From the IMG/VR virus record IMGVR_UViG_3300020434_000055: a stretch of 64,000 nt of DNA; one strand, 5' to 3'. A model generated the notes under the pieces. That model saw only the letters and a program-made list of their open reading frames with translations, ran no database searches and was not told where the DNA came from. Positions 1 to 64,000 of this stretch are shown here, one piece after another. A program made the translations under genes and the position numbers. Source of the stretch: a virus. Taxonomy: Duplodnaviria > Caudoviricetes. Numbering within the stretch: position 1 is the stretch's first letter; each line of letters opens with the position of its first letter.

Positions 1-14
1 CCAAATCCGCAACC

Positions 15-114
15 TTCACAGCGAGCTCTCTACCATCTTCACAGCGAGTCCTTTGCTACACAGTAGTGCATATAGAGTATCGTGTTCTACCCAAGAGTTC
101 ACAGCGAGCTCTTG
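15..114. repeat. Three copies of the 11-mer TTCACAGCGAG in a non-coding region
   Basis: Copies at 15-25, 38-48 and 98-108; the third sits in the loop of a CAAGAG/CTCTTG stem (92-97/109-114). Confidence 0.85.
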
Positions 115-343
115 TGTGTATAGCACATATAGTATTAAACACAATCAAATTATAAGTCTCCTCTAAGGAAAGATTAGATAGAGTTAGATAGAGTATTAAT
201 AGTTAGACGTCAAGGCTAGAACGAAGTGAGCTAATCAAATCTAACATATCGCGACCGCGTGTGCTACGCACACAAGTGAATTTTCTGGCGCCGCCCTGCG
301 GGCGATTATTGACTCCTTCCTGGACTGCCATAAGTACTACTGT

Positions 344-496
344 ATGAAACACTTCGGTAGGCGTAACATATACATAGGAGTGGGACTGTTAACTGCACTC
401 GCTTTATTAATAAAGCCAACTTTGATTGCTTGGTTGCTAGTAGGGATTCCATTGTGTTTCATGATATGGGTGTACTGGAATATTTTTAGTCCATAG
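344..496 (+). CDS. Small membrane protein (50 aa), not in ORF track
   Basis: MKHFGRRNIYIGVGLLTALALLIKPTLIAWLLVGIPLCFMIWVYWNIFSP*; TAAGTA 7 nt upstream of ATG. Confidence 0.65.
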   Translation: MKHFGRRNIYIGVGLLTALALLIKPTLIAWLLVGIPLCFMIWVYWNIFSP

Positions 497-525
497 GGTT
501 TAAGAATAAGTTAAGTACACTTATT

Positions 526-1050
526 ATGATATTCATTCAACGTGATAACTTCTTTCCAGATATAGAGTATGTAAGAGATGAAGTGCTTAAGGTCTCTCTA
601 TTAAGCTGTGCCGATTACAATGCCAAATATAAACGAGAAGAGACGTGGCCTGGAATGCGTTCGTGGCTATTGTCAGAAGTTGCTCCAGAGCTTAATACCT
701 TAATTGATAATAACATTCAATCATTGCCTTGGTTTAAAGAATTAAAGTTCCATAAGTTTGTCCACTTTAGAGGGGCTGATTCATCAGTGTCACAAGTGCA
801 TAATGATAACGAACACTTGGCTGGACTCATATACATTAACCCAACCAATCCATCAAGTGGGACGTTGCTCCATGAGGCTGGGGGTGATGTTATTAATGAT
901 ATAAAGTATGTCCAGAATAGATTAGTAATATATTCAGGAGCCTATCCCCACAACAGCTACGGCCATTTCGGTAGCGACCCTGCAACAGGGAGACTTACTA
1001 TTAATTTGTTTTTAGATTTAGATCAAGTTAAAGAGCCGAACGCACAATAA
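526..1050 (+). CDS. 2OG-Fe(II) oxygenase-like protein
   Basis: HxD motif (QVHND), GLIYINP, GTLL, NRLVIY..YPH, RLTINLF double-stranded beta-helix pattern. Confidence 0.75.
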   Translation: MIFIQRDNFFPDIEYVRDEVLKVSLLSCADYNAKYKREETWPGMRSWLLSEVAPELNTLIDNNIQSLPWFKELKFHKFVHFRGADSSVSQVHNDNEHLAGLIYINPTNPSSGTLLHEAGGDVINDIKYVQNRLVIYSGAYPHNSYGHFGSDPATGRLTINLFLDLDQVKEPNAQ

Positions 1051-1143
1051 AATAAAAAACGCCTCCGACAACTGTACTCACAGCAATAACGCCTGCCACG
1101 TAATACAAAGAATTCAAATGCTTCTTCATTTATACGTACATTA

Positions 1144-1395
1144 TTGCATAAAGTAGCCATATTGTCAAGATGTATCACAGAGTGTATTCATAAACGATTA
1201 AATAACATTATGGAACTAGCAGAAGGAATAATGATGACGTATGCATTTGTAGTCCACTGGGTAGATGTATCCAGAGGAGTGTTCTACTCAGAAGGAATGC
1301 CGGACTTACAATCATGCATGACGTATCTTAACAACTTTGCTTATGATCCTAACCAAGTTAAATTAGAGTGTATTCAGATATATCCAGAACAGTAG
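1144..1395 (+). CDS. Hypothetical protein (true start probably downstream)
   Basis: ORF track; no motif recognised. Confidence 0.45.
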   Translation: MHKVAILSRCITECIHKRLNNIMELAEGIMMTYAFVVHWVDVSRGVFYSEGMPDLQSCMTYLNNFAYDPNQVKLECIQIYPEQ

Positions 1396-2057
1396 AGGGC
1401 AAGGTATTGGAAGTAGACGGTTGGAGAACGTTTAGGAAAGACATTTCATTAAGAGGTGCTAAAAAGTTTAGTGGGGGCAATATTTCAAACTATTCGCTTG
1501 ACCAAATTAATCAGGCTATAGAACTATGCACCCAGAAGCGGACTGCCGTTGATGTGGGGGCTCACATAGGCATCATCACAACGCAATTGTCTAAGGTCTT
1601 CAAGTATGTCCATGGCTTTGAAATTGACCATGACATTAGACCACACTTGATATACAATCTAATGAAGCATGGAGTTACCAATGTTACTATCCATGACACT
1701 GGCTTGGGCCAGACTAAAACGCAAGTTGATTTGCATAAAGACAATAAGTCTTTTTCAACTCATATAATACCCAACTCTGTTGGCAAGTATAAAATACAAC
1801 CTATGGATGACCTAGGATTACAAGATGTAGACTTTATTAAATTAGATTGTGAGGGCTATGAACCTTTAGTAATCAAAGGCGCCATGAAAACTATTATGAA
1901 ATTCAAACCTGTCATCTTATACGAGTGTAAAGACCACCCCAAACGATATGGGGAATCTTATCATAAAGATTCTGTCTTGGAACTTCTCAGCCCATATTAT
2001 CGTTTAGTCAAAAGAGTTGGTCGTGGAAGTAAGAATGCCATTATTGAATTTAAATAA
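1368..2057 (+). CDS. FkbM-family SAM-dependent methyltransferase
   Basis: AVDVGAHIG motif I, VHGFE, VDFIKLDCEGYEPLVIKGA, KPVILYE. Confidence 0.88.
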   Translation: MYSDISRTVEGKVLEVDGWRTFRKDISLRGAKKFSGGNISNYSLDQINQAIELCTQKRTAVDVGAHIGIITTQLSKVFKYVHGFEIDHDIRPHLIYNLMKHGVTNVTIHDTGLGQTKTQVDLHKDNKSFSTHIIPNSVGKYKIQPMDDLGLQDVDFIKLDCEGYEPLVIKGAMKTIMKFKPVILYECKDHPKRYGESYHKDSVLELLSPYYRLVKRVGRGSKNAIIEFK

Positions 2058-2121
2058 GATACTTTAAGTTATAGTTCAGTTTTTCTTTTCCTAAATTAAT
2101 TCTAAATAAAACATTGCACAT

Positions 2122-2304
2122 ATGAAATGGATTTTGTTAGTATATCTTTTTATCATTGGACCAACCGGTGGATGGGTTGAGATTCAACAGATTCCATACG
2201 ACAGTAAATTCGATTGTGTACAAGCAGAACAAAATTTTAACTCACATCCAAACAAACCAGACACACTTATATCAAAATGTAAGGAGTTCGATCAAGAAGT
2301 ATAG
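2122..2304 (+). CDS. Small secreted/membrane protein with two Cys
   Basis: Hydrophobic N-terminus, YDSKFDC...C. Confidence 0.7.
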   Translation: MKWILLVYLFIIGPTGGWVEIQQIPYDSKFDCVQAEQNFNSHPNKPDTLISKCKEFDQEV

Positions 2305-2307
2305 TAT

Positions 2308-2505
2308 ATGAAGTGGGCACTAGTAGTATATTTTTTAGTAAATGGTATGTGGCAATCCGCAGAGTCATTAAAGTATGACGGATGGTATCGTATGCATTTT
2401 GAAACACAAGAAATATGTGAGCAATATGCAAATAGATTTAATTCAACACCTGGTGACAAGATAAAAGGCGTTTGTGAATTATCATTGACAGACGAATTAA
2501 AATAA
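2308..2505 (+). CDS. Small secreted/membrane protein with two Cys (paralog of neighbour)
   Basis: MKWALVVYFLVNG..W, FETQEIC...C. Confidence 0.7.
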   Translation: MKWALVVYFLVNGMWQSAESLKYDGWYRMHFETQEICEQYANRFNSTPGDKIKGVCELSLTDELK

Positions 2506-2717
2506 TGTTCAAAGTTGTTGTTATCTTATGTGCATTAAATCTCGAATGTTATATGTTCGTTGAAAAGCCACCCAAGTTTTATGAAGATGTAGAAGAATGT
2601 TTAGTAGTTGCTAAACAAAAATACAATCAAATTGTTGTAGCTACTATGAATAATGGCTACACAATTGAAGATGCAAGGTACACTTGCGATTTAGTTAATT
2701 CGAATATTTCCAAATAA
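2505..2717 (+). CDS. Small secreted Cys-containing protein
   Basis: Hydrophobic N-terminus, C-x5-C, YEDVEEC...C. Confidence 0.7.
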   Translation: MFKVVVILCALNLECYMFVEKPPKFYEDVEECLVVAKQKYNQIVVATMNNGYTIEDARYTCDLVNSNISK

Positions 2718-2760
2718 CTTCCCCATTAACCAGATAAGTACTACTATAAGTACTAATAGT

Positions 2761-2952
2761 ATGTCATTTAGACGAGCAAATAAGCCAAGACCGTTTAATG
2801 TCGTAGGCAAAAAGCCAAAAGCATATAAAGGCTTTAGGATATTAAAAGATGGTCAAATGCAACATTGGGATAAACACGCCAATGGACATAATAAAGGTGG
2901 GTGGAGACCCAAAAGAAGCCAGATGAGTAGTACATGGAAGCCTGGCTCATAA
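2761..2952 (+). CDS. Small basic hypothetical protein
   Basis: K/R-rich; tandem TAAGTA at 2735 and 2747 upstream. Confidence 0.65.
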   Translation: MSFRRANKPRPFNVVGKKPKAYKGFRILKDGQMQHWDKHANGHNKGGWRPKRSQMSSTWKPGS

Positions 2953-3356
2953 AAGATATCGCAGTAATGAAAAATATGACAAAAAAGAAAGAAGAAAAAT
3001 CAGGGAGTTGGATAAGAGTAGATGAAATAAGACTACGTTCTATGGACTATAGGAACACCCGAATACTTCTTGAAACATTAGCGACATTAAAAAATACTGA
3101 GGTAGGATATTTAATAGATGATCTTAATGACCAATATGGAACAACATTTAGATACAACGACTATCTAAGAAATAAAGAACTACCAATGGACTTAAGAAAT
3201 GCGTGTCGTACTATGCACCAAACTTTAGGCAAACAAGAAGAAAAGATTATTGAAGAATGTTTAATTGAATCCAAAAAGTTATTTCCTTTCTTTGGTAAAT
3301 GTATCATGGTATTGATAGCATTTGTAGTAGTTGCTAATTGGTTACGAGGTTTTTAA
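2934..3356 (+). CDS. Hypothetical protein with C-terminal transmembrane helix
   Basis: ORF track; hydrophobic C-terminus. Confidence 0.65.
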   Translation: MEAWLIKDIAVMKNMTKKKEEKSGSWIRVDEIRLRSMDYRNTRILLETLATLKNTEVGYLIDDLNDQYGTTFRYNDYLRNKELPMDLRNACRTMHQTLGKQEEKIIEECLIESKKLFPFFGKCIMVLIAFVVVANWLRGF

Positions 3357-3357
3357 T

Positions 3358-3447
3358 ATGAAATTTTATATAACATCAGCGATTCTTTTAATTTTATTAA
3401 TAGCCTTCTTATATTCTTTATGGCTACAAGGAACACCAGTAGCATGA
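3358..3447 (+). CDS. Micro membrane peptide (29 aa), not in ORF track
   Basis: MKFYITSAILLILLIAFLYSLWLQGTPVA*; ATGA overlap with next gene. Confidence 0.55.
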   Translation: MKFYITSAILLILLIAFLYSLWLQGTPVA

Positions 3448-3608
3448 AACAAAACAACAATTATTTTAAAAATGGTAACAAACAACTTTTAAAAGAAGGC
3501 ATAGCAGTATTAGTTGTTATGTTATTCCTTGCTGGAGTAGGCTTTGGGTTAGCTTGGTATAAAGGACATACTATATGGCAACCTGATCCCATAGAAAAGG
3601 AATATTAA
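3444..3608 (+). CDS. Small membrane protein (start revised from 3420 to 3444)
   Basis: Single TM helix; ATGA coupling to upstream ORF. Confidence 0.6.
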   Translation: MKQNNNYFKNGNKQLLKEGIAVLVVMLFLAGVGFGLAWYKGHTIWQPDPIEKEY

Positions 3609-3769
3609 TGATCCATGACCTTACCTTGTTTACTGAAAGCCTTATACTTGGATCTTGGACGTTCGTAATAGGGGTAGGAATTATTATAGCAACAGTACTA
3701 TTACTATTCAAGTGGGTACCCAAGTGGAAAAAGCGAATAGATGACAAATTAGAAGACCTATGGAAATAA
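3608..3769 (+). CDS. Small membrane protein (53 aa), not in ORF track
   Basis: MIHDLTLFTESLILGSWTFVIGVGIIIATVLLLFKWVPKWKKRIDDKLEDLWK*; TAATG overlap. Confidence 0.6.
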   Translation: MIHDLTLFTESLILGSWTFVIGVGIIIATVLLLFKWVPKWKKRIDDKLEDLWK

Positions 3770-3794
3770 CAGTTCGATAATAAATACTCATATT

Positions 3795-4424
3795 ATGGCA
3801 ACACACGGAAAAGCAAAAGAACTTATACCTTTATTAGGTATTACTGACGCTAGTGGTCAATTGTTTGAAAACATTGACGAGATCGGTGATGACCTAGTTA
3901 TTACTTCAAGTAATGCTGGAGCAAAAACTCTTGACATTCAAGCTGAGAGTGATACTAAATCTCAAAAAGGTCCAAACATATGGCTATCAAGAACTAACTC
4001 TAATCCACAAAAAGGTGGATATGGTGGTGCTATATGGTGGTCAACAAATAATGACGCTGGTGAGATGGTAGACTATGCTAATATGAACTTGGTTATATCA
4101 GATGCTAAAGACGGAACAGAAGACGGTAAGCTGGCTATTAATTTAAGATCAAACGGATCACGAGAAACTATTTTAAAATTTGATGGTAATGGAATTGAAT
4201 TAGCAATAGACAAAAGTTTTTGTTGGCAAAATTCTGGATATAAAAAGACTTTCTTAAAAGCACAGGCGACAGCTAAAAGAACTATTAAACTTCCTGATTC
4301 AAGTGGAGATGTTCTTGTTAATGATAGTGGAGCAGTATTTCTAACTGACCTTCCAACATCAGACCCTAGTGTTGCAAATCAATTGTGGAACGATAGCGGT
4401 ACATTAAAAGTATCAGCAGGTTAA
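3795..4424 (+). CDS. Putative virion/tail-fibre-related protein
   Basis: Gly/Ser/Asn-rich beta-type sequence ending LPTSDPSVANQLWNDSGTLKVSAG, a terminal motif I recognise from marine phage fibre proteins; TAAATA upstream. Confidence 0.5.
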   Translation: MATHGKAKELIPLLGITDASGQLFENIDEIGDDLVITSSNAGAKTLDIQAESDTKSQKGPNIWLSRTNSNPQKGGYGGAIWWSTNNDAGEMVDYANMNLVISDAKDGTEDGKLAINLRSNGSRETILKFDGNGIELAIDKSFCWQNSGYKKTFLKAQATAKRTIKLPDSSGDVLVNDSGAVFLTDLPTSDPSVANQLWNDSGTLKVSAG

Positions 4425-4463
4425 TGGGCGAATAAATCGATCCGCCCACTAATAAAAGTTAAA

Positions 4464-5120
4464 CTACTTCTTTACTACGTCTCTTCCAGCATCTTTAAAT
4501 GCTTTCTGTACACCAGTACTAATTTTAACTCTCTTAGACAAATATCTAAGTAGTAATCCATAAGCTGGTAAGAATACAATCAGACCAACAAAGATTTTTA
4601 GTATAGTTTGAGAACCAGCAATTTCCATCCAGTTAGCCGCCATATATTCGTTAGCAGAACCAGAGAATGCTGTGAAGAAGAATGCATATGTATCAATTAT
4701 GTTTGCAAATACAGTAGAAACTGCAGGTGCTAACCACCAATAAGAATATTTCTCTCTTAAGTATTGAAACACATAAACATCTAACAACGTACCAATTGCA
4801 TACGCAGTCGCACTAGCAAAACCTATTCGTAATGCTACCGACTGTGGAGCACCTTCAGCCAACACAACAAGTATTGATGCGATAATGGCTAATGGGTACG
4901 CCGCTGTAATAGTTGAACGTGCGATATGCTTTCCTAAAATACGTACTGTCAAGTCTGTTGCCAATACTACTAATGGGAAAGTAAATGCCGCCCACGTTAA
5001 TTTCACTCCAAGTATCTCTACTGGAATTCCAACCAACGCATTAGAAACTGTAATAACTGCAACGTGCAGTAATACTAATTTCATCAGCATTTTTTTATCT
5101 ATATTTTTAAAATTAAACAT
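4464..5120 (-). CDS. yhhQ: Queuosine precursor (preQ0/preQ1) transporter, YhhQ/Vut_1 family
   Basis: SNALV..P....TWAAFTFP..LATDLTVR..G...AR, R+GFAS..AY..G.LLDVYVF, ST..ANIIDT..FF..AF. Confidence 0.88.
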   Translation of the reverse strand: MFNFKNIDKKMLMKLVLLHVAVITVSNALVGIPVEILGVKLTWAAFTFPLVVLATDLTVRILGKHIARSTITAAYPLAIIASILVVLAEGAPQSVALRIGFASATAYAIGTLLDVYVFQYLREKYSYWWLAPAVSTVFANIIDTYAFFFTAFSGSANEYMAANWMEIAGSQTILKIFVGLIVFLPAYGLLLRYLSKRVKISTGVQKAFKDAGRDVVKK

Positions 5121-5249
5121 TAATCCTCCTCTATAGAATTGTGATTAATCTTGCCCATTATAACATATATTTTGGCATACGTCTATACAAGAGTAAGTTG
5201 TATACACATATTTGCATAACAGAGTTGTGCTAAACGCATAAGTACTTTT

Positions 5250-5441
5250 ATGAGAGATAAAATACATTTGGTTAAACATTCAGAAGGCTTATCAAAAGAA
5301 GCCAAAGAAAAACTATTGTTTAGAACACAACGTCAACCTGTTGAAGCAGGGGCTAATGGCACACTTCATTACACAATCAAAAAAGGTGCAAATGAAGGTA
5401 AGATAGCCAAACTCAAAAAATTAAAGAAACTTTCCGACTAA
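5250..5441 (+). CDS. Hypothetical protein
   Basis: ORF track; TAAGTA 5 nt upstream. Confidence 0.6.
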   Translation: MRDKIHLVKHSEGLSKEAKEKLLFRTQRQPVEAGANGTLHYTIKKGANEGKIAKLKKLKKLSD

Positions 5442-6428
5442 TTTAGTAATTAAATTAATATGTGATGTACTAGTGTTTAAACAATGTACTAGTTTGAATT
5501 CCGTTCCGCCTGCGTTTCTAAAAATCTTCTGACCTTCATTACCAATTTCATCTATAGTTTCTAAACAATCTGCTGAAAAGCCAGGACAGACTACTAAAAT
5601 TTTGTGTGGACCTTCTGCAGGTAATTTTTTTAAAGTTTCATCTAAAGCTGGATCAAACCAATCCTTTTTACGTCCAAGTCTACTTTGAAATACTGTTTCT
5701 ATTGGAATGTTATAAGGTTTCATTTGTTCTCTAATAAGTCGTGTAGTTTTAATACATTGACAGTAATAAGGATCACCTTTATCTAAAGTAATTTTTGGAA
5801 CATTATGATAACTTAAAACAATAGTATCAGGAGTCCACTCTAGTCTTTCTATTTCACGTTCTAAAGAACCAACTATTGCTTTAATATAATCATCGTCATC
5901 AAAGTATCTTGGAATAATTTGAACTTGTGGTTGCCATCTTTCTTTCATTAAAACTCTAAAAACTTCATCAGAAACAGTTGCAGTAGTAGATGAACTATAC
6001 TGTGGGAACAAAGGTAGTACAGTTATTTGTTCACATCCTTTATCCTTTAAACTTTTAATACCATCTGCTATACTTGGACCACCAAAACGTAAAGCCCACT
6101 CTACATCAATACCTGGCATATCAAGTTCTTTATCTAATAATTCAGCTTGACGTTTAGTAGTTGTTCTTAAAGGTGATCCATCTTTAGTCCATATACGTTT
6201 ATATGCTTTTGAAATCTTACCAGGTCTAAAAATTAAAATATAAAAGTTAAGAATTAACCACCATAGTATTGGATTAATATCTACTATTCTAGGTTCACTT
6301 AAAAATTCTTTAAGAAAATGTCTTATTTCTTTCCATGACGTTCCACTTGGCGTACCAAGGTTTACTACTAGTATTCCTTTACGTCCATGAGGTATTTTAG
6401 GGTGGTCTTTATGAATCATCTCGACCAA
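5421..6428 (-). CDS. hemH: Ferrochelatase
   Basis: GILVVNLGTP, FLKEFLSEPRIV, GSPL, LPLFPQYSSSTT, SYH, PYYCQC, FQSRLG, PGFSADCLETIDEI. Confidence 0.95.
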   Translation of the reverse strand: MVEMIHKDHPKIPHGRKGILVVNLGTPSGTSWKEIRHFLKEFLSEPRIVDINPILWWLILNFYILIFRPGKISKAYKRIWTKDGSPLRTTTKRQAELLDKELDMPGIDVEWALRFGGPSIADGIKSLKDKGCEQITVLPLFPQYSSSTTATVSDEVFRVLMKERWQPQVQIIPRYFDDDDYIKAIVGSLEREIERLEWTPDTIVLSYHNVPKITLDKGDPYYCQCIKTTRLIREQMKPYNIPIETVFQSRLGRKKDWFDPALDETLKKLPAEGPHKILVVCPGFSADCLETIDEIGNEGQKIFRNAGGTEFKLVHCLNTSTSHINLITKLVGKFL

Positions 6429-7242
6429 TTCGACTTATAAGAGTTCGCATTTTACTATCTAATGGTTTTTCTTTAATTGGTAGATCCTTCCGTAATTCTT
6501 TTCTAACTCTTTTTGCTTCTGTAATATCATAATCATCTTCACCTTCAACAATCATTTGGGCATTAATATTAATTCTAATTCCTTGACCTATAAATGGATA
6601 AACACAATGCGGTGTATGACCAGGAAAAATAATTGCAGTTCCTGGATAAGGTCTATAATGATGCACTACTCCATTAGGCATTACTCCATCCCACCCACCG
6701 GTATACACTTCAGGAGGCGAAACCCCTTCCTTCATTTTAGGAGGTTCAACTAAAAGTTGAACAGGAGTAGCAAGGTAAGTTGTCATACTTAATTCTTCTC
6801 TATGTGAATGAACAGGAAGAAAATTACCTTCAGAGTGCCAATTTATCCAAGCCGCATTAACAAACATTTTATTATTAGGTTTAGAATCAGACCAGTAATC
6901 ATTTTTACGACCAAACATAAGTTCTTTATATTTTCCACCACAATAAGCTATAAAGTCTTTTCGTCCAGTCCATTCAACCATTGCTACGTTTCCTGTATCA
7001 GTTTTTCTTCTTACGCCATCTTCATCAGTATGATAAGGTTGTACTGGTTGAACTTTTGGAGATTGTCTTATCTCTATTGCTAATTGTAATAAATGGGCAG
7101 TCCATTCTCGAGTAAGTTGTACTTGAGCAAAAGGAGTATTAGGTATCATACGAACTTGTATATCTTCAAGTTTAAGACTATCACCATCTACATTTGGAAA
7201 ATCTCCAAATAAATTTTTGAAGTTATCATCTTTTTTAAGCAT
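6409..7242 (-). CDS. 2OG-Fe(II) oxygenase-like protein
   Basis: WINW....FLPVHSH..ELS..YL; PYPGTAIIFPGHTPHCVYPF; RININ. Confidence 0.75.
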   Translation of the reverse strand: MLKKDDNFKNLFGDFPNVDGDSLKLEDIQVRMIPNTPFAQVQLTREWTAHLLQLAIEIRQSPKVQPVQPYHTDEDGVRRKTDTGNVAMVEWTGRKDFIAYCGGKYKELMFGRKNDYWSDSKPNNKMFVNAAWINWHSEGNFLPVHSHREELSMTTYLATPVQLLVEPPKMKEGVSPPEVYTGGWDGVMPNGVVHHYRPYPGTAIIFPGHTPHCVYPFIGQGIRININAQMIVEGEDDYDITEAKRVRKELRKDLPIKEKPLDSKMRTLISRIGRDDS

Positions 7243-7957
7243 TCTTTCCCCAATTCTTTTTCGATTCTATCGCCCAGCCTGGTTTAACATCAGGCCAATC
7301 TAAACATTGAACAGTTGCTCCAAGAGCCCATCGCTCTCCTTCAAATTTAAAAGGATAGCTAGTGTGTAAAAGATTCGATGGAAGAATAACAATACGTCCA
7401 GGATTAGGCCTTAAAACTTCTGTAGCTTCAGGCAAACACAAATCTAATCCACCTTCCTTGGCTTCCTCTAGATAATAAGGCTTACCGTCTACCCATTTAA
7501 TTTTTTGGTCGGCCCCTAATCCTTTTGATTGATCTCGAAGTTCAGCAGGAGATTTTAAAAATATTATTACATGAAGATGTACATTTGGATCCTGTGCGTG
7601 ATGATGCATAGGTTGATATTCATGTTTTGATTGAACTGTTAACCATTGTTGATCAAACTTCACTCTAGTTATTGGCTTACCAACATCTCCACAATATTGT
7701 AAACAATAATCCATTAATTCAGGTATCCATTTAGTTGAGTTCCATTTCCAATACCAAGCTCTATTAGGATCTTGTTCACTCTTTTTTATTTTTTCATCTT
7801 CTGGTCGGCCAAATTGTCTAAGGATTCTAGCTTCTTCTAATAAACCTTCTAAATGTTCTTTTGATACTGTACCAACCGAAAAAGGAAAGTCTTTGTTTGT
7901 TTTAATCCCCGGTCCTTGTAAGGCAGTATGTCTAGCCTGTTCTTCAAAACTACTCAT
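7235..7957 (-). CDS. 2OG-Fe(II) oxygenase-like protein
   Basis: QWLTVQ..HEYQPMHHH; PNPGRIVILPSNLLHTSYPF; RWAL. Confidence 0.75.
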   Translation of the reverse strand: MSSFEEQARHTALQGPGIKTNKDFPFSVGTVSKEHLEGLLEEARILRQFGRPEDEKIKKSEQDPNRAWYWKWNSTKWIPELMDYCLQYCGDVGKPITRVKFDQQWLTVQSKHEYQPMHHHAQDPNVHLHVIIFLKSPAELRDQSKGLGADQKIKWVDGKPYYLEEAKEGGLDLCLPEATEVLRPNPGRIVILPSNLLHTSYPFKFEGERWALGATVQCLDWPDVKPGWAIESKKNWGKNA

Positions 7958-8189
7958 CTTCTTCTCTCGCTTTTCTTGAATATTCTTCTAATGCTTCTTC
8001 TTCCTCTTTCATTCTTCGTTCAAATTCTGCAAACTTATATTCATCAGTTTGTTCGTAAAGTTTAGTTTCCCACTTATATATTATATTTGTAAGACTTTGA
8101 AAATGAGGATTGGATTGAGCTACCAAATCATTCCTAACTTTTCTTATATCGTCCAATATTTGTTTTACAAAATAATATGACTCACTCAT
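7950..8189 (-). CDS. Hypothetical helical protein
   Basis: ORF track; overlaps both neighbours, consistent with an operon. Confidence 0.6.
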   Translation of the reverse strand: MSESYYFVKQILDDIRKVRNDLVAQSNPHFQSLTNIIYKWETKLYEQTDEYKFAEFERRMKEEEEALEEYSRKAREEDE

Positions 8190-8733
8190 AATCTTCCCAA
8201 CCTTCGCATTTGACTAATGCATTCATTGTCCATCGTTCTCCTTCACCTTTAAAAGCATATGTTGTTTGAAATATATTAGAACGCATAATAATCATTGTTC
8301 CAGGTCTTGGTGGAATATATTGTTGGCGTTGTGGTAATATCAAATCTACTCCTCCGGTTTTATCAACATAGTCAGTATCAGTCTCAGGTAACTTAATATG
8401 TTCTGGTAACTTTAGAAATACAATTATAAACAAATGATTTCCTTTGTCAACGTAATTGTTTACCGGCTTATATTCATGTTGTTTTTGGATATCCAACCAT
8501 TTATGTGTAATTTGGTTAGATGTTGCTGGTTTTAAAATTTCTTCTTGAAAATGTTTAACAGAATTAAGTAACAAATTATCGTGTGTTTGTCCTCCCCAAT
8601 TAAATGTACCCTTTGTTACTTTTGTCATAAACGCACCTTCCCTTGTAGGGTAACTAGACGTTAAATTAGTTGCTTCATGAAACATACTATCTTGAGCATC
8701 TTTATCTACGGCATAGCAAATATATTTTCTCAT
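8182..8733 (-). CDS. 2OG-Fe(II) oxygenase-fold protein lacking the iron ligands
   Basis: Aligns by eye to 7235-7957 but has KPVNNY for QPMHHH and IFQTTYAF for LLHTSYPF. Confidence 0.65.
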   Translation of the reverse strand: MRKYICYAVDKDAQDSMFHEATNLTSSYPTREGAFMTKVTKGTFNWGGQTHDNLLLNSVKHFQEEILKPATSNQITHKWLDIQKQHEYKPVNNYVDKGNHLFIIVFLKLPEHIKLPETDTDYVDKTGGVDLILPQRQQYIPPRPGTMIIMRSNIFQTTYAFKGEGERWTMNALVKCEGWEDYE

Positions 8734-9287
8734 TTAGCAATTTCCATATTATAGTTTAAAGTTCTTCTAATTCCTGGCCCATTAAATGGATATACGATAT
8801 GCATAGTTTGAGCAAGAAATATTAATCCTCGTCCTTCTATAGGCCTAAAGTGAAAGTTTTTCTTCTCTCTAGGAAATATTAAATCTACACCACCATCTTT
8901 ATTGTCTACGTCAGCAAGTTGTTTAGGAACATCTATATAAGTTATTCCACTTAAGAATCCATCGTGTTCATGTGCCGGAAGGTAATTTTTTTCTTGTTGT
9001 ATGTTAATCCAAGCCGATGTGATATTCATTTGTTCTGGCTCCTCAAACTTTAGTGCTTCATGCCACAGTTTACCTGCTTTATCTATCCAACCTTCTTGAT
9101 CTTTTATTTTATAATACTTGGCCCCACCATGTTCTATAAAACCCGATTTAGAAAGATTTATTCTCTCTGACTCTGGTGGTGTTTTCATGGCTTTAAAATG
9201 CTTTAGCCATTCATCATTAAATTCAATCTGAACGACTTTGAGTTCATGCCATACTTTAATAATTTTTATACCACCAGGATCAATCAT
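8730..9287 (-). CDS. 2OG-Fe(II) oxygenase-like protein
   Basis: SAWINIQ..KNYLPAHEHDGFLSGITYI; LIFLAQTMHIVYPF; RRTLNYN. Confidence 0.8.
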   Translation of the reverse strand: MIDPGGIKIIKVWHELKVVQIEFNDEWLKHFKAMKTPPESERINLSKSGFIEHGGAKYYKIKDQEGWIDKAGKLWHEALKFEEPEQMNITSAWINIQQEKNYLPAHEHDGFLSGITYIDVPKQLADVDNKDGGVDLIFPREKKNFHFRPIEGRGLIFLAQTMHIVYPFNGPGIRRTLNYNMEIAK

Positions 9288-9562
9288 TAATCTTTTTTAA
9301 CTGGACCTCCCCATTTATTAAAAAGATGTTTTAATACAGAACCATGAAAATTCTTTTCGTCTGTTTTAACATCATCCTTCATTTGGTATCCAAGTCCATG
9401 AGGACTCATCTTATGTATTTTAGGATCAAATGTTGAATGATTTTTCATATCTCTTTGATTTTTCTTGTGAGACCATTTACTTTTAGAAAATAGGCCACCA
9501 AGTCCTCGTTTTTTCTTTTTTCCGAACCATTTTCGGAACTTCTTTTTGTTTCTTTGAAACAT
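9287..9562 (-). CDS. Small basic hypothetical protein
   Basis: Lys-rich N-terminus. Confidence 0.55.
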   Translation of the reverse strand: MFQRNKKKFRKWFGKKKKRGLGGLFSKSKWSHKKNQRDMKNHSTFDPKIHKMSPHGLGYQMKDDVKTDEKNFHGSVLKHLFNKWGGPVKKD

Positions 9563-10139
9563 TGTTCTTCCTTTTCCTTACAAGGTACGTTTCGTTATTG
9601 CAAAAAGGCCATATTGTTTTTATAATTTTTGTTTCGAGGATTTTAATTTGATGTGGTTTTAAATGATTTAAATTCCACAATAATACTGGCAAATTCATAG
9701 GATCAAACTTGAACTTACATTTAAAATTTAAGTTCACAGGTTTAACCCTTCCGCTTGGTGTCTTCTCAAAATGGATAGGAATAGTCGGACTTCCTTCCAA
9801 TACATACTTACTGACACCTTCTCGCCAGCCTGCCGGAAATTGTTTGTAAGGCTCTTTTTTAATTTGTCTATTGTCACCCTTACCACAATATAATCCTCTA
9901 AGATCCACGTTTAATTTTAGTACGTGTGTGTCCATTCTCTTAAAAGATATTTGAGCTCCTAGACTTTTTGCTAGGCCCAAATAAAAATTCTTTTCCGGCC
10001 AAATATAATATAAACCTCTATGTGTACCTTCTAGTCCCTGGGATACTCTTTTTACTGTACTAGCTTTTGGTACCAAATGTTCATGGCCTTCATCTATAAA
10101 AATCTTTTTAATCTGTGCTAATCTCTTTAGAGTATCCAT
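9483..10139 (-). CDS. Hypothetical protein, possibly GIY-YIG-like nuclease
   Basis: GLYYI...FYLG and a late ILETKII segment loosely resemble GIY-YIG; weak. Confidence 0.4.
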   Translation of the reverse strand: MDTLKRLAQIKKIFIDEGHEHLVPKASTVKRVSQGLEGTHRGLYYIWPEKNFYLGLAKSLGAQISFKRMDTHVLKLNVDLRGLYCGKGDNRQIKKEPYKQFPAGWREGVSKYVLEGSPTIPIHFEKTPSGRVKPVNLNFKCKFKFDPMNLPVLLWNLNHLKPHQIKILETKIIKTIWPFCNNETYLVRKRKNNVSKKQKEVPKMVRKKEKTRTWWPIF

Positions 10140-10198
10140 AATTGTACCTTTTAGACGCTCACAGTTGCCCGTATTTTAGCGATGTATGTCATATGTAC

Positions 10199-10227
10199 AT
10201 AATAGCACATGAGTGCCAAACTGTCAA
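10199..10227 (-). promoter_or_regulatory. Sigma70-type promoter for the minus-strand block
   Basis: TTGACA-17-TATTAT on the minus strand. Confidence 0.65.
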
Positions 10228-10340
10228 CTAAAAGTACGTTTTTAGGCAATTTTTATTACATAGGTATTTAACTTTTGTAAATACATCATACAATAAACCA
10301 GATAATAACAAAAACAATAAAATTTAAATAATTACAATAT

Positions 10341-11006
10341 ATGACTAAAGTAGAATTTGATCCATACCTAGACGGTAAAAAAGTTTTCAACCCAGACATG
10401 ACAGTCGACATTAAAGACTTCATCGGAGTATTCGAAAAGGCTTATACTAAAGAATGGTGTGAATCTGCTATAAGATATTTTGAAAGAATGGACAAATTAG
10501 GATTCGGCAGATCAATTCAGGAAATAATAGGAACACCCAGACATTTAAAAGATACTAACAATTTTAATACATCTAGATTATACAGCCAAGGAGAAAATAT
10601 GTTGAGTATCGTAGGAGTTCCTGCAATACAAGATGTATTCTTAGAAACGTTTTGGTCTTGTTATAATGGAATATACAGACAAATGTTTTCATCATTACAA
10701 CCAGTTGAAACTGCTCCGCAAATGGTTTATGAAATGAAAATTCAAAAAACAAAACCGGGCGAAGGTTATCACGTTTGGCACTGGGAACAGATGAGTAGAT
10801 CAGATGTAACTAGATTTATGGTTATCCAAGTGTTCCTAAATGATGTTGAAGAAGGTGGCGAAACAGAATGGTTATACTATCCTCGAAGAATCAAAGCAAA
10901 GCAAGGAACATTATTAATTTTCCCTGGTAATTATACTCATACACATAGAGGTAATCAACCATTAAATGGATCTAAATATACAATTAATACTTGGCTAGAA
11001 TTTTAG
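10341..11006 (+). CDS. 2OG-Fe(II) oxygenase (prolyl-hydroxylase-like)
   Basis: KIQKTKPGEGYHVWHWE, YLND-like FLNDVEEGGETEW, GTLLIFP..YTHTHRG, SKY.INTW. Confidence 0.88.
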   Translation: MTKVEFDPYLDGKKVFNPDMTVDIKDFIGVFEKAYTKEWCESAIRYFERMDKLGFGRSIQEIIGTPRHLKDTNNFNTSRLYSQGENMLSIVGVPAIQDVFLETFWSCYNGIYRQMFSSLQPVETAPQMVYEMKIQKTKPGEGYHVWHWEQMSRSDVTRFMVIQVFLNDVEEGGETEWLYYPRRIKAKQGTLLIFPGNYTHTHRGNQPLNGSKYTINTWLEF

Positions 11007-11017
11007 AAAGATCTTTA

Positions 11018-11662
11018 ATGTCTAATGACCTTATTGAAGTTAGAGCTATTAGACCACCAAATGTTGGCTGGTTAGAAGTAATCCTCAACAAAGAAGCAAT
11101 GGACAAACTATGGAGTTATGTCGATGTCGCTAAAGAAAATGTAAATCATAAACTTGCTGGACAAATTACTGAAAGTTTAAAATTAGAAGACAAAGACGAT
11201 TGGTTTCTAAATAATGTTATACTACAAGTTAGACAAAAGTATGAAAAGGAATTTGGAATTCCTAGTGAATATAAAAGTTTTATTAATGATAAATGGTATG
11301 TCGAATTGAAATCTTTTTGGGTAAATTTTATGAATCAAAATGAATCAAACCCATACCATAATCATACAGGAGTTTATTCTTTTAATATCTGGATGAAGAT
11401 ACCAACTGACTGGAAAGAACAACATGAACTTCCTATTGTTAAAAATTCCAACTTTCCGACGGCTTCAAACTTTCAATTTTTTTATACTGATATGATGGGA
11501 AACCAGAGAGCATTTGATTATCGTTTAGATAAAAGTTGGGAAGGAAAAATGGTATTTTTTCCTGCTAAATTAATGCATACAGTTTATCCTTTTTATAATT
11601 GTGATGAAACAAGAATATCTATTGCTGGTAATCTAGGAATTAATGTAGTAAACCATGACTAA
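11018..11662 (+). CDS. 2OG-Fe(II) oxygenase-like protein (start revised from 10991)
   Basis: FWVNFM....NPYHNHTGVYSF.IW; GKMVFFPAKLMHTVYPF; RISIAGN. Confidence 0.85.
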   Translation: MSNDLIEVRAIRPPNVGWLEVILNKEAMDKLWSYVDVAKENVNHKLAGQITESLKLEDKDDWFLNNVILQVRQKYEKEFGIPSEYKSFINDKWYVELKSFWVNFMNQNESNPYHNHTGVYSFNIWMKIPTDWKEQHELPIVKNSNFPTASNFQFFYTDMMGNQRAFDYRLDKSWEGKMVFFPAKLMHTVYPFYNCDETRISIAGNLGINVVNHD

Positions 11663-12623
11663 ACCTAAATTAAGAATATTTGGAGACAGTTTTGCTGTAA
11701 ATCCTCCAGACAGGCAATCAAATTTTTATTCTGTAGATAAAAAACATATCGCTCTCATAGATGAATTTAAAAAAGTAGAAGACAATTATAGACCCTGGAT
11801 GCATCAAGTCGCTGATAAACTTGATATGGAATTAGTAAATCGTTCAGCCGTAGGAATTAGTCAAGACTGGACTATGGATAATATTCATCATGTTATGAAT
11901 GAAATTAGCCCCGATGACCAAGTTCTAATTCTTCTTACGCACCCTGCAAGGTTTTGGTTCTTTCATGACAAACCTACAATGACAAACGCCAATATAGCTA
12001 ATATTGATCAAGAAGTAGATAGCAATCGACTAGAAGCTGTTAAACATTATCTAACAACTATTCAAAGACCACCCCTTGACCTTTTAATGCAAAGTGAAAG
12101 AATGGGTTGGCTATCAGCAACTGCTCATAGATTAAAATGGAAACCTATTCAAATTGTTTATGGTTTTCCTCCTGTTATGTATCCTCAACAATCTGCTGAC
12201 AATTTTTACGGACCTTATATGGAATACGAAAAGTTTGAAAATTTAAAATGTTCTAAAGGTAACTTGCTTGATGACGTAGAATCTCTTGAAGTTAAAGAAG
12301 GAATAAATGAATTTGAATTATGGGAAGGATACGATACTAGATATAATCATTTAATCAAAAGTAATCATGTAATCCTATCTAATTTAATTGTTGAAGCAAT
12401 TAAAAACAAAGAGTGCGTTGATCTTAAATCAGCAAATTGGGTTAAACGAGTTATAGATTTTGATACGTTTAATAATGTAAAGTTTTGTGAAAAAGAAATG
12501 AATCCATATTACTTAAAACTTCGTAAAAAATTCTTTGAAAGTAGTACTAAAGAAGCAAGGATACCTTGGGCTGAACGACTTGGGATTTTTGAGAAATTTG
12601 CGAAAAAACCTAAAAAAGATTAA
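11655..12623 (+). CDS. Hypothetical protein, SGNH-hydrolase-like N-terminal motif
   Basis: LRIFGDSF block, NRSAVGIS, late YNH. Confidence 0.5.
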   Translation: MTKPKLRIFGDSFAVNPPDRQSNFYSVDKKHIALIDEFKKVEDNYRPWMHQVADKLDMELVNRSAVGISQDWTMDNIHHVMNEISPDDQVLILLTHPARFWFFHDKPTMTNANIANIDQEVDSNRLEAVKHYLTTIQRPPLDLLMQSERMGWLSATAHRLKWKPIQIVYGFPPVMYPQQSADNFYGPYMEYEKFENLKCSKGNLLDDVESLEVKEGINEFELWEGYDTRYNHLIKSNHVILSNLIVEAIKNKECVDLKSANWVKRVIDFDTFNNVKFCEKEMNPYYLKLRKKFFESSTKEARIPWAERLGIFEKFAKKPKKD

Positions 12624-12853
12624 TCTTCGTTTAATACTTTTTTACTTGTACTCGATTTCAAAAAGTTTTTTAAAGAAACTAACTTACCTTTCGTAGCAGA
12701 CAGTTTTTCTAATTGTTTTTCTACGGTTCCTACGTAATCAATATGTTCTGCAACTTGGCTTGATGGACTATTCAAATAAATGTATAAGTTGGCTTCAATA
12801 GCCTTTACTTCAGCTTCTAGCTTTTCTACAAGTGCATCTGTTATTTGTGTCAT
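12620..12853 (-). CDS. Hypothetical coiled-coil protein
   Basis: Heptad pattern; TAAATA at 12870-12875 (minus) and SD upstream. Confidence 0.6.
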   Translation of the reverse strand: MTQITDALVEKLEAEVKAIEANLYIYLNSPSSQVAEHIDYVGTVEKQLEKLSATKGKLVSLKNFLKSSTSKKVLNED

Positions 12854-12885
12854 AATTAACTACCCTTATTATTTATACTTAAATT

Positions 12886-12959
12886 TGGTGGAGGATCTGG
12901 GAGTTGAACCCAGGACTCATCCATGCCATGGATACGTGATCCCGCTTCACCAATCCCCC
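12886..12959 (-). tRNA. tRNA-Ala(GGC)
   Basis: Cloverleaf GGGGGAT/ATCCTCC with G3:U70 Ala identity pair, anticodon loop ATGGCAT, T-loop TTCAACT, encoded CCA. Confidence 0.95.
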
Positions 12960-13622
12960 TTAAAGGTTTACTTGACTGGCTCCTTCACCTACTGTTCCTC
13001 GAACAAAACAATTAAATGCTAAAGACCATCTTATTGTATTTTCAGTTAAGTTAGGACTAACACTATGTAATAAGTGACTAGGAAACATAACCAAGTCCCA
13101 CATTTTTGGTTTGAAAGACCAACCTTCTGCATTATAAACATTTAAATCTATTTCTGTTGGATCACCATAATCTATTCTGGCTGTGTCTGTAAAAACATTC
13201 CTCCACATTCTATCTTTATGAAAATTAATATTTCCTGTGTCTCCTATATGTGATAGGTATAACACTCCGCTAATCAAAGAGTTGGCATGAGAGTGTTCCC
13301 CACTCCAATCATTTCGTTCGTATTTGTTCATCCAACTAGTCTCCATTACAAATGTATGTTTTTTATCTACGCCTAAAAAATTATGTACATAACTATCAAG
13401 TTTAAATTGAACTTCTTCTTTTAATGGTTTACAAATAAGTTCGTCTAAAACATGAACATTAGTTGTATTTTGAGCATTAGAATATAAATGTGGTTTGTAT
13501 TCCAAATTCTTAAGATAATCTATAATTTCATCACTGACAGGATTTATATTAGTTTTGCATAAAGGTATTGCAAATAAAGGTGTTACTTCATTATCGGTAA
13601 CGTGTTGTTTTGCTGTAGTCAT
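12960..13622 (-). CDS. 2OG-Fe(II) oxygenase-like protein (TIGR02466-like)
   Basis: TPLFAIP, SWMN, HSHANSLISGVLY, LVMFPSHLLHSV, SLAFN. Confidence 0.88.
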   Translation of the reverse strand: MTTAKQHVTDNEVTPLFAIPLCKTNINPVSDEIIDYLKNLEYKPHLYSNAQNTTNVHVLDELICKPLKEEVQFKLDSYVHNFLGVDKKHTFVMETSWMNKYERNDWSGEHSHANSLISGVLYLSHIGDTGNINFHKDRMWRNVFTDTARIDYGDPTEIDLNVYNAEGWSFKPKMWDLVMFPSHLLHSVSPNLTENTIRWSLAFNCFVRGTVGEGASQVNL

Positions 13623-14182
13623 TATTTAAAATTAGGTCCAGTAAGCCACCCTGTCATGCTTATTCTATTTCCTGATGTAACCGGTTCTACACCATGCAAG
13701 GTATATGGTGGAAATACAACAACCGATCCTTTTTTCATATCAATATATAATCTATTATCTTTATGGAAATCATATTGAATATAAAACTTTCCGCCTTCAA
13801 ATTCATCATTAAGAAGAGCTACCACTGATAGTTTACGACACATACCATTATCAAAATACATTGTGTCTTGATGACCATCATAATGATCTCCTTCTTTATA
13901 AAATAACAATTCAAACTGTGAAGGGCCTGATAAAACATATTTCCAAACACTATCATTAGCTTTATTTGTTAGGCCATATAAAGTTAAACAAATTGGATCA
14001 AATTCATCAAGGTGTACCATTGTAACACTTCTTATGGCTTTGTCTTTAGTTTCTTCTGAAGCTATTTCTCCTTCAATTCTCTTTTTATCTTCAGATCTTT
14101 TTATAGTTAAATCTATAAGTTCTGTAGGAAGAGTACCTCCCGGAAATTCCCAATAAATATTTTCTCTAATTGGTTTAGTCAT
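13622..14182 (-). CDS. 2OG-Fe(II) oxygenase (PKHD-type hydroxylase-like)
   Basis: Y.EGDHYDGHQD, RKLSVV.LLNDEFEGG, GSVVVFP...HGVEPVTSGNRISM.GW. Confidence 0.9.
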   Translation of the reverse strand: MTKPIRENIYWEFPGGTLPTELIDLTIKRSEDKKRIEGEIASEETKDKAIRSVTMVHLDEFDPICLTLYGLTNKANDSVWKYVLSGPSQFELLFYKEGDHYDGHQDTMYFDNGMCRKLSVVALLNDEFEGGKFYIQYDFHKDNRLYIDMKKGSVVVFPPYTLHGVEPVTSGNRISMTGWLTGPNFK

Positions 14183-14183
14183 A

Positions 14184-14765
14184 TTATCTTGGCAAACCTG
14201 CCCCGGAAATTGCAGAAGTGTAATTAAAAGTTATTACTACTCTTTGTTCATGTTTTTGTGGGCAAGTACTTGAATGATAATACTTTCCATCAAAATCTAT
14301 CCAACTATTTTGCGATGGTGTACTTCTTGCCTGTTCTGTATAAGATTCAGAATCTTTAGTTTCATTATAAATTATGGTATCCCCATCAGAAGCAGTAATA
14401 TAATATAATCCTACAGTATGTGGTTGTGGACACGCTTCTGGATTATCTACGTGGGGTGGATGAATTAATTCAAAAGGTACTCTTGTTAACATACCAAGTC
14501 TAACTCGATATAACTCTCTTAGTTCTAAATTTTGTCTATCAAGAGCTGATAATAAAATTGGTAGTGCAATATCAATTACATCTGACGTTTGTCCTCCTTT
14601 ATCTCTAGAATATATAAGATGACTAAAACTAGAACCATAAGACTTAACTGGATCGTTAAAATTAGCAGTAACAGTTGAACGATACCATGGCGTTTCTTGA
14701 CTATCTAATTTTAACCTCACCATATTATAATGATTTGGTCCAAGTAAATTACTGATTTGTTTCAT
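14184..14765 (-). CDS. 2OG-Fe(II) oxygenase-like protein
   Basis: HPPHVD, GLYYI..SDGDT, P..N....FDG..YHSS, RVVITFN. Confidence 0.8.
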   Translation of the reverse strand: MKQISNLLGPNHYNMVRLKLDSQETPWYRSTVTANFNDPVKSYGSSFSHLIYSRDKGGQTSDVIDIALPILLSALDRQNLELRELYRVRLGMLTRVPFELIHPPHVDNPEACPQPHTVGLYYITASDGDTIIYNETKDSESYTEQARSTPSQNSWIDFDGKYYHSSTCPQKHEQRVVITFNYTSAISGAGLPR

Positions 14766-14771
14766 GTGTTC

Positions 14772-15854
14772 CTATTTATTGGCCTTCTTTGACGTTGCTT
14801 TTCTGAATTGAAGAAACTCTCTATTTTGCTTAACACAATTAGTTAGAGTTTCAATAGTTTTTGGGTCTGTTGTTTTTATAATTCCTCCGCCTAAATTAAA
14901 AATATAAGATGAATTTTCAAATTGTCTAAGATACCATAACGCATTTCTTAAAACATTAATTTTTCCTAATGATGGATCAGCTGTTAAAATTTCTGGATCC
15001 ATTCCTCCTTGAACAGTATAATTAGGTAAATGTTTCATAGCCCATTTAGGGTCAACATCAGAACTGATACTAATAACATCAACGCCAGTCCAATGACAAA
15101 ATTCTTTAACATCTTTTCCTATATCTCTAGGGTAACCAATTATTGGAACATTTGGAAATTCTTTTTTTAATTTTTCAACAATATAAGCAGTTGGATTATA
15201 ACAAAAGTCAATAAGATAATCTTCTCCTAACTCACCTGCCCAGCTATCAAAAATTTGTACGATATCACAACCAGCTTTAATTTGTTCTGACAAATGCATA
15301 ACAATAAGATCACACAATTTTTCTAATCTAAACATTGAATCAAATTGATCTAATGATGCCGGATCTGTATTTTTAGATATAGTGTATGGTGAATTAGCAT
15401 TTGATTTTGATCCAGACATCATATATCTTAATAATGTCCATGGTGCTCCAGCAAAACCTATTAATGATTTTCCTTCATGTAATTCTTTACGAACTAATTT
15501 AATTGCTTCATACACTGGTTTAAGTTTTTCTTTTACAACTTCAATATCAGCATTAAACACCGCAGGGTCTAATGGATCTAACTTAGGTCCAGGATTATAA
15601 ACTAATCCTTGCCCCATAGCCCAAGGTATAACCAAAATATCAGAAAAAATTATCGCGGCATCAAGATCAAATCTTTCCATTGGTTGAAGAGTTATCGTTT
15701 TAGCTGTTTCAGGAGTAAGGCACATATCTAAAAATCCTTTACTCTTGTTTTTAATTTCCATATATTCAGGTAGATAACGACCTGCCTGACGCATATACCA
15801 AACTGGAAATAAACCAGTTTCACCATTCATTATTGTTCTATGAAGTCTATTCAT
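14772..15854 (-). CDS. hemE: Uroporphyrinogen decarboxylase
   Basis: PVWYMRQAGRYLPEY, ITLQP..RF.LDAAIIFSDIL, LIGFAGAPWTL..YM, QIFDSWAG, VQGGMDP, IFNLGGGI (His of the usual NLGHG replaced by Gly). Confidence 0.95.
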   Translation of the reverse strand: MNRLHRTIMNGETGLFPVWYMRQAGRYLPEYMEIKNKSKGFLDMCLTPETAKTITLQPMERFDLDAAIIFSDILVIPWAMGQGLVYNPGPKLDPLDPAVFNADIEVVKEKLKPVYEAIKLVRKELHEGKSLIGFAGAPWTLLRYMMSGSKSNANSPYTISKNTDPASLDQFDSMFRLEKLCDLIVMHLSEQIKAGCDIVQIFDSWAGELGEDYLIDFCYNPTAYIVEKLKKEFPNVPIIGYPRDIGKDVKEFCHWTGVDVISISSDVDPKWAMKHLPNYTVQGGMDPEILTADPSLGKINVLRNALWYLRQFENSSYIFNLGGGIIKTTDPKTIETLTNCVKQNREFLQFRKATSKKANK

Positions 15855-15855
15855 A

Positions 15856-15884
15856 TTGACATTACCTTATAAATCTATTATAAT
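15856..15884 (+). promoter_or_regulatory. Consensus sigma70 promoter
   Basis: TTGACA(15856-61)-17 nt-TATAAT(15879-84). Confidence 0.8.
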
Positions 15885-15920
15885 ACTAATTATCTGGTTA
15901 AACGAGTATATAATTAAAGT

Positions 15921-16076
15921 ATGAAACGTAAAAAATTTAGATTAATTAGTAAAAAGAAATCTGTAGCATTTAGAGAACTAGCAGAAGGCTTTTGGTGCAT
16001 TGCCATTAAAGGACGACATTGGGCACAATTCAAGCATTGGTACCAAGAGTGGTGGAAGCCATTATACTGGGATTAA
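15921..16076 (+). CDS. Small basic Trp-rich protein (51 aa), not in ORF track
   Basis: MKRKKFRLISKKKSVAFRELAEGFWCIAIKGRHWAQFKHWYQEWWKPLYWD*; downstream of a consensus promoter. Confidence 0.6.
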   Translation: MKRKKFRLISKKKSVAFRELAEGFWCIAIKGRHWAQFKHWYQEWWKPLYWD

Positions 16077-16094
16077 ACACAACCATAGATCCTA

Positions 16095-16123
16095 TTGACA
16101 TAAATCATAAAATATACTACAAT
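16095..16123 (+). promoter_or_regulatory. Sigma70 promoter for the tRNA-like pair
   Basis: TTGACA(16095-100)-17 nt-TACAAT(16118-23). Confidence 0.75.
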
Positions 16124-16143
16124 AAGAATGCCTGATAAAGTTA

Positions 16144-16220
16144 TGGCTGGTAGTGTAATCGTTAAGAAAGCACACTAGGATCTCCAATCCTAAAATCTTG
16201 GTTCAATCCAAGTCAGTTAT
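16144..16220 (+). tRNA. Non-canonical tRNA-like gene, best read as Gly(TCC)
   Basis: Acceptor TGGCTGG/TCAGTTA (three G:U pairs), D-stem GTGT/GCAC, anticodon stem TAGGA/TCCTA with loop TCTCCAA (C33), 4-nt variable loop, T-stem CTTGG/CCAAG with 6-nt loop TTCAAT, discriminator U, no D-loop GG, no CCA. Confidence 0.6.
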
Positions 16221-16242
16221 ATGAAAATATTAGGTATAACAC

Positions 16243-16331
16243 GCGAGTGTGGTGGAAATGTGATTAGACACACCGATTTCAGAGATCGGCACCCGTAGCC
16301 GGGTTTTATGAGTAAAATCTCATCACTCGCA
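16243..16331 (+). tRNA. Non-canonical type II tRNA-Leu(CAG)-like gene
   Basis: Perfect acceptor GCGAGTG/CACTCGC, anticodon stem CCGAT/ATCGG with loop TTCAGAG, variable arm ACCCG/CGGGT, T-stem ATGAG/CTCAT with 6-nt loop TAAAAT (no TTC), discriminator A, no D-loop GG, no CCA. Confidence 0.7.
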
Positions 16332-16335
16332 TATG

Positions 16336-16356
16336 GGGGTGCTAACGTGGCACCCC
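16336..16356 (+). terminator. GC-rich hairpin after the tRNA-like pair (terminator or processing signal)
   Basis: GGGGTGC/GCACCCC stem, 7-nt loop; no clear U-tract. Confidence 0.45.
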
Positions 16357-16406
16357 TAATAACTAATAACAGTTAATAAACGTTATTAACAATATGGAGA
16401 TGCCAA

Positions 16407-16490
16407 ATGGCTAAAAAGAAAAAAGCTAAAGCTAAAACTAAGAAAAAGAAAAGTAAAAGCAAAAGCAAAAAGAAAAAAAGTAGAAGATAA
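16407..16490 (+). CDS. Lys-rich 27-aa peptide, not in ORF track
   Basis: MAKKKKAKAKTKKKKSKSKSKKKKSRR*; GGAG SD upstream. Confidence 0.65.
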   Translation: MAKKKKAKAKTKKKKSKSKSKKKKSRR

Positions 16491-16603
16491 GAATAAAATC
16501 CCTTCACACTTATATTGGAATTCGGACGAGTTGGTTCAACTCTGACGTCTATAAGTGTGACTGGGGAGTTAAAAGTCCTTCAAAGACGCTACTTAACAAT
16601 CCG

Positions 16604-16632
16604 TTGACAATACCAAAATAACCAACTATAAT
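16604..16632 (+). promoter_or_regulatory. Consensus sigma70 promoter of the RNase P RNA
   Basis: TTGACA(16604-09)-17 nt-TATAAT(16627-32); expected start near 16639, which is the first base of helix P1. Confidence 0.85.
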
Positions 16633-16638
16633 ATAACC

Positions 16639-16797
16639 ATAACTGGATCATCGCTGGGATTTATATCCTAGAGGAAAGTCAGGACACAGGTGGATATGTG
16701 CGAGTTCAAATAGGATGCCAAATATTCGACCACCGGGGCATCGGGTAGAACGCTTAGATTAATGATGATTTAAAACAGAATCCTGCTTACGGGTTAT
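16639..16797 (+). ncRNA. rnpB: Minimal RNase P RNA (catalytic domain only; no S-domain, no P18)
   Basis: GAGGAAAGTCAGGAC (16671-85) and ACAGAATCCTGCTTA (16775-89) form P4 with the bulged U; P1, P2, P3, P5, P6, P15, P16 and the L15 GGU all pair; AGATTAATGA matches the conserved J18/2 block. Confidence 0.92.
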
Positions 16798-16811
16798 ATA
16801 AAGGAAAAGGT

Positions 16812-17024
16812 ATGGTTAAAACATTAAAAAAAGAATATGAAAAAGGTGGCTCCCAGCGACAACATATTTTAGATAAAGCAGTCAAATATATATTAGATAC
16901 TCGCTTTGGTACGCAAAATCATAAACACATTTTCTTAATAGAAGAAGTAGGTTTAACTGAAACTGAATATTTAGAATGTTTAAATAAAGCTACCAATGGG
17001 GGAGTAATTTGGAACACAAATTAA
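16812..17024 (+). CDS. Hypothetical protein
   Basis: ORF track; SD AAGG upstream. Confidence 0.6.
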   Translation: MVKTLKKEYEKGGSQRQHILDKAVKYILDTRFGTQNHKHIFLIEEVGLTETEYLECLNKATNGGVIWNTN

Positions 17025-17653
17025 AAATAAGTCGAATGATAGATATCATTCAAGCTCATGCCCTGAGCTATCCGGGTGGCAGGCATATTGATAAAAGAGT
17101 TATATGGGCAATGACTCAGGTGCCTAGACATTTATTTGTAAAACACTTTCCATACGAAGATAGACCTGTACCAATCGGACACGAACAAACTATCTCTCAA
17201 CCTTTCATTGTTGCTTATATGAGTGATGTTATTGGCTTACAACCATTGCATAAAGTATTAGAAATAGGAACAGGCTCAGGATACCAAGCGGCTATACTAT
17301 CTCATTTAGCACATGAAGTTTATTCAGTAGAAAGAATTCCAGAGTTAACTGCAAGTGCAAAAAAATTATTTGAACATTTAGAGTATGACAATATTAAAAC
17401 AAAAATAAGCGATGGCTATGATGGATGGTCTGAAAACGCACCTTATGATAGAATTATTGTGACAGCAATGGCTAGTGAAGTTCCTGTTGAATTAACAAAA
17501 CAATTAGTAGATGGAGGAACAATGATTATTCCTGTTAATGGATCATTATTACTAATCACTAAAAAGAAAGAGTTAGCAGGTGTTCCAATAATAGAGGAAC
17601 AAACTTTAATAGGAGTAAGGTTCGTACCGCTTGTGAAAGGCATAAATGCATAG
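17009..17653 (+). CDS. pcm: Protein-L-isoaspartate O-methyltransferase
   Basis: VPRHLFV, YEDRPVPIGHEQTISQP, KVLEIGTGSGYQAA, YSVERI, DGYDGW...APYDRIIVTA. Confidence 0.95.
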   Translation: MEHKLKISRMIDIIQAHALSYPGGRHIDKRVIWAMTQVPRHLFVKHFPYEDRPVPIGHEQTISQPFIVAYMSDVIGLQPLHKVLEIGTGSGYQAAILSHLAHEVYSVERIPELTASAKKLFEHLEYDNIKTKISDGYDGWSENAPYDRIIVTAMASEVPVELTKQLVDGGTMIIPVNGSLLLITKKKELAGVPIIEEQTLIGVRFVPLVKGINA

Positions 17654-17654
17654 T

Positions 17655-17731
17655 GGGGGTGTAGCTCAGTTGGTTAGAGCGATCGCCTGTCACGCGATAG
17701 GTCGAGGGTTCGAGTCCCTTCACTCCCGCCA
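17655..17731 (+). tRNA. tRNA-Asp(GTC)
   Basis: Canonical cloverleaf, anticodon loop CTGTCAC, TTCGAGT, discriminator G, encoded CCA. Confidence 0.97.
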
Positions 17732-17746
17732 AAAAAGGACCACTAA

Positions 17747-17998
17747 ATGAAATGGATAATAATTTTGTTTTTTATTTTTATATTTGGTTTGCCTATGTAC
17801 GCCTATTATTCGGTAAGCAGTGGACATTTCTTTCAAGTTAACGCAGGGTGTAAAGAGTGTACAGTAGAAGCAGTTGAAAAAATAAAGGCAAAATTAAAAG
17901 CAGAAAATAATATACGAGTAGAAAAAAATAAAAAAGCACTTCATGACGGAACTTATAAAGCAAAACCGTGGGCCGGGTGGCCGTGGGATAGAGAATAA
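17747..17998 (+). CDS. Small membrane-anchored hypothetical protein (CxxC)
   Basis: Hydrophobic N-terminus, GCKEC. Confidence 0.6.
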
Positions 17999-19437
17999 TG
18001 GAACAAGACAAAATACTTAGAGAACGATTTAAAAAAAAATACGAAGCAGGGTTCACTACTAATGTTGAATCAATAACATTACCACCTGGACTTGATGAAA
18101 GTGTTATAGAACAAATCTCAAAAATTAAAAAAGAACCTAAATGGTTACTTGAATTTAGATTAAAAGCATATGAAAGATGGAAATTACTTAAACAACCTGA
18201 CTGGGCTAATCTTGAAATAGAACCAATAGACTATCAAACCATATCATATTATTCAGCACCCAAACCAGGACCCAAGTCATATGATGATGTCGATCCTGAA
18301 ATTAAAAAAGACTTTGAAAAACTTGGTATACCTTTAGGGGAAAGAGCCCAACTTGCAGGTGTGGCTGTTGATGCCGTATTTGATTCTGTATCTGTTGCAA
18401 CTACGTTTAAAGATAAACTAGCAGAACTAGGAATTATATTCTGTCCATTTTCAGATGCAGTACAAAATCATCCAGACCTTGTAAAAAAATATATGGGATC
18501 AGTTATACCTATAAGTGATCATTCATTTGCCGCTTTAAATTCTGCTGTCTTTACAGATGGTTCATTTGTATATGTTCCTCCAGGTGTAAGATGTCCTATG
18601 GAACTATCAACATATTTTAGAATTAATGCGGCTAACACAGGACAATTTGAAAGAACATTAATTATAGCCGATGTAGGAAGTTATGTAAGTTACCTTGAAG
18701 GATGTACTGCTCCAATGAGAGATGAGAGTCAATTACACGCCGCTAATGTAGAACTTGTAGCACTTGATAATGCAGAAATAAAATACTCAACAATACAAAA
18801 TTGGTATCCAGGAGATCCTGTAACAGGTAAAGGTGGCATATACAATTTTGTAACTAAACGTGGAAAATGTAAAGGAAAAAATTCTAAAATTACTTGGACA
18901 CAATTTGAAACTGGATCACGAATAACTTGGAAGTATCCATCGTGTTTGTTAATGGGTGACAACTCTGTAGGAGAATTTTATTCTGTTGCACTTACAAACG
19001 GTAAACAACAAGCAGATACAGGAACTAAAATGATCCATTTAGGTAAAAATACTAAAAGCACAATTATTTCAAAAGGAATATCTGCAGGACATTCTAAAAA
19101 CACATACAGAGGACTTGTAAGAATTTCTAAGAATGCAAGTAACTCAAAAAATTTTACACAATGTGATTCATTAATGTTGGGTAGTCATTGTTCTGCTAGT
19201 ACAGTACCTTATATTGAAAATAAAAATTCAACAAGTAATTGCAGTCACGAAGCCACAACATCTAAACTAGATGATGAACAATTATTTTATATAATGTCGA
19301 GAGGATTAAAAGACGAGGATGCTAGAAATATGCTCGTAATGGGTTTCTGTAAAGAAGTATTTCAAAAACTACCAATGGAATTTGCCGTAGAGGCTAATAA
19401 ACTATTAGAAGTTAGTATGGAAGGAGCAATAGGATAA
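17998..19437 (+). CDS. sufB: Fe-S cluster assembly protein SufB
   Basis: [66 protein letters not shown]. Confidence 0.97.
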
Positions 19438-20399
19438 TGCAAGACTTAATGTATAAAAAAGTTTCTAAAGTTATTCCTGAAATAGAATGGAAATTTCATT
19501 CTCCTTATGTTTATGAAATTAATAAATTAAAAAAAGAAAAGAATGCAGTTATTCTTGCTCACAATTATATGACACCAGAGATATACCATTGTGTTGCTGA
19601 CATAGTAGGAGACTCTTTAAAATTAGCACAAGAATCACAAAAGACAAAAGCAGATACCATTGTAATGTGTGGTGTAAATTTTATGGCTGATACAGCCAAA
19701 ATAATGAATCCAAGTAAAACTGTTTTAATACCTGATCCACAAGCAGGATGTTCTTTAGCAGAATCTATTACAGGCAAAGATGTACGTTTATTAAAAGAAA
19801 GATATCCTGGTGTGCCTGTTGTGACTTATGTAAACACATCTGCTGACGTTAAAGCTGAAACAGATATATGTTGCACATCAGGTAATGCAGTAGAAATTAT
19901 AGAATCGTTAGGAGTAGATAAAGTTATCTTCCTTCCAGATGAATACCTTGCAAAAAATGTAGCCAAACAAACAAAAGTAAAAATTATTACTTGGCATGGT
20001 ACTTGTATAGTTCATGAAAGATTTACAGCACAAGAAATTAGAGAATATAGAAAAGACAATCCAGGTATAACTATTCTAGCCCATCCAGAATGTACACCAG
20101 AAGTTGTTGCTGAAGTAGACTTTACAGGCTCTACATCTAAAATGAGCAACTACGTTAAAGAAAAACAACCTAACAAAGTATTAATGGTTACAGAATGTTC
20201 TATGAGCGATAACGTTTCAATAGAAAATCCTAATGTAGAATTTGTTAGACCTTGCAATTTGTGTCCACATATGAAACGAATTAGTCTTGTAAAAGTATTG
20301 GAATCATTGATGTTAAATATTCACGAAGTAAAAATTGACCAGGAAATCCTAGAAAAAGCTAGACTTCCAATAGAAAGAATGCTACAATTTAGTAAATGA
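19437..20399 (+). CDS. nadA: Quinolinate synthase
   Basis: [63 protein letters not shown]. Confidence 0.97.
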
Positions 20400-20554
20400 C
20401 CAAAACAATTTTATTTTCTATAATCATTGTTGTGATTATAATTTTAGGAATTTTGGTTAATTTCTACGATAAAAAATTAGTTAAGGAAATTGCAGAACAC
20501 GAAGAAAAAATGAAAAAGAAAGGTCTTTACAAAAGGCATTTTATAAAAAAATGA
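20396..20554 (+). CDS. Small membrane protein (52 aa), not in ORF track
   Basis: N-terminal TM helix, basic tail; ATGA overlap with nadA stop. Confidence 0.55.
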
Positions 20555-20612
20555 TATCGGTTTATATATTAGTAATTGTGTTCATAGTATTTGCAATCAT
20601 TGTAGGTAATAT

Positions 20613-20726
20613 ATGAAAAATTGGACAATAGGTTTTTTAAAAAAACATTACGGTAAAGGTTCACATAGGTGGGCGTTTTGGTTTGAAGGTATAGTAATTG
20701 GATTATTAGTATATCATTTTTTTATA
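20613..20726 (+). CDS. Micro membrane protein (37 aa), not in ORF track
   Basis: MKNWTIGFLKKHYGKGSHRWAFWFEGIVIGLLVYHFL*. Confidence 0.5.
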
Positions 20727-20728
20727 AT

Positions 20729-21004
20729 ATGAAAACTTTATATAAAAAACTAACTACCTTTTTACTTCTCTATTTTAGATTTGATCTACAATTACATTTC
20801 TTCTGGTCTTTCTTTTTAACTATGTTTGCAATTGTTTGGTTACCATTAGTATGGTTAGGACTTATTGCAACAATTATTAAAGAAGGATTAGACTGGTGGA
20901 GCAAAGGTAAATGGAATTGGGATGACTTCTGGTGTGGCTTTGCTGGTTGGATCTGTGGTGTAATTTTTCTTTATGTTCAATCACTTCCTTTAATCTTTTT
21001 ATAG
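20729..21004 (+). CDS. Small multi-pass membrane protein
   Basis: LHF, KEGLDWW..GKWNWDDFW motif, three hydrophobic segments. Confidence 0.65.
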   Translation: MKTLYKKLTTFLLLYFRFDLQLHFFWSFFLTMFAIVWLPLVWLGLIATIIKEGLDWWSKGKWNWDDFWCGFAGWICGVIFLYVQSLPLIFL

Positions 21005-21005
21005 A

Positions 21006-21081
21006 GCCCCTCTAGCTCATTAGGTAGAGCAACTGATTTGTAATCAGTAGGTGGCCTGTTCGAATCGGGCGGGGGGCACCA
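21006..21081 (+). tRNA. tRNA-Thr(TGT)
   Basis: Canonical cloverleaf, anticodon loop TTTGTAA, TTCGAAT, encoded CCA. Confidence 0.97.
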
Positions 21082-21132
21082 GTTTAATCGGGTGGCATAA
21101 GAGATAAATACATACTTAATAGGAGAATACAA

Positions 21133-21306
21133 ATGATAGAAGAATTAAAAAACTGGATTATTGCTATTGCTAAAGATTTTGTTAATGGTACAACTGCTGG
21201 TGCAGGCGAACTATGTGACGAAACAGTAGAAACTGCAGGTACAATTTGCGACGAAACTAAAAAAGCAAATGCAAGTTTCGTTAAAGCAATAATGGACAGT
21301 ATATAA
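21133..21306 (+). CDS. Hypothetical protein (57 aa), not in ORF track
   Basis: MIEELKNWII...KAIMDSI*; TAAATA and AGGAG SD upstream. Confidence 0.65.
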   Translation: MIEELKNWIIAIAKDFVNGTTAGAGELCDETVETAGTICDETKKANASFVKAIMDSI

Positions 21307-21315
21307 GGAGACGTT

Positions 21316-21480
21316 ATGTGGAAACCAGATCTTAAAAAACTTACTGATCCAATTAAAAAAGCTAAAGACAAAGCTGTTGGAGTTGGTAAAGGGCTAGGAG
21401 AAAATGCCAAAAATATTGGTAAAGATTCTGTAGGTAAAGTTAAAAGTGGAATTAAGAAATTAAACCCTTTTAAAAAATAA
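21316..21480 (+). CDS. Basic hypothetical protein (54 aa), not in ORF track
   Basis: MWKPDLKKL...KKLNPFKK*; GGAG SD. Confidence 0.65.
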   Translation: MWKPDLKKLTDPIKKAKDKAVGVGKGLGENAKNIGKDSVGKVKSGIKKLNPFKK

Positions 21481-21503
21481 ACTAACTGATAGGGAGACTA
21501 GTT

Positions 21504-21797
21504 ATGTGGAAATGGCTAGAAAAAGTAATTGGTACATACGACCCGACGGGTACATACGACAAGCCTTTGCGTTTAACCAAAGAATATAAAAAACCTAAAC
21601 GAGCAAGAACTAAATTAGGTAGATACAGAGCGGACGATAAATCTACTGCTGATCATAATGAAGCTTGGGTAGGTGGAAGAAAACCTAGAAAGAAACGTAA
21701 AGTTTATACAATACGGGGCAAAAAATATGTCCTTAAAAAAGGCAAAAAGAAAGCCAAAAAAGATCCGTACGCAGGTAAGTGGCAAGGTAACATCTAG
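21504..21797 (+). CDS. Basic phage hypothetical protein
   Basis: KRARTK.G.Y.ADDKST.D.NEAWVGG motif that I recall from marine myovirus proteins; GGGAG SD. Confidence 0.7.
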   Translation: MWKWLEKVIGTYDPTGTYDKPLRLTKEYKKPKRARTKLGRYRADDKSTADHNEAWVGGRKPRKKRKVYTIRGKKYVLKKGKKKAKKDPYAGKWQGNI

Positions 21798-21881
21798 AAA
21801 GAAAAGATTAACACCTTACGAAATTTATTTAAAAATATTAGAAGACCCTTCTTACGTTTTTAAGGACGATAAAAAATAAAC

Positions 21882-22073
21882 TTATTTGTAATAGTCTAAA
21901 TCTTTTTCCTTCTTGAACTTACTTAAAATCTTTTGTACAAATTCAACAACGTATCCAGTCCATTGTACAAGCAATGCCCATATTATTACACTTAAAAATA
22001 ATACTACGCAAGTTGGAATCCATATCATAAAGAATAAGGCACTTCCTATAGTTTCTATTATATTTTTTACCAT
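21882..22073 (-). CDS. Small membrane protein
   Basis: Long hydrophobic stretch; overlaps hemF stop. Confidence 0.55.
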   Translation of the reverse strand: MVKNIIETIGSALFFMIWIPTCVVLFLSVIIWALLVQWTGYVVEFVQKILSKFKKEKDLDYYK

Positions 22074-22903
22074 TTGACCTCCGGTGGTAACGACATTAAT
22101 ATTGCGTCCATATTTCCTCCTGTTTGTAATCCAAATTTTGTTCCACGATCATACATTAAATTAAATTCAACGTACCTTCCTCTTTTAAATAATTGTTTTT
22201 CTTTATCCTTTTCATCCCAAACATAATTTTGATTTTGTAAAACAATATTACTCATAAGAGAATTAAAAGTTCTACCAATATCTTTCACAAATTCCATATC
22301 TTTATCAAAGTCTTTAAAATGATAATCAAAAAATAAACCACCTATACCACGAGGCTCTTTTCTGTGTGGCAAATAAAAGTATTCATCGCACCACTCAGAA
22401 AACTTAGAATAATACTCTTCATCGTGTTTGTTACACATTAATTCGAGTTGAGTATGGTACCAATCTTTTTGTTTATCATTTTCAATACAAGGAGTAACAT
22501 CCATTCCGCCACCGAACCAACATTTCGTAGTACAAATAAATCTAGTATTAAAATGCATTGCAGGAATTTTAGGATTCTTTGGATGTAGAACAACCGAAAT
22601 ACCTGACGCCCAATAATTAGGATCTTTCTCTGTACCTGGTATTTGTTTTCTCATAAGGTCATTAAACTCTCCTGTTACTCTTGAATAATTTACCGTTCCT
22701 TTTTCAAAAACATTTCCTTGAATAACAAAATGTTCTTGATACCATCCTTCTCTTTGTGAAGTTTTATGGCTTTTCATTTTAGCAGGATTTGTTGGATAAA
22801 ATTCTTTTTCTAATGCATCTATATTTTTACGAATGTCATGTTGTAAAGATTGAAACCAAGTAGTAGCTATCTCTTGGTATTTTAATTTTGATTTGATTTT
22901 CAC
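22067..22903 (-). CDS. hemF: Oxygen-dependent coproporphyrinogen III oxidase
   Basis: GNVFEKG.VNYS.V.G, WASGISVVLHP.NP.IP.MHFN.R, WFGGGMD.TP, CDEYFYLPHR.E.RGIGGLFFD, RGRYVEFNL.YDRGT.FGL. Confidence 0.97.
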   Translation of the reverse strand: MKIKSKLKYQEIATTWFQSLQHDIRKNIDALEKEFYPTNPAKMKSHKTSQREGWYQEHFVIQGNVFEKGTVNYSRVTGEFNDLMRKQIPGTEKDPNYWASGISVVLHPKNPKIPAMHFNTRFICTTKCWFGGGMDVTPCIENDKQKDWYHTQLELMCNKHDEEYYSKFSEWCDEYFYLPHRKEPRGIGGLFFDYHFKDFDKDMEFVKDIGRTFNSLMSNIVLQNQNYVWDEKDKEKQLFKRGRYVEFNLMYDRGTKFGLQTGGNMDAILMSLPPEVKW

Positions 22904-23109
22904 GGTAGTAATTCTATTTCAACAGGTATAACTGGTACTGCAACCGCAACATTTCGTTCTTCTGCAAATGTTTCTGTTTCAGGTAATATAAAAGTTTCAT
23001 TAAGTAAATTTTTAGGTACTCCTATTTTAAGAGGTGCGTGTTGTTGTTGACCACAAGCACTTAATAATAAAAATAATATTATACTAATTCTTAATAATCC
23101 CATTGGCAA
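22900..23109 (-). CDS. Putative small lipoprotein
   Basis: Hydrophobic N-terminus with LSAC lipobox. Confidence 0.5.
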   Translation of the reverse strand: MPMGLLRISIILFLLLSACGQQQHAPLKIGVPKNLLNETFILPETETFAEERNVAVAVPVIPVEIELLP

Positions 23110-23527
23110 TTAATTTCTTCTTATTCTTTTTATGCTGATTTTGAATAAGTTTTTTGTTTTGTCCATAGTAAGCTACTGCATAGCCTTCTTTACACATTTG
23201 AAGATTAATGTTTTTACCACTAATAAAAACCTCTCCTAATATTCTTCCAAACTTTCCTGTTTGTTCTCCTTTATGTGTTTTAATCGTTAATCTTTTACCA
23301 ACTGCTAATTTGTCTTTTAAATATTTTTTAGATAATAGTCCTAATTTCTTTTCTTCAAGATCTCTTGTTCTGCTTTCAGGAGTATCTATACCAAATAATC
23401 TAACTCTACTTTTATATTTGATATCAAATCCCATATCTATTCTAACGTCTATTGTATCTCCATCAACAACTTTTAAAACTTTATCAATACGATATGAAAA
23501 ATCTGTTGGGTCTCCTAATTTTGCCAT
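23084..23527 (-). CDS. Thermonuclease (SNase-like) family protein
   Basis: KVVDGDTIDV..D.GF, RVRLFGIDTPESRT, GKFGRILG, IN..M..EGYA..Y.G. Confidence 0.9.
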   Translation of the reverse strand: MAKLGDPTDFSYRIDKVLKVVDGDTIDVRIDMGFDIKYKSRVRLFGIDTPESRTRDLEEKKLGLLSKKYLKDKLAVGKRLTIKTHKGEQTGKFGRILGEVFISGKNINLQMCKEGYAVAYYGQNKKLIQNQHKKNKKKLIANGIIKN

Positions 23528-23868
23528 TAACTTCCTTTCCCTGGTTTCTCACTAAAATGTTTTATTTTATCTTTAACGTCTCGCCATTTTGCCTCATCGG
23601 CAGGAACGTCTTCCGGTCTCTTTTTACTTATATTGGGCCACTGAACACTATATTTCTTATTGAAGTCAACCCATTCATTGGCTCCGTCATCTGTATCTGG
23701 TTGTATAGCACTTACCGGACATTCAATTTCACAAACTCCACAATCAATACACTCATCTGGATGTATTACAAGCATATTTTCTCCTTCATAAAAGCAATCC
23801 ACTGGACATACTTCCATACAATCCATTAATTTACATTTAATACAATTTTGGTTAACAATATAAGTCAT
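23527..23868 (-). CDS. fdxA: Ferredoxin, FdxA-type (7Fe/8Fe)
   Basis: [52 protein letters not shown]. Confidence 0.95.
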
Positions 23869-24545
23869 TAAAAAATTATCCTTGTAAGTTTTTTAGCACA
23901 ATCTTTCATACCATTAGTATGCCATACAATATTCTTCTTGGGTACAGCAGTATATAGTTCTATCTTTTTTAATTCTGGGTCACGAAGTTCTTTATCAGTA
24001 TCTAAACATAATGCATCAGGGTGTATACCTAGTTTCATTGCTTCTTTAGTTACGTGTTGTACAGGTTTAGTTTTTAATTCTCCTGCTTTTTCTAAATATG
24101 GTACTGGTGCATATAAAATAATCTTTACATTTTCACGCATACGCATTTCTCGTATTGATTCCAACACAACCAAGTTTTCCATATCACCTACATTACCACC
24201 TATAACTGTAATTGTTTTATCAGCATTTGTATTAACTATCCATTGTCTTATTGCTTCTGTAACGTGCGGTGTGACTTGTACTGTAGCACCTAAATAATCT
24301 CCTTTACGTTCTTTAACAATTATATCATCCATTATTTGTCCAATGGTTATGTAATTGTTTGTTTTAGGTTTTAGAACATTTAAACAAGGATCAAGATACT
24401 TGTAGGAAGAACTTCCTTTTATATTTTTTTGGATTTCTTTTGCGAGACCGACTTTATTTAGAGCTGAATGAACACCACTTACAATTACGCAATGGGTTTT
24501 ATTTTTTGTCCTTGTCGTCTTTTTTGACTTCTTCAAAGTCTGCAT
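23868..24545 (-). CDS. Truncated, degenerate CTP synthase (PyrG) synthetase domain
   Basis: [48 protein letters not shown] retained; P-loop degenerate; internal deletion; no glutaminase domain. Confidence 0.8.
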
Positions 24546-26418
24546 CTACAACATCTTCTTTCTTGCCATCATCTTTTGGTGTTTCAGTAGTTGTTTCTCC
24601 TTTACCTTGATCAGGTTGAGAGTCTTTGTATACTGCTTCACCTAGTTTCATGGAAGCACTTACTAGGTCGCTAACTTTTTTCTTAATGTCTTCTGAGTCA
24701 GTTCCTTTAAGTGATTCTTGTAGAGCTTCTTTTGCCTTAATGATATTCTCTTTATCTTCTGCAGATATCTTTTCACCGTGTTCTTTTAAATTCTTATCTA
24801 CTTCGTGTAATATAGAATCTGCCTGGTTTCTACTATCAACTTCATCACGTTTCTTTTGATCTGCCTCTTTATTAGCTTCAGCTTCTTTAACCATTGTCTC
24901 AATTTCAGCTTCAGTTAATCCACCATCTGATTTGATTGTAATTTGTTGTTCTTTACCTGTGCCTTTATCTTTAGCAGATACACTTAAGATACCATTTGCA
25001 TCAATATCAAATGTTACTTCAATTTGTGGAATGCCTCTTGGTGCTGGTGGAATTCCTTCTAGATTAAAACTACCAAGCATTTTATTATCAGCCATCATTT
25101 GTCTTTCACCTTGAGCTACTCTAATTGTAACTGCCGCCTGATTGTTTTCGGCTGTAGAAAATATTTGACTTTTCTTTGTTGGTATTGTTGTATTCTTTTC
25201 AATTAATTTAGTTGTAACTGCTCCTAGTGTTTCAATACCAAGTGATAAAGGTGTTACGTCTAATAACAATACATCTTTAACATCACCTTGTAATACTCCA
25301 CCTTGAATTGCGGCACCCATTGCCACTACTTCATCTGGATTAACTCCTACGTGTGGTTCTCTACCAAAGAAACTTTTAACTGTTTCAACAACTTTTGGCA
25401 TACGAGTCATACCACCTACTAACACTACTTCACCTATTTGATTAGCATTCAAGCCAGCATCTTTTAATGCTGTTTTGCAAGGTTGAATAGTTCTTTTAAT
25501 TAAATCTTCTACAAGCAATTCAAATTTTGCTCTTGTAAGTTTTACGTTTAAATGTTTTGGTCCTGTTTTATCAGCAGTAATAAATGGCAAATTAATATCT
25601 GTTTGAGCTGTAGAGGATAATTCACATTTTGCTTTTTCTGCCGCTTCTCTAACTCTTTGGATCGCCATCTTATCTTGTGTTAAATCGATACCGCTATCCT
25701 TTTTAAATTCTTTTGCTAGATAATCTGTTAAAACTCTATCAAAGTCTTCTCCTCCTAATGTTGTATCTCCATTAGTAGATTTAACTTCAAATACTCCGTC
25801 ACCTAATTCTAATATTGAAATATCAAATGTACCACCACCTAAGTCGTACACTGCAATAGTACCTGATTTCTTTTTATCTAAACCATATGCAAGTGCCGCC
25901 GCCGTTGGTTCATTTATAATTCTTTCTACTTCTAATCCTGCAATAATTCCTGCATTCTTTGTTTCTGTTCTTTGTCTATCATTAAAGTATGCTGGTACAG
26001 TTACCACAGCTTTTTTAACTTCTTGACCGAGATATTTTTCTGCGGTCTCTTTCATCTTCTGAAGTACTTTTGCTGAAATTTCTGTTGGTGAATATTCTTT
26101 GCCGTTTGCTTTAACCCAAGCATCACCTTTTTTAGACTTAATAATTTCGAATGGTAGTGTTTTAATATCCTTTTGAACTGCTTCTCCTTCAAAAGTTCTA
26201 CCTATTAATCTTTTGGTAGCGAAAATCGTATTTTTGGAATTACCAACTGCTTGTCTCTTCGCTGGTGATCCAACTAACGTTTCGTCGGCTGTAAAAGCAA
26301 CTACCGATGGAGTAGTCCTTGTTCCTTCATTATTCTCTAGTACTTTGGCGTCCTTGCCTTCCATGACAGCAACGCAACTATTGGTAGTACCTAAGTCAAT
26401 ACCTATAATTTTACTCAT
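24499..26418 (-). CDS. dnaK: Chaperone DnaK (Hsp70)
   Basis: [65 protein letters not shown]-terminal DADFEEV. Confidence 0.99.
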
Positions 26419-26438
26419 AATTTTTATTTCTCCTTTAT

Positions 26439-26467
26439 ATTATATACATATAATGATGATTTGTCAA
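26439..26467 (-). promoter_or_regulatory. Consensus sigma70 promoter of dnaK
   Basis: TTGACA-17-TATAAT on the minus strand. Confidence 0.8.
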
Positions 26468-26704
26468 TTGTCAAGAGCACTTTGGTGAAATTTATTAGTG
26501 AATAGTATCAAAAGGCCCCGCACAACCATGTTCTTCAATAAAATTTATGTTTTTTACTGCCACCCAGGGTTCATTTTTGGACAATGTGTCCCAGGCATCT
26601 GATATATCCATGGCATAGACACCATAGGCTTGATTGTAAGGAAAATGTATTATGTATAACTTAATTGCATAATTTAACATATTATACATTTAGTTATTAT
26701 GGAA

Positions 26705-27070
26705 TTATTCTTGGAATCCTTCTGGTACTTCAGTGATGACGTCAAAAGTGTAATAAAGAAGACAACCCATTTCACTTCCTGGAAGAGTTAACATAGAGAA
26801 TTTTTTCGTTCTGTCCTCATCATAAAATGTTGTTATCATATAAACAGGAGCACCATTTGGGTCTCCATCTTGTCTACCTAAACTATACTCTTGTGCTGTA
26901 AAGCCCATACGTTTAAGTTTGTCTTTAGCATGGTCTTTGGTAGAGCAAACTACAGGAATTTGTTGCCACTCAAATCCTTCTAAGGACCAATCCTCATACT
27001 TTGGTTCTTCAGCTTGTACATTAAAAAGCATAAAAAACACAATAACAAATGATAATAAAAACGTTCTCAT
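26705..27070 (-). CDS. Secreted hypothetical protein with two Cys
   Basis: Signal peptide ending NVQA. Confidence 0.7.
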   Translation of the reverse strand: MRTFLLSFVIVFFMLFNVQAEEPKYEDWSLEGFEWQQIPVVCSTKDHAKDKLKRMGFTAQEYSLGRQDGDPNGAPVYMITTFYDEDRTKKFSMLTLPGSEMGCLLYYTFDVITEVPEGFQE

Positions 27071-27118
27071 CGCTTGTTATTTAGAGTCGTTTGATTACTA
27101 CTTCTAATACACTTTAAC

Positions 27119-27382
27119 TTATTTTCTTCGTTTTGATTTCTTTTTGGATTTCTTTTTTGTTTTAGGTTTGATAAGTTTCTTTTTAAAACGTGAGAATTTT
27201 TTAAATTTAGATTTAAAACGATTTGCTCCTGTGTCCTCACTTCTCATCCCATACGGAATTTGCTGAACTTTACCTCCCTTTTTAAGGAAAGCCTTCATTA
27301 ATTTTTCAGCTTCTTTTCGTTTGGCTTCTTGAGCCTCTAGAGAACGGTGACCACCGTCGTCGTCTGTACTATAACCTTTCAT
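27119..27382 (-). CDS. Basic phage hypothetical protein
   Basis: FLKKGGKVQQIP motif, Lys-rich tail. Confidence 0.65.
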   Translation of the reverse strand: MKGYSTDDDGGHRSLEAQEAKRKEAEKLMKAFLKKGGKVQQIPYGMRSEDTGANRFKSKFKKFSRFKKKLIKPKTKKKSKKKSKRRK

Positions 27383-27413
27383 AATGTCTTACGACATTAT
27401 ATACTCAATTAAG

Positions 27414-27542
27414 TTATGCGTTAATGAAGTTTTGGATATGAAGCCAAGCAGTTTGAGTCCACTCAATGATATGACTCGCCCATTGAGGTTGTACAAGATA
27501 GATGTACATTCCAATTGCTCCAAATATTATACCTTTTATCAT
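27414..27542 (-). CDS. Small membrane protein (42 aa), not in ORF track
   Basis: MIKGIIFGAIGMYIYLVQPQWASHIIEWTQTAWLHIQNFINA*; GAAAGG SD and TTGACA-17-TACAAT promoter (27597-27569) upstream. Confidence 0.65.
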   Translation of the reverse strand: MIKGIIFGAIGMYIYLVQPQWASHIIEWTQTAWLHIQNFINA

Positions 27543-27604
27543 AATCAGCCTTTGTTGCCTTTCTTACTATTGTAAGCTCTTTGTACCAAATTGTCAATAT
27601 GGAA

Positions 27605-27623
27605 AGAATCCGCTATTTTATTG
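27605..27623 (-). repeat. 19-bp direct repeat, copy 1 (CAATAAAATAGCGGATTCT on minus strand)
   Basis: Identical to 30056-30074; lies 7 nt upstream of a -35 box. Confidence 0.85.
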
Positions 27624-27691
27624 ACTAATATGGTAAAAATACCTTTTGAATAAGCAATAATGCAATAGCCATACCCATCCAAAACCATAAT

Positions 27692-28021
27692 TTATTGTTT
27701 TCTTTTAAAAAGTTCTTGAACTTCTTCATTTAAATCTTCTAATGTTATTTCATCTACAGGAGTGCCGTCTTCCTTTATTGCTTTTTCTTGTTCCGGTTTT
27801 TCCTTGTCTTTAGTTTCTTGTTCTTGTTTCTTTTTATCTTTGGCTTTTTGTCCCCATCCATCATATGACATATCAGTTAATGGATCTTTTATTTCTTTTA
27901 CATTAGTAACTTTATATCCTGGAAAACGAGTTTCGATGTCTGTTCCAGTATCACTATAAACAAAAGTTTTAATAGTCTTCTCAGGTAATTTTAATTTAAA
28001 TTGCCAAGCTCTTTGAGTCAT
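27692..28021 (-). CDS. Hypothetical protein
   Basis: ORF track. Confidence 0.6.
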   Translation of the reverse strand: MTQRAWQFKLKLPEKTIKTFVYSDTGTDIETRFPGYKVTNVKEIKDPLTDMSYDGWGQKAKDKKKQEQETKDKEKPEQEKAIKEDGTPVDEITLEDLNEEVQELFKRKQ

Positions 28022-28121
28022 TTTTTTATTCTTTCCTTTTCAAGAATTTTTACTCTTTTATGCCAAGCCCATACACTTATTCCGCTGGCTATTTTTTCTA
28101 TTATATGATAGATATAATTCA

Positions 28122-28427
28122 TCATTTTAAATATTTCCTTGCATACCATTTATAAAATTTTTTATGTTTAAAATACCACATTACACCTGAATTAGAAACC
28201 TGATCAGATCTTATACAATCTGCAATATCTTGGAATTCGGATTTTGGGAAAGGTTCTGCATGAGTTTCTTTTATAATTTTTATTAATTTTTTATGATTCC
28301 TTTTCTTCTTTACACCTTTGGGTTCAGCCTTTTTTAATGCCTTTTTATGTTGCTTATTATATTCATCTTCACTTATATTAAATGAAAATTCAGCATCACC
28401 ATCCCAGACATTCTTTTTTCTAGCCAT
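28122..28427 (-). CDS. Hypothetical protein
   Basis: ORF track; IADCIRSDQV motif. Confidence 0.6.
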   Translation of the reverse strand: MARKKNVWDGDAEFSFNISEDEYNKQHKKALKKAEPKGVKKKRNHKKLIKIIKETHAEPFPKSEFQDIADCIRSDQVSNSGVMWYFKHKKFYKWYARKYLK

Positions 28428-28687
28428 TAATGCAATCTTCCTTTTCCAATTGGTTCTTCAGTAAAAGGTCTAATTTCTTTAGCAGTTTCCAAAAATGTTT
28501 CTAACAATCTTTGAAAATCGTGTTCATCTAATAATGTTCTGTATTGTCTTAAACCTATAGCAACCATCGTACTAGCAACCATTTGTGGATCTAATTCCAT
28601 TGATTTTTCTACCATGATCTTGAATAAGTCATCATATACTTTTTGATGTGGATCTTGAAAGTCTAAAAATGTTTTCTTCTTCTTCAT
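28427..28687 (-). CDS. Hypothetical protein
   Basis: ORF track; TAATG coupling. Confidence 0.6.
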   Translation of the reverse strand: MKKKKTFLDFQDPHQKVYDDLFKIMVEKSMELDPQMVASTMVAIGLRQYRTLLDEHDFQRLLETFLETAKEIRPFTEEPIGKGRLH

Positions 28688-28792
28688 ATTATTTTTACTA
28701 ATATAACAACTTGTAGAATTATAATCACAACTGGAAGAATTGTTCTAACCAATTCCATTGTATGATTATATTCATCTAGTTTTCTTTCAAAT

Positions 28793-28981
28793 TTATTTCT
28801 TTGCATTTTTTATTGTATCATCCCCTTTTATTTTTTCAAGTAATTCTCTTTGTTGTATTCTTTTCAACACTATTTGTTCTTTTTGAATTTGTTCATTAAG
28901 TTTATGTGACGCTTCATATAAGCCAGTTATCTTACCTAATTGTGCCATATGATCTCCGTGACTATATTTTTTTACTGCCAT
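28793..28981 (-). CDS. Hypothetical coiled-coil protein
   Basis: ORF track; GAGGG SD. Confidence 0.55.
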   Translation of the reverse strand: MAVKKYSHGDHMAQLGKITGLYEASHKLNEQIQKEQIVLKRIQQRELLEKIKGDDTIKNAKK

Positions 28982-29348
28982 TTAACCCTCTAACATTCCT
29001 ATAGTCCATAAAGTTATGACTATTATAATCCATACTTCCATTATTTTACAACCTCCTTCATATACTTCTTACTTCTTCTTTGCATTGATTTAAGAATCTT
29101 CTTACAATCTTTAATCAACACTAATGAATAGATTGATCCGAATAAGATAACCAATAACATTACTACTGAAATAATTAACTCTTTTTCCATAATATTCTCC
29201 TAATTTAATTTTTTATATTGTTTAAGTAAATGCACATATACTTTTTGCCAGTATTGTTTAAACCATGGATCTTGTGCTTTCTCCATCATTTTTTTGGCAT
29301 TAGATATTAATCTATCTTTACTTGGTTCAAACATTTTTGCTAAGGTAT

Positions 29349-29543
29349 TCATTTTCTTAAATCCTTAATTTTTATAATTTCAGTACCATTTTTCCTACTA
29401 GCTAAAAAGCCGTGTCTAATTAATTCGTCTATTATTTTACCTGTAGCTCTTCCATTAGCATAATCATATCCTAACATAAATGCTATTCCTACAATTCCTA
29501 GTACATACGCCGTCAATAATATTGGACTCATTATGCAGTACAC
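29349..29543 (-). CDS. Small membrane protein
   Basis: N-terminal TM helix. Confidence 0.55.
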   Translation of the reverse strand: MYCIMSPILLTAYVLGIVGIAFMLGYDYANGRATGKIIDELIRHGFLASRKNGTEIIKIKDLRK

Positions 29544-29824
29544 CCTTCAAGATATCTTTCATTAATCTTTCCTTCATCAATTAAGTCATCTTCAATTTCT
29601 TTTGGAGACATTCCACTATATCCCTTTTCATTTCTCCATGCTAATTCATCCTCAGCTTCATTCTTTCTTATAATGTCTGATACTCCAACACCGCCTAATT
29701 GATTAAAGCCACCTATCTCAGCGTTTAATTCGTCCTCTGTCCACGCTTCTATTCTCATTGAATAATGAGTTCTATGCACTTTCTTCGCCATTGTTCTCCC
29801 TTTTTGTTTTTCCTGGAAAGCCAT
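29531..29824 (-). CDS. Hypothetical protein (start probably at MAKKVH)
   Basis: ORF track; GGGAGA SD before the second Met. Confidence 0.55.
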   Translation of the reverse strand: MAFQEKQKGRTMAKKVHRTHYSMRIEAWTEDELNAEIGGFNQLGGVGVSDIIRKNEAEDELAWRNEKGYSGMSPKEIEDDLIDEGKINERYLEGCTA

Positions 29825-29996
29825 TTTTACCTAGTAATATATCAATTGTATGATTAAGCTCATACAAATCGCCTTCCAATTTAATGGTTTGCTTAATATC
29901 TGATGTGAATTGTAATTGGTCTTGGATTGAAATTTTTTGTCTAGTTAACTCTGCAACTCTTTGTTTTGTTTCTGTTCTGTCTGTAATTTGTGCCAT
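29772..29996 (-). CDS. Hypothetical coiled-coil protein
   Basis: AGGAG SD; TTGACT-17-TAAAAT promoter upstream. Confidence 0.6.
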   Translation of the reverse strand: MAQITDRTETKQRVAELTRQKISIQDQLQFTSDIKQTIKLEGDLYELNHTIDILLGKNGFPGKTKRENNGEESA

Positions 29997-30055
29997 TTTG
30001 TTTCTCCTAATATACTACTAATTTTAGCATATTTGGTAGTGGAAGTCAATGACGT

Positions 30056-30074
30056 AGAATCCGCTATTTTATTG
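30056..30074 (-). repeat. 19-bp direct repeat, copy 2
   Basis: Identical to 27605-27623; lies 6 nt upstream of a -35 box. Confidence 0.85.
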
Positions 30075-30079
30075 GGTTT

Positions 30080-30310
30080 TTAATAAACAAACAGGTGGTA
30101 TGTTGAGGAATCAGTCCATCTAAAACCACGTTTATGCATTTCTTTTTGTGCGTGGAGTGGTTCGTTGTTAAAAAACTTCCTTTGTTCACCGTTAATAGTA
30201 CAAACATCATATGTTTTATACCCTGGTGCACATGAACCTTTTGCGAACTCAATTGTACCACAACTTGTAAGAAATAATCCTAACATTATAATGGTAATAT
30301 ATCTAATCAT
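30080..30310 (-). CDS. Putative small lipoprotein
   Basis: LTSC lipobox; TTGACA-17-TATAAT at 30365-30337. Confidence 0.6.
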   Translation of the reverse strand: MIRYITIIMLGLFLTSCGTIEFAKGSCAPGYKTYDVCTINGEQRKFFNNEPLHAQKEMHKRGFRWTDSSTYHLFVY

Positions 30311-30391
30311 AATTTGCCTTTTTAGCCTTTCTTATCATTATAGCTTCTTTTGGCTATTGTGTCAAGTAGGTTTTTAATAAGTAGTTGTGCT

Positions 30392-30769
30392 ATGAAACCG
30401 CTAGTACACGAACATTTTTTATTAAGAGCTGAAGTTGAAAATCCTTCAACAAATAGACGCCAAGTCACGAAGTTTCTGAACAAATTAGTCAAGAAAATCA
30501 AGATGAAAACAATGTATGGCCCTGTGACAAGTATTTGTAAACAAGAAGGAAATCGAGGAATAACAGCTTTCGCTATTATTGAAACATCACATATTTCTAT
30601 GCACGTATGGGACGAGTGTAAACCGGGCAAAGTACATTTTGATGTGTATTCTTGTGCTCCATTCAAGCCCGAAGATGTTATTCAACATTTTAAAGAATTT
30701 TTTACAGTATTAAAAATGGATTATAAATTTGTAGATAGAGAAAACAGATTTACAGAAGTTAATCTTTAA
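30392..30769 (+). CDS. speD: S-adenosylmethionine decarboxylase proenzyme (start revised from 30350)
   Basis: G+TA..IIETSHISMHVWDE, FDVYSC..F; TAAGTA 8 nt upstream. Confidence 0.85.
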   Translation: MKPLVHEHFLLRAEVENPSTNRRQVTKFLNKLVKKIKMKTMYGPVTSICKQEGNRGITAFAIIETSHISMHVWDECKPGKVHFDVYSCAPFKPEDVIQHFKEFFTVLKMDYKFVDRENRFTEVNL

Positions 30770-30771
30770 TT

Positions 30772-31071
30772 TTATTCTATTTCATACCATAACAATAACG
30801 ATGGATCTTTAGGTCTCCAACCAAAACGTGGCTCTTGCCAATCGTCCTGACTCATGTCTGCCCACATGGCATCAAATATAACGTCAGAATTAAATTCATC
30901 CTCGTCACATTCAAGTTTTTCTGTAAGCATTTTAATCATATCTATAATCTTCTCATGCAACACTTCTTTGTTAAATGCCTGCAATCGTTGATGGTCCCAA
31001 TAAGGTTTTAGCTCTTCGTATTGTTCTTTGGTTATCATTGAACAACTCCTAGTCATATATTTACTGGTCAT
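30772..31071 (-). CDS. Hypothetical protein
   Basis: ORF track. Confidence 0.55.
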   Translation of the reverse strand: MTSKYMTRSCSMITKEQYEELKPYWDHQRLQAFNKEVLHEKIIDMIKMLTEKLECDEDEFNSDVIFDAMWADMSQDDWQEPRFGWRPKDPSLLLWYEIE

Positions 31072-31444
31072 CGGATTTAAGTTTTCTGTTCTTTTTATAA
31101 TCTTGGTTCTTATGGCTTTTATATGAGTGACAAATTTTACATAATGTTTGTGTATTATCAGCAGTATTGTTTAAAGGATCACCATCTATGTGGTCTAATT
31201 CTAATGCTCCCTTCCAGGGAATAATAGCAGTACATTTATAGCCAAGTCGTTCATCTATATTTTCACAATAAGTTTTCTTAACTTCAGTAACTCCTTCTTC
31301 TAGCACACTTGCACCATAAGATGCCTCATGACATTTCCAACATACAGGTCTCCATCTTTTCGTACCATTTTTATGACTGTGTGAATATGTCACATTTCTA
31401 GTACAACCGTTGTTAATACAAATTGGTGCAATCATATTAGGCAT
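31061..31444 (-). CDS. HNH endonuclease-like Zn-binding protein
   Basis: CxxxxC, CWKCH, LELDHIDG.P.NN...N.QTLCKICH..K; likely start at MIAPIC (31435). Confidence 0.85.
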   Translation of the reverse strand: MPNMIAPICINNGCTRNVTYSHSHKNGTKRWRPVCWKCHEASYGASVLEEGVTEVKKTYCENIDERLGYKCTAIIPWKGALELDHIDGDPLNNTADNTQTLCKICHSYKSHKNQDYKKNRKLKSDDQ

Positions 31445-31518
31445 AGTACTAATATGTACTTAAGAAGTCAAGTAATAAGATGTGTTGACTTTGAATGTAT
31501 TTGACACTAAATATTTGT

Positions 31519-31755
31519 ATGAGAGCAATTGAATTTGTTTATAACGAAGAAGGTCCGGCATCCAAGGCTTTGTGTAAAAGCTCTAAACCAGCTTCTGAAT
31601 TAGGAGCCAGTCAATTAGCTTCATGTAAAAGCCAAGGACTTAGAGCTAGATCCGGTAAAAAATCATATAAAATAGGTAAGAAGAGAGTTAAGGTTGCAGG
31701 CAAAACAATCAAAGGCAAACCTTATGGAGGCCCTCTTCCATTGTACAGCAAATGA
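31519..31755 (+). CDS. Basic phage hypothetical protein (start revised from 31495)
   Basis: MRAIEF... start; TAAATA 5 nt upstream. Confidence 0.65.
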   Translation: MRAIEFVYNEEGPASKALCKSSKPASELGASQLASCKSQGLRARSGKKSYKIGKKRVKVAGKTIKGKPYGGPLPLYSK

Positions 31756-32303
31756 GTTCAATAATGCAAAACAATTGGATTAGAAAAATATTGGTGTCTA
31801 CGCCTATAATGGGTAAAGATTCTACGTTCAATAGAAGTGTAATTTTACTTTACGAAGAATCAGTTCAACATATTGCAGGATTAGTTCTTAATAAACCTTC
31901 AAAAACTCCAGTACAAACTATTTTTAAAATTAAAGGATTTAAACCTCTTGGTCTTAAAGATATGGTTTTTTCTGGCGGTCCTGTAAGTCAAGAAGCTGTA
32001 ATGATTTTACACTCTGACGAATGGAAATGTAATAATACACTTAATTTAGGTAATGGTTTTAGTTTAACTAGTGATGCTAATATGTTAAAAAAAATTCATG
32101 AACAAGACAAACCAAAACAATGGAGAGTGTATAGTGGATTATCTTTATGGAATCCCGGCCAATTAGAGGGAGAAATAAATTCTAAATGCTGGTTAGTTAT
32201 TCAAAAACCTACCCAAGACTTAATTTTAGAAACAAATCCTTTATTGCAATGGCAGAAAGCTATTGACCTTTGCAGTAAAGAAACAATGGATCAATATATC
32301 TAG
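31752..32303 (+). CDS. yqgE: YqgE/AlgH (DUF179) family protein
   Basis: ILVSTP.M..D.TF.RSVILL, GLVLNKP, VFSGGPV, WRVYSGLSLW.PGQLEGEI...W. Confidence 0.88.
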   Translation: MSSIMQNNWIRKILVSTPIMGKDSTFNRSVILLYEESVQHIAGLVLNKPSKTPVQTIFKIKGFKPLGLKDMVFSGGPVSQEAVMILHSDEWKCNNTLNLGNGFSLTSDANMLKKIHEQDKPKQWRVYSGLSLWNPGQLEGEINSKCWLVIQKPTQDLILETNPLLQWQKAIDLCSKETMDQYI

Positions 32304-32342
32304 TCTAATAACCAACCGTTAACATAGCATATAAATATCTTT

Positions 32343-33545
32343 ATGGTACCAATAGATCCCTTCAAAAAAGTTATCGACACATTAAAAGCGAACGGCAATT
32401 ACAGAGTTTTTAACGATGTATTGCGAGAAGCCGGACATTTTCCTAATACAATTTGGTATGGAAAACATAATATTAAAAAAGTAATTAATTGGTGTTCTAA
32501 TGATTATTTAGGCATGGGTCAGCATAAAGTTGTTATGGACGCAATGAGAACAGCATTAGAAACTACAGGTGCGGGTAGTGGTGGAACAAGAAACATATCA
32601 GGGACATCACATTACCATGTAGCTTTAGAAATGGAGTTAGCAAAACTTCATAAAAAGCCAGCATCACTTTTATATACATCAGCCTTTGTTGCAAATGAAT
32701 GGACATTAATTTCTCTTAAAAAAATTATTCCAGATATAGAATTTGTTAGTGATAGTGAAAACCATGCTTCTATAATAGTAGGTATTAAAAATAGTAGAGC
32801 ACTTAAACATATATTTGAACATAATAATTTAGAAGACTTAGAAAAAAAATTAAAACAAGTAAAAGGTACACCTTGCGTAATATTTGAATCTGTATATAGT
32901 ATGGACGGTGACATAGGACATATTAAAGAAATTTGTGATATTGCAGACAAATATAATGCAATAACATTTATTGATGAAGTTCATGCAGTTGGATTATACG
33001 GTCATGAAGGTGCAGGATTTTTAGAAAAATTAGGACTACAAGATAGAGTAGATATTGTTTCTGGTGGCTGTGGTAAAGCATTTGGAGTAGTAGGTGGTTA
33101 CGTTGCCGGAGATGCCACAGTAATAGATGCAATCAGATCTGTGTCTTCAGGATTTATTTTTACTACTAGTAATAGTCCAGTAATATGTGCAGGTGCATTA
33201 GCTTCTGTAAAATTTCTTAGAGATGACGGCGGAAGAGAATTAAGACAACAACACCAACAAGCGGCAAGTCAATTAAGAAAGTTATTATTAGATGCTAATA
33301 TTGATATGGGCACCTCTACATCACATTTAATTCCAGTAATGGTTAGAGATCCAATTAAATGTAAAAAAATGAGTGACGCTTTATTATTAGAACATGACAT
33401 TTATGTTCAGCCTATAAATTCTCCTACGGTTAAACCTGGGACAGAACGATTAAGATTTGCTCCAACACCTTTACATTCTGAATCTATAATACATGATTTA
33501 GTAGACAAACTAAAGAAAGTTATGTTACAATTAGAAAATGAATGA
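32343..33545 (+). CDS. hemA: 5-aminolevulinate synthase (C4/Shemin pathway)
   Basis: NYRVF, WCSNDYLGMGQH, GAGSGGTRNISG, SDSENHAS.I.GI, FESVYSMDGD, DEVHAVGLYG, GKAFGVVGGY, GFIFTT, YVQPIN.PTV..GTERLRF. Confidence 0.96.
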   Translation: MVPIDPFKKVIDTLKANGNYRVFNDVLREAGHFPNTIWYGKHNIKKVINWCSNDYLGMGQHKVVMDAMRTALETTGAGSGGTRNISGTSHYHVALEMELAKLHKKPASLLYTSAFVANEWTLISLKKIIPDIEFVSDSENHASIIVGIKNSRALKHIFEHNNLEDLEKKLKQVKGTPCVIFESVYSMDGDIGHIKEICDIADKYNAITFIDEVHAVGLYGHEGAGFLEKLGLQDRVDIVSGGCGKAFGVVGGYVAGDATVIDAIRSVSSGFIFTTSNSPVICAGALASVKFLRDDGGRELRQQHQQAASQLRKLLLDANIDMGTSTSHLIPVMVRDPIKCKKMSDALLLEHDIYVQPINSPTVKPGTERLRFAPTPLHSESIIHDLVDKLKKVMLQLENE

Positions 33546-34197
33546 ATCCGATTATAAAATAACCCCATTATGGGCAACGCCTTTATTTCAATCGACTCTT
33601 AAAAATATACCACAAGAGTGTAAAGACTATATTATGAAAAACGTTGAGTATAAAAGATATCCTGCTAATAATGGATTTGGATCAAAAAGTAAATTCTTAT
33701 TAGATATTCAAGCTCTTGCTCCACTTAAAAAAGTATTAACAGATGTTACACATGAATACCTTTATAAAATATTAGACATAGACGAATCCGCAGATTTTCA
33801 AATGACTAACAGTTGGTCCGTAAAACATATAAAAGGAGATGAGGCTGGACAACATCATCATGCTAATTCTATGTTAAGTGGAATTTTATATCTTCAAACC
33901 GATGAAAAAACCGGTGATGTTTTATTTGTTAAAGAAAGAAATCATTTTCCGTTATTCAATGATACAATACAAATTCCTTTTAAAGGCAACAACTATAACT
34001 TATATAATGTAGAAGGATGGGCAATAAAACCCAGAAACAATCAATTATTGTTATTTCCTTCACAACTTAGACACGAAGTATATCCAAACGAAAGCGATAC
34101 TGAAAGATATTGTATTGCTTTTAACTTCTTTGCATTTGGCAAATTTGGCTATGACGACCAAGTTCAATTAGGTATTAAAGATGTCACCCGTGACTGA
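33538..34197 (+). CDS. 2OG-Fe(II) oxygenase-like protein (TIGR02466-like)
   Basis: TPLWATP, SW, HHHANSMLSGILY, LLLFPSQLRHEV, RYCIAFN. Confidence 0.88.
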   Translation: MNESDYKITPLWATPLFQSTLKNIPQECKDYIMKNVEYKRYPANNGFGSKSKFLLDIQALAPLKKVLTDVTHEYLYKILDIDESADFQMTNSWSVKHIKGDEAGQHHHANSMLSGILYLQTDEKTGDVLFVKERNHFPLFNDTIQIPFKGNNYNLYNVEGWAIKPRNNQLLLFPSQLRHEVYPNESDTERYCIAFNFFAFGKFGYDDQVQLGIKDVTRD

Positions 34198-35044
34198 TAA
34201 AATTATTATAGGAACCCGTGGCAGTAATTTAGCTTTATCCCAAGCTCGAAGTATTCAAAAATTATTAGAAATTGATTCCGAAATAAAAATTATAAAAACA
34301 TCTGGGGACATCCATGAAAATAAAGCTATTGCTGATATAGGAGGCAAAGGTGTATTTTCAACACAAATTGAACAAGAATTATTAGATTCAAAAATAGATT
34401 TAGCTGTTCACAGTTTAAAAGACCTACCAGGCATAATGACAAAAGGTTTATGTATTAAAGGTGTTGCAAAAAGAAATGATCCCAGAGATGCATTGTTAGG
34501 AAAAATTAAAAAAGGATCTAAAATTGGTACTAGTTCTCCTAGAAGAACTGCCCAATTAAATTATATAAAAAAAGATATAGAAATACTTCCTATTAGAGGT
34601 AATATAGATACTAGAATTAAAAAACTTAAAGATGGACAATATGACGCAATAATATTAGCAATGGCTGGTTTACAAATGCTTGGTTTAGAAAACGAAGTTG
34701 ATAAAATATATGATCTTGATGAAATAAAACCTTGTGCAGGACAAGGCATCATCGCAATACAAACTAGAGACAACAATGATCCTTTAAATGATTTAATTAC
34801 CAAAATAAATGACATACCAACATTTTATCAAGCCCAAGCAGAACGTTCCTTGCTAGAAGCAATTGGAGGGGATTGTCATACTGCATTAGGATGTTATACT
34901 ATGGTATCGGCCTACCATCTTTATCTAACAAGTGAACTATATGTAAATGATAAAAAATATACTGCATCTGGTTCTGGTAATGTTATTGATGCCAAAGACC
35001 TTGGAATCAGAGTTGGTAAAGAATTGTTAGCTCAAACAGACTAA
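34181..35044 (+). CDS. hemC: Porphobilinogen deaminase (hydroxymethylbilane synthase)
   Basis: IGTRGSNLAL.Q, IKTSGD, GGKGVF, DLAVHSLKDLP, DPRDAL, IGTSSPRR, IRGNIDTR, LAMAGL, GQG, GGDC. Confidence 0.96.
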   Translation: MSPVTDKIIIGTRGSNLALSQARSIQKLLEIDSEIKIIKTSGDIHENKAIADIGGKGVFSTQIEQELLDSKIDLAVHSLKDLPGIMTKGLCIKGVAKRNDPRDALLGKIKKGSKIGTSSPRRTAQLNYIKKDIEILPIRGNIDTRIKKLKDGQYDAIILAMAGLQMLGLENEVDKIYDLDEIKPCAGQGIIAIQTRDNNDPLNDLITKINDIPTFYQAQAERSLLEAIGGDCHTALGCYTMVSAYHLYLTSELYVNDKKYTASGSGNVIDAKDLGIRVGKELLAQTD

Positions 35045-35052
35045 ATATTTTT

Positions 35053-35280
35053 ATGCATCAGAAATACAAAGAAGAATTTATTTCAGTTACAGAATTATGG
35101 CAAGATGAAATCAATGAACTTGTAAATTCTATTTCAATATTAAAAACTTCAAACAATCCATTAGATCAAAGATTACGTTGGAAATACGAAATAGTAATTG
35201 ATTATTTAAAAGGAAGAATAGAAGAAGAAACTAGAGGCAACCATGAACATCGTTTGCCTGAGAAACGTACATTACACTAA
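35053..35280 (+). CDS. Hypothetical helical protein
   Basis: TAAATA 5 nt upstream. Confidence 0.6.
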   Translation: MHQKYKEEFISVTELWQDEINELVNSISILKTSNNPLDQRLRWKYEIVIDYLKGRIEEETRGNHEHRLPEKRTLH

Positions 35281-35687
35281 TACGGTCCACAAGTACTAAT
35301 TACCATATACCAAAGCTCATCATATTCCCAAATGTAATCAAGTTCTTCTTTTAGATACTTTTGTTGTAAAGGCCAAGCATCTTTCTCCATTTCTTGAACA
35401 CATTTAAACTTAACATTATTCATATCTTGAATATAGTGTATAAGTTCATGAAGTAATAACCCTTTAGCCCAAGGGTCAGACATATCGGTTTCGCCTCTCA
35501 TATAAATGATCTTTTTCTTTAAATCATAAAAGCCGTGAACATCAGTATTTTCAGGTACATCACCCTTGTAATAATGGTATTCTAATGGTGCTTTGTCCAT
35601 ACGAATAACCTGCGGTACGGGCCAGTCCACATTATAATTTGTATTTGCCCCTATCCAGAGCATTAAAGCTACAATAAGTTCTTTCAT
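35277..35687 (-). CDS. Secreted protein with HExxH zinc-binding motif
   Basis: LLHELIHYIQ; downstream E..AW..Q; hydrophobic N-terminus. Confidence 0.65.
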   Translation of the reverse strand: MKELIVALMLWIGANTNYNVDWPVPQVIRMDKAPLEYHYYKGDVPENTDVHGFYDLKKKIIYMRGETDMSDPWAKGLLLHELIHYIQDMNNVKFKCVQEMEKDAWPLQQKYLKEELDYIWEYDELWYMVISTCGPY

Positions 35688-35813
35688 AATTTCTAATATT
35701 TATTTTTTTATTTTTTAGACTATTAACGAATAACACATAACAGCATTGTTATATGCGTACATTATACTACAGTTATGATTTAAGTTAAATACACTTACAA
35801 GAGGGAAGGGAGT

Positions 35814-38800
35814 ATGTCAGACCATTCAATTGGAAAAATTACAATTGCTGATGGTATCGTTGTAATTCAGCGAGATAATCAGTCTATAGAACTACAAGAA
35901 GGTGATTCTATCTATCTTAATGATATTGTAGAAGCTAAAAGCGGATCTGTTGGTATTACATTTACAGATGAAACTACATTTTCTATAGATGCAGGTTCTC
36001 AAGTAGTTGTAGATGAATTTGTTTACGATCCTGGTAACACAGGATCAATGAATATAAATGTCTTGGCAGGAAACTTCTCTTACATATCTGGGGAAATTTC
36101 TAAAATGGATGGTGACGTAGAAATTGTAACCCCAACTGCTACACTTACAGTTCAAGGTACCAATGTAGCAGGTAAAGTATCATTAGAAGGTGGTGGAGAC
36201 CAAATCGTATTACTTCCTAACGCAGATGGAACAGTAGGACAAGTTTTAATTACCAACCAATCAGGTAGTATATTATTAACTGAAGCATTTCAATCTACAA
36301 CAATTGCATCTGCTTTTATGCCACCAACTGTTCCTGTAATAATTCCTGAAGAAATTGTATTAAAAGAATTTGGTACTACAATTAATACTATGCAAAAAAT
36401 AAAAAAATTAGCAAAACAAGAAGCAGAAGAGGAAGTTGAAGAGGAAGTTGAAGAAGAAATTGAAGAGGAAGTTGAAGAGGAAGTTGAAGATCCATTTGAG
36501 GAAGAAATTAACGAAGAAGAATTAGAAGAATTAGAAGAAGAATTAGAAGAAGAAACACAACCAGTTGTTGACGAAGAAGTGGTTATTGAAGATGATATAT
36601 TTGAAGAAGAGCCAATTGTTGAAGAACAAGAGGATCAACCTGTCGTAGAAGATACAGTTATAGAAGATGAAATTATAAACGATGAACCTGAAGAGGAAGA
36701 TACTACAACAGAAGAGGATACTACAACAGAAGAAGAGGATACTACAACAGAAGAAGAGGATACTTATATACCACCTGTTATTCCTGACCCTGATCCTCCT
36801 GTTATTGAAGAGGACGAAGAAGAAGACATTTATGTACCACCTGTTACTGAAGAGGAAGATAACGACACTTATGTACCACCTGTTACTGAAGAAGATGAGG
36901 AAGAACCGGAAGTTAATGAAGCACCAACATTTGAAACAACAAGTGCTGTATCAGTTGCAGAAAGTCTTTCTAATGGATCAACTCTTGTTACTATGTCAGC
37001 AACAGATCCTAATACAGATACATCATTAAACACATTAACATATTCAATTACAGCAGGAAATGATGAAGGTAAATTTGCAATTAATTCATCAACTGGTGTA
37101 ATAACATATGCGACACAGGCGTCTACATTAACAACTCAAACATTTGAAAGTTTTTCTAATGGAGCAACAGCAACAGGATGGTCTGGTGATAATGCAGTTT
37201 TAGATACTAATAAATGGACAACTGTACTAGGAAAAATTAATGGTAGCATAAGTTCAACTCAAGACGTTTATAAAACATTTGACTATTCATCTGATTACGC
37301 AGGAAAAAGAGTTGCAATAGACTTTTTGTTTTGGGAGTGGGGTACTTGGGACGCACACAATTACAATCCAGATGGTGGAACAGAACAATTCCGTGTATAT
37401 GTTAATGATACAAATGTTGTTGCTGATGACAGACGTAAAGATGGATTTGGTGCAGGTGATAAAAAATATGGAGTAGAAACACAAAGCACTGGTTGGGATC
37501 CAGTACAAGATTCAAGCTTCTACGGTGACCAAGAAGGAGAACTTTATACAGTATATGGCACACTGGACGCAAGTGGAGATTTAAAATTAGGGTTTGGTAT
37601 GCGAGTTGGTGAAAGTGAATCCAATGAATCAGGAGCAATAGATAATTTAAAAATTTACTTAACAGATTTAAACTACGAAGATAATCAACAATATGTATTA
37701 ACCGTTCAAGCAAGTGATGGCAGTTTATCTGCAACCACAACACAAACAATTAATATAACAGATGTAAATGAAGCACCAAGAATGGAAGAAGCCAGAGATC
37801 CTGTATCAGTTGCTGAAGATACTGCTGACAATACAAACATAGCATCAATTTTTGCAGAAGATCCAGACGGTGACGATATTACATATTCAATTACAGCAGG
37901 TAATACAAATAGCAAATTTTCTATTACGTATTACAATTCTACAAATTCAGGTTTAATTGAAACAAACGGATCAATAGATTATGAAACAACACCACAATAT
38001 ACTTTAACTATAACAGCAACTGATGAAGGCGGTTTAACTACAACTACAACACAGGTTATTAATGTAACCAATGTTAACGAAGCACCAACTCTTGCTAGTA
38101 TGAATAATGTATCATTAGCGGAGAGTGTAAGCTCAGGTACATCAGTTGCAACTGCTTCGGGTTCTGATGTTGATGCAAGTACAACTTTAACATATTCAAT
38201 TTCATCTGGAAATAGTGCAGGCAAATTTGCAATTAATTCCAGCACAGGTGCTATTACTACTGCGGCATCACTAGATTATGAAACTACAACATCTTATACG
38301 TTAGTGGTTCAAGTAAGTGATGGATCTTTAACAGCAACTACAAATCAAGTTGTTAATATAACCAATGTTACAGAGCAATTCCAAGGAACAGCTAATTCTG
38401 GTACAGCGGCTACCTGGGGAGCAAATTTTAGTAATGATATGGTATTTGACAACGCATGGGCCAATGCCAAAATAGGATTTTTTGGTGACTTCCATAACTT
38501 TTCTACTTCTGAAAAAAATGTCATAACAAATATAGCAGAGGACTCTGCTGTAGGATTTGATGATGCCTTACACTTCGCTGACGGCTCAATAGACAATTAC
38601 ACATTTAAAGAGTTGTCAAACTATTCTATGGTTGTTGACTCTACGATAAGTGCATCAAATACATTTGACGATGAAGCATTAGTTCTAAACTTGTTAAGAG
38701 CAGGAACCACAGTAATGGTTGTAGGAGAGAACGCATATTGGGACATCGGCAATCACGCCAGTAATATGAAAATAGAATACATGGCAGATTTAATTGACAG

Positions 38801-39794
38801 TGACATAGATACTAACAATCGTCTTAGCATATTGAGTGGTTCAGATTCTGGAGGTTCTCCTACAGAGGGTCAAGAAATACAATCGGCCTACAACGTATCC
38901 TCTTATGGTGCAGATGATTCTGGCAGTTACGATACATCAAGAGGAGATGGACACGCCTTACCAGGTCGATTCCACGAAGAACATTTAGGATCAGGAGATC
39001 TTATAGCAATTGAAGACGATGGAGCATCCGTCGGAGAAAGACACGGTCACATCGCAGAATGGGACAAAGATGATTCAGACGCAGAATTCTTTGGTGCATA
39101 TATTGGACACGCAGACGGAAACGCATTTGAAAACTCTTGGGACGGCGACGGTAGAGTACAAGCAGACATATTTAAATGGGGATTAGAACAAAATCAAAAT
39201 GTAGATATTATAACAACCGACACAGAATATCTACCAATTGGTGGTTTAAAAACAACATATGGTTGGACCAATACTGCCAATAATACTAAAAGTTCTGTTG
39301 AAGCATTTCATATGGGTAACAATGTTTATATTGGAGGAGGTTTTGATCACTTAGATTGGGTGTGGGATGATTCAGCAAATGCGGCATTCATTGCTGTAAA
39401 CACGGACATGGATGGTGCAGATGAAAACGACGCTCCAACAAGACAAGATGACCATTACCTTGTTATTGGTGCTGATATAGATGGTGATGCAAATCTTTGG
39501 GAAACTACTGACGTATTTGATTTAGATAAAATCGGACTTTGGTCTGATTCGGACGACTTTTTAACACAAGACTCTGATGCTTCAGGCGATTACTACTTTA
39601 AAATTACACCGGTTACTTACGCAAACAGTTCATGGACAGTAGAAACTGATAATACAGTCACAATAGCTGATACATCAAATTATTACAATACAGGATACAT
39701 AGATTTAATGTCTAACTCAGATTTCCAAGACATTAACTACGCAATAATTGAAACGGAATCTGCTTTGATTTCAGATGTACTCGTAACTTATTAA
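35814..39794 (+). CDS. Giant FecR-domain / acidic linker / cadherin-repeat protein (putative T1SS-secreted adhesin)
   Basis: N-terminal FecR-like region (TPTATLTVQGT), Glu-rich linker, three VNEAP-initiated cadherin repeats with LDYE motifs; no signal peptide. Confidence 0.85.
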   Translation: MSDHSIGKITIADGIVVIQRDNQSIELQEGDSIYLNDIVEAKSGSVGITFTDETTFSIDAGSQVVVDEFVYDPGNTGSMNINVLAGNFSYISGEISKMDGDVEIVTPTATLTVQGTNVAGKVSLEGGGDQIVLLPNADGTVGQVLITNQSGSILLTEAFQSTTIASAFMPPTVPVIIPEEIVLKEFGTTINTMQKIKKLAKQEAEEEVEEEVEEEIEEEVEEEVEDPFEEEINEEELEELEEELEEETQPVVDEEVVIEDDIFEEEPIVEEQEDQPVVEDTVIEDEIINDEPEEEDTTTEEDTTTEEEDTTTEEEDTYIPPVIPDPDPPVIEEDEEEDIYVPPVTEEEDNDTYVPPVTEEDEEEPEVNEAPTFETTSAVSVAESLSNGSTLVTMSATDPNTDTSLNTLTYSITAGNDEGKFAINSSTGVITYATQASTLTTQTFESFSNGATATGWSGDNAVLDTNKWTTVLGKINGSISSTQDVYKTFDYSSDYAGKRVAIDFLFWEWGTWDAHNYNPDGGTEQFRVYVNDTNVVADDRRKDGFGAGDKKYGVETQSTGWDPVQDSSFYGDQEGELYTVYGTLDASGDLKLGFGMRVGESESNESGAIDNLKIYLTDLNYEDNQQYVLTVQASDGSLSATTTQTINITDVNEAPRMEEARDPVSVAEDTADNTNIASIFAEDPDGDDITYSITAGNTNSKFSITYYNSTNSGLIETNGSIDYETTPQYTLTITATDEGGLTTTTTQVINVTNVNEAPTLASMNNVSLAESVSSGTSVATASGSDVDASTTLTYSISSGNSAGKFAINSSTGAITTAASLDYETTTSYTLVVQVSDGSLTATTNQVVNITNVTEQFQGTANSGTAATWGANFSNDMVFDNAWANAKIGFFGDFHNFSTSEKNVITNIAEDSAVGFDDALHFADGSIDNYTFKELSNYSMVVDSTISASNTFDDEALVLNLLRAGTTVMVVGENAYWDIGNHASNMKIEYMADLIDSDIDTNNRLSILSGSDSGGSPTEGQEIQSAYNVSSYGADDSGSYDTSRGDGHALPGRFHEEHLGSGDLIAIEDDGASVGERHGHIAEWDKDDSDAEFFGAYIGHADGNAFENSWDGDGRVQADIFKWGLEQNQNVDIITTDTEYLPIGGLKTTYGWTNTANNTKSSVEAFHMGNNVYIGGGFDHLDWVWDDSANAAFIAVNTDMDGADENDAPTRQDDHYLVIGADIDGDANLWETTDVFDLDKIGLWSDSDDFLTQDSDASGDYYFKITPVTYANSSWTVETDNTVTIADTSNYYNTGYIDLMSNSDFQDINYAIIETESALISDVLVTY
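36426..36765 (+). repeat. Coding tandem repeats in the acidic linker
   Basis: 12-nt GAAGAGGAAGTT x5 (EEEV) from 36426; EEDTTT x3 near 36690-36765. Confidence 0.85.
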
Positions 39795-39798
39795 AATT

Positions 39799-41487
39799 AT
39801 GAACAAACTTATTATAACATTATTATTTTTCCTTTTATCCTTTAGCTGGAGTCATGCAGAAATTGAAGGCTCAGATGGATGTACATGGAAAGTAACTGAA
39901 GAAACAGATGAATATATAATGGAGAGCTGTGGTACTAATAATGCTAGGATCAGGCAAAAACATTCTATTGAAATGACTTATGTACCAAGCAAAGAAAAAC
40001 TAGTAAATCCTATAGACAAATTTAAAAAAATTGTTATAACACCAGAGGGAAAAGAAACTGAAAAAGAAATTAAAAAAATAGAAGAGGATATTACAATTAC
40101 AGAAAAAAAAGTTAAAGAGATAATTACAGATAAAGCATTAGAAGAAAAACAAATTATAGAAAGTGGAAAAAATGAAAAGATTATCAACGAAACAAAAGAT
40201 TCGTCAACTACGGATATTAAAGAAGAGATTAAAAAGAAAGAAACATTAACTTGGCAACGTCTCTATCAACTACTTCCAAGTCTTATTGTAAAAAACGAAA
40301 AAGTAAAAGCCGCAGAATTAGATTACGAAGCGGCGGTAGAAACATTAAAGAAAACGTATTCAGCATACTATCCACAAGTAACAATTACATATGGACATAA
40401 TTGGGAAGACGATAGAACACCATCAAAAAGTTCTACGGCTGGAGTTGATTCAATAAAAAATGATGGAAAACATGGCTACCAATCATCTATAACAATCACA
40501 CAAATGATTTGGGACTTTGGACGAACTAATTCTTTAATTGATATGGAACGAACAAAGGCTCAACAAACTTACTTTCATTTAGAACTTGCAAAAGAAGATC
40601 TTGTAATGGAGGCTATTAGTGCTTGGTTAAATTTAATGAAAACCTATAATGTACATGAAGCAAATAAAAAAATAGAAGCCAATGCATTGAAAACACTATC
40701 CATGACGATAGAAAAAGTTAAAAAAGGTGAAGCATCTAAATTAGAACAACTACAAATTGAACAGCAATATAGAACTTTCCAAACATTAACAATGACAAGC
40801 CAGTTAGCAGTTGATTCAGCAAAACAACGATTCCAAAATGTTTGGAGATTTAAACCTCTTGATGTTGCTAATATGCCTATGCCAATTACAGACTTGTTAG
40901 GATTAATACCTGATTCAGGAGCATCTGTAAGAAGTAACACTACATTAAAAATTGCAGATGCAGATATTGAAATTGCACTAGGGCAACTTAGATATGATAA
41001 CGCAGAGTTTAAACCAAGAATAGATGGTAAATTATCTTACACAGAAAAAGAAGGTGAACTAGGCGGAGCATACAATGAACAAAAAGAAGAGTGGAGAGCA
41101 GATATTACATTAAGTTGGAAAATATTTGGTGGATTTTCTAACGTACATCAAAAAAGAAGTGATATGGCAAAACTAGGTTCTGCAGAACTTAGATATGAAG
41201 ACGTTGTAAGAATTGTAAATGAACAATTTAACAATGCTTGGAACAATTACGTATTAGTTGAAAAGAACTTAGAAACACTAAAAAGAACTGTTGAAATTAA
41301 CAAAGAAATGTATGCCTTAACACTTGAAGATTTTAAAGCAGGTAACTCTCCTATCATAGCTGTATTTGGAATGAAGACAGCATATATCATGAGCGAAGTT
41401 GCTTACCAAAATGCACAAATTGACCTTTTAATAGCAAGATATCAATTACATAAAGTTCTTGGACTCGTAGATCCCATCTTCAACTAA
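39799..41487 (+). CDS. TolC-family outer-membrane efflux protein with N-terminal extension
   Basis: Signal peptide; YSAYYPQV, QMIWDFG, ISAWLNL, FKPRID, WKIFGGF, YQLHKVLG. Confidence 0.85.
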   Translation: MNKLIITLLFFLLSFSWSHAEIEGSDGCTWKVTEETDEYIMESCGTNNARIRQKHSIEMTYVPSKEKLVNPIDKFKKIVITPEGKETEKEIKKIEEDITITEKKVKEIITDKALEEKQIIESGKNEKIINETKDSSTTDIKEEIKKKETLTWQRLYQLLPSLIVKNEKVKAAELDYEAAVETLKKTYSAYYPQVTITYGHNWEDDRTPSKSSTAGVDSIKNDGKHGYQSSITITQMIWDFGRTNSLIDMERTKAQQTYFHLELAKEDLVMEAISAWLNLMKTYNVHEANKKIEANALKTLSMTIEKVKKGEASKLEQLQIEQQYRTFQTLTMTSQLAVDSAKQRFQNVWRFKPLDVANMPMPITDLLGLIPDSGASVRSNTTLKIADADIEIALGQLRYDNAEFKPRIDGKLSYTEKEGELGGAYNEQKEEWRADITLSWKIFGGFSNVHQKRSDMAKLGSAELRYEDVVRIVNEQFNNAWNNYVLVEKNLETLKRTVEINKEMYALTLEDFKAGNSPIIAVFGMKTAYIMSEVAYQNAQIDLLIARYQLHKVLGLVDPIFN

Positions 41488-41510
41488 TAAAATCATTAAA
41501 TACAACTATA

Positions 41511-42263
41511 ATGAAAAGTCTAATTCAACATCTATCCCGCGATAAAAAAACTGCTTTGATGTTATTAATCAGTAGTTTAATTATTGGTATATGTGCATTG
41601 ACTCCTGCCTTATTTGTAATCATTGTATTAAACAAGTATCTTGCATCAGGGATTACAGCAACTTTAATATCGTTAACAGCAGGGGCCGTATTAGCTTTAG
41701 GTTTTGAATTCACATTTAGACAAAATAGATCAATAATGATGCAGGAATTTAATCGAAAAATTTATGATCCATTACTAAAAGCATTTGTAGAAAAATTAAA
41801 AACAGTTCAAAATTTACCTACTAACGAATTTAAAAAATTAGATGGTGCTGGTACTATGATTAAAAATATGCGTACCTCATCAGTTACTAGTTGGATATTG
41901 GATTGGCCATTTGTATTATCATTTTTAATAGTTTTAGTTTTTATAAACTGGACCGCGGCTGTTATAACTGCAATTTTTATGATTATATTAAACAGAGTTA
42001 TTACATGGAGAACAAATTTAAATCTTACACAAGATTCTATGTCTAGTGTTGAAATCCTTATAACTGGATTATTAACATTGTCAATTATTGCCATTGGAGC
42101 ATTAATGATTATGCAAGGACGTTTAGATGTTGGAACTTTAATTGGATCTAACATATTAGCCGCGAGAGCATTACAAGGAACAAACAAATATACAAAAGCA
42201 AAGGAGTTTATACAACAACGTGATAGAGCAGTCTCAGAAATCGTCAGTTTCGTCAAGCAGTAA
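41511..42263 (+). CDS. T1SS ABC transporter membrane domain only (no ATPase domain)
   Basis: SSLIIG..AL.PALF...VL, TL..L..G....FEF..RQ.R, LDWPF, G.LDVGTLIG..IL..RAL; ends without Walker A/B. Confidence 0.8.
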   Translation: MKSLIQHLSRDKKTALMLLISSLIIGICALTPALFVIIVLNKYLASGITATLISLTAGAVLALGFEFTFRQNRSIMMQEFNRKIYDPLLKAFVEKLKTVQNLPTNEFKKLDGAGTMIKNMRTSSVTSWILDWPFVLSFLIVLVFINWTAAVITAIFMIILNRVITWRTNLNLTQDSMSSVEILITGLLTLSIIAIGALMIMQGRLDVGTLIGSNILAARALQGTNKYTKAKEFIQQRDRAVSEIVSFVKQ

Positions 42264-42945
42264 ATTCTTTTTAGGAATTACAGCTTTATTTGTAGCATTC
42301 ATAGTATGGATGTGGTTTGCTAAAGTAGATATTACTACTCAAGCAGTAGGATATGTTGTACCTGAAAGTAATTTTACTTCCATAGACACAATGGTTAATG
42401 GACAAGTTATTGAAGTAAAAGTTAAACAAGGTGATTCAGTTAAAAAAGGAGATGTAATTCTTATTATTAATCCAGGTGTAGGTTATGAACCTTATAATGT
42501 AATTGCTAATATAGATGGACGAATACAAACTTTAAATTATAAAAATCCTGGAGCAGTTGTTAATAAAGGTGAAACCATAGTGTTACTAGTCCCTGTAAAT
42601 CAAAAGTTAATTGTAACAGGTAAACTATTTGTTAAAGATAGAGGCTATGTTGAAGTAGGACAATCAGCAAAAATTAAACTTGCTAATCAAGATCAATTAA
42701 AATTTGGACCTATTGATGCAACAATAATATCTATATCGCCAGATGCAGTACAATCACAACAAGGAACTTGGTATGAAATAGAATTAGAACTTGAGCAACA
42801 AAAATTTACTTCAGGTAGTATTGATTATACATTAGTGCCGGGTATACAAGTACAAATCTTTATATTAACTGGTGAAAGAACAATATTAAGTTATGTTACT
42901 ACACCATTCCATAATAGTATAGGACAAGCCTTACAAGAAAGATAA
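42220..42945 (+). CDS. HlyD-family membrane fusion protein lacking the alpha-helical hairpin
   Basis: TM anchor, VKVKQGDSVKKGDVIL, IDGRI, PGAVV..GE.I..LVP, GQSAKIKL, ISPDA, PG..VQ..I.TGERT.LSY. Confidence 0.85.
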   Translation: MIEQSQKSSVSSSSKFFLGITALFVAFIVWMWFAKVDITTQAVGYVVPESNFTSIDTMVNGQVIEVKVKQGDSVKKGDVILIINPGVGYEPYNVIANIDGRIQTLNYKNPGAVVNKGETIVLLVPVNQKLIVTGKLFVKDRGYVEVGQSAKIKLANQDQLKFGPIDATIISISPDAVQSQQGTWYEIELELEQQKFTSGSIDYTLVPGIQVQIFILTGERTILSYVTTPFHNSIGQALQER

Positions 42946-42946
42946 T

Positions 42947-45151
42947 TTAATCTGTTTGAATAATAGTTATTTCTGGTTTAGTAGTATCTGTACCAATTGT
43001 TATATTTTGAGTTTCTGAATCTTGAACTATTTGAATATCTGCAGATTTATCCGTTTCAGTTTTTATATATGCAGTATGACCACCATGCGTTCTGTTTACA
43101 ACTGAATAATTTCCACTTGTAGTAGCAGTAGCATCATCTTCATTGCCACCTGTTGTAAATCTTCCTGTTGCTGTTGTACTTTCACCATCTGTTGTTGTAG
43201 TTTGAGTAAGTTCACCTGTTGTATAATTAATAATTTCACCACTAGTTGTTACTGTTGTTTCTGATCCACTATTGTCAACCCATTCTGTACCACAAGACTG
43301 AGCCGCATTATTCCAATAGTAACCCCAGTTAACACAATCTTCTTCATTATCAATTTCTGCTAACCATAATTCTAATTCTAAATCTTGATCATAATCATCT
43401 TCGTAACCATACTCTTCTTCTAATGATACTGAATCATCATCTTCTTCATACTCGCCATAGTAATACCAGGCATAAGTCCAATCATAAAATGTTTGCCAAT
43501 CGTTCCAAGTCCAATCAGCAATATACTTGTCTTTTAAACTTGGCATATCCCACGGAGCAGGTTGACCTTCACACATTTCCCATTTATAACTGCTTACCCA
43601 ACACCATCCATACCATTTGTTGAAAAGTTGTTTAGATTCTGATGTCCATGAAGTATAATTTTTAAACAACTTCCAGTCATCTGTATACCAGTCATTTAAG
43701 TAATCTATATATTCTTGATTACACCAATCACTACCATAGCCATTGTAATTACAATAATTTTCTATTGTTAAAGTTGGCGGACCTCCATTTGCTATGTAAT
43801 CTGCGTTAGCATAATATTCATCATTTAAAGCAAAATCTTCCCAAGTGTATCCTTCAACTGTAGACGTTGCTTCTTCTTCAACTTCTTCAGATTTATCTTC
43901 TACTTGATTATCATAAGCCGTTAAACCATAATCTTCTAATAGGTCGTTATATTCTTCCATATATTCGTCCCAATTAACTTCATCCCAATTAATAGAATCC
44001 CAATTAATTGTGTCCCACGTACAATCTGAACAACCTATTGCGTCAAAGTATGCTTGGTCCATTTCTGCATACATCTGTTTAGCATCATCCCAATCCATTG
44101 TTTGTTCGCCTTCAGCGTCCCATACTGATATTTGATTGTCATCATCTATATAACCCCAATCTTTTAAATCGTCTTCCCATTCATCATAGTAAGATGTGTC
44201 TATGTCTGATTCTACTACTTCGTCTACTACTATATCTTGAGTAGAACTTGTATCTATTTCACTTGATTGTGTTGTAAAATCTTCAACTACCGCCGTAGTG
44301 TCTGATGTTAGTGTATCTGATTCAATTGTTAATTCCTCTGATACAATTTGTTCTTCTATTTCATTAGCTTCTTTGGCATCCATTTCTATTTCTAAAGTTT
44401 CTTGTTCTAACAACTCATTAGATTCAAACATTTCTTTTTCATTTTCTAAAAATTCGTTATTATCTTTTCTATCAAATTGAAGGTCGTTTTTATCTTCAAT
44501 GTCGTCTTCTACACTATCTAAATCAAATAAATTCTTTTTCTGAAGATTATCTAATGGGGATGGTGCCCTAGGTACTAGGTTATCACTAAGAACTGTTACT
44601 GATGTATATACTTGAGTTATTGTTTGAGAGCCTGCATCATTAGAAACTGTAACTGCTCCTACTTGTCCAGAAGAATCAGGAAGTAATGTAATTGTAGTAA
44701 CACCGCTTGTTGATACTGATCCTGAAAATGCTGTACCTTGTACTGTAATTGATGCTGTTGGCGTTACAATTTCAACGTCTCCTCCTAACTTAGAAACTTC
44801 GCCAGACTCATAGGTAAACGTTCCTACGTTAACCGATACGTTCATTGAAATTTCTATTGGTACAACTGTTGTATCAAAAGCAAATTCATCAATTAAAAAT
44901 TCTGTATTGGGTGCAAGAGTAACTTTTGTATTATCTACGAACACAATGTTCATAGCACCATCTTCTCCAGTTTGGAGAAAGTCATGCATTTCTAAAAGAT
45001 ATCCTGAAACAACCTTATAAGTTTTTCCTGAACGTTCATTAAACGTAGAACCCATTTTATCTTTAACTTCACCTACAGTTATAGCTAAAGCATTTGTAAC
45101 AAATAGTATTAAAAATGATACCACAAAGAAGAACTTCTTCATGATTAACAC
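42947..45151 (-). CDS. Secreted FecR-domain protein with long acidic Trp/Tyr-rich region
   Basis: Signal peptide; D.LQTG.DG.M.IVF.D.TKV.L..NTEF.IDEF, TPTASITVQGT. Confidence 0.85.
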   Translation of the reverse strand: MLIMKKFFFVVSFLILFVTNALAITVGEVKDKMGSTFNERSGKTYKVVSGYLLEMHDFLQTGEDGAMNIVFVDNTKVTLAPNTEFLIDEFAFDTTVVPIEISMNVSVNVGTFTYESGEVSKLGGDVEIVTPTASITVQGTAFSGSVSTSGVTTITLLPDSSGQVGAVTVSNDAGSQTITQVYTSVTVLSDNLVPRAPSPLDNLQKKNLFDLDSVEDDIEDKNDLQFDRKDNNEFLENEKEMFESNELLEQETLEIEMDAKEANEIEEQIVSEELTIESDTLTSDTTAVVEDFTTQSSEIDTSSTQDIVVDEVVESDIDTSYYDEWEDDLKDWGYIDDDNQISVWDAEGEQTMDWDDAKQMYAEMDQAYFDAIGCSDCTWDTINWDSINWDEVNWDEYMEEYNDLLEDYGLTAYDNQVEDKSEEVEEEATSTVEGYTWEDFALNDEYYANADYIANGGPPTLTIENYCNYNGYGSDWCNQEYIDYLNDWYTDDWKLFKNYTSWTSESKQLFNKWYGWCWVSSYKWEMCEGQPAPWDMPSLKDKYIADWTWNDWQTFYDWTYAWYYYGEYEEDDDSVSLEEEYGYEDDYDQDLELELWLAEIDNEEDCVNWGYYWNNAAQSCGTEWVDNSGSETTVTTSGEIINYTTGELTQTTTTDGESTTATGRFTTGGNEDDATATTSGNYSVVNRTHGGHTAYIKTETDKSADIQIVQDSETQNITIGTDTTKPEITIIQTD

Positions 45152-46236
45152 CCGTTGGATACGTTTTGAGTAAGATTGCCGGATTGATTATTTCTATTGT
45201 ACGAATATGTACAAGTATCTGAACCGTCTTGTGTAAAGTTTAATGTATAATCGTAAATTGAATCACCTGATACAGTAACGTGAGCTGTATTACTTCCACC
45301 TGTTTGAGCAAAGTTTATATTTGAATCATCTGTATAGATATAAATTCTAGCAGTATTATTTCCACCTGCCATATGTAGTCCTAATGTATTATCATCTCCA
45401 GATATGTACGTTCTCAAATAATTGCCGTCACCCAATATCGTCATAGTATCTCCATAAGGATCAGTATCAACACTAGTGTAACTAGAGTGAATATCTAAAA
45501 TATTTGAACTACCTATAATATCGTGAAGTTGATAATTGCCCGTACCATACGATGAAGTGTGTAATCTATTTGAATTACCAACTATATAAACATCAATTGA
45601 TGCACCTTCACTTCCTGATGAATCTGCAAACTGACTATGCGAAGCAGTTTGTGGACCAATTGCCTTATTAGCATTTGTATTAAATCCTTCTGAATCAGCA
45701 GTGCTATAAAACTGTACATCATTTGAATCTCCCGCCATACGAACATATAAGAAATGATCATCACCTCTACTACGAACCCAAAAAGTATTTGAATCTCCAT
45801 AGATATCTAAATCAACGTTAAGATTGTCCATATCATCGGCGCCCCAGGCGTCAAAATCTACAATGTTTAAATCACCTGTAATATCTATGTCATAATAATG
45901 ACCAGAAGAATTCGTATCATCTATATCAGGTCTCAATTTATTACCATCACCAGTTGCTGTATAATCAAAGGTCATATTAGTACCTTTAAAAGATAAGTGA
46001 TACGAATTATCAGTTACATTTGAATCACCTATTTGTTTAATAATAACAGTTAAATTGTTTCCATCAATTTTAAAAGGAGCACTAGCACTCATTCCAAACG
46101 TGTTGTTTGAACCGTCTTGTTTTATGTAAATGTCTTGACCTGTTTGGCCAATTTGTGTTATATAGACTTGATTACTTGCATAACAATTAATCGTCGTTGC
46201 TAGTAACAATATCAGACTCAATAATAATGCTTTCAT
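45145..46236 (-). CDS. Curlin-repeat protein (CsgA/CsgB-like; start revised from 46266)
   Basis: Signal peptide; about a dozen ~22-aa repeats with xxGxxN (QDGSNN, QIGDSN, ATGDGN, IYGDSN, MAGDSN, QTGGSN); GGAGG SD; adjacent to csgG/csgF. Confidence 0.8.
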   Translation of the reverse strand: MKALLLSLILLLATTINCYASNQVYITQIGQTGQDIYIKQDGSNNTFGMSASAPFKIDGNNLTVIIKQIGDSNVTDNSYHLSFKGTNMTFDYTATGDGNKLRPDIDDTNSSGHYYDIDITGDLNIVDFDAWGADDMDNLNVDLDIYGDSNTFWVRSRGDDHFLYVRMAGDSNDVQFYSTADSEGFNTNANKAIGPQTASHSQFADSSGSEGASIDVYIVGNSNRLHTSSYGTGNYQLHDIIGSSNILDIHSSYTSVDTDPYGDTMTILGDGNYLRTYISGDDNTLGLHMAGGNNTARIYIYTDDSNINFAQTGGSNTAHVTVSGDSIYDYTLNFTQDGSDTCTYSYNRNNQSGNLTQNVSNGC

Positions 46237-47467
46237 CTGCAACCTCCAATGCGGCTTTAGTGTCATTCATTTCTGCTTGTAATTTTACTTTACGATCTTC
46301 TTTCATCTCGAGCTTTAATTGTTTCGCAACTAATATTTTTAAGTGTTCTTGATATTCTGCCCAAGTTTTAAATTCTGTACCGTTAGCTTTATTGTACCAA
46401 GCTAATTCATTTTTTTGAACTTTCTTTAAATGTTTTTTAGCCAACAATGCGGCTTTCTTAGCTTCTTTCTCTGCCAACAATGCTTCTTTTTTAGCTAACT
46501 TCTCTGCTTTAATTAATTCTTTTTTAGCTTTCTTCTCTTCTAATAATGCAAGTTTTTTAGCTTTCTTCTCTGCTAGGTATTCTTCCCTTGTTTTAACTTT
46601 TATTATTGTTTGTTCAACATCTAATGATACCTTTTCTTCAGTTACTACTTCTGCATCTGATTCTTCAATAACTTCTGGTAGTACTGGTTCAGGTGGTAGT
46701 TTAATTTTCCATAGTTCTTTTTTAGCACCTACTTGTATAATTTCTGCAACGCCGGCTTCAATTGCTTTTCTTACAGCAAAAGTTACTGGTTCGTTTCTTG
46801 CCACTCCTGCTTCTGATTCTAATAACATTGTATCAGCATCAAAGTATTTGAATATATCTGCACCTTTTCCTGTTGAGAATATTGTTTTTTCGATTGTTGT
46901 TGATATAACAACCTCACCTGTTTGCACATTTACTAATCTTAAAATAATAGTAACTACATCCTGTCTGTATTGTGTATTGGCTTGTACGCCTAAAATTCTT
47001 GCACCTATTCCACCTGATTTAGTATCTGAATCGTAACCTACTATACCACCTGTAATATAAGCACCAGCAAATAGTAATGCTGGTAATGGTTCAGCATTAT
47101 CTCCATCTGCCATTTGTCTTGTTGATCTAATAAGTTTTCTTTCTTGTAATAGACTTGGTAGACTTGCTCTTTCAACAACTCTAAACCATTTGCCGTCTCC
47201 AACATCTTGTAATGCTTTAATTAAAATTTGATATGAACCTTGAGTTACTGCTGTACTCATTGATGCAAAATTGCCACCTGGCTTCTTTTGTCCAGTCATA
47301 TCTAAGAAGTCATACACAGCAATTATAACAGGGTCTCCATCTAATTCAGGAACCTCTATATATGTTTTTGCAGTTGGTACTTGAGTTCTAAAATCAAAAT
47401 CTGGTTTTCCGGCGCAACTAGCTAAAAACAATGTTGCTAAAAATATGATTGCTAATTTTTTAAACAT
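46187..47467 (-). CDS. csgG: Curli secretion channel CsgG with C-terminal Lys/Ala/Glu-rich extension
   Basis: FLASC lipobox, AVYDFLDMTGQ.KP, STAVTQG, WFRVVER..L..LLQERKLIR, G.I.GYDS, QYRQD.VT..LRLV...TGEV. Confidence 0.93.
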   Translation of the reverse strand: MFKKLAIIFLATLFLASCAGKPDFDFRTQVPTAKTYIEVPELDGDPVIIAVYDFLDMTGQKKPGGNFASMSTAVTQGSYQILIKALQDVGDGKWFRVVERASLPSLLQERKLIRSTRQMADGDNAEPLPALLFAGAYITGGIVGYDSDTKSGGIGARILGVQANTQYRQDVVTIILRLVNVQTGEVVISTTIEKTIFSTGKGADIFKYFDADTMLLESEAGVARNEPVTFAVRKAIEAGVAEIIQVGAKKELWKIKLPPEPVLPEVIEESDAEVVTEEKVSLDVEQTIIKVKTREEYLAEKKAKKLALLEEKKAKKELIKAEKLAKKEALLAEKEAKKAALLAKKHLKKVQKNELAWYNKANGTEFKTWAEYQEHLKILVAKQLKLEMKEDRKVKLQAEMNDTKAALEVADESIIIESDIVTSNDD

Positions 47468-47472
47468 TATTA

Positions 47473-47922
47473 TTAGTCTTCCTTCGGCATTGTAAATGTT
47501 GTTACAGTTCCATCAGTTTCAGTCACAGTAACAACTACGTTACCTGTGTTAGGTGTAGTCCAAGTTACAATTTCTCCACCAACTGGTGATGTAAATGTTC
47601 CTGAATCTTGTTGTAAGCCGTCAGCACCAAATACGTTTGTTGTAATTTGTTTTGCCAATGCTGTATAAAATCTTGATTCTAAATTTGCTTTGAATTTTGC
47701 AATCGCAGTATTCTTTGCATCTTGCTCTGCTTTGTCAGCCGCGGCTTTTTCAGCGGCTTTTATAGCATCTTTTCTTGTTTTTTCTATGTTTTCAATAGTC
47801 AAATAGTGTGAACTTTTGCCCTCTCCACTAAAAGATGGGCTATGAAACTTAAAACCTATTTCACTGGCGTTTACACCAGTCATTATAAAGCAAAATAGTA
47901 ATATAGCTGTTAGAATCTTCAT
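47473..47922 (-). CDS. csgF: Curli assembly protein CsgF (start revised from 47934)
   Basis: Signal peptide then ASEIGFKFHSPSFSG, L.IEN, F..NLESR.Y..LA, SG.F. Confidence 0.85.
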   Translation of the reverse strand: MKILTAILLFCFIMTGVNASEIGFKFHSPSFSGEGKSSHYLTIENIEKTRKDAIKAAEKAAADKAEQDAKNTAIAKFKANLESRFYTALAKQITTNVFGADGLQQDSGTFTSPVGGEIVTWTTPNTGNVVVTVTETDGTVTTFTMPKED

Positions 47923-48021
47923 TGTACTCCTCAAATTTGTCTAATTCTATTAATGTTAATATTTATGCACAACCAATCAGATAAACTAGTCGGTTAAAGT
48001 TTACTTAAATATTATACTATT

Positions 48022-49665
48022 ATGTCAAAACTTTTAACAAGCAAATGGGCAGTTTGTATCACTTTATTGATTCTTTTACTCATTAAGTGGGCAGACCCAA
48101 CCCCTATTCAATCAGCAAAACTTACGACCTTTGATTCTTATCAAAAATTTGGACAACACCTTGACTCAAAGAGCTTAATTCTGTTAGATATATCCGATGG
48201 ATCCTTAACAAAAGGAGGTCAATGGCCTTGGAAACGAGATAACATAGGTCGAGTAATAGTTAATGCATATCGCAATGGCGCCGCCTTGGTAGTACTTCAA
48301 GTCGTATTTGCACATAAAGATAGGCTAGGTGGAGATGAAATGTTTCTTAAAATGATTTCAAGATATCCAATTATCCTTACTGAAACTAATGATGTTAAAA
48401 ACTTGCTCAGCATTGAACGAAAAGCACTTGCAATAGGTAACGTAGATGTACCTGTTGATATAGATGGCACAATAAGAAAACTTCCACTTGAAAATTCTAT
48501 TCCAGAAGTAGTACTAAAAGTAATCAAGTTTCCTACTAAAGCAAAAAATGACATATGGATAGACTTCCGTCATCATATTCCAAGAATAGATGCTACTGAT
48601 AAAGACTGGTCAGCAATGAAAGGCAAAATAGTTTTTATTGGAACTACATTTAAAGGTTCAACATTTGTTACTACTCCTAATGGCTTAAAAAATACACACG
48701 AGATAATGGCTATTAGTACTGAAACATTATTGTCAGGCAAATTTATTAGTAGACCAGATTGGCTAGAAAAAATGGAATGGGCATTTGTTATTATAGGAAG
48801 TATACTATTTCTAATTTTAATTCCAAGACTAGGTGTCCTATGGAGTTTTGTACCTATTATAGTTTATCTAAGTATTGTCCTTGGAGCAAGTGCTTACCTA
48901 TGGACAACAAATCTATATCTTACAGAATGGTTAACACCTGTTGTAATTGTTACCTTTGTTTGGGGACATTTAATATACAATAATTTTGCACGTGAGAACA
49001 GATTAAAATTACAAATCAAAAGACAGTTTGAACACTACCTTGCACCCGACATGGTTAAGAAGTTACAAAAAGATCCTTCACTATTAAAACTGGGTGGCGA
49101 AACAAAAACAATGACATTTATGTTTTCAGACATACGAGGCTTTACTCCTATATCAGAAAAATTTAAAAGCAATCCTGCAGGACTTACAAAACTTATTAAC
49201 AGATTCTTAACACGTATGACAAATGTTGTAATTGCTAATAATGGAACTATAGACAAATTCATGGGCGATTGTATTATGGCATTTTGGAATGCACCAATTG
49301 ACGTTAGAGATCATCAAGGTTGTGCTATTAGAACTGCTTTATTAATGACCGTTGAATTAACTGCATTAAACAAAGAACTAAAAGCAGAAGGACTACCTAC
49401 CATTAACATAGGCATAGGAATTAACACAGGTAAAGCACTTGTAGGAAATATGGGTTCTGATCAACGGTTTGACTACTCTGTAATAGGAGACCCTGTTAAT
49501 CTTGCATCACGTTTAGAAAGTTCTAGCAAAACTTTAGGTGAAACTATAATAATTTCAGAAAATACTATACAAGGCAGAGAGCATTTATACCCTTTTAAAT
49601 TCATAGATAGCATTACTGTTAAAGGTAAAACCGAAAAAATCAAGGTTTATACAATAACAACTTAA
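48022..49665 (+). CDS. CHASE2-domain class III adenylate/guanylate cyclase
   Basis: GQWPW.R, VDIDG.IR, three TM helices, F..YL.P, LGGE, MFSDIRGFT..SE, GTIDKFMGDCIMAFWNAP, IGIGINTG...VGNMGS..RFDYSVIGD.VNLASRLES. Confidence 0.95.
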   Translation: MSKLLTSKWAVCITLLILLLIKWADPTPIQSAKLTTFDSYQKFGQHLDSKSLILLDISDGSLTKGGQWPWKRDNIGRVIVNAYRNGAALVVLQVVFAHKDRLGGDEMFLKMISRYPIILTETNDVKNLLSIERKALAIGNVDVPVDIDGTIRKLPLENSIPEVVLKVIKFPTKAKNDIWIDFRHHIPRIDATDKDWSAMKGKIVFIGTTFKGSTFVTTPNGLKNTHEIMAISTETLLSGKFISRPDWLEKMEWAFVIIGSILFLILIPRLGVLWSFVPIIVYLSIVLGASAYLWTTNLYLTEWLTPVVIVTFVWGHLIYNNFARENRLKLQIKRQFEHYLAPDMVKKLQKDPSLLKLGGETKTMTFMFSDIRGFTPISEKFKSNPAGLTKLINRFLTRMTNVVIANNGTIDKFMGDCIMAFWNAPIDVRDHQGCAIRTALLMTVELTALNKELKAEGLPTINIGIGINTGKALVGNMGSDQRFDYSVIGDPVNLASRLESSSKTLGETIIISENTIQGREHLYPFKFIDSITVKGKTEKIKVYTITT

Positions 49666-49693
49666 CCCTGTTTTTTAGATATAAATAGTTTTA

Positions 49694-49861
49694 ATGGAAC
49701 CAACAGAAGCAATAACGATATTATCTAAGCTATGGCCTATCTTTGTGGCCTTCATAATGTTAATTGTGGTTCTCGCTCAATCGCATTATCGAATCAAGGT
49801 GCTAGAGGAGAAGGTTAAAGTTGCGTTCGAATTAATTAATAAGCTCACTAACAAGAAATAA
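49694..49861 (+). CDS. Small TM + coiled-coil protein (55 aa), not in ORF track
   Basis: MEPTEAITILSKLWPIFVAFIMLIVVLAQSHYRIKVLEEKVKVAFELINKLTNKK*; perfect TATAAATA at 49680-49687. Confidence 0.7.
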   Translation: MEPTEAITILSKLWPIFVAFIMLIVVLAQSHYRIKVLEEKVKVAFELINKLTNKK

Positions 49862-49936
49862 ACTCACTTAACTTTTATAGCCATTTAACTTTGCGGTAAA
49901 TGACCGTAAATAAATTAGTGAACGAAGGAAAATAAT

Positions 49937-50242
49937 ATGGAAAAATTCTTTATGGTAATTGTGTTTTGCATAGGTGCAGAATGCCAAGGTATTTGGCAAG
50001 AGTCTACTTATAACAGTATGGCTAATTGTATTAATGCATCACCTATGGTTAAAGAATATTTTATGGCTACATTTCCAGAATCCCGTGGAGAAATCTACTG
50101 TATGGACGGTATTCAATTTACCGAGTGGAGAAAATGGGTAGAAGATGGTAATAGCCCAGAAATTATTATACCATTGGAAGATCCTGATTCACCTAGAAGT
50201 TTTATCCCTAAGAGTAAAAACGTACCTCAAGGGTTAAACTAA
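49937..50242 (+). CDS. Small secreted Cys-containing protein
   Basis: Hydrophobic N-terminus, C-x4-C, YNSMANC...C; similar to 2505-2717. Confidence 0.65.
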   Translation: MEKFFMVIVFCIGAECQGIWQESTYNSMANCINASPMVKEYFMATFPESRGEIYCMDGIQFTEWRKWVEDGNSPEIIIPLEDPDSPRSFIPKSKNVPQGLN

Positions 50243-50407
50243 TGGACTTTTCTAATAAAACCTGGCTACAATTATTCATAGTAGTAGTGCTAATAGCACT
50301 ACTCTTAGGGTAGACCTCTCAATAATACAATTAAAGTACTCTTGATCCGGTGGCATATTTGCCATTAGAGCGGTAAATACTGCTATTAGGGTCAAACGGA
50401 CAGGAAA

Positions 50408-50668
50408 ATGAAAAAGACGACAAGGTCGATTTTAGATGATTTGCATAGTATTCATAGAGTAAAGGATACTGAAGCATTTCTAGAAACTACAGGTAGCAAC
50501 ATTATAGAAAGTGCTGTTAACCTATTAAACGTTATCAACAATAACTATCCTCCTGATCAGGCCCAAGAACTAGAACGAAGATTCATTAATTCTATTAAAA
50601 ATGGTGAATCAAAAAAATTTAAAGTGGGTATTAAAAAGATTATTGAGGGTAAGCAGGATGAATCTTAA
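50408..50668 (+). CDS. Phage hypothetical protein
   Basis: ORF track; AGGA SD; overlaps next gene. Confidence 0.7.
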   Translation: MKKTTRSILDDLHSIHRVKDTEAFLETTGSNIIESAVNLLNVINNNYPPDQAQELERRFINSIKNGESKKFKVGIKKIIEGKQDES

Positions 50669-51407
50669 TGAAGGTGGAAATATATTCAGAGGTCCTGACG
50701 GTAAACCTACAACTCAAAGAATTAATCAAGCAGACGTAGATCCAACAATTGCCTGGCTAGAAAAAGTTACAGGCTTATCTTTACAATCAAACAAATTAGG
50801 AACTACAGGCATCAAGTCTACAAGTGGAGATATTGATGTTGCAGTAGATCAAAACAAAATTACAAAAGATCAACTAGTAACAAAATTGACACAATGGGCT
50901 CAAGCTAATAAGCAAGACCCGTCAAAATGGATTAAGAAAAGTGGTATAAGTGTTCATTTTAAAACACCCATCAATGGTAGTGCTAAAAATGGATACGTAC
51001 AAACTGACTTAATGTTCGGAGACCCAAATTGGATGTCCTGGAGTTTGAAAGGATCAGCTCCAGGGTCCAATTACACAGGTGCAGACAGACACGTGTTCAT
51101 AGCCAGCATTTCAAAAGCAAGAGGTTATAAATGGAGTCACAAAGCCGGACTTTTAAAAAGAACAACTAATGAACCAGTATCTAAAAATCCTGATGAAATT
51201 GCATCACTCTTACTAGGAAGAAATGCTAAAGGATCTGATCTTGATAGTGTAGAAAATATTCATAACAATATAAAAGGTGCTTCAGACTATGAAGAACTAG
51301 TTGCCGACTTTAGAGATAGTCTTGCAAAAATAGGAAAGAAATTACCTGAGCACGTTATTGAAGGAGTTCCTGTATGGTTCAGGAGTTTAATTAATCGTAT
51401 AAAATGA
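50658..51407 (+). CDS. Putative Pol-beta-superfamily nucleotidyltransferase (start revised from 50601)
   Basis: LGTTG.KSTSGDIDVAVD and later YVQTDLMF supply a G[GS]/DxD/D catalytic pattern. Confidence 0.65.
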   Translation: MNLNEGGNIFRGPDGKPTTQRINQADVDPTIAWLEKVTGLSLQSNKLGTTGIKSTSGDIDVAVDQNKITKDQLVTKLTQWAQANKQDPSKWIKKSGISVHFKTPINGSAKNGYVQTDLMFGDPNWMSWSLKGSAPGSNYTGADRHVFIASISKARGYKWSHKAGLLKRTTNEPVSKNPDEIASLLLGRNAKGSDLDSVENIHNNIKGASDYEELVADFRDSLAKIGKKLPEHVIEGVPVWFRSLINRIK

Positions 51408-52540
51408 AATTAGTAGAATTTAAAAAAGTAACTGGTAACTGCAAAACTCCTTTATTGGAAAAAGCGAGAATTGATCACGCAGAAGATCTTATTTTCTGGG
51501 AAGGTAGTAGAGGTGCATTAAGAGCCATAAGCCAAATAGAAAGTTTAGCAAAAAATCCTAAAAATCTTACAATTAAATGGGATGGTGCACCAGCAGTAGT
51601 ATTTGGTAGAAATCCTAATGGAGAATTTATTTTTACAGATAAACATGGCTTTCATGCAAAAACATATGATGGTAGACCTACAAATCCAGATGACCTAAAA
51701 GGAATGATTGGATCCCGAGCAGAAAAAAATCCAGCAAAAGCAGATTCATATGAAAGATATGCAAGTAAATTAGCACCTGTTTTTACTTTCGCCGAAAAAG
51801 CAATACCTAATAAGTTTCAAGGTTATTATAATGGAGATATGTTATATTTTGAATCTCCGCAAGTAAGAGAAAACAGATTTGTGTTTAAACCTAATGTCGT
51901 TGAATATAGTGTAGATACAACAAGTGATTTAGGAAAAAGAATAGCAAAAAGTAAAGCTGGAGTAGTAGTTCATAATATGATGAGTGAACAAGGAAGAATT
52001 TTGCCTATTGATGATCTTAAAACAATACAAGGTAATCAATTTTTAGTAATTCCTCCTACAACTGTAAACAAACAAGTAAACATTGATACCAATGCATTAA
52101 ATCGAATTAAAAGTGTTGTTAGTCAAAATGCTAATGCCATAGATGCTTTACTAGATAAGAACAAATTAGCAAGTATGAAACTAACTGACCTACCTAATAC
52201 ATTATACACATATACAAATAGTTGCGTAGAAAGAAATTGTTTAATTAATCTAGGTTCTGATTTTTCTAGATGGTTAATGACAAGTTCAGTAAGCGACCCT
52301 AAGAAACAAAAAATTATAGAATATGTAAAACAAAATATGAACGCTTTCGTGGCCCTTTGGAATACAGTAAGTGGTATTATGAAAGCAAAAGATAATATAA
52401 TAGGTCAATTAGATACTGCCCAAGGAGATGTACAAGCAACTGTTAACGGTAAACCTGGTGGAGAAGGTTATGTCTTAGGCGACATAAAACTTGTTAGAAG
52501 ATCCGGTTTTACTAAAGCCAATAGAGCAATAAATAGATAA
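51404..52540 (+). CDS. Putative ATP-dependent ligase-like (covalent nucleotidyltransferase) protein
   Basis: TIKWDG (motif I), YNGDMLY (III), GEGYVL (IV), IKLV (V). Confidence 0.6.
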   Translation: MKLVEFKKVTGNCKTPLLEKARIDHAEDLIFWEGSRGALRAISQIESLAKNPKNLTIKWDGAPAVVFGRNPNGEFIFTDKHGFHAKTYDGRPTNPDDLKGMIGSRAEKNPAKADSYERYASKLAPVFTFAEKAIPNKFQGYYNGDMLYFESPQVRENRFVFKPNVVEYSVDTTSDLGKRIAKSKAGVVVHNMMSEQGRILPIDDLKTIQGNQFLVIPPTTVNKQVNIDTNALNRIKSVVSQNANAIDALLDKNKLASMKLTDLPNTLYTYTNSCVERNCLINLGSDFSRWLMTSSVSDPKKQKIIEYVKQNMNAFVALWNTVSGIMKAKDNIIGQLDTAQGDVQATVNGKPGGEGYVLGDIKLVRRSGFTKANRAINR

Positions 52541-52552
52541 AAGGAGAATGAT

Positions 52553-52909
52553 ATGAGATTTAATGAATTTAAAGATCCAGCTGATTTGGATCCTTCATCA
52601 ACTTACGATAAAGACTTTAAAGAAGATTCTCTCTTTAATCAGTTAGGAAAAGTTTTAGATAGTCAAGGTAATCCTAAACCCGTAGATACCGTAGTAACAG
52701 ATGATGGTCAATCACACAGAGTAACTGTAGCCCAAGCACAGATGTTAAGAGATTTATTAACGTCAGAACAAATTAAACCAGCTATAAGATTACAATTTAC
52801 TAAAGATATACAAAATTCTGCAACATTAACTAAATTTTTACAGACACCAGATATGATAACATTATTTGGACAAATGTATATGAACGTGGATGACAGAGGT
52901 GGGCAATAA
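52553..52909 (+). CDS. Phage hypothetical protein
   Basis: MRFNEF start; AAGGAG SD. Confidence 0.7.
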   Translation: MRFNEFKDPADLDPSSTYDKDFKEDSLFNQLGKVLDSQGNPKPVDTVVTDDGQSHRVTVAQAQMLRDLLTSEQIKPAIRLQFTKDIQNSATLTKFLQTPDMITLFGQMYMNVDDRGGQ

Positions 52910-53278
52910 ATGTCTATACCAACAAAATCAGATATTCATGGTAGAATAGTACCAGACGTTGAAGCACTAAAAAGTGAAGCCTTAGCTTTAGCTAAAGAAA
53001 CTCAAGAAATAGCGGCAAAGAAAGTAGCAATGGCTAGTGACTTTGCAACACAAAAACTCAATGGTTCTATATCTGAAATAGAGTTTAATAATTTAGTTGG
53101 GGACTTAGATAACATGGAAGCCATCGCAGAGAAAATGGCCATAAGAGTTCCTAATTTACCTTCACCAGAAAAAGAATTAAAAAAAAGCATGAATGCATTA
53201 AGACGTGATTTAGCAGATAACAAAAAGAAAATAGCCGAATCTACAAAGAAATTAAATGAGTTAGGAATTTCTGTATAA
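52910..53278 (+). CDS. Hypothetical coiled-coil protein
   Basis: ORF track. Confidence 0.65.
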   Translation: MSIPTKSDIHGRIVPDVEALKSEALALAKETQEIAAKKVAMASDFATQKLNGSISEIEFNNLVGDLDNMEAIAEKMAIRVPNLPSPEKELKKSMNALRRDLADNKKKIAESTKKLNELGISV

Positions 53279-53560
53279 ATGTGTATAAAATACGACAGAT
53301 ATGTTAAATGGGTTAAAACTTTACCTAAAAAAACAAAAGGTAAAAGTACAGTCCAACATTGGATTCTTCCTGAAAGTATAGGCGGAACAGATACAAAAGA
53401 AAATAAAGTATATCTAACTCATGAGGATCATGTTGCATCTCATAAAAAACTTATTGAATGTTTTAAGTCTCCTAAAAAAGACAAAATGAAAGAAGCTTTA
53501 ATTTCAGCTCAATTTGACCAACATTTATTTAAATTTCATTCAAATAAACTGAGTAATTAA
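53279..53560 (+). CDS. Short HNH-like protein
   Basis: HWILPESIGGTD..EN.VYLT.EDH...H..L resembles the HNH motif of phage homing endonucleases; no DNA-binding tail. Confidence 0.6.
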   Translation: MCIKYDRYVKWVKTLPKKTKGKSTVQHWILPESIGGTDTKENKVYLTHEDHVASHKKLIECFKSPKKDKMKEALISAQFDQHLFKFHSNKLSN

Positions 53561-53562
53561 TT

Positions 53563-54453
53563 ATGTTAGATGATAAAAGTATGCAATTTATAGAAGAAAT
53601 ATATGAAGCTAGAATGACTCGTAATGCTTATGGTCAAATGGAATTATCCTATACAGATTGTTGCGAAAGATTATATCTAAGTGTTTTAATTTTAGCATTA
53701 TTAAGTCAATATTCTACATACAAACATTTTGCAAAGTCTTATGCTAAAGAAACAACAGCTCATTCTTCCTACAAACGTTTTAGAATGAATAGTACTGACC
53801 TGTACAATTTTATATACTTTGTTACAGGAGATGAAAAGGCTATCAATAAATTAAAAGATCCAAAAAGTGCAATGATATTAAGAAATAGAACTTCCATACC
53901 AACAATGGCTTTAAACAGATACCTTTCTAAATTGGCAACTAGTTCTCGAGCAACAGATATGCAATTATTAGTAAATTTAGAAACGGGTTTAAAAATTAGA
54001 AATGCAGATTATAAAGCAATTAGAAGAGACATAACAAATTATGGTAGATTATCTGAAAGAGCTCGTAAAAAAGCAGTAACTAAATTACTTTTTGCCGCTA
54101 GAGCAAAATTAAGAAACAGTGATATTATTGAACACTTAGAAAGATTAGCAATAGATAAAGATTTAGAAACAGGATTAATTAGAGATAGAGAACCTAAAAT
54201 TAGCACACCAGACATAGGTGGTCTTACAGGTAGAGATCTTGCTATGTATAGATATCTTACAGGTACTAAAAATATACAAGCATTAAAACGATTTGTAGAC
54301 TTTGCACTAGCCGGAAGACCTATACCTTCTACATTTGTCCAAGCATATTTGCCAGCTATAAAAATGATTGACGATATTGTTAAAGGTGGCCCAGCATTAG
54401 TAGGCGTTTTAAAAACTTTACAAAAAAGAGCCCAAAAAGTACGTAGAACGTAA
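53563..54453 (+). CDS. Phage hypothetical protein
   Basis: ORF track; in the late-type gene block. Confidence 0.7.
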   Translation: MLDDKSMQFIEEIYEARMTRNAYGQMELSYTDCCERLYLSVLILALLSQYSTYKHFAKSYAKETTAHSSYKRFRMNSTDLYNFIYFVTGDEKAINKLKDPKSAMILRNRTSIPTMALNRYLSKLATSSRATDMQLLVNLETGLKIRNADYKAIRRDITNYGRLSERARKKAVTKLLFAARAKLRNSDIIEHLERLAIDKDLETGLIRDREPKISTPDIGGLTGRDLAMYRYLTGTKNIQALKRFVDFALAGRPIPSTFVQAYLPAIKMIDDIVKGGPALVGVLKTLQKRAQKVRRT

Positions 54454-54680
54454 AAAATTAACTCATATTAGAAGTTTTTCTTCGAAAACACTAAATATCT
54501 ATAACACAATCCACAGAGTGTGGATTGCCATTAACGAGAAGAGGAGTACAAATAATGGCGAGCATGACTAAATCAATTTCACCATCATTTTCCTTTTATC
54601 GTAATTTTAATAGGTAGTTGACCATATTTCAACCTGTCCGTTGACATGGAAGATTATCATTAATTTAAGGGAGAATAAAA

Positions 54681-55082
54681 ATGGCAGGCGTAGTAAAAGT
54701 AAACCCGACGTTGTCTAATACAACGAACCATTTTTCTGGCAAGACTATTACAGCAGTTACAGTTGACTTTGCAGTTAACGGTACTGACTTTACAGCTACA
54801 GAAATGGGTGCCTTAGGTGCGGTTCAGGCGGCAATTAGCACGTTAACCAAAGAAGCTTTTCCAATCATCATGACCCAAATAAGATCAGATGGTTCAAATG
54901 ATGGACAAGTTTTCGACATGATTTTCGAAGGTGACTTCGGAACTCAAAAGTACGATGGTTCTAACGATGAAACTTTTGCGGCTTACCTTCAAACGGAGTT
55001 AAGACTATTAACTTCAGTTGGAGTTGGATCGGTTAACCTAAATGGCGCGACAGTTGTTGCGGCTACGGCGGCTTCATTCTAA
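54681..55082 (+). CDS. Putative virion structural protein, paralog 1 of 4
   Basis: Ala/Gly/Thr-rich; AGGGAG SD; similar size and composition to the next three ORFs. Confidence 0.65.
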   Translation: MAGVVKVNPTLSNTTNHFSGKTITAVTVDFAVNGTDFTATEMGALGAVQAAISTLTKEAFPIIMTQIRSDGSNDGQVFDMIFEGDFGTQKYDGSNDETFAAYLQTELRLLTSVGVGSVNLNGATVVAATAASF

Positions 55083-55189
55083 TTAAATTAGGATGATTAA
55101 TTAACTTTAGGGTGCCCATTTAAGGGCACTCTAGAAAAACAAAATCCACTGAGCGTGGATTTGTCATTAAGAGAAAAAGGAGAAAAAAA

Positions 55190-55516
55190 ATGGCAACAGT
55201 AACAAGAACAAACGGATTAGGACACGAACACGAAGTTCTATATTCAACAGCAAATCTAAAAGCATATGTATTAGATGCACCAAATCTAGCAGGTGAAGGT
55301 GGAATCGGTGGAGCTCTAGAGCACATCGGACAAGATCTTCAACCCCTTATGATGAACTCAGAAGGAACTGGTGGTAAGGTTAATCTAATCATGGACGGCA
55401 GTCAATCAACAGCCGCTTCATTACAAACACAAGTACAAGCATGGGGTACAGTGTCTGGCATAGATTTTTCCAGTGCAACAATAACTGAAGGTGGAGAAAT
55501 ATTAGTTTCCGCGTAA
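55190..55516 (+). CDS. Putative virion structural protein, paralog 2 of 4
   Basis: MATVTRTNG start; AAGGAG SD. Confidence 0.65.
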   Translation: MATVTRTNGLGHEHEVLYSTANLKAYVLDAPNLAGEGGIGGALEHIGQDLQPLMMNSEGTGGKVNLIMDGSQSTAASLQTQVQAWGTVSGIDFSSATITEGGEILVSA

Positions 55517-55559
55517 GGTTATAATTTTATATTAATAATATTTTAAAAGGAGAAATAAA

Positions 55560-55850
55560 ATGGCAGGCGCAACAGCATCAGCAAATGCAGGTAAATCTAC
55601 AGCAGGCGAAATGTACGGAAAAGACGTTAATTACGTTAATTTCGCTAAAAGTAACATAACTCAAGCAGAAATGAACACAGTAATCAGAGAAGTACAAAAA
55701 ACAGGTACAATTTTGGCTATTGGTACATTTGTAGCAGGTACAACTGACAGCGTAAATGTTAGTCATGAAGGACCAGCTGTAACTATGGGTAGTGACTTTG
55801 GTGGAGCTACTGGAGTAACATCTTCAGCTACTTTGCATACATCTTGGTAA
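55560..55850 (+). CDS. Putative virion structural protein, paralog 3 of 4
   Basis: EMYGKDVNYVNF block; AAGGAG SD. Confidence 0.65.
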   Translation: MAGATASANAGKSTAGEMYGKDVNYVNFAKSNITQAEMNTVIREVQKTGTILAIGTFVAGTTDSVNVSHEGPAVTMGSDFGGATGVTSSATLHTSW

Positions 55851-55938
55851 TTTTAATTATTAAGAAATTTTAATTTTAGGGTGTCCTTTTTAGGACACTC
55901 TAAAGAAGTTTAAACAAATAATATATAGGAGACAAACA

Positions 55939-56283
55939 ATGCCAGCATTATCAGGAAGTAATGGAAGCACATCAGCAAATGGTGTAGAATTTTTATCAAA
56001 AGATATTGATTTCTACAAATTTACTGGTTACACAGGTATTCATACTGCACCAGGCGACGCAGGATCAGTTTATCATAAATTGATGACAGCAGTAGCCAGT
56101 GAAGCGAATATCGTAGTAATAGGTACACCAGCGGCTAATGACATTACACTAGGTTTAGAAGGCGGTTACGAAGGAGTTTCAGGAACAGGAAACGCGGCAC
56201 AATTAAAAGTTGTTGCAGATGCGGCTACTGGAGTTTCAGGAACAGTAGCGGCTACGTCACTTTCGGGCGACGGTTTAGCGTAA
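55939..56283 (+). CDS. Putative virion structural protein, paralog 4 of 4
   Basis: EFLSKDIDFYKF block; AGGAG SD. Confidence 0.65.
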   Translation: MPALSGSNGSTSANGVEFLSKDIDFYKFTGYTGIHTAPGDAGSVYHKLMTAVASEANIVVIGTPAANDITLGLEGGYEGVSGTGNAAQLKVVADAATGVSGTVAATSLSGDGLA

Positions 56284-56324
56284 TTAATACTAATAAGAAT
56301 TCGAATTTTTAGATTCTTCGAATT

Positions 56325-56356
56325 AAGGGTGTTCAAGAAATTGGACACCCTTTTTT
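56325..56356 (+). terminator. Rho-independent terminator
   Basis: AAGGGTGTTCAA-GAAA-TTGGACACCCTT followed by a T-run. Confidence 0.85.
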
Positions 56357-56395
56357 CATCTATAATAAGTACTACTAACTTAGAGAAGATAGTTT

Positions 56396-56839
56396 ATGAG
56401 AATTCAAGCATTATCATTAGTAGATATAACAAAAACAGGAAAACATAAAAACAATAGTAAAGATGATAAAGCTATATTTCAAAACGCCAATTATCTTACA
56501 TTTCAAAACTGCATTATGTTAAGGTCTAACATTATATCTGACACTACTCCAAAAGTAGAAACAATGAATGTAGTCAATACAACTTTTGGAACTTCATATT
56601 CAGGAGAACACAAAGTATGGAATATGATATTTGATACAGAAAGAGATGAAGCAACAACGTTAGATCTTTTAAGGGAAGATATTGATTTAGTACCTATAAT
56701 ACCTAGTTTAGATGAAACTATCAAAATAAACAATGATGTATTTAGAACAAGCGATCCTGAATATAATAACGTTTTATTCATTAATTTAGGAGAAGACGTT
56801 AAAACAGTAGATAACCTAGATACACCTGAAAATAAATAG
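56396..56839 (+). CDS. Phage hypothetical protein
   Basis: TAAGTA upstream; LVDITKTG..., Q.AN.LTF motif. Confidence 0.7.
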   Translation: MRIQALSLVDITKTGKHKNNSKDDKAIFQNANYLTFQNCIMLRSNIISDTTPKVETMNVVNTTFGTSYSGEHKVWNMIFDTERDEATTLDLLREDIDLVPIIPSLDETIKINNDVFRTSDPEYNNVLFINLGEDVKTVDNLDTPENK

Positions 56840-56920
56840 TAACATTAAACATTCAAGGCATTTTTAGGCGAATCTTAGGCCCTTCCAAAAGATAATTAAA
56901 TATAAGGAAGAGAGAAAAAA

Positions 56921-57160
56921 ATGGCAGAGTCCAAAACTATAGAACAAAAAAATTTAGAAGCACACGTAGAATTGTGCCATCAAAGATATCAGGCTTTAGA
57001 AGATCGACTGGAAAAAATAGAAAGAACAGTTGAATCTATACACAAAGATATCCAACATGGTAACAAATCTATGATTAAAGTAATCATTGGTGCTACCGGT
57101 ACCATTGTGGCAGGTCTCCTTTCGACAATCGTAGTTCTTTTATTGAAGTTTCCACTATAA
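56921..57160 (+). CDS. Coiled-coil + C-terminal TM protein (holin-like architecture)
   Basis: LEAHVELC..RY..LE.RL heptads then a 22-aa hydrophobic helix. Confidence 0.6.
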   Translation: MAESKTIEQKNLEAHVELCHQRYQALEDRLEKIERTVESIHKDIQHGNKSMIKVIIGATGTIVAGLLSTIVVLLLKFPL

Positions 57161-57209
57161 TATACTAACCCCCCTAAATCACTAAATACAATCATACACT
57201 GGGAGAAGT

Positions 57210-57587
57210 ATGAAAATAGTAGAAGTAATAAGCTCTTTAGAAGTAGGCGAGAGTTTTGTACAGGTATGGTCAAGAAAAGGCGGACAAATGGTACGTAGGT
57301 ATCGTTGTACTGCTGGACCTCGAAAAGGTAGGATTGTATCCAATCCATTAACTTGTACTGCTCCAAAAAGATTCTCAGGTATAATGTCAATCAAAAGAGC
57401 AAAAGCTCGAAAAGGTTCTGCACTTAAAGTTGCTAGAGCGAGAACTAAAAGAGCAACATTTTCAAGAAGAATATCAAGATTAAATAGAATGGCTGGTGCA
57501 ACTGTGAGAGGAAGAAGTTCTTCCCCAGCATTTGGCAGAAAAAGTTCTTTTGGTAGAAAAAGTTCTTTTGGCAGAAAAAGTTGGTAA
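57210..57587 (+). CDS. Arg-rich basic protein with C-terminal FGRKS triple repeat
   Basis: RRYRCTAGPRKGRIV..P..C; 18-nt repeat x3 at 57531-57584. Confidence 0.7.
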   Translation: MKIVEVISSLEVGESFVQVWSRKGGQMVRRYRCTAGPRKGRIVSNPLTCTAPKRFSGIMSIKRAKARKGSALKVARARTKRATFSRRISRLNRMAGATVRGRSSSPAFGRKSSFGRKSSFGRKSW

Positions 57588-57588
57588 T

Positions 57589-57966
57589 ATGAGATATAAA
57601 CAAATTATAGAATCAGATTATATTCAAAATTTAATAAAAAAAATGGGTGCGGGAGCAAGAACAGGAGCACCAGTTCCTCCAGGAATTTTACCTAAAGGTG
57701 CAATTAAATCACCAAGTGCTAAATCTGATATAGACCGAATTAATAAAAAAGCTGACCAACAATTACTACAACCGGGAGATAATATTCCTATCCCTACAGG
57801 TCCTAATAAGGAAAAAGATATGGAAATAGATAAGACAGACGCAACTACTGTCACTCTAAGAAACCCAGACGCTCAACCCGGTGAGCCCGTAACAACCACT
57901 CTTAATAAGAAGGATTTAAATCCTGTTATAACAAACTTATTAAGAAGACGAAGAGCACGGACATAA
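57589..57966 (+). CDS. Phage hypothetical protein (start revised from 57532)
   Basis: MRYKQIIE start 1 nt after the previous stop. Confidence 0.65.
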   Translation: MRYKQIIESDYIQNLIKKMGAGARTGAPVPPGILPKGAIKSPSAKSDIDRINKKADQQLLQPGDNIPIPTGPNKEKDMEIDKTDATTVTLRNPDAQPGEPVTTTLNKKDLNPVITNLLRRRRART

Positions 57967-57970
57967 ATTT

Positions 57971-58186
57971 ATGAAGATTAATGAATTAATAGCTGACTTT
58001 AAAGTCTACGTTTCAAACGAAGAAACAGATATTTTAGGTAAACTAAAAGAAACAAATCGTTTAGACAATTTTACTGAAAGAGAACAAACTATAATTCGAA
58101 ATCTTATAAACAAAAGTCTTGTACAAAAAATTGTACAAGATGGACAAGTCCGAGTGGTTGCAAATGAATACAAAAAATCTATCTAA
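57971..58186 (+). CDS. Phage hypothetical protein
   Basis: MKINEL start. Confidence 0.7.
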   Translation: MKINELIADFKVYVSNEETDILGKLKETNRLDNFTEREQTIIRNLINKSLVQKIVQDGQVRVVANEYKKSI

Positions 58187-58589
58187 AAAACTTTTAAAAC
58201 TAATAGACAGAAACATTCATAAGGTATGCGTACCTATTCAAAATGGCAATAGTGTAAGATTAAAACACCTAATTATACGTGAAAATAATTACGGTCATTT
58301 AGTATATGATCTACGAGACAACAAACAAATTACAACCACGTTTACTAAAACGGCGGCTGTAGCTATAGCTAAAAATCTAGCAGAAGGACAAAACCACTCA
58401 ATTGACCGTATAATAGACCTAGATAGGGAAATTCAAGCAAAATATAATAAATGCGTCCAATATAAAAGTACAATGATCAATTCCGACAATCCTATTAGTA
58501 TAGACAATGCCAATATACGTTACGATATTACGTGGGAGGATGTACTAACTCTAAGGGATAGTCTGGATCAGTATGTATTTGATAAATAA
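58119..58589 (+). CDS. Phage hypothetical protein (true start probably downstream)
   Basis: ORF track. Confidence 0.65.
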   Translation: MYKKLYKMDKSEWLQMNTKNLSKKLLKLIDRNIHKVCVPIQNGNSVRLKHLIIRENNYGHLVYDLRDNKQITTTFTKTAAVAIAKNLAEGQNHSIDRIIDLDREIQAKYNKCVQYKSTMINSDNPISIDNANIRYDITWEDVLTLRDSLDQYVFDK

Positions 58590-58608
58590 ATCATATAGAG
58601 GATATTAG

Positions 58609-59721
58609 ATGAAGATATCGCAATTTACGACAAAAGTTACAGCAGAGCAAATGAACAAAAGGTTAGCTGAAACCTTCGGGACCAGCATTAACTTGGATAA
58701 GTTCACCTTAGAACAACTCCAAACAGCAAAAGACAAAGTAGTTGGTAAAATTTCTACCCTTCAAGCTCAAGAAAATTTCGATCAAATAAGCCATAATGAA
58801 GAGTATCAAAAACAAAGAATGTTTTTAGATGTAATAAATGCGGCAATTGAAAGCGGTATGTCAGATATCCATGTAGGTGCTCAAGAGATAGTAGGCGAAT
58901 ATACAGATGACGTGGATCATTTAGCTAAACCTAAAGCTGATGTTATAGCAGATTTAGAGCGAAGAGAAGCTGAAGCAAAAGACCCTACAGAACAATATAC
59001 ATTACGTACTGCAAAAGACATGGTAAAAGATGGCTTTGATGAACAAGGAGACGCTATTCCAGACCCTAGTGATATGGCACCCGAGAACATAAATACAGAT
59101 ACAATGAAAGCACAAGATTTAAAAACAACCGAAGCAAAAGGCAAGGACCATGACAAAGATGGCGATGTCGATTCAAAAGATTATATGAAATCAAAAGATA
59201 TAGCAATTAAAAAAGCAATGAAAAAAGAAGATATAAAAGTTAAAGAAGGCGCAGAAGAATCAGCACAATTAGTAATGGCGGCAAAAGATATGGTTGACAA
59301 AATCACAGGCTGGATGGAAGACACAGCGTCTATGCAAACAGAATCAATGCTAGAATTAAGCGATGCAATTAGAGATGAAATAGGCTCAGAACAATCAGAA
59401 ACATTTGTAAACCAAGTTAAGCCATCACTTGAATCATTATATTCAGCTTTAGAAGTTACAAGAGAATCATTAACAGGAGGCGTAGCCGTCCTGACAGGCG
59501 AACAACTTCCCGCTACAATGGGAACAGATACAGAAGAACCTGTAGTAGAGCCAACAGATGATATAGCAGATTTACCTCCAGCTGAAGATGACTTTGGAGC
59601 GAGCGAACCTGCAACTGGTGGAGATTTACCAGCAGACAGAGGCAAAAGAGAATCAATTTTAAGAATGTCAAGAAGACTAGCCGAAACACTTTCAAAGAGA
59701 CCGTCAAAAAAAAAGGCTTAA
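58609..59721 (+). CDS. Acidic phage protein (possible prohead core/scaffold-like) with EF-hand-like loop; ends in a slippery A-tract
   Basis: GAGG SD; DHDKDGDVDSKDY; A9G at 59706-59715 just before the stop. Confidence 0.7.
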   Translation: MKISQFTTKVTAEQMNKRLAETFGTSINLDKFTLEQLQTAKDKVVGKISTLQAQENFDQISHNEEYQKQRMFLDVINAAIESGMSDIHVGAQEIVGEYTDDVDHLAKPKADVIADLERREAEAKDPTEQYTLRTAKDMVKDGFDEQGDAIPDPSDMAPENINTDTMKAQDLKTTEAKGKDHDKDGDVDSKDYMKSKDIAIKKAMKKEDIKVKEGAEESAQLVMAAKDMVDKITGWMEDTASMQTESMLELSDAIRDEIGSEQSETFVNQVKPSLESLYSALEVTRESLTGGVAVLTGEQLPATMGTDTEEPVVEPTDDIADLPPAEDDFGASEPATGGDLPADRGKRESILRMSRRLAETLSKRPSKKKA

Positions 59722-60041
59722 CTGAGTCCTCTGACACTCTTCTTATCCAAACATTAAGAAATTTAATTAGTAGTGCTAATTCTAAAGAGCAAACTGCTTA
59801 TCTAAATTTTGATGCCCTTAATAGAATAATGCAGAATGTTGGAGGCGGACAATATAATTTCCAAAATTTCAAACAAGCATACGATACCATTCCAGCTGTA
59901 AAAAATATAGTTAAAACTTTTAATAGAGATGGTATTGAATTAAAAACTAACGTAACCGATTCTAATCCAGATATAACAGATAAAAAGAAAAAATCCGATA
60001 TTCGCGGCATGGCTAAAAGAGCTACCTCCAAAAGAATGTAA
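59715..60041 (+). CDS. -1 frame extension of the upstream gene (track calls only 59829-60041)
   Basis: Frame open from 59592 with no ATG/GTG/TTG until 59829; 108 codons GLTESSDTLLIQTLRNL...KRM follow the slippery site. Confidence 0.6.
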   Translation, partial: GLTESSDTLLIQTLRNLISSANSKEQTAYLNFDALNRIMQNVGGGQYNFQNFKQAYDTIPAVKNIVKTFNRDGIELKTNVTDSNPDITDKKKKSDIRGMAKRATSKRM

Positions 60042-60044
60042 TGA

Positions 60045-60073
60045 TTGACTTATTTTGGATTATATTATATAAT
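60045..60073 (+). promoter_or_regulatory. Sigma70 promoter
   Basis: TTGACT(60045-50)-17 nt-TATAAT(60068-73). Confidence 0.75.
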
Positions 60074-60094
60074 TAGACAATGAAGGAGAATATT

Positions 60095-60202
60095 ATGGCT
60101 TGCAATAATGAAAATTGCCAATGTGAAAATTGTACTTGCGATCCTTGTTTATGTACGGAAAGCAACCAATGTTCTTGTCCTAAAGAACAAACAGATGAGT
60201 AA
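60095..60202 (+). CDS. Metallothionein-like peptide (35 aa, 9 Cys), not in ORF track
   Basis: MACNNENCQCENCTCDPCLCTESNQCSCPKEQTDE*; four CxC pairs, no aromatic residues; GAAGGAG SD. Confidence 0.8.
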   Translation: MACNNENCQCENCTCDPCLCTESNQCSCPKEQTDE

Positions 60203-60635
60203 TAGAACTAAAGAAGAAATTGCTAAAGACATCAAATTCGTGCTGGAAGATAAAGTAGCCCCAGCTGTTGCCCAACATAATGGATTTATAAATTATTTGG
60301 ATTTTGATATGGAATTAGGTGTGGCAAAATTAGAATTAGCAGGAAGTTGTTCAGGATGTGCTATGTCTAAACAAACACTACATCAAGGTGTGGAAGATAT
60401 GTTAAAGCATTATGTTCCAGAAGTTAACGCAATAGTAGGCGAAGATGATGAAAAAGCAGTAGAACAAGGTTATAGTCCTTTTGTACCATCAAATCAATAT
60501 CCTGAAGAAGAAACAGAAACAGAATCAGAAAGACTACAAAAACAATTAGAACCTATAGATGCTATTGACAATGTTGATGGTACTACAGAATTAGACAAAA
60601 TAGATTCTTTGACTACAGAAAATAATAAAAAATAA
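60195..60635 (+). CDS. nifU: NifU/Nfu C-terminal-domain Fe-S carrier (start revised from 60108)
   Basis: L..KVAPAVAQHNG.I..L.F....G...LELAGSCSGC.MS..TL..GVE.ML..YVPEV. Confidence 0.9.
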   Translation: MSNRTKEEIAKDIKFVLEDKVAPAVAQHNGFINYLDFDMELGVAKLELAGSCSGCAMSKQTLHQGVEDMLKHYVPEVNAIVGEDDEKAVEQGYSPFVPSNQYPEEETETESERLQKQLEPIDAIDNVDGTTELDKIDSLTTENNKK

Positions 60636-60640
60636 ATTTA

Positions 60641-61324
60641 ATGTCCTTAATTACCCAGAAGTTTAAGTACGAAAAAATGTCACGTACATTACTTGAAGGT
60701 AAAAGAGTATACCAAACTCCAGACGGAAACAAATTAGCAAGTGTTACAACAATCCTAGACGCAACTAAAGACAAAACTCATTTAAACAGATGGCGTAAAA
60801 AAGTAGGCTACGAAAAAGCTAAACAAATAACAAAAGAAGCCGCCAGCAGAGGTACGACAATGCACAAACATCTAGAGACTTACATAAACAAAGGTGTATG
60901 GCAAACTCCTGGATCTAATCCATATCATCAACAGGCTTTTGAAATGGCTAAAACAATATACAAAAACGCATTAGTAGATGTAAATGAAATATGGGGTTGT
61001 GAAGTTGGATTATATTTTCCTAAAATTTATGCTGGTACAACTGATTTACTAGGTTTATATAAAGGAGAGCCAACAATAGTAGACTTTAAACAATCAAACA
61101 AATATAAACGTGAAGAATGGGTAACAGATTATTATTTGCAGTTAGTGGCTTATGCAGAAGCACATAATGAAGTATATGGTACTAAAATAAACGAAGGACA
61201 CGTATTTTTATGTACTAAAGATCTAAAATACCAACAATTTGATTTAACACCCGAAAATTACAATGAATACAAAGATATGTGGTGGAAACGGGTAGAAAAA
61301 TACTATACTAATCACGCAGACTAA
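60641..61324 (+). CDS. PD-(D/E)XK exonuclease
   Basis: SVTTIL, RGT.MH..LE, E..LY....YAG.TD, IVDFKQS, Y.LQL.AYA.A. Confidence 0.9.
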   Translation: MSLITQKFKYEKMSRTLLEGKRVYQTPDGNKLASVTTILDATKDKTHLNRWRKKVGYEKAKQITKEAASRGTTMHKHLETYINKGVWQTPGSNPYHQQAFEMAKTIYKNALVDVNEIWGCEVGLYFPKIYAGTTDLLGLYKGEPTIVDFKQSNKYKREEWVTDYYLQLVAYAEAHNEVYGTKINEGHVFLCTKDLKYQQFDLTPENYNEYKDMWWKRVEKYYTNHAD

Positions 61325-61372
61325 ATTTCAAAACACAATACACTCGATAAATACAGAGTAATAGGAAAAAAC

Positions 61373-62989
61373 ATGGCTATTGTATCGATATCAAGAATAC
61401 AGATTAGACGAGGAAAAAAGAACGTAGGATCAGGGTTACCCCAACTTGCTGGTGGTGAGTTCGGTTGGGCAATAGATACCCAGGAATTATTTTTAGGTAA
61501 TGCTTCTGTGGCGGAAGGTGCTCCTTCTGTAGGAAATACTAAAATCTTAACAGAGCATGATAATTTATTTGAACTCAGTAATCAATACATTTACTTAAAT
61601 GGTTCTGTTGTACAAACAGGAACAACTGCATTAGATCACATTACAAGAACTTTACAATCTAGACTAGACGATTTAGTAAGTGCTAGATCATTTGGTGCAG
61701 TAGGTGATGGTGGAGAACAAACAAGTGCATTACAAAGAGCAATTGATCAATTATTCGTTAATCCAGCAACCGTTGGAAATGAAACAAGTAGAGTTACATT
61801 AAAACTTCACGCAGGAGTATATACGATATCTCAAAGTTTAAAACTTCCTCCTTTTACTAATATAGCTGGGGATGGTAGTGATAAAACTATTATAAAACAA
61901 ACAGGAAATTTTCCTATTTTTATTACTGAAAACGGTTTACGAACACCTGACACATCTGGTAACCAAGCGTCTACTACTACACTTAATCAAGCAAGACACA
62001 TATCATTAACAGGCATGACACTTGAAACTGCAGGTAACAATGCAGGATTAGTTTTACAAAACTGTATTAATAGTAAATTTGAAGATATTAAAATAACAAG
62101 TGATTGGAGTACAGGAACATCAATTCTAGCAGATCAAATTGGAATAAAATTAATAAGTTTAAGTACAGTAGTTACTAATACTAATAATAGTTTTAATAAA
62201 ATTTATATATCTGGTTTTAGTTATGGTGCATTTTCAAATTACGATATAATGAATAATAATTTTTCAAATAGTGTATTTGAAGATTTAGGATATGGAGTAG
62301 TATTTGGTAAAGATACAATACTTGGAAATGTAGGTCAAGCTACAGGACCTATTAATAATGTTATTACTAATTCTAGATTTACTAATATAGACAAAACTGG
62401 TTTTTGGGTAGAAAATGGTTATGGAAATACTAGTTCAAATAATCATTACACATTAGTTGGAAATGACGGTGGTGTAGAAAATCTTCCAGCTTACGGAGTT
62501 ATTAAATTTAGTTCAAGAAATAATTCATCAAATGGTGATCACTTTGCCAGAACTAGTTTTTTATCAACAAATACTTCTTATCTAACTAACGTTCCTTACA
62601 TTCCAGAAATAGAAGGAATATATGCAGGTGATTTATGTCATTCGATGACAACATCTATTGGCTATATGCCATCTGCTACTAGAGTATTAAGATTACCTGC
62701 TGACTCTAATAAAAAATATAGTGTTAGTTACATTTACAAAAGTAATGTCGTTAATGCTACAAGAACAGGTACAATTAACATATTAGTTAATCTTACACAA
62801 GGTACAACTAAATTGGAAGATGAATATGATTATGACGGTGATGTTGTATATAATACTAGTATAGAGTTTTCTAGTGTACTATCTGATGAAAATGCCGATG
62901 CAACAAAAGAAACACTAGTAATTTCAGCTAAAAACACTACAGTTGGGGATAATGCTTCATTAATTTTCCACGTATCTGTTTTATCATAA
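61373..62989 (+). CDS. Tail fibre/baseplate-associated protein with beta-helix region
   Basis: RIQIRRG....LPQLA.GEFGWAIDT.ELFLG N-terminal module; SARSFGAVGDG..Q.ALQRAI pectate-lyase-like start; TAAATA upstream. Confidence 0.75.
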   Translation: MAIVSISRIQIRRGKKNVGSGLPQLAGGEFGWAIDTQELFLGNASVAEGAPSVGNTKILTEHDNLFELSNQYIYLNGSVVQTGTTALDHITRTLQSRLDDLVSARSFGAVGDGGEQTSALQRAIDQLFVNPATVGNETSRVTLKLHAGVYTISQSLKLPPFTNIAGDGSDKTIIKQTGNFPIFITENGLRTPDTSGNQASTTTLNQARHISLTGMTLETAGNNAGLVLQNCINSKFEDIKITSDWSTGTSILADQIGIKLISLSTVVTNTNNSFNKIYISGFSYGAFSNYDIMNNNFSNSVFEDLGYGVVFGKDTILGNVGQATGPINNVITNSRFTNIDKTGFWVENGYGNTSSNNHYTLVGNDGGVENLPAYGVIKFSSRNNSSNGDHFARTSFLSTNTSYLTNVPYIPEIEGIYAGDLCHSMTTSIGYMPSATRVLRLPADSNKKYSVSYIYKSNVVNATRTGTINILVNLTQGTTKLEDEYDYDGDVVYNTSIEFSSVLSDENADATKETLVISAKNTTVGDNASLIFHVSVLS

Positions 62990-63196
62990 AATAAATTTGT
63001 TTCCTACTAATAAACTAAATCATAATATTATACTTTAATAAACAACCATTAGTTTAAGCACCATAAAATGATAAGCATTATGAGTAAGAATACGTTTGAC
63101 AAATTATAAAATTTTGTATATAATAAGTCAAAACATCAATATAGATAAATAGTACTTTAAAAGAGATCAGCGGACAGGAAAAATAAATTGAATTTT

Positions 63197-64000
63197 ATGG
63201 AAACTACGACAACAACACAATCGTATAACTTAATCAAAGTAAAAAAACGTACAGGCAAACTTGAACAACTAGATATTAATAAAATCCATTTTGTAGTAGA
63301 AGAAGCGTGTGATGATTTACCAGGAGTGAGTTCATCACAAATCGAAATGAATGCTAACATACAATTTTATGATGGCATAACAACAAAAGGCATTCAACAA
63401 ATTTTAGTTAAGTCTGCAAACGACCTTATTACTTTAGAAACCCCTAACTATCAATATGCCGCGGCAAGATTACTTCTTTATGATGTACGTAAAGAAGCAC
63501 ACGGTCAATACGAATACCTTCCTTTAACAAAATTAATTGAAAGAAATTGTAAACTTGGTGTCTATGATAAAGATGTTATGGACAAATATTCTAAAACAGA
63601 ATCAAAAAAACTTAATTCATGGATACGAAGAGACAGAGATTTAAATTTTACATACGCAGGAATAAGACAAGTTGTTGACAAATACCTTGTGCAAGATAGA
63701 AGTTCAGGTCAATTATATGAAACACCGCAAGATATGTATATGATGATTGCGGCTTGTTTATTTGCAAATTATCCAAAAGAAAACAGAATGTCATACGTTA
63801 AAAGATATTATGACGCAATATCACAATTCAAAATTAATATCCCAACACCAGTTATGGCAGGTGTAAGAACTCCTATTAGACAATTTGCAAGTTGTGTTTT
63901 GGTAGATAGTGACGACACATTACCTTCTATTTTTTCTAGCGATATGGCAATTGGTTTATATGTTGCCAGAAGAGCAGGAATAGGAATTAATGCAGGACGT
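63197..64000 (+). CDS. nrdA: Ribonucleotide reductase class Ia alpha subunit (partial, runs off window)
   Basis: ATP-cone VKKRTG..E.LD..KI, IQFYDGITT, PNYQYAAARLL, YETPQ.MYMMI, PTPVMAGVRTP.RQFASCVL, RAGIGINAGR. Confidence 0.97.
   Translation, partial: METTTTTQSYNLIKVKKRTGKLEQLDINKIHFVVEEACDDLPGVSSSQIEMNANIQFYDGITTKGIQQILVKSANDLITLETPNYQYAAARLLLYDVRKEAHGQYEYLPLTKLIERNCKLGVYDKDVMDKYSKTESKKLNSWIRRDRDLNFTYAGIRQVVDKYLVQDRSSGQLYETPQDMYMMIAACLFANYPKENRMSYVKRYYDAISQFKINIPTPVMAGVRTPIRQFASCVLVDSDDTLPSIFSSDMAIGLYVARRAGIGINAGR

Follow-up and report, generated by a model that had tools for sequence, protein, structure and literature searches.

Heme-biosynthesis genes and their neighbors

The window, i.e., the whole 64-kb stretch of viral DNA analyzed here, contains intact open reading frames (ORFs) for five enzymes of heme biosynthesis. 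Genes were identified with Pfam models and NCBIfam equivalog models at their curated cut-offs, and active sites were compared by alignment to solved structures or reference enzymes. All five genes (alaS, hemC, hemE, hemF, and hemH) score above the NCBIfam equivalog cut-offs, hemE barely so. They and some of their neighbors are listed below.

5421-6428, minus strand: hemH, protoporphyrin ferrochelatase, SAR11 type (PF00762, 328 bits; TIGR00109, 263 versus a cut-off of 125)
6409-7957, minus strand: pair of 2OG-Fe(II) oxygenase genes immediately upstream of hemH (PF13759 in both; phrog_81 for 6409-7242)
14772-15854, minus strand: hemE, uroporphyrinogen decarboxylase variant with NLGGG (PF01208, 276 bits; TIGR01464, 303.3 versus 302.95)
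17998-20399, plus strand: sufB, for the assembly of iron-sulfur clusters, and nadA, for an iron-sulfur enzyme (NF008773, 837 bits; NF006878, 365 bits)
22067-22903, minus strand: hemF, oxygen-dependent coproporphyrinogen III oxidase, tail-less SAR11-type form (PF01218, 277 bits; NF003727, 324.8 versus 297)
23527-23868, minus strand: 4Fe-4S ferredoxin gene (PF11953, PF13237, PF00037)
31752-32303, plus strand: AlgH-like (DUF179) gene, 40 bases upstream of alaS (PF02622, 119 bits)
32343-33545, plus strand: alaS (valaS), 5-aminolevulinate (ALA) synthase (TIGR01821, 533.9 bits versus 338.55)
33538-34197, plus strand: 2OG-Fe(II) oxygenase gene between alaS and hemC (PF13759, 80 bits)
34181-35044, plus strand: hemC, hydroxymethylbilane synthase (TIGR00212, 290.6 bits versus 164)

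The Pfam and NCBIfam matches bear out the original prediction of intact genes for ALA synthase (there called hemA), HemC, HemE, HemF, and HemH at these places. That prediction counted five separate loci; there are four, since alaS, the 2OG-Fe(II) oxygenase gene, and hemC lie on the same strand, each overlapping the next, and form one operon, for which a promoter and terminator scan gave matches not above chance expectation. It also held that HemB, HemD, and a protoporphyrinogen oxidase are missing from the window, in agreement with the ORF scan: none of the three was found among 65 of the 74 ORFs of at least 100 amino acids, each of which was compared with Pfam or PHROGs (not all with both), the remainder overlapping longer ORFs. 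A 322-aa ORF (11655-12623) was considered as a hidden HemB or HemD and ruled out: its invariant N-terminal GDSF motif suggests an SGNH-type hydrolase, and its family is exclusively viral. Two CxxCH motifs made the ORF at 31061-31444 a candidate diheme cytochrome c, which was rejected because Pfam assigns this ORF to the HNH endonucleases.

An independent IMG/VR contig, G001, encodes the same five heme genes in the same order, with 70 to 88% amino acid identity to those of the window. With G001 as the reference, pairwise dN/dS is 0.11 to 0.26 across all five genes, which indicates purifying selection. By these comparisons, the five enzymes look functional and under constraint. The sufB and nadA genes, set among the heme genes, encode proteins 94% and 96% identical to their G001 copies, and the heme-gene stretch also includes at least eight Fe(II)/2OG oxygenases. 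The window also contains three tRNA genes, a gene for an HNH endonuclease, and a series of short ORFs that overlap one another. Its cellular-looking genes encode DnaK, SufB, NadA, a TolC-like protein, HlyD, and CsgG, the last of which is nearest to CsgG of Pelagibacter phage HTVC008M.

Active sites of the encoded enzymes

AlaS aligns over its full length with the ALA synthases of Caulobacter and R. capsulatus (7x98 and 2bwn), and its KAFGVVGGY block is conserved. This block holds the PLP lysine, the residue roles being those of R. capsulatus ALA synthase. The sister families KBL, BioF, and SPT each score under their own cut-offs, and dN/dS relative to G001 is 0.11. AlaS has neither of the residues reported for heme feedback, with Lys at the position of R. 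capsulatus His342 and no Cys at the C terminus. It is not specifically SAR11-like, with 44 to 49% identity to SAR11 sequences versus 53% to a Hyphomonadaceae genome. The AlgH-like gene is also found just upstream of alaS in G001, in the contig G002, and in further alaS loci, and is possibly on one transcript with alaS. The 2OG-Fe(II) oxygenase gene is a conserved partner of alaS, as a homologue directly follows alaS in G001, G002, G003, L003, L008, L011, and L032. HemC aligns with Bacillus megaterium HemC at the catalytic Lys-Asp, at the Arg clusters, and at the Cys that carries the dipyrromethane cofactor; its identity is 46 to 47% to SAR11 proteins versus 39% to a Hyphomonadaceae genome.

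HemF and HemH each display a feature that might be taken for a defect. The conserved motifs of HemF align with solved structures, but the protein ends at LPPEVKW, and a C-terminal tail of ~25 residues is missing. Truncation or a frameshift was ruled out: no continuation is found in the other frames, and the same stop is seen in G001, among other viral HemF proteins (the same end in all six others with the 3' end on the locus), and in HemF of SAR11, which lacks the same tail and is 50 to 52% identical. The catalytic residues of HemH, His in SYH and Glu in CLET, align with H263 and E343 of the human enzyme, and a Cys is found at the position of human H341. The same Cys is common to HemH of Pelagibacter, which rules it out as a defect. 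Judging from these alignments, both features are the normal state in SAR11. The best cellular matches of HemH come from Pelagibacteraceae (46 to 52% identity); the HemH of G001 is 77% identical to that of the window, with a dN/dS of 0.21.

The original prediction also pointed out that HemE has NLGGG where NLGHG is usual and doubted its activity. Alignment confirms the replacement, and the doubt is justified, as the missing His is a substrate-binding residue (residue roles from PMC3510221) that is kept in 52 of 52 other viral hemE loci; this position is occupied by Gly in the window and Ser in G001. Among the 145 nearest cluster representatives with a residue there, 140 have His, and the other five carry D, N, E, Q, or G. 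The residues corresponding to human R37, R41, D86, Y164, and S219 are retained, H339 being the Gly, i.e., five of six residues are kept. The His-to-Gly change, as read from the alignment, is real and specific to the lineage of the window, which makes this HemE a natural variant without the conserved substrate-binding His. Given this loss and the marginal equivalog score, uroporphyrinogen may be decarboxylated only weakly or in an altered way. In the tree, HemE falls within a 28-row, almost wholly viral clade nested in a clade that includes SAR11, indicating that it has been passed among phages and not freshly taken from a host. The tree was more informative than a phylum-wide search by identity for the donor of HemE, which gave no match above 44% and no taxon names.

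Probable phage origin of the window and the pathway in its relatives

The view that this is phage DNA, neither cellular nor chimeric, is upheld by the colinear contigs G001 and G002, by the type of DNA polymerase in G002, and by a 355,620-bp contig in which the exact window proteins occur. An exact 42-mer of the window has no match in IMG/VR or in the JGI metagenome collection, and the relatives detected by a protein-based scan are at most 93% identical. G002 (148 kb) is colinear with the window from 35 to 64 kb and encodes a phrog_262 DNA polymerase, a baseplate-wedge connector, tail fibers, and a ligase. Its DNA polymerase is nearest to those of jumbo myoviruses of 349 to 469 kb (44 to 50% identity to the 121Q/Phosso type). 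CheckV completeness is 11% for a 43.6-kb relative and 41% for a 148-kb one. As to the suggested check for phage hallmark genes on the same contig, no virion or replication hallmark gene is found within the 64-kb window, and such genes are seen in the colinear G002, in G003, and in a further relative, G356. Since the window itself is without such a gene, the phage assignment rests on the colinear relatives and the contig size. The window probably belongs to the region of auxiliary genes in a marine jumbo myovirus, uncultured and ~356 kb in size; a probability of about 0.75 is assigned to this origin jointly with five working enzymes and a raised flow of heme, as described below.

A low-GC island from a marine alphaproteobacterium, misjoined to phage DNA, would account for the lack of a virion gene, for the many cellular-looking genes listed above, and for the affinity of HemH, HemF, and HemC to SAR11. 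Such a cellular or chimeric source is nevertheless very improbable. Two independent IMG/VR contigs are colinear with the window across all junctions, and in G002 the same block runs on into tail, baseplate, and replication genes. The heme proteins of the window are only 41 to 53% identical to any cellular homologue found, and hemE and hemH, adjacent in SAR11, are 8 kb apart here, among 2OG oxygenase genes. The window also contains one viral-only protein family.

By sequence affinity, several borrowed genes of this phage appear to be of the SAR11 type. The proposal that the heme genes represent independent captures holds in part: there was more than one source, as SAR11 supplies the nearest relatives of HemH, HemF, and HemC but not that of AlaS, whereas HemE, with its viral clade, points to phage-to-phage transfer.

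The most complete view of the pathway comes from G356, a relative of 399,796 bp (CheckV, 100% complete), which encodes a DNA polymerase 71% identical to that of G002 as well as gp23-like and gp20-like proteins. Its hemB (407 bits), hemC, hemE, hemF, hemH, and heme oxygenase gene hemO are verified by Pfam, and its AlaS is 61% identical to that of the window. It also encodes a 188-aa protein; the 13 best PDB matches to its structural model (pLDDT, 82) are all uroporphyrinogen III synthases, and a HemD fold is therefore predicted for this protein, a candidate for a minimal form of that fold. With HemD counted by predicted fold, G356 covers seven of the eight heme steps plus heme oxygenase. Neither HemJ nor HemY was found in G356, G001, G002, or G003, and a 441-aa FAD enzyme encoded beside hemF in G001 was ruled out as a HemY-type oxidase, as it belongs to the sarcosine/glycine oxidase (DAO) family. 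Because this complete 400-kb relative has both hemB and the HemD-fold protein, the pathway of the window's phage probably extends beyond the window. The hemO gene of G002 is ~14 kb beyond the position corresponding to the end of the window and ~40 kb from alaS. In the window, no hemO or FDBR gene is found near alaS, where the valaS-hemO-pcyA/X adjacency is not seen.

Proposed role and relation to known systems

In the proposed mechanism, the window would encode five working enzymes: a feedback-insensitive ALA synthase, HemC, the HemE variant, an oxygen-dependent HemF, and HemH as a true ferrochelatase. During infection, these would keep up or raise the flow from glycine and succinyl coenzyme A to protoheme, with HemB and HemD supplied from elsewhere in the phage genome or by the host and the protoporphyrinogen oxidase step supplied by the host. 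The heme would go to host cytochromes and, via the heme oxygenase of the lineage, into a bilin and iron-recycling route. The estimate of about three in four given above is for this reading as a whole. Gene identity, conserved catalytic residues, purifying selection, phage context, and the wider gene set of the relatives are shown by the comparisons above; that the enzymes are active, when they are expressed, which host is infected, and how the phage gains are inferred. The original prediction saw the purpose as raising heme flux for respiration or to sequester iron. Since the lineage also carries heme oxygenase, bilin making or iron recycling is as plausible as respiration.

Two alternatives accept the phage origin and differ in what the gene set does. 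HemE activity might be lost or changed, in which case the phage set would not be a working linear pathway, and the host HemE would be used or uroporphyrinogen would be diverted or accumulate. The missing His, invariant in the 52 other viral loci and nearly so among the representatives, points this way, as do the equivalog score at the cut-off and the 70% identity to the G001 protein, the lowest among the five heme proteins. Such a loss is nonetheless unlikely, given a hemE dN/dS of 0.19, the five intact binding or catalytic residues, and the five among the nearest representatives that also do without His. A somewhat better case, if still a doubtful one, can be made for a pathway that mainly makes the substrate for phage heme oxygenase and a PcyX-type bilin reductase, yielding a bilin or released iron instead of respiratory heme. 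Consistent with this, hemO is present in both G002 and G356, in the latter directly followed by a 227-aa ORF, and in phage contigs hemO and pcyA/X are often found linked to valaS (PMC11480375). However, hemO is not cotranscribed with the biosynthetic genes, from which it is separated by tens of kilobases, and G003 has alaS, hemE, and hemC with no hemO found in its 156 kb. Likely hosts are also not known to have a bilin-binding protein, and bilin formation complements the heme-supply explanation more than it excludes it.

Among 41 sampled Pelagibacteraceae genomes, 31 have no ALA synthase above the cut-off and none has a glutamyl-tRNA reductase; HemB is kept in all five of the ALA synthase-less genomes tested. 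It is conceivable, if unlikely, that this jumbo-phage clade is nearly self-sufficient for heme (AlaS, HemB, HemC, a miniature HemD, HemE, HemF, and HemH, with only protoporphyrinogen oxidase unrecognized) and that AlaS gives the entry step to SAR11-type hosts, mostly without a recognizable ALA-forming enzyme. If so, the phage would switch on a pathway that the host cannot start alone, rather than merely boosting it.

Among the closest known systems is the gene valaS, described from aquatic phages by Wegner et al. (2024, PMC11480375), like the window a case of a Shemin-pathway ALA synthase on uncultured marine myovirus-type contigs. The only viral AlaS assayed, from freshwater, complements an Escherichia coli ALA auxotroph (PMC11480375). 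The heme-feedback residues His342 and Cys400 are absent from both valaS and the AlaS of the window, and in both lineages hemO is elsewhere, an arrangement termed a "broken cassette" in that paper. It describes alaS alone or with hemO and pcyA/X, whereas the window has alaS in an operon with hemC plus hemE, hemF, and hemH in the genome; its text has no mention of ferrochelatase, uroporphyrinogen decarboxylase, or coproporphyrinogen oxidase.

The pelagimyophage "deep ecotype" (Zaragoza-Solas et al. 2020, PMC7029224) has genes for coproporphyrinogen oxidase and porphobilinogen deaminase, as the window has hemF and hemC; the window adds alaS, hemE, and hemH to this set, and its relative adds hemB and the HemD-fold gene. 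Both also have CsgG/CsgF (the pelagimyophage curli operon) in a variable region, a marine origin, and SAR11 affinity. Pelagimyophages are T4-like phages of ~140 to 150 kb (147 kb in the cultured HTVC008M), whereas the lineage of the window has genomes of ~356 to 400 kb and a DNA polymerase nearest to those of 121Q/Phosso-type jumbo phages, so that CsgG/CsgF are shared but genome size and DNA polymerase place it outside that group. Escherichia phage 121Q and Sinorhizobium phage Phosso represent jumbo myoviruses of the same size class (349 to 469 kb), but phages of this type are not among the GenBank phage matches to the five heme proteins. Those matches, all at 25 to 39% identity, comprise only fragment or mislabeled bacterial records and one Enterococcus phage ferrochelatase (38%). 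SAR11 (Pelagibacteraceae) heme genes share the HemH Cys and the tail-less HemF with the window, whose HemC and HemE are nearest to them or in a shared clade; they differ in gene order, in an identity of only 41 to 52%, and in AlaS, which is not specifically SAR11-like.

Single viral heme genes (valaS; pelagimyophage hemC and hemF) and small cassettes (hemO with pebS or pcyX) are already known. No report was found in the literature of a five-to-seven-step viral heme set, of phage hemE, hemF, and hemH, or of heme synthesis in jumbo phages. What is new is the presence of five steps in one 30-kb stretch, and of seven of eight in a complete relative, implying that a virus can deliver an entire cofactor pathway rather than just its bottleneck enzyme. 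The combination of heme and iron-sulfur genes, a ferredoxin, and the numerous Fe(II)/2OG oxygenases suggests that iron-cofactor supply is a major theme of infection in the iron-poor ocean.

The reported pelagipodophage "ferrochelatase" (PMC9599517, PMC11561400) adjoins 2OG-Fe(II) oxygenase genes, as hemH of the window does; PMC11561400 names phrog2954 for its ferrochelatases. The HemH of the window, a true PF00762 member, matches no PHROG family, and phrog_3531, also labeled ferrochelatase, matches 2OG oxygenases in the window. For this reason, the published phage "ferrochelatases" may represent a family different from PF00762 HemH.

Heme biosynthesis genes of the window

The window is densely coding, with a G+C content of 31-36%, and encodes five heme biosynthesis enzymes, all identified by Pfam and NCBIfam equivalog models.

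Heme genes of the window (coordinates, strand, gene)
5421-6428, minus strand, hemH
14772-15854, minus strand, hemE
22067-22903, minus strand, hemF
32343-33545, plus strand, alaS (5-aminolevulinate synthase)
34181-35044, plus strand, hemC

The original prediction counted five separate loci. There are four, because alaS and hemC belong to one run of same-strand genes that overlap at their ends, with a 2OG-Fe(II) oxygenase gene between them; an AlgH-like gene lies 40 bases 5' of alaS on the same strand. AlaS scores 534 bits against the TIGR01821 model (cut-off, 339 bits) and falls below the respective cut-offs of the sister families KBL, BioF, and SPT, whereas HemE exceeds its equivalog cut-off by only 0.3 bits. 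The predicted absence of HemB, HemD, and protoporphyrinogen oxidase from the window is borne out: neither these nor a heme oxygenase are found among 65 of the 74 open reading frames (ORFs) of at least 100 aa, each scanned with Pfam or PHROGs and some with both (each of the remaining nine overlaps a longer ORF). Overlapping the stop codon of hemF is a 63-aa ORF (21882-22073, minus strand; no Pfam match) that has a hydrophobic core and is conserved in G001, a 43.6-kb IMG/VR contig. Just downstream of hemH, a Vut_1 (YhhQ-like) transporter gene (4464-5120, minus strand) shows 96% identity to its G001 counterpart, compared with 77% for hemH.

Pairwise dN/dS values between the window and G001 are 0.11 to 0.26 (0.19 for HemE), and none of the five genes is decaying. 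AlaS aligns end to end with solved bacterial ALAS structures and conserves the PLP-lysine block; it has Lys at the position of Rhodobacter capsulatus His342 and is missing the C-terminal Cys, an equal loss of heme-feedback residues being known from the viral AlaS of Wegner et al. (PMC11480375). HemC retains the catalytic Lys-Asp, the Arg clusters, and the cofactor Cys, and HemH retains the catalytic His and Glu; its Cys at the position of human H341 is the same in Pelagibacter. HemF stops ~25 residues short of the end of the Pfam model, and no remnant of the missing tail is found downstream of the gene. The same end point is seen in all six other viral HemF proteins for which the locus extends to the 3' end of the gene, and the tail-less form is common to SAR11 and Fonsibacter. 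HemE retains the equivalents of human R37, R41, D86, Y164, and S219. Its unusual NLGGG motif, pointed out previously, is real: Gly replaces human H339, which is reported to bind substrate (PMC3510221). This position is Ser in G001 and His in 52 of 52 other viral hemE loci, as well as in 140 of the 145 nearest cluster representatives having a residue there.

Phage context and the wider pathway in relatives

The evidence that this DNA belongs to a phage is good but indirect. The 64-kb window contains no virion hallmark genes. G002, a 148-kb contig, is colinear, in reverse, with positions 35-64 kb of the window and beyond that match encodes a phrog_262 DNA polymerase, a baseplate-wedge connector, tail-fibre proteins, a ligase, and a Lon protease. 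The relatives closest to its polymerase are Sinorhizobium phage Phosso (469 kb, 50%), Vibrio phage 2.275.O (349 kb), and Escherichia phage 121Q (349 kb). A chimeric assembly, which would have undone the original prediction, finds no support: G001 is colinear with positions 0.5-36.4 kb and has the five heme genes in unchanged order (amino acid identity, 70-88%), which rules out a one-off chimera. CheckV completeness values of 11% for G001 and 41% for G002 imply a genome of 360-400 kb, and proteins identical to the window AlaS and HemE, with a HemH of the same 90%-identity cluster, are encoded by contigs as long as 355,620 bp. The closest match of the window CsgG is in Pelagibacter phage HTVC008M; curli genes are a known feature of pelagimyophages (PMC7029224).

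A search of IMG/VR with SAR11 HemB as bait retrieves a single contig, G356, of 399,796 bp (CheckV, 100% complete; G+C content, 36.6%). Its DNA polymerase shares 71% identity with that of G002, and gp23-like and gp20-like genes are present. Its heme genes, dispersed across the genome, are as follows.

Heme genes of G356 (gene, support)
hemB, Pfam 407 bits
hemE, Pfam 427 bits
hemF, Pfam 388 bits
hemH, Pfam 381 bits
hemC, Pfam 278 bits
hemO, Pfam 76 bits
alaS, 61% identity to the window AlaS

A 188-aa ORF of G356 (337076-337642; locus L304, 17076-17642) reaches just 21 bits against the HemD family model. AlphaFold (16 sequences; mean pLDDT, 82) gives a model whose 13 best Foldseek matches in the PDB (E values of 1e-5 to 2e-3) are all uroporphyrinogen III synthases, with TM-scores on the query of 0.36 to 0.59. 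Such modest TM-scores are expected for HemD, a flexible protein of two domains. The family, which is ~60 residues shorter than ordinary HemD and has 17 metagenome relatives, is predicted to adopt a uroporphyrinogen III synthase fold. In G356, G001, G002, and the further relative G003, no match to the HemJ or HemY model exceeds the cut-off. A heme oxygenase gene is found in G002, ~14 kb past the point matching the window end. G001 has a 441-aa FAD oxidase gene between nadA and hemF (26419-27744; locus L036, 6419-7744), an interval occupied in the window by no more than a tRNA gene and small ORFs. The oxidase was considered as HemY, but it belongs to the sarcosine/glycine oxidase (DAO) family; it might bear on the glycine supply for AlaS.

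Occurrence and origins of the viral heme genes

In IMG/VR, alaS is found on at least 32 contigs and hemE at 57 loci, in combinations that vary from hemC-hemE pairs and hemE-hemF-hemC clusters to alaS alone. True HemH was recovered by pattern scan on at least two contigs, G001 and an unrelated one of 51% G+C, a lower bound because the scan missed G356. None of the five window proteins matches any of 38,880 PHROG families, and their matches in GenBank phage records are almost only mislabelled bacterial contigs. The families phrog_3531 ("ferrochelatase") and phrog_274 ("DNA endonuclease V") match 2OG-oxygenase-like proteins of the window (10341-11006, 13622-14182, 14184-14765, and 33538-34197). 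PHROG-based "ferrochelatase" calls in marine viromes may not be HemH, since phrog_3531 matches such proteins and true HemH has no PHROG.

Among 185,579 species with one genome each, the best HemH matches are in Pelagibacteraceae (46-52%), followed by other Alphaproteobacteria (43-47%), a ranking that the SAR11 sequences included in the query alignment may favour. HemF is 50-52% identical to SAR11 HemF, both being tail-less. HemC is closer to SAR11 (46-47% identity) than to a Hyphomonadaceae genome (39%), whereas AlaS is closer to Hyphomonadaceae (53%) than to SAR11 (44-49%). In a quick maximum-likelihood tree of HemE, unrooted and with only the 40 nearest representatives as outsiders, the window and G001 group together (SH-aLRT, 99) inside a 28-row, almost wholly viral clade (99), which is nested in an 87-row clade (100) with all SAR11 HemE; the tree also has two more viral lineages and a 16-row viral clade that is separate and very divergent. 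These identities and the tree placement indicate several sources for the heme genes, with no recent one among them. The proposal that each gene was an independent capture thus holds as regards multiple sources, but at least hemE has moved within the phage gene pool.

Proposed role and neighbouring genes

The best reading is that the phage would keep up or increase protoheme synthesis in the infected cell. A feedback-insensitive AlaS would provide the entry step, HemB and HemD would be drawn from other parts of the phage genome or from the host, and the protoporphyrinogen oxidase step would be supplied by the host; some heme would be passed to the heme oxygenase that the lineage itself encodes. 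Individual members of this set have been published, namely, the viral alaS termed valaS (PMC11480375), hemF and hemC in a pelagimyophage (PMC7029224), and annotated ferrochelatases in pelagipodophages (PMC9599517, PMC11561400). Our literature search found no report of five to seven heme steps in one phage.

As possible hosts, 41 evenly drawn Pelagibacteraceae genomes were sampled, many of them incomplete single-cell or metagenome assemblies. ALAS exceeds the cut-off in 10 of these and not in the other 31, and glutamyl-tRNA reductase exceeds it in none of the 41. HemB is found in all five ALAS-less genomes examined (two with contigs of >1 Mb), and the ALAS-less G011 encodes HemB, HemC, HemE, HemF, and HemH. 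As a lead, the ALA source of such members is not evident from the genes of these often incomplete assemblies.

The window encodes at least eight 2OG-Fe(II) oxygenases. The PF13759 oxygenase gene directly 3' of alaS (33538-34197) is also found there in G001, G002, G003, and the viral loci L003, L008, L011, and L032. AlaS identity among phages sharing this pair is only 59-88%, and the oxygenase is a conserved partner of alaS. The following genes, located among the heme and oxygenase genes, give the region an iron-cofactor theme.

Iron-cofactor genes of the window
17998-20399, SufB and NadA
23527-23868, 4Fe-4S ferredoxin, 7Fe type
60108-60635, NifU-like protein

Further auxiliary-looking genes encode DnaK, PCMT, AdoMet decarboxylase, the Vut_1 transporter, and a CHASE2 cyclase; of a ribonucleotide reductase gene, only the start is inside the window. 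A 225-aa ORF (23868-24545, minus strand) aligns with no more of the 534-position CTP synthase model than its positions 85-238. This N-terminal fragment is 94% identical to the G001 copy and is conserved, not a decaying gene. The block at 35814-47934, kept in G002 and locus L002, encodes a 1326-aa cadherin-repeat protein followed by TolC-like, ABC-like (a 250-aa membrane domain without the ATPase part), and short HlyD-like proteins, with a FecR-domain protein, a 373-aa protein with a faint curlin repeat, CsgG, and CsgF on the opposite strand. The window also contains three tRNA genes, one HNH endonuclease gene, and a series of ~19 small overlapping ORFs on the minus strand (26.5-31.4 kb). The short motif TTCACAGCGAG occurs in three copies in the first 120 bases of the window (1-130).

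Follow-up and report, generated by a model that had tools for sequence, protein, structure and literature searches.

Three tRNA genes directly behind stop codons in a compact phage genome

All three canonical tRNA genes in a 64-kb stretch of DNA from a giant marine phage (the window) begin 0 or 1 nt past the stop codon of a protein gene on the same strand. The best explanation, which we put at roughly two chances in three, is that these tRNAs lack promoters of their own, are read through in polycistronic units and are cut by RNase P at G1, the spacing being an end point of compaction and not a tuned processing code. The abutment, though real, would then be nothing more than compaction and established RNase P biology lead one to expect, with no new mechanism involved.

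The junctions and their transcription

The three tRNAs were recovered by both ARAGORN and Rfam (Table 1). They pass as canonical RF00005 members with 52.9–72 bits (gathering score 29), and each has a cloverleaf, a 7-bp acceptor stem and an encoded CCA. Read directly, the TAA in front of tRNA-Ala runs straight into G1, and a single nucleotide (T17654 and A21005, respectively) separates the TAG from G1 at tRNA-Asp and tRNA-Thr. The original prediction of tRNA starts 0–1 nt past a stop is thus exact to the base, and the stops belong to real genes. For pcm, the ATG at 17037 is a more likely start than 17009. The gene in front of tRNA-Thr has homologues in 15 IMG/VR contigs.

Table 1. Features around the three tRNA genes (positions in the window)
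Feature	Position	Strand	Remarks
T4-type late-promoter-like box TATAAATA	12870..12877	-	8 nt past tRNA-Ala 3' end, upstream of ORF 12620-12853
tRNA-Ala(GGC)	12886..12959	-	gap 0; G3:U70; CCA encoded
2OG-Fe(II) oxygenase gene	12960..13622	-	stop TAA 12962-12960; PHROG match up to residue 219/220
Sigma-70 promoter match, 12/12	15856..15884	+	heads plus-strand block
Sigma-70 promoter match, 11/12	16095..16123	+	ahead of non-canonical tRNA-like gene
Non-canonical tRNA-like gene	16144-16220	+	preceded by the 11/12 match
Sigma-70 promoter of mini RNase P RNA, 12/12	16604..16632	+	consensus scan
Mini RNase P RNA	16639..16801	+	163 nt, catalytic domain only; RF00010 match
70-aa ORF	16812..17024	+	no assigned function; between RNase P RNA and pcm
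pcm (protein-L-isoaspartate O-methyltransferase, PCMT)	17009..17653	+	match up to residue 211/214; stop TAG 17651-17653
tRNA-Asp(GUC)	17655..17731	+	gap 1 nt behind pcm stop; CCA encoded
83-aa ORF	17747..17998	+	begins 15 nt past tRNA-Asp; sufB and nadA come next, each with a 1-nt overlap
Conserved membrane-protein gene	20729..21004	+	91 aa; stop TAG 21002-21004
tRNA-Thr(UGU)	21006..21081	+	gap 1 nt behind upstream stop; CCA encoded
36-nt spacer	21097..21132	+	ahead of the gene next after tRNA-Thr

Could these stops lie beside the tRNAs by accident, simply because ORFs are called up to the first stop? Stop triplets are common in DNA of 32% GC, and ORFs entering a tRNA often stop at its conserved TAG (positions 8–10), which accounts for the values of −10 nt among relatives. 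However, the ends of the oxygenase and of pcm match the ends of their family models as well as those in the related contig L001, the junction is retained in ten strains, and gaps of 0–1 nt occur elsewhere in just 4–12% of junctions. Chance or an annotation artefact is extremely improbable.

It had also been claimed that neither a promoter nor a leader would fit. This is true of the gap itself, and the 200 nt of coding sequence upstream of each tRNA hold no promoter-like site either: the best sigma-70 score there is 8/12 in all three cases, the lowest common value among random 200-nt windows. By contrast, the same scan scored the mini RNase P RNA at 12/12 and the tRNA-like gene at 11/12. In the consensus scan we found no terminator-like site between gene and tRNA at the three junctions, and no Rho-independent terminator behind any of the three tRNAs. 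As far as consensus scans tell, a coding sequence therefore leads into each tRNA on the same strand with neither promoter nor terminator between them. Where tRNAs of the clade do have their own promoter, 7–10 nt lie between the end of its −10 box and the tRNA, and 25–43 nt between the upstream ORF and the tRNA; the three tRNAs of the window fall outside this class.

Since the three tRNAs show no promoter of their own, their co-transcription with the gene in front is well supported, the transcripts being predicted from consensus scans. Combined with the universal role of RNase P, co-transcription suggests cleavage at G1, right behind the stop codon. The proposed excision of the tRNAs from mRNAs gains support in both steps, read-through from the absence of promoters and the cut as the expected consequence of what RNase P does everywhere. 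The scan was built on the sigma-70 consensus; weak promoters inside the upstream genes, or ones of another kind such as the phage middle type, may escape it.

Promoters within the upstream coding sequences could instead give rise to separate tRNA precursors. Weak 9/12 matches do occur, at 17394-17422 for tRNA-Asp and at 13193-13164 for tRNA-Ala, each ~200 nt upstream, and phage middle-type promoters fall outside the consensus that we used. However, shuffled sequence yields matches of this quality at least as often (47.8 expected against 42 found), the stricter test tops out at 8/12, and the real tRNA promoters of the clade are near-consensus boxes right at the tRNA. We regard such inner promoters as very unlikely.

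As for the surroundings, the transcript containing tRNA-Asp probably starts at the promoter of the mini RNase P RNA. The spacer behind tRNA-Thr is identical in the window and in L001, although the flanks are only 77–85% identical; it is probably a promoter/RBS region, judged from this conservation, which would place tRNA-Thr at the end of an operon. Behind tRNA-Ala lies a TATAAATA box, a motif with 3 copies in the window where 13 are expected. Every copy ends 5–16 nt ahead of an ORF start, and the box may act as a promoter.

Spacing and tRNA turnover among relatives

Measuring the stop-to-tRNA distance in relatives, as the original prediction proposed, gave a divided answer. The spacing of 0–1 nt is kept in the closest relative, L001, and in ten near-identical strains, but it varies in the wider clade. 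Our survey covered ORF-to-tRNA junctions under strict rules and kept tRNA-tRNA spacers out. The clade junctions are of three kinds: those that abut (−18 to +13 nt), those in which the tRNA has a compact promoter of its own (25–43 nt) and those with gaps >150 nt. The abutting class has values of −18, −10, −2, −1, 0, 0, 1, 1, 2, 3, 4, 7, 9 and 12 nt. Of the 34 clade junctions, 4 have a gap of 0–1 nt, as do 5 of 128 junctions sampled broadly from phages. In contig L033, a cytochrome b gene of 422 aa ends in a TAG whose G is also G1 of tRNA-Glu, and a 2OG oxygenase ORF extends 18 nt into tRNA-Gly. The variability of the abutting class and the stops inside tRNAs in L033 argue that the exact stop position is not under selection. 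From these comparisons, exact spacing does not appear to be a conserved rule, and the relatives do not display a conserved arrangement of the mitochondrial type.

A crude gene call of the window gave a median CDS-CDS gap of 4–8 nt, and at ~40% of the junctions between same-strand coding sequences the gap was +1 nt or less. If tRNAs were packed like any gene, finding three out of three at 0–1 nt would have p ~0.06. Compared with the abutting class of the clade (~2–4 of 12–14 junctions), the window is tighter (p ~0.005–0.02) and represents the tight end of a real trend. Because of this difference, and because the ten strains and L001 keep the spacing, residual selection for minimal spacing is possible. 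Compaction is directly visible in the spacer between tRNA-Val and tRNA-Asp, which measures 12–15 nt in the host and 1–5 nt in the phages.

Between close relatives, tRNA turnover falls exactly at gene borders. L001 is missing tRNA-Ala(GGC); its oxygenase ends at the same residue, with the next ATG 13 nt past the stop, and three additional tRNAs follow its tRNA-Thr. In strain contig L191, a tRNA-Val replaces pcm, and identity to the window begins 2 nt before the tRNA. Homologous sites without the tRNAs were seen in L001 and L008–L022. No tRNA was found within 4 kb of the 14 more distant homologues of the 91-aa gene, nor near the more distant pcm relatives L002–L007 (56% identity). Since a megablast search of the region against cultured phages returned matches of tRNA size only, there appears to be no close cultured relative.

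The tRNA-Asp of the window is identical to that of Pelagibacteraceae, and the phage host probably belongs to the SAR11 bacteria. Assemblies should tend to break at a tRNA-Asp identical in host and phage, which would make contig ends at this site uninformative. The contigs found via exact protein look-up resemble metagenome assemblies.

A mini RNase P RNA linked to the tRNAs

A connection to the phage-encoded RNase P RNA had been proposed as well, and here the physical tie is clear: seven other contigs carry the mini RNase P RNA, and in each of them a tRNA begins 6–15 nt after it; the tRNA in L023 is the same tRNA-Asp as in the window. In the window, the promoter of the RNA heads the operon holding tRNA-Asp. 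The TTGACA-17-TATAAT box is conserved in 8/8 contigs, and covariation was seen for 14 of 32 predicted pairs (8 homologues). On one strand of L033, the order is RNase P RNA-tRNA-tRNA-cytochrome b-tRNA-tRNA-2OG-tRNA. The conserved linkage of RNase P RNA and tRNAs hints at a dedicated processing arrangement rather than mere packing.

The RNA matches RF00010 with 75.9 bits (E 3e-21), under the gathering score of 100. Its catalytic core aligns, and 155 model positions of the specificity domain are replaced by 5 nt; it is thus not a full bacterial type A RNase P RNA, which would include that domain and reach at least 100 bits. A catalytic-domain-only RNase P RNA also exists in Pyrobaculum (type T), and one has been engineered as the E. 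coli C-domain (PMC5839562). The phage RNA shares with both the retained catalytic domain and the missing specificity domain. In contrast to those RNAs, the phage version is a natural, phage-encoded RNA of 163 nt, equipped with a sigma-70 promoter and fused to tRNAs that follow it. Our literature search found nothing relevant on phage-encoded RNase P RNA, including this 163-nt catalytic-domain-only form. The small ORFs around it have no Pfam match, and no RnpA-like protein was seen among them. RnpA was not found in G006, which together with G007 served as a stand-in genome. The probable host carries a full RNase P, that is, both RNase P RNA and RnpA.

These features raise the question of true punctuation, in which the tRNAs would be selected as RNA-processing signals at which a phage mini RNase P, expressed early, cuts long transcripts so that mRNAs are separated or their decay is timed. 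The strong, conserved promoter with a tRNA always next, the one-strand alternation in L033 and the location of tRNA-Ala and tRNA-Thr right at the border of an operon with the regulatory region that follows all fit such a role. The L15 region of RNase P RNA pairs with the tRNA CCA, and CCA is encoded in 57/57 complete tRNAs of the clade loci versus 77% in the broad phage sample, as would suit a catalytic-domain-only enzyme relying on this pairing.

However, the window has only 3 tRNAs among ~97 ORFs and 69 same-strand junctions, so most mRNA junctions are not flanked by a tRNA. Neither the presence nor the spacing of the tRNAs is conserved: they are gained and lost, and the spacing is kept in the closest relatives only. 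The RNase P RNA is absent from 43.6 kb of syntenic DNA in L001, yet the abutment there is the same. A cut would destroy those stops that lie inside tRNAs of relatives; in E. coli secG-leuU it destabilises the upstream mRNA and does not mature it; and the host already has a full RNase P. Selection of the tRNAs as punctuation is therefore unlikely, and the mitochondrion-like scheme of the original prediction is not borne out. Segmentation of the transcript, also proposed, runs into the fact that two of the three tRNAs stand at the 3' end of an operon and so do not separate two cistrons on one transcript. A further-reaching idea is that of one phage-controlled RNA-processing system in the pelagiphage clade: an early ribozyme with a host-type promoter would free itself and the tRNAs from mixed RNA-mRNA transcripts, and cuts at stop codons, or even within them, would switch off the upstream metabolic mRNAs on schedule. 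We consider this decidedly unlikely.

Read-through and compaction compared with known systems

The reading that we prefer, read-through followed by an RNase P cut, would work as follows. In the highly compacted genome of this jumbo phage, which is probably a pelagiphage, the tRNAs would be embedded in polycistronic units, with transcription of each running on from the preceding gene. The RNase P RNA promoter lies upstream of both tRNA-Asp and tRNA-Thr, and tRNA-Ala would form the end of a minus-strand hemE/2OG operon. RNase P would cut at G1, 0–1 nt past the stop codon. This step may fall to the holoenzyme of the host, to the phage mini RNA (presumably joined by host RnpA) or to both. Nucleases of the host would then trim the 3' ends down to the encoded CCA. 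Spacer loss and module shuffling at tRNA borders could have produced the narrow spacing. By analogy with E. coli secG-leuU, the upstream mRNA would be left with an unprotected 3' end and likely decay faster. The anatomy, the missing promoters, the pattern among relatives and the linkage of RNase P RNA to tRNAs are observed; the transcripts, their cleavage, the choice of RNase P and this fate of the mRNA are what we infer.

Substrates of RNase P have been reviewed (PMC11143913). In secG-leuU, a 14-nt spacer separates protein gene and tRNA on one transcript, and one cut by RNase P both generates the 5' end of the tRNA and detaches the mRNA, which then decays in <30 s (Mohanty and Kushner 2008, PMC2241853). 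Our tRNAs likewise sit right behind a protein gene, at 0–1 nt, and the same cut is predicted from tRNA structure. The E. coli tRNA has its 3' end completed at an encoded CCA by RNase E and exonucleases, and the CCA is encoded here too. However, secG-leuU ends in a terminator, which we did not see behind the tRNAs of the window, and the phage genome, unlike E. coli secG-leuU, comes with its own mini RNase P RNA. Operons of the tufB type provide further mRNA-tRNA co-transcripts. The tRNA cluster of phage T4 is matured by host RNase P, and here too phage tRNAs would arise from longer transcripts by RNase P maturation. T4 tRNAs are clustered and T4 is without its own RNase P RNA, whereas here single tRNAs are scattered behind metabolic genes.

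Mitochondrial tRNA punctuation, reportedly described by Ojala, Montoya and Attardi in 1981, shares with the window the abutment of tRNAs and coding sequences at 0–1 nt. The overlap of stop and tRNA in phage relatives resembles the incomplete stop codons of mitochondria, but the stops of the window are complete. In mitochondria, nearly every mRNA is tRNA-flanked and cleavage creates functional mRNAs, whereas here the few tRNAs in 64 kb are dispensable between relatives. We found nothing relevant on tRNA punctuation in phages in the literature.

Phage tRNA genes can thus pack up to the stop codon of the preceding gene and, in relatives, into it. With such packing, maturing the tRNA and using the mRNA in front of it would be competing demands on a single RNA molecule. 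The pairs pcm-tRNA-Asp and cytochrome b-tRNA-Glu offer concrete natural substrates for setting the phage catalytic-domain-only RNase P RNA against the host enzyme. Conserved gene order ties the phage ribozyme to tRNAs, and an uncultured jumbo phage can be assigned a probable SAR11 host.

tRNA genes behind stop codons

Exactly three tRNAs were found in the window by ARAGORN, and Rfam agreed with all three 5' ends (52.9–72 bits). Reading the sequence directly, we could confirm the original prediction that each begins 0–1 nt behind an upstream stop codon: G1 of tRNA-Ala directly abuts a TAA, while one T separates tRNA-Asp from a TAG (17651–17653) and one A separates tRNA-Thr from another (21002–21004). 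The three upstream ORFs are genuine genes. They encode a 2OG-Fe(II) oxygenase whose family match extends to the last residues, a PCMT-family methyltransferase (pcm) and a small membrane protein, for which 15 IMG/VR contigs contain homologues. CCA is encoded in all three tRNAs, and the next start codon follows the 3' end after 32 (Ala), 15 (Asp) and 51 nt (Thr). The window is AT-rich (~32% GC) and densely packed; a crude ORF call gave 97 ORFs with a median same-strand gap of 4–8 nt, and ~40% of the same-strand junctions in this call were overlapping or at +1 nt.

Features of the window discussed in the text
Feature	Position	Strand	Remark
tRNA-Ala-GGC	12886–12959	-	ARAGORN
tRNA-Asp-GTC	17655–17731	+	ARAGORN
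tRNA-Thr-TGT	21006–21081	+	ARAGORN
2OG-Fe(II) oxygenase ORF	12960–13622	-	before tRNA-Ala
pcm	17009–17653	+	before tRNA-Asp
91-aa membrane-protein gene	20729–21004	+	before tRNA-Thr
Gene-poor stretch	15855–16810
Sigma-70 promoter match	15856–15884		12/12
Sigma-70 promoter match	16095–16123		11/12; before tRNA-like gene
Non-canonical tRNA-like gene	16144–16220		33.7 bits; without CCA; own promoter
27-aa ORF	16408–16491		Lys-rich, all-basic; GGAG ribosome-binding site
Sigma-70 promoter match	16604–16632		12/12; 6 nt before RNase P RNA
Mini RNase P RNA	16639–16801	+	163 nt
TATAAATA box	12870–12877		3' of tRNA-Ala
TATAAATA box	32330–32337
TATAAATA box	49680–49687

Transcription and probable excision of the tRNAs

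The only near-perfect sigma-70 matches within the scanned region (12000–22500, 10.5 kb) were located in the gene-poor stretch, where the tRNA-like gene and the 27-aa ORF sit between the promoters and the RNase P RNA. In the 200 nt before each tRNA, the best match was just 8/12, the lowest common value among 2000 windows of 200 nt drawn at random from this DNA, and 9/12 matches showed no excess in the region (42 found, 47.8 expected from shuffles). Because the best upstream match is so poor and weaker matches are at shuffle level, it is well supported at the sequence level that the tRNAs would be made by read-through from the upstream gene. No terminator-like site was found from the RNase P RNA through a 70-aa ORF, pcm, tRNA-Asp, an 83-aa ORF, sufB and nadA. 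On the minus strand, tRNA-Ala comes at the end of a row formed by hemE, an endonuclease V-like gene and two oxygenases. In one strain contig (L187:2322–3761), sufB was called as two ORFs of 261 and 161 aa, which could reflect a frameshift, an insertion or faulty assembly.

The TATAAATA box has three copies in the window (13 expected by chance), each ending 5–16 nt upstream of where an ORF begins. The box is probably the late promoter, avoided elsewhere. The 36-nt spacer after tRNA-Thr is identical in L001, the closest relative. Since this box and this spacer come next, two of the three tRNAs (Ala and Thr) close an operon and split none.

The best-studied analogue of these junctions is E. coli secG-leuU, where a single RNase P cut parts mRNA from tRNA across a 14-nt spacer and the released secG mRNA is degraded in <30 s (PMC2241853). 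By analogy, a cut in the window would leave the upstream mRNA exposed at stop +0/+1. The predicted excision of the tRNAs from mRNAs, through co-transcription and RNase P cleavage, is well supported by inference.

Spacing in relatives, other phages and the host

L001 (a 43.6-kb contig, syntenic to window positions 97–37314 at 70–93% identity) has the junctions TAA-T-tRNA-Asp (gap 1) and TAA-tRNA-Thr (gap 0), the latter differing from the TAG-A of the window by a one-base deletion. It is devoid of tRNA-Ala(GGC), the next ATG lying 13 nt past the oxygenase stop, and carries three additional tRNAs behind tRNA-Thr with 6-nt spacers. Ten contigs from metagenome assemblies are 96–100% identical to the window. 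TAG-T-tRNA-Asp is kept in eight of them; L189 starts inside the tRNA, and in L191 pcm has given way to tRNA-Val plus 5 nt, with identity to the window starting 2 nt before tRNA-Asp and reaching 100% downstream. The recombination breakpoint lies at the tRNA 5' edge (L191:1–170 against window 17653). No tRNA was found near 14 more distant homologues of the 91-aa gene or near six pcm relatives. The tRNAs themselves are unstable among relatives.

We also surveyed the clade (G006, complete, 328 kb; G007, 242 kb; fragments L023–L036; window excluded from the counts), several members of which share 45–80% identical proteins with the window. The 34 ORF-to-tRNA junctions form three groups: 14 abut (-18, -10, -2, -1, 0, 0, 1, 1, 2, 3, 4, 7, 9 and 12 nt), four have gaps of 25–43 nt, each with a compact promoter, and 16 have gaps >150 nt. 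In own-promoter tRNAs of G006/G007 (L037, L045, L054, L061), the -10 box ends 7–10 nt before the 5' end, so primary transcripts would have almost no leader. Clade abutment is sometimes incompatible with a stop codon surviving the RNase P cut: in L033, the cytochrome b TAG and tRNA-Glu G1 have one G in common, and a 2OG oxygenase ORF overlaps tRNA-Gly by 18 nt, stopping at a TAG in the D-arm. This locus (L033:5310–7778, minus) carries on one strand RNase P RNA, tRNA-Gln, tRNA-Asp, a 422-aa cytochrome b, tRNA-Glu, tRNA-Cys, the oxygenase ORF and tRNA-Gly; for a phage to carry cytochrome b is unusual in itself.

In a broad IMG/VR phage sample, for which the tRNA-Thr anticodon arm served as anchor, the gap was 0–1 nt in 5 and ≤13 nt in 41 of 128 junctions. 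From these distances, abutment is common among phages and tightest in this clade, without a fixed 0–1 nt value. CCA is encoded in 57 of 58 distinct clade-locus tRNAs (the exception is truncated by a contig end) and in 77% of the broad sample (L062–L141), and far fewer clade tRNAs have U at position -1 (40% vs 65%).

The tRNA-Asp, CCA included, recurs with 77/77 nt identity in nine other phage contigs, in some of which the fetched flanks share no detectable protein similarity with the window, and in at least 120 Pelagibacteraceae genomes; the comparison drew on L194–L273. This identity points to SAR11 as the host of the jumbo phage. In these genomes, tRNA-Val lies 12–15 nt before tRNA-Asp and 47–50 nt behind the previous ORF; in the phages, the pair is separated by 1–5 nt, a difference from the host that shows spacer loss directly.

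Neither tRNA density nor conservation fits the mitochondrial punctuation model, and two of the tRNAs close operons. Punctuation as a selected device is not supported; the window junctions are extreme but ordinary mRNA-tRNA co-transcripts.

The mini RNase P RNA and phage tRNAs

The type A model can be aligned with the mini RNase P RNA from one end to the other, 5 nt standing in for 155 specificity-domain positions. A mini-core pattern search of IMG/VR yielded seven further contigs (L023, L031–L036). TTGACA-17-TATAAT accompanies all eight copies, which covary in 14 of 32 predicted pairs. Pelagibacter has RnpA and a full-length RNase P RNA (276–292 bits); G006, a complete phage genome, lacks RnpA.

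Each of the seven other contigs has a same-strand tRNA (Asp, Ala, Ser or Gln) starting 6–15 nt past helix P1, which in L023 is the identical tRNA-Asp; the window has the 70-aa ORF and pcm in between. This conserved gene order speaks for a functional link between phage tRNAs and the ribozyme. It also suggests that an RNase P cut would normally produce the 3' end of the ribozyme itself, and it points to a ribozyme-tRNA dicistron capable of self-processing. No RNase P core motif was found in the 43.6 kb of L001, though abutment there is the same, which counts against strict dependence on the phage ribozyme. In L001 (9472–9756, against window 16496–16811), a 94-aa ORF resembling a window gene (28122–28427, minus; 28141–28311 compared) takes the place of the RNA and its promoter.

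We found no literature on phage RNase P RNA or phage tRNA punctuation. The most useful by-product of this analysis is the conserved RNase P RNA-tRNA gene order.

Follow-up and report, generated by a model that had tools for sequence, protein, structure and literature searches.

Two tRNA-derived RNAs with remodelled corner loops form a conserved block with tiny basic ORFs in a marine jumbo phage

The window analysed here, a stretch of 64,000 nucleotides (IMG/VR record IMGVR_UViG_3300020434_000055), is AT-rich (about 33% GC) and derives from an uncultured marine jumbo T4-like phage. It carries two small tRNA-like genes, designated t1 and t2, surrounded by auxiliary metabolic genes for uroporphyrinogen decarboxylase, ferrochelatase and coproporphyrinogen oxidase, with many 2OG-Fe(II) oxygenases, PCMT, SufB, NadA and DnaK also encoded nearby. 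Related phages possess a two-piece tmRNA of the alphaproteobacterial type, and the gene set of the window phage is similar to that of the published pelagimyophages (PMC7029224); on both these grounds the host is likely an alphaproteobacterium, perhaps a member of SAR11. Besides t1 and t2, the window contains three canonical tRNA genes (Ala, Asp and Thr), all of which encode the CCA end. The features of the locus are the following:

15921..16076, + strand: basic, Trp-rich ORF of 51 aa, always directly upstream of the t1 promoter
16095..16123, + strand: sigma-70-type promoter TTGACA-17-TACAAT, 11 of 12 consensus positions
16143..16220, + strand: t1, a tRNA-derived RNA (fold, phage lineages A and B, RNA contigs, and R2, a covariance model built from t1)
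16243..16331, + strand: t2, a class II tRNA-Leu(CAG)-type RNA (fold, phage lineages A and B, RNA contigs, and R1, a covariance model built from t2)
16335..16357, + strand: GC-rich hairpin 3' of t2 (-18.2 kcal/mol, z = -4.2)
16407..16490, + strand: poly-lysine ORF of 27 aa with a GGAG Shine-Dalgarno sequence, always downstream of t1 and t2
16639..16801, + strand: S-domain-less RNase P RNA of 163 nt (RF00010, 75.9 bits)

Both RNAs adopt cloverleaves as their unconstrained minimum free energy folds (z = -3.4 for t1 and -3.7 for t2), that of t2 being a five-way cloverleaf. The acceptor-type stem of t1 comprises 8 bp (ATGGCTGG/TCAGTTAT) and is followed by a 4-bp D stem (GTGT/GCAC) with a 13-nt loop, two linker nucleotides between the D and anticodon stems, the anticodon arm TAGGA-TCTCCAA-TCCTA (anticodon UCC, C33), a variable loop of 4 nt and the T arm CTTGG-TTCAAT-CCAAG with a 5-bp stem and a 6-nt loop. 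Its D arm is extendable, since the 4 bp can be continued by an A.A mismatch and a further 2-3 bp capped by a loop of 4-5 nt. In t2, the 7-bp acceptor GCGAGTG/CACTCGC ends in the discriminator A, the D stem of 3 bp closes a 14-nt loop, the anticodon arm reads CCGAT-TTCAGAG-ATCGG (anticodon CAG, U33, A37), the long variable arm forms 5 bp, and the T arm ATGAG-TAAAAT-CTCAT has a 6-nt loop with no equivalent of U55 or C56. Thus t2 has every element of the usual four arms (7-bp acceptor, 5-bp anticodon stem, 7-nt anticodon loop with U33, 5-bp T stem), and t1 departs from them in its C33, the 2-nt spacer between D and anticodon stems and an outer stem of 8-9 bp. The first-pass annotation, made from the window alone, had described cloverleaves with intact stems, the 6-nt T loops TTCAAT and TAAAAT, D loops without GG and the lack of CCA in both genes. 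All this was borne out: the folds arise unaided and their stems covary in relatives, both T loops are present as given, neither D loop contains GG, and neither gene is followed by an encoded CCA, unlike the three canonical tRNA genes of the same window.

The corner of a tRNA is formed by the D-loop G18G19 and a 7-nt T loop carrying U54-U55-C56. In no t1 or t2 of any lineage does the D loop contain GG, and the T loops are of 5-6 nt. The corner loops are consequently remodelled in both RNAs, the D loop being enlarged and devoid of GG and the T loop shortened, so that in each RNA both partner loops of the corner were altered together. A rewired corner was considered and rejected, as the longest D-loop/T-loop complement is 3-4 bp, a length equalled by shuffled loops in 13-87% of trials.

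Standard gene finders recognize these genes poorly. Default ARAGORN reported neither, and in its relaxed modes (-ps80 and -mt) it reported both; these matches were rejected as support, since they are equally frequent in shuffled sequence (24 in the window versus 21-36 in shuffles with -ps80, 17 versus 9-18 with -mt). With the Rfam tRNA model (RF00005; gathering cut-off 29), t1 scored 33.7 bits in the sensitive mode only, t2 escaped detection even in a search confined to it, and the t1 copies of lineages A and B were missed at E <= 5. By the model's own test, therefore, t2 falls outside RF00005 and t1 is marginal, and the status of the two genes as more than chance rests on the relatives and the RNA data described below, not on tRNA finders. 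The Rfam models of tmRNA and YrlA gave no match within 15850-17900 at E <= 10; that the tmRNA models work on such DNA follows from the strong matches of the permuted-tmRNA models elsewhere in the relatives L005 and L011.

A BLAST search of t1-t2 against 50,697 phage records returned no match. Two further lineages sharing the t1-t2 gene order were recovered by a hemE-anchored search combined with an exact-pattern scan: lineage A (L014/L017, L052, L053 and L055) and lineage B (L054 and L056). Other matches to the exact patterns (a 17-mer and a 20-mer of t2, a 15-mer of t1) were mostly due to chance and give no clue to the host (L015, L016, L018-L049, L050, L051 and L058, the last lying in an Altererythrobacter coding region). 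In both lineages the block retains the same order, namely the 51-aa basic ORF, promoter, t1, t2, GC hairpin and poly-lysine micro-ORF. The 75-nt interior of t2 is identical throughout (75 of 75 positions in lineages A and B), as compared with identities of 24-41% for the t1-t2 spacer and about 75% for hemE, and the anticodon loop of t1 is invariant across the three lineages.

Where the stems do change, they change in pairs. Acceptor pairs 2 and 6 of t2 are substituted on both sides (C-G to U-A and U-A to A-U), as are the outer anticodon-stem pair and the middle T-stem pair of t1 (both U-A to C-G), and the acceptor of t1 is re-paired throughout, with 8 bp in the window versus 9 bp in lineages A and B. 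The sole unpaired change is one U.U in the t1 acceptor of lineage B. This covariation comes from three closely related lineages and hence from few independent events, the inner helices of t2 being invariant. Other parts of t1 are less constant: its first acceptor pairs and discriminator vary (U-A/U, A-U/A, U.U/A), and its T loop, found as TTCAAT, TTAAT or TTGAA and in one RNA contig as TTCAGT, drifts in length as well as sequence. The first-pass annotation had named canonical loops in related phages, or random stem mismatches at these loci, as findings that would speak against its reading. Neither was observed, for the loops of lineages A and B are likewise non-canonical and the changes at the homologous loci are compensatory, so that the fully paired stems noted in the window are maintained in the relatives as well, except for the single U.U. 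Selection thus maintains the stem pairing and the invariant core of t2, and the two genes are more than chance and unlikely to be products of decay.

As to their origin, covariance searches show that both RNAs descend from tRNAs. Model R1 matched T4 tRNA-Ser(UGA) (42.9 bits) and, in two related marine phage contigs, tRNA-Ser(UGA) of L005 (40.5 bits) and tRNA-Leu of L008 (35.7 bits), and R2 reached canonical tRNAs at 18-34 bits. Among 18 class II tRNAs, the one nearest to t2 is a phage tRNA-Leu (55% identity). Since t2 shares the acceptor GCGAG../..CTCGC plus A73 with T4 tRNA-Leu(UAA) and the D arm GGTGGAA..AGACAC with the tRNA-Leu of L008, it is a remodelled phage gene of the tRNA-Leu type. 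A Ser body bearing a Leu anticodon, i.e., a Candida-like CUG recoder, had been suggested by the best R1 match being a tRNA-Ser; this reading was dropped, as the acceptor, A73 and D arm of t2 are all Leu-type. The D arm of t1 resembles GGTGTAAT-GG-ATAGCA of T4 tRNA-Arg, but t1 has in place of the GG a 6-7-nt insert able to extend the D helix.

The flanking elements mentioned in the first-pass annotation were all found where it placed them, that is, the TTGACA-17-TACAAT promoter at 16095-16123, the GC hairpin at the end of the unit (16335-16357) and, about 300 nt away, the minimal rnpB, the RNase P RNA starting 308 nt downstream. Promoter-like sites as a class show no excess in the window over shuffled sequences; at the position matching the window promoter, lineages A and B both carry the -35 hexamer TTGACA together with a -10-like hexamer (TAAACT and TACACT), and the t1-t2 unit has its own host-type promoter. 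The hairpin, after which no U tract follows, is kept in the relatives with a variant loop. Since RNA-library contigs run across it as far as 16410, it probably does not terminate transcription completely. The anticodon loop of t2 can pair with CUCUGA in this hairpin.

Of the small reading frames enclosing the unit, the poly-lysine ORF is about 36 aa long in lineage A and 32 aa in lineage B, and it retains its start codon, Shine-Dalgarno sequence and C-terminal SRR-stop, all length differences between lineages being in frame. Pairing of the t1 anticodon loop (AUCUCCA) with the Shine-Dalgarno region of this micro-ORF (UGGAGAU) is possible, its length being 7 nt, 6 nt or 5 nt depending on the lineage, a complementarity that any Shine-Dalgarno sequence would offer and that shows no covariation. 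For the 51-aa ORF, nucleotide identity is 83-89% in lineages A and B; its product has only two related protein clusters among 5.8 billion proteins and no Pfam or PHROG match, and PHROG and Pfam searches were empty for the small flanking proteins in general. A 25-aa ORF at 16221-16298 was discarded as a gene, having no Shine-Dalgarno sequence and being interrupted by TGA in lineage B.

Lack of expression, which the first-pass annotation had also set down as a case against its reading, is not what was found. In three of the four RNA-library runs examined, contigs of 138-334 nt from three studies lie on 16130-16410, and contigs of the RNase P RNA occur in two of the four; t1 and t2 are therefore present in RNA libraries of several studies. 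A further 20 runs had only small shares and were given no weight. One t1 contig with adapter on both sides delimits a 115-nt insert (16142-16256), another carries a T-loop variant (A>G at 16206), and a third, bearing the hairpin loop of the relatives, comes from a close relative. Contigs of this kind carry no information on transcript ends, strand, continuity, processing or charging. Accordingly, the contig start at 16130, 7 nt past the -10 hexamer, is no proof of a transcription start, the lack of contig cover on the 51-aa ORF and hemE is no proof that DNA carry-over was absent, and a contig spanning t1, t2 and the ORF start is no proof of a single transcript.

The neighbourhood of a ribozyme in which 155 model positions, the S-domain, are replaced by 5 nt had led the first-pass annotation to propose that t1 and t2 are matched substrates, dedicated to a phage RNase P blind to the corner. 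The position of t1-t2 308 nt upstream of the ribozyme in this one genome agrees with such a proposal, as does the report that a ribozyme reduced to its C-domain can dispense with the T-loop contact (PMC5839562). The comparative data, however, do not support it. In lineages A and B both genes are present, yet the locus has no ribozyme, an 80-88-aa basic ORF standing in its place, and a 43.6-kb contig of lineage A gave no RNase P match. The ribozyme core is common to 13 other phage contigs, in which BLAST found no t1 or t2, and five ribozyme-bearing whole records, one of them a complete 328-kb genome with terminal repeats, lack both genes by BLAST, R1 and R2 alike (a lone covariance hit of 20.5 bits in these records falls in coding DNA and was rejected). 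What does adjoin the ribozyme in other phages are canonical tRNAs: one starts within about 10 nt of its 3' end in 7 of the 13 loci, and in 4 more the ribozyme lies inside or beside a canonical tRNA array. In the six loci scanned with Rfam, the gap between ribozyme and tRNA ranged from -2 to +11 nt; every tRNA match scored 53-76 bits, and none fell in the degenerate range. Moreover, the P15 loop region of the mini RNase P RNA retains its CGGGUA segment, which we take to be the loop docking the 3' CCA of the substrate, an end that t1 and t2 do not encode. The t1-t2 module occurs with or without a neighbouring mini RNase P, so this RNA is a neighbour outside the conserved module, and the role of t1 and t2 as its dedicated substrates is highly improbable. 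Because the mini ribozyme family lives and works beside normal tRNAs, co-evolution with substrates lacking the corner does not account for its missing S-domain.

What the two RNAs might do was weighed against several explanations. If they were still working tRNAs of an unusual, mitochondrial-like build, t2 would be a Leu tRNA reading CUG and t1 a Gly tRNA reading GGA/GGG, both receiving CCA post-transcriptionally and perhaps shaped so as to withstand a nuclease that attacks T loops of the normal kind. The Leu-type acceptor and A73 of t2, its anticodon arm with U33 and A37, its long variable arm and its invariant core fit such a role, GGA makes up 41% of the Gly codons, and without the T-loop UUC a nuclease of the Cash type would be unable to cut (PMC13462974). 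Against it speaks codon usage, since in the 43 ORFs of the window CUG accounts for 13 of 1137 Leu codons (1.1%). The anticodon CAG with C34 reads only CUG, so that almost nothing would be left for t2 to decode. Charging of t2 is a further difficulty, as bacterial LeuRS uses the G18G19/C56 corner. As for t1, it has C33 and a drifting T loop, its variable first acceptor pairs and discriminator are at odds with the identity rules of bacterial GlyRS, and lineage A already possesses a canonical tRNA-Gly(UCC) on the same contig, 5 kb from t1-t2. The lack of an encoded CCA, by which both genes differ from the canonical tRNA genes of the window, points the same way. For all these reasons ordinary decoding by t1 and t2 is unlikely, and we consider it rather doubtful that they are working tRNAs at all.

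Slowly decaying, still transcribed tRNA pseudogenes would be expected to show what t1 does show, namely T and D loops varying in length and sequence and, in lineages A and B, scores below reporting by RF00005 at E <= 5, together with the missing CCA of both genes. Yet all changed stem pairs but one remain paired, the promoter is conserved, and the interior of t2 has 0 changes in 75 positions next to spacers of 24-41% identity. Ordinary pseudogene decay is unlikely in view of the non-canonical loops kept in relatives, the compensatory stem changes and the presence of both RNAs in RNA libraries, and we give this explanation very little credence. Another possibility is that t1-t2 serve in cis as processing or stability modules (tRNA punctuation) for the message of the poly-lysine micro-ORF, as tRNA-shaped leaders that are cut by RNase P or Z or shield its 5' end. 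The conserved order of t1, t2, hairpin and ORF, the hairpin without a U tract and the RNA-library contigs extending from t1 through t2 and the hairpin to the micro-ORF start are consistent with this, albeit such contigs do not establish a single transcript. A cleavage signal, however, needs shape, whereas here the t2 interior and the t1 anticodon loop are invariant in sequence beside the divergent spacers, and we regard a cis-acting role as quite unlikely.

With decoding unlikely, pure decay excluded by selection and no invariant core needed by a processing signal, t1 and t2 would act by being bound. We therefore lean, tentatively and without counting it as probable, towards t1 and t2 being non-decoding tRNA mimics or sponges for a tRNA-recognizing protein, in line with the second suggestion of the first-pass annotation, that of decoys or inhibitors of host tRNA-binding and anticodon-nuclease defences. 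They would no longer be ordinary translation adaptors and would bind or titrate a partner that reads the acceptor and anticodon arms and not the corner. This partner might come from the host, as a nuclease or enzyme directed at tRNA, or from the phage itself, the very small basic proteins always flanking the two RNAs being candidates. That the anticodon arms and the t2 core are invariant points to recognition of specific sequence, and the constant presence of the tiny basic ORFs on both sides (51 aa and 27-36 aa) suggests a small RNA-protein module. One may go further and imagine the whole block as a phage ribonucleoprotein countermeasure, in which the corner was dismantled so that the mimics could absorb a host tRNA-directed nuclease or sensing enzyme (e.g., a T-loop- or anticodon-cutting Schlafen or PrrC-type nuclease) while neither being cut themselves nor disturbing translation; we regard this extension as quite unlikely. 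Against the mimic reading it can be said that t2 keeps everything that a tRNA-Leu needs except the corner and CCA, and that an invariant core is equally expected of a working tRNA. Moreover, some mitochondrial tRNAs are functional despite loops like these, and CCA addition may follow transcription.

Phage tRNA genes are usually regarded as helpers in codon usage and, lately, as spares against defences that cut tRNA. In the present case, strong selection preserves two tRNA descendants which have lost the elements required for normal tRNA handling, namely the corner and CCA, one of them matching a codon that is hardly used. Should they be mimics or sponges, they would add an RNA-based layer to the conflict between phage and host in this jumbo-phage group and would reveal which features of a tRNA their partner protein actually reads.

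Among known RNAs, the closest to t2 are the class II tRNAs of the T4 family, which align to R1 over its full length at 36-43 bits and share with it the long variable arm and the 5-bp anticodon and T stems. They differ in having the T loop TTCGAAT where t2 has TAAAAT, in the GG that is replaced by GTGATT in t2 and in the encoded CCA, and t2 is set further apart by being invisible to RF00005 and by a CAG anticodon whose codon is almost never used. Metazoan mitochondrial tRNAs resemble t1 and t2 in combining intact stems with reduced or variable loops, in lacking G18G19/U55C56 and in not encoding CCA; ARAGORN in its mitochondrial mode draws both as cloverleaves, a resemblance of shape only, given the chance level of such matches in the window. 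Unlike mitochondrial tRNAs, t1 and t2 are encoded by a phage in a bacterial context, alongside tRNA genes that are all canonical.

The small stable RNAs RNAC and RNAD of T4 (species 1 and 2) also lie beside tRNA genes and have no known function (PMC3014915, PMC9697503). RNAC ends in a tRNA-like T arm, which is canonical (GGTTCGAATCC), unlike those of t1 and t2, and a search of the T4 rnaC/rnaD region in L057 with R1 and R2 matched only T4 tRNA-Ser and tRNA-Arg. Allo-tRNAs and tRNA-Sec-like RNAs, some of the former being thought non-translational, have an 8/4 or 9/3 acceptor branch and a long D stem with a tetraloop (PMC5389517). An acceptor-type stem of 8-9 bp and an extendable D arm give t1 some likeness to allo-tRNAs. 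When these are delimited by a 12- or 13-bp branch (8/4, 9/3, 8/5), a long variable arm and a 6-bp D stem with a tetraloop, both RNAs fall outside, t1, whose variable loop has 4 nt, being 8/5 in the window and 9/5 in lineages A and B, and t2 being 7/5. Hence t1 and t2 are not tmRNA, Y-RNA-like RNA, T4 RNAC/RNAD or allo-tRNA, and in the literature searched on phage tRNA-like RNAs and non-canonical tRNAs we found no description of RNAs like them.

The nearest functional precedents are phage tRNAs directed against host defence: a tRNA-Lys of T5 counters PARIS (PMC11464382), and a phage tRNA-Tyr counters retron effectors (PMC11555353). On the side of the host, the bacterial Schlafen nuclease Cash cuts the T-loop UUC motif, and changes at U54 or U55 block cutting (PMC13462974); neither t2 nor the t1 of lineages A and B contains this motif. 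Like the anti-defence tRNAs, t1 and t2 are phage-borne RNAs of the tRNA family and are changed in a loop that host nucleases target. The known anti-defence tRNAs, however, are canonical and decoding, with small changes in the anticodon loop and a known matching nuclease, whereas in t1 and t2 the whole corner is remodelled and decoding looks dispensable.

The poly-lysine micro-ORF, a short basic reading frame, lies downstream of the two tRNA-derived genes t1 and t2 in all three lineages compared, whether or not an RNase P gene is present. It was located, together with the structured element that follows it, as listed below.

Window 16407-16490: poly-lysine micro-ORF, 27 aa
L054 (lineage B) 5971-6069: poly-lysine micro-ORF
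Window 16505-16560: 10-bp stem CACACTTATA/TATAAGTGTG around the hairpin GAGTT-GGTTC-AACTC (z = -3.4)

The micro-ORF is 27 aa long in the window versus 32-36 aa in the relatives, the length differences being in-frame, and although its length varies, its Shine-Dalgarno (SD) sequence, ATG and C-terminal SRR-stop are all kept. Its SD region contains UGGAGAU (window 16394-16400), complementary to AUCUCCA in the anticodon loop region of t1 (window 16181-16187); the complementary stretch is 7, 6 or 5 nt long, depending on which of the three lineages is considered, and may reflect no more than SD composition. The inner hairpin of the downstream element is kept in lineages A and B (relatives with t1-t2 and no ribozyme at the locus), where it is followed by an extra copy of the GGGG..CCCC hairpin found after t2.

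Comparison with L014, a lineage A contig, revealed a sharp mosaic boundary between window 16811-18835 and 13317-16496: identity to lineage A amounts to 94-95% for orf70, pcm and tRNA-Asp versus approximately 71-75% from hemE to the poly-lysine ORF. The break site is occupied by the RNase P gene in the window and by an 80-88-aa basic ORF in the relatives. The hemE gene is one of three heme-pathway genes in the window, which are interspersed with seven or more paralogous 2OG-Fe(II) oxygenase genes.

Window 5421-6428: ferrochelatase
Window 14772-15854: uroporphyrinogen decarboxylase (hemE)
Window 22067-22903: coproporphyrinogen oxidase

In the related phage contigs L001, L003, L005, L006, L011, L012 and L013, the RNase P RNA that lacks the S-domain has a canonical tRNA for Asp, Ala, Ser or Gln directly 3' of it; the spacing between the two is -2 to +11 nt, and the arrangement looks like a ribozyme-substrate tandem. 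The window differs, the ribozyme being followed by a 70-aa ORF rather than a tRNA. ARAGORN also calls long tRNA genes in relatives. In two ribozyme-bearing contigs, L005 and L011, the mini RNase P is preceded, ~1.3-1.6 kb upstream, by an alphaproteobacterial tmRNA of the permuted (two-piece) type.

L003 8982-9211: RNase P RNA and tRNA in tandem
L013 1545-1779: RNase P RNA and tRNA in tandem
L007 from 26 onward: tRNA-Asn(GUU), class II-length (>82 nt)
L002 from 3799 onward: tRNA-Asn(GUU), class II-length (>82 nt)
L010 8854-8943: tRNA-Ile(UAU), 90 nt
L005 10556-10850: permuted tmRNA, 152.8 bits
L011 2657-2954: permuted tmRNA, 131.5 bits

Such a tmRNA is a clue to the host, and is unusual cargo for a phage.

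Follow-up and report, generated by a model that had tools for sequence, protein, structure and literature searches.

A 159-nt RNA gene at positions 16639-16797 (+ strand) of the window, by which we mean the whole 64,000-nt stretch of viral DNA analysed here, almost certainly encodes a real, conserved RNase P RNA without a specificity domain (S-domain). RNase P RNA is one of two universal ribozymes, and its two-domain design, catalytic plus specificity, is to our knowledge regarded as fixed in bacteria; the only natural losses of the S-domain that we know of are those of Thermoproteaceae archaea and some mitochondria. The element described below is a conserved bacterial-type catalytic domain (C-domain) of 145-159 nt, carried by phages and present in RNA libraries.

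Architecture of the RNA element

Every helix of an RNase P C-domain was located base by base in the window RNA. The first-pass annotation, made from the letters of the DNA alone, had listed these helices with their positions, and each was found in the sequence as listed. The helices and conserved regions are given below.

16639-44 and 16792-97, + strand: P1, ATAACT / GGTTAT
16646-52 and 16764-70, + strand: P2, GATCATC / GATGATT
16654-60 and 16665-71, + strand: P3, CTGGGAT / ATCCTAG
16671..16684, + strand: CR-I, GAGGAAAG-U-CAGGA, comprising J3/4 and the P4 5' strand, with the bulged U at 16679
16676-84 and 16781-88, + strand: P4, AAG[T]CAGGA / TCCTGCTT
16685-88 and 16697-16700, + strand: P5, CACA / TGTG, enclosing the P6 5' strand and the AUA linker
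16689-93 and 16730-34, + strand: P6 pseudoknot, GGTGG / CCACC, the 3' strand sitting in the P16 loop
16694-96, + strand: linker AUA in place of P7-P14, between the P6 strand and the P5 return strand
16701..16751, + strand: P15-P16 arm, comprising J5/15 (CGA), P15, the internal loop AAAUAG / GGGUA, and P16
16704-07 and 16748-51, + strand: P15, GTTC / GAAC
16714-19 and 16737-42, + strand: P16, GATGCC / GGCATC
16743-47, + strand: L15, GGGTA, with the GGU 3'-CCA-binding motif at 16744-46
16752..16789, + strand: CR-IV (UAGAUUAAUG, 16755-64), the P2 3' strand (16764-70) and CR-V
16775-80 and 16781-88, + strand: CR-V, ACAGAA followed by the P4 3' strand UCCUGCUU, from the RF00010 alignment and P4 pairing

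Four membership features of Rfam family RF00010 (bacterial class A) are present in the window RNA, namely the P1-P2-P3 framework, the bulged-U P4 pseudoknot formed by CR-I and CR-V, CR-IV with J2/4, and P15/P16 with the L15 GGU and a P6 pseudoknot to the distal loop. CR-I pairs with 16781-88 at eight of eight positions, and both CR-IV (J18/2, AGAU.AAUG) and J2/4 ACAGAA fit the RF00010 consensus. The S-domain (P7-P14, with CR-II and CR-III) is absent, the P5 loop consisting of the P6 strand and AUA alone, and P18 is absent from the window RNA in the RF00010 alignment.

When RF00010 was aligned globally (model positions 1-367), it matched 16639-16801 with 75.9 bits (E 2e-23), well outside what chance could produce. 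The 155-position S-domain block of the model was reduced to 5 unaligned nt, three of them (AUA) unpaired, and the 24-position P18 block to 0 nt. The replacement of the S-domain by the three nucleotides ATA and the loss of P18, both claimed earlier, were borne out by this alignment, which together with the covariation described below also upheld the reading of the element as an RNase P RNA cut down to its catalytic domain. The gathering score of RF00010 is 100 bits, and the match was found only with E-value thresholds; a gathering-mode Rfam scan of the window returned its three tRNAs only and missed the ribozyme. The RNA is invisible to routine annotation because its score falls below that cut-off, and the search below the threshold yielded just what had been predicted, a C-domain match with a clean S-domain deletion.

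The top-scoring model for the window RNA within Rfam clan CL00002 was RNaseP_bact_a, not type T (RF02357). The L15 GGU, P6 and the sigma-70 promoter are bacterial features, and the core criterion of archaeal type T is not met. We conclude from these sequence comparisons that the phage RNA derives from bacterial class A RNase P RNA, with three curated criteria (S-domain, P18 and gathering score) unmet. The single-sequence minimum free energy fold, in which pseudoknots were not modelled, was of ordinary stability (z = -0.75), no surprise for a structure with two pseudoknotted helices.

Relatives and their distribution

Seven true homologues in IMG/VR viral contigs were picked up by a pattern that links both P4 strands with the spacing of a mini RNase P; on metagenome contigs it matched many more, every true one of which was marine. 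A covariance model, R1, built from the first 8 sequences, scored the window RNA at 171.7 bits and recovered 50 matches. Forty-three of these have an ultra-minimal form (one is cut by a contig end); once duplicates are merged, 29 distinct sequences remain, which fall into three sub-lineages. Their length from P1 to P1 is 145-159 nt, the window copy being the longest, and the linker in the place of the S-domain is 0-3 nt. The ultra-minimal form was aligned as 27 distinct sequences, the window's and 26 others on marine viral or metagenome contigs. The other seven matches (L015-L021), which came from a wider-gap pattern, are larger (~200 nt) and have a vestigial hairpin where the S-domain was. Judged by sequence, the window group is the most reduced form seen here.

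In prokaryote genomes, one for each of 185,579 species, the strict pattern matched only twice. A 20-kb scaffold of an Elusimicrobia MAG carries a 177-nt S-domain-less RNA within a tRNA array. A Saprospiraceae MAG (L144) was considered as a carrier of the reduced form and rejected, its RNA being a normal 424-nt RNase P RNA. As far as the strict pattern can tell, the reduced form is frequent on viral contigs and occurs in hardly any cellular genome. Among cultured phages, Stenotrophomonas phage DLP6 (KU682439.2) gave a 249-nt RF00010 match at 105774-106022 (54.7 bits, E 3.3e-17), which sits in an unannotated gap ending 3 nt before a tRNA-Arg; the order of ribozyme followed by tRNA recurs there.

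Several searches were uninformative. No match to the window element was obtained by blastn against 50,697 phage records, and blastn with a larger relative returned only bacterial RNase P genes in mislabelled records. A stricter viral pattern that required CAAATAGG and GGGTAG was too strict (0 matches), and a pattern with a 48-78 nt gap gave chance matches only, inside coding sequence. False positives of the metagenome scan, namely a 185-nt sequence recurring in the human gut and full-size RNase P RNAs matched in their 3' halves, where GGAAAGTC occurs in P15-P17, were dropped by a filter that combined a required GAGGAAAGTC with the covariance model.

Covariation and conservation

The proposed structure was evaluated on an alignment of the 27 distinct sequences made with MAFFT, which is blind to structure. 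Standard pairs were found in 92.6% of the cells, compared with 29-37% when the 3' partners were slid by 1-3 columns. Nineteen pairs had changes on both sides, and 133 cells carried such changes; none of 500 column shuffles reached these values. Double compensatory changes were seen in P1, P2, P3, P5, P15 and P16, and the pairs changed on both sides amounted to 4/6 in P1, 6/7 in P2 and 2/3 in P3. P6 occurs as GGUGG/CCACC, GGUAG/CUACC, GGCAG/CUGCC, GCUGG/CCAGC and GUUGAG/CUCAAC; helix 6 scored lower in the covariation test because the last variant is shifted by 1 nt in register.

P4 showed zero variation within the ultra-minimal group, which for that reason is by itself silent on this helix. Across the wider phage family P4 does covary (CAGGA/UCCUG, CGGGA/UCCCG, CCGGG/UCCGG and CAGGG/CCCUG). 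An absence of covariation in P4, P6 and P15 had been named in advance as an outcome that would refute the structure; P6 and P15 covary within the group and P4 against the larger relatives, and the refutation failed.

Sequence conservation was concentrated in the same elements. CR-I (16671-84) did not vary across the 27 homologues, ACAGAA was invariant and CR-IV largely conserved, and the core strings GAGGAAAGUC, CAAAUAG, GGGUA and AACAGAAUCCUGCUUA were invariant in the 27-row alignment except for CAAGUAG in two sequences (L118 and L103). The alignment shows purifying selection on the full catalytic-domain fold and on residues known to bind metal ions and substrate.

Since the RNA scores below the Rfam gathering threshold and over half of the molecule is gone, it might be taken for a functionless, decaying relic of a captured host rnpB. 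We regard this as very unlikely: the architecture is kept in 27 distinct sequences from three sub-lineages, seven helices carry compensatory changes, the catalytic core is invariant, and the RNA has its own consensus promoter and is present in RNA libraries (see below). The covariation already contradicts decay.

Promoter, RNA-library contigs and integrity of the assembly

The sequence surrounding the ribozyme contains the following features.

16604..16632, + strand: sigma-70-type promoter, TTGACA (16604-09), 17-nt spacer, TATAAT (16627-32)
16812-17024, + strand: ORF70, 14 nt after the ribozyme
17009-17653, + strand: protein-L-isoaspartate methyltransferase gene (pcm), downstream of ORF70
17655-17731, + strand: tRNA-Asp with encoded 3'-CCA, beginning 1 nt after the pcm stop codon

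The promoter scan gave 12/12 matches, confirming the earlier description of a perfect TTGACA-17-TATAAT promoter that places the start at P1; the transcript is predicted from it to begin near 16639, on the first P1 nucleotide. The homologues, too, are preceded by equivalent TTGACA / TATAAT-like boxes. No terminator was found on the + strand between the ribozyme and tRNA-Asp (16812..17731).

Contigs from RNA libraries of four different studies cover 16660-16803, 16660-16793 (this one flanked by Illumina adapter sequence), 16686-16915 and 16728-16886, with 0-1 mismatches. Their coverage starts in the 16624-16677 bin, and the segments 16516-16623 (upstream) and 16948-17649 (downstream) were uncovered in all four runs. 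Two of the contigs bridge the 3' end of the ribozyme (16797-16812) into ORF70. This coverage matches what would be expected for a stable transcript that starts near 16639, with some read-through; assembled contigs do not suffice to prove strand, ends or transcription, and DNA may have been carried over into the libraries.

The first-pass annotation had allowed that a collapsed assembly might have removed the S-domain, in which case the element would be an artefact made from a full-length RNase P RNA. Nothing was found that favours such a collapse, and it can be virtually dismissed. A 541-nt stretch that contains the ribozyme is complete and identical in 14 DNA runs from at least 8 seawater studies, and it recurs in independent ENA contigs: an exact copy of a neighbouring protein is encoded on 14 contigs, and in the six loci examined (ENA contigs) the ribozyme was present in 6/6, five copies being identical to the window's and one (L002) differing by one base. 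Three of the RNA-library contigs cross the P5-P6-AUA-P5 junction, with 0 mismatches there, and the same junction occurs in 26 other sequences. The S-domain-less junction is therefore supported by many independent DNA assemblies as well as by RNA-library contigs.

Phage origin and tRNA context

No phage hallmark genes were present among the window genes scanned, which are mostly of bacterial type with metabolic, chaperone or envelope functions (DnaK, HemE, SufB, NadA, protein-isoaspartate methyltransferase, TolC, CsgG, CHASE2 cyclase). Window proteins are 50-78% identical to proteins encoded by IMG/VR viral contigs on which the same RNA is found, one of these contigs being a 328-kb genome with direct terminal repeats and a large terminase, rated 100% complete by CheckV. 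A bacterial chromosome as the source of the window was rejected on the strength of this gene sharing with terminase-bearing, terminal-repeat viral contigs. The element had been described as phage-encoded, and through these shared proteins the description receives indirect support; a phage origin of the window may be considered well supported from sequence comparison, though it is not shown inside the window itself.

Five carrier genomes or contigs (2 ultra-minimal, 3 larger relatives) were searched. A TerL match was found in three of them (the 328-kb genome and two others), and two of the five are complete, with terminal repeats. Each has one RNase P-like match, always of the reduced form; the 207-nt form of one larger relative (G004) passes the Rfam threshold with 118.5 bits. 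A search for RnpA (PF00825) gave no match in the five carriers and was positive in 10 of 14 control genomes; because of this, any protein partner would have to be the host's or an unrecognised one. The numbers of tRNA matches in the five were 16, 9, 47, 37 and 14. The carriers are a clade of huge marine phages with many tRNA genes and, in those checked, no RnpA that could be found. An upstream 27-aa poly-lysine ORF in the window was considered as a possible cofactor and discarded, as it is not conserved beside the ribozyme in 9 relatives.

The 3'-CCA is encoded in 56 of 57 predicted tRNAs on ultra-minimal loci, the 57th being cut by the locus end, and in all three tRNAs of the window. Among the ~200-nt forms, several combine a retained GGU-like motif with tRNAs that have no CCA, and because of this the link between the motif and encoded CCA is suggestive only.

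Core P1 is followed after 2-15 nt by the start of a tRNA (Gln, Ser, Asp or Ala) in 25 of the 27 distinct sequences, and the longer P1 helices of the relatives occupy part of this spacer. The exception is the window's lineage, where ORF70 and pcm intervene. In two relatives (L007 and L111) the ribozyme is directly followed by a tRNA-Asp whose terminal 7 and 12 bases are those of the window's tRNA-Asp. These sequences are most simply explained by an ancestral ribozyme-tRNA-Asp unit that took up two genes in the window's lineage. All three canonical tRNAs of the window abut upstream ORFs. A degenerate tRNA-like element was also noticed at 16144-16220.

Proposed function

We consider it probable that the window RNA works as a tRNA 5'-processing enzyme together with host RnpA. 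Both the activity and the use of RnpA are inferred; no assay has been done, and the host is unknown. RnpA contacts only elements of the C-domain in RNase P RNA, isolated bacterial C-domains show weak pre-tRNA cleavage that RnpA stimulates, and loss of the S-domain should, from what C-domain constructs show, relax specificity. That the RNA processes phage tRNAs, has relaxed specificity and uses host RnpA, as the first reading had also put forward, remains an inference, made more plausible by the absence of a detectable RnpA, the many tRNAs, their encoded CCA and their adjacency to the ribozyme.

In the proposed mechanism, the RNA would be transcribed from its own strong promoter and would fold into a catalytic core that binds host RnpA, whose contact sites all lie within the retained domain. 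The complex would then cleave the 5' leaders of phage pre-tRNAs at +1. Without an S-domain, the T-loop/D-loop elbow of the substrate would go unread, and because this reader is missing, docking would be expected to depend on the acceptor stem, RCCA-GGU pairing and contact between protein and leader. Reliance on RCCA-GGU pairing would fit the encoding of CCA by all nearby phage tRNAs. In most relatives the ribozyme would itself be the 5' leader of a tRNA, so that a single RNase P cut would create both the 5' end of the tRNA and the 3' end of the ribozyme. In the window's lineage it would be co-transcribed with mRNA and may stay on it, because two ORFs have been inserted between ribozyme and tRNA-Asp. 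Cleavage in trans, by another copy or by host RNase P, seems more likely than cleavage in cis, because the spacers are short and the leader is partly paired in P1.

Two observations sit uneasily with a role in tRNA maturation. Where relatives have a long P1, this helix takes up the tRNA leader as a paired strand and might impede cleavage instead of aiding it, and in the window no tRNA directly follows the ribozyme.

The RNA could instead be a sponge or decoy, not an enzyme, that titrates host RnpA, with the effect of blocking or reprogramming tRNA maturation in the host. It retains all presumed RnpA contact regions and has lost the reader of the tRNA elbow, it has a strong consensus promoter, and no phage RnpA was found in five carriers, all of which would suit a decoy. 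We nevertheless find this improbable. The bulged U, the AAA of J5/15, the L15 GGU and the P6 pseudoknot, which are needed for chemistry and docking and are irrelevant to protein binding, are invariant or covarying, and phages that themselves carry 9-47 tRNA genes depend on RNase P activity, the loss of which would harm them.

It is also conceivable, if unlikely, that the ribozyme has altered targets and mainly cuts tRNA-like or other structures in polycistronic phage mRNAs, serving operon punctuation, maturation or decay and not the processing of bulk tRNA. The window offers some encouragement for this: the ribozyme heads a terminator-free mRNA-tRNA operon, the three canonical tRNAs abut upstream ORFs, with tRNA-Asp only 1 nt after the pcm stop codon, the degenerate tRNA-like element lies nearby, and relaxed specificity would be expected after loss of the S-domain. 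Cutting tRNA 5' ends within operons is, however, ordinary work for RNase P, a nuance of tRNA processing and not an alternative to it, and what lies beside the ribozyme in 25 of 27 relatives is just a tRNA or tRNA array.

Returning to tRNA 5' processing, a further and more tentative possibility is that the ultra-minimal phage RNA is a natural fusion of ribozyme and substrate. As the leader of a CCA-bearing tRNA, the RNA may carry out its own maturation and that of the tRNA almost or entirely without protein, and may also, by capturing host RnpA, turn the RNase P activity of the cell toward phage tRNAs. We hold this to be possible but doubtful; if true, the RNA would mark the lower size limit (~145 nt) of a catalytic core that suffices for RNase P in nature, and would represent a new way for phages to take over their hosts.

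Comparison with known RNase P RNAs

The phage RNA shares with bacterial class A RNase P RNA (RF00010; E. coli M1 RNA, rnpB) a homologous C-domain with P1-P6, P15/P16, CR-I, CR-IV, CR-V, the bulged U of P4, the J5/15 adenosines and the L15 GGU. It is much shorter (159 nt for the window RNA versus ~350-400 nt) and lacks P7-P14 (with CR-II and CR-III), P17 and P18, so that no inter-domain tertiary contacts can form. It further differs in being phage-borne, in having no cognate rnpA in the carriers checked and in lying directly upstream of a tRNA in most members.

Laboratory truncations of bacterial RNase P RNA to the C-domain are about 200-260 nt long, usually keep P18, and rely more heavily on RCCA-GGU pairing in their weak, RnpA-stimulated cleavage. 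Such engineered C-domain or mini RNase P RNAs are reportedly the work of Green et al. 1996, Loria and Pan, and Wu and Kirsebom 2012. In contrast to them, the phage RNA is natural, shorter and evolutionarily conserved, with P5 closed on the P6 strand plus 0-3 nt.

The mitochondrial RPM1 RNAs of ascomycete yeasts have also lost S-domain elements and can be as small as about 140 nt. They lose P2, P3, P15 and P6 as well, and depend on Rpm2, a large protein dedicated to them. Of comparable size, the phage RNA keeps a complete bacterial C-domain, including the L15 GGU.

Archaeal type T RNase P RNAs are about 200 nt long and have some S-domain remnants. In Thermoproteaceae (Pyrobaculum) such RNAs are described, in PMC7191817 (citing Lai et al. 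2010), as having lost most of the S-domain and being still active. By analogy of design, type T RNA is the nearest natural counterpart of the phage RNA. It differs in having an archaeal-type core and archaeal protein subunits, and in being the only RNase P RNA of its cell and not a viral extra.

No description of a phage-encoded RNase P RNA was found in the full-text literature searched, most subscription journals being outside its coverage, and a prior description is not excluded. None was found in a 2024 field review, in the P Finder paper (PMC7191817) or in a paper on the diverged RNase P RNAs of candidate-phyla-radiation (CPR) bacteria. If active, the window RNA would rank at or near the lower size limit of bacterial-type RNase P RNAs and would be a natural experiment on the abilities of the core alone. 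It would also mean that a phage supplies its own tRNA-maturation ribozyme beside its tRNA genes, and it would offer a small target for structural work.

The other phage mini RNase P RNAs found here (~177-249 nt; L015-L021 and that of DLP6) also have a reduced S-domain, lie in or beside tRNA arrays and are not accompanied by RnpA. They differ in having a vestigial hairpin for the S-domain and in being 40-90 nt longer than the window's group. Default Rfam thresholds miss genes such as that of the window (75.9 bits against 100), so that they have remained unannotated even in the cultured phage DLP6.

tRNAs and possible short transcription units around the ribozyme

When promoter, hairpin and the other elements listed here are taken together, the region 15850-16640 appears to contain several very short transcription units.

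15856-15884 (+): second perfect TTGACA-17-TATAAT promoter, in addition to that of the ribozyme
16095-16123 (+): TTGACA-17-TACAAT promoter of a tRNA-like element
16286-16302, within 16286-16310 (+): terminator-like hairpin
16407-16490 (+): 27-codon ORF, peptide MAKKKKAKAKTKKKKSKSKSKKKKSRR, nearly all Lys, Ser and Arg
16504-16560 (+): perfect 11-bp inverted repeat, TCACACTTATA / TATAAGTGTGA

The first of these promoters lies upstream of a 51-codon ORF (15921-16076). The Lys-rich ORF, with a GGAG 7 nt 5' of it, is located immediately upstream of the ribozyme promoter, and was not found 5' of the ribozyme in nine relatives. The inverted repeat, which is located between this ORF and the ribozyme promoter, contains a second hairpin, GAGTTG-GTT-CAACTC, and is not followed by a T-run on its 3' side.

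Three canonical tRNAs are encoded in the window:

12886-12959 (-): canonical tRNA
17655-17731 (+): canonical tRNA
21006-21081 (+): canonical tRNA

All three have an encoded 3'-CCA, and a gap of 0-1 nt separates each from the stop codon of the ORF that precedes it, so that cleavage by RNase P would sever the mRNAs as well. A fourth, degenerate tRNA-like element with its own promoter was observed at 16144-16220 (+). It was missed by ARAGORN and by the whole-window gathering scan, and scored 33.7 bits against the Rfam tRNA model (gathering score 29, thus exceeded). Its anticodon loop is CUCCAAU (CCA, Trp), its acceptor stem is weak, and no CCA is encoded.

Reduced RNase P RNAs in other genomes

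The search pattern, two P4 strands joined at mini-RNase-P spacing, also matched a ca. 185-nt sequence that is highly recurrent in human gut metagenomes (loci L027, L032, L033 and about 50 further loci) and reads GATGCGCGTGG...GGAAAGTCGATACCCC...ACAGAAACCCGCTTCGCTG. This is a chance match and not RNase P.

Reduced RNase P RNAs outside the window include:

JACRNU010000015.1, Elusimicrobia MAG scaffold (locus L145), 3931-4107 (-): 177-nt RNase P RNA without S-domain, RF00010
KU682439.2, cultured Stenotrophomonas phage DLP6 (L147/L148), 105774-106022 (+): unannotated 249-nt reduced RNase P RNA
G004 (contig of L017), 82201-82407 (+): 207-nt reduced phage RNase P RNA

The Elusimicrobia RNA (RF00010 72.4 bits, GC 0.63) has kept P18, while P15-P17 are down to 13 nt, and it is located within an array of at least six tRNA genes. 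It is an independent case, on a scaffold that may be phage or cellular. The DLP6 RNA (54.7 bits, E 3.3e-17) ends 3 nt short of tRNA-Arg-CCG. The G004 form, at 118.5 bits, exceeds the Rfam gathering threshold, which means that automatic annotation could already list some members of its phage family as ordinary RNaseP_bact_a.
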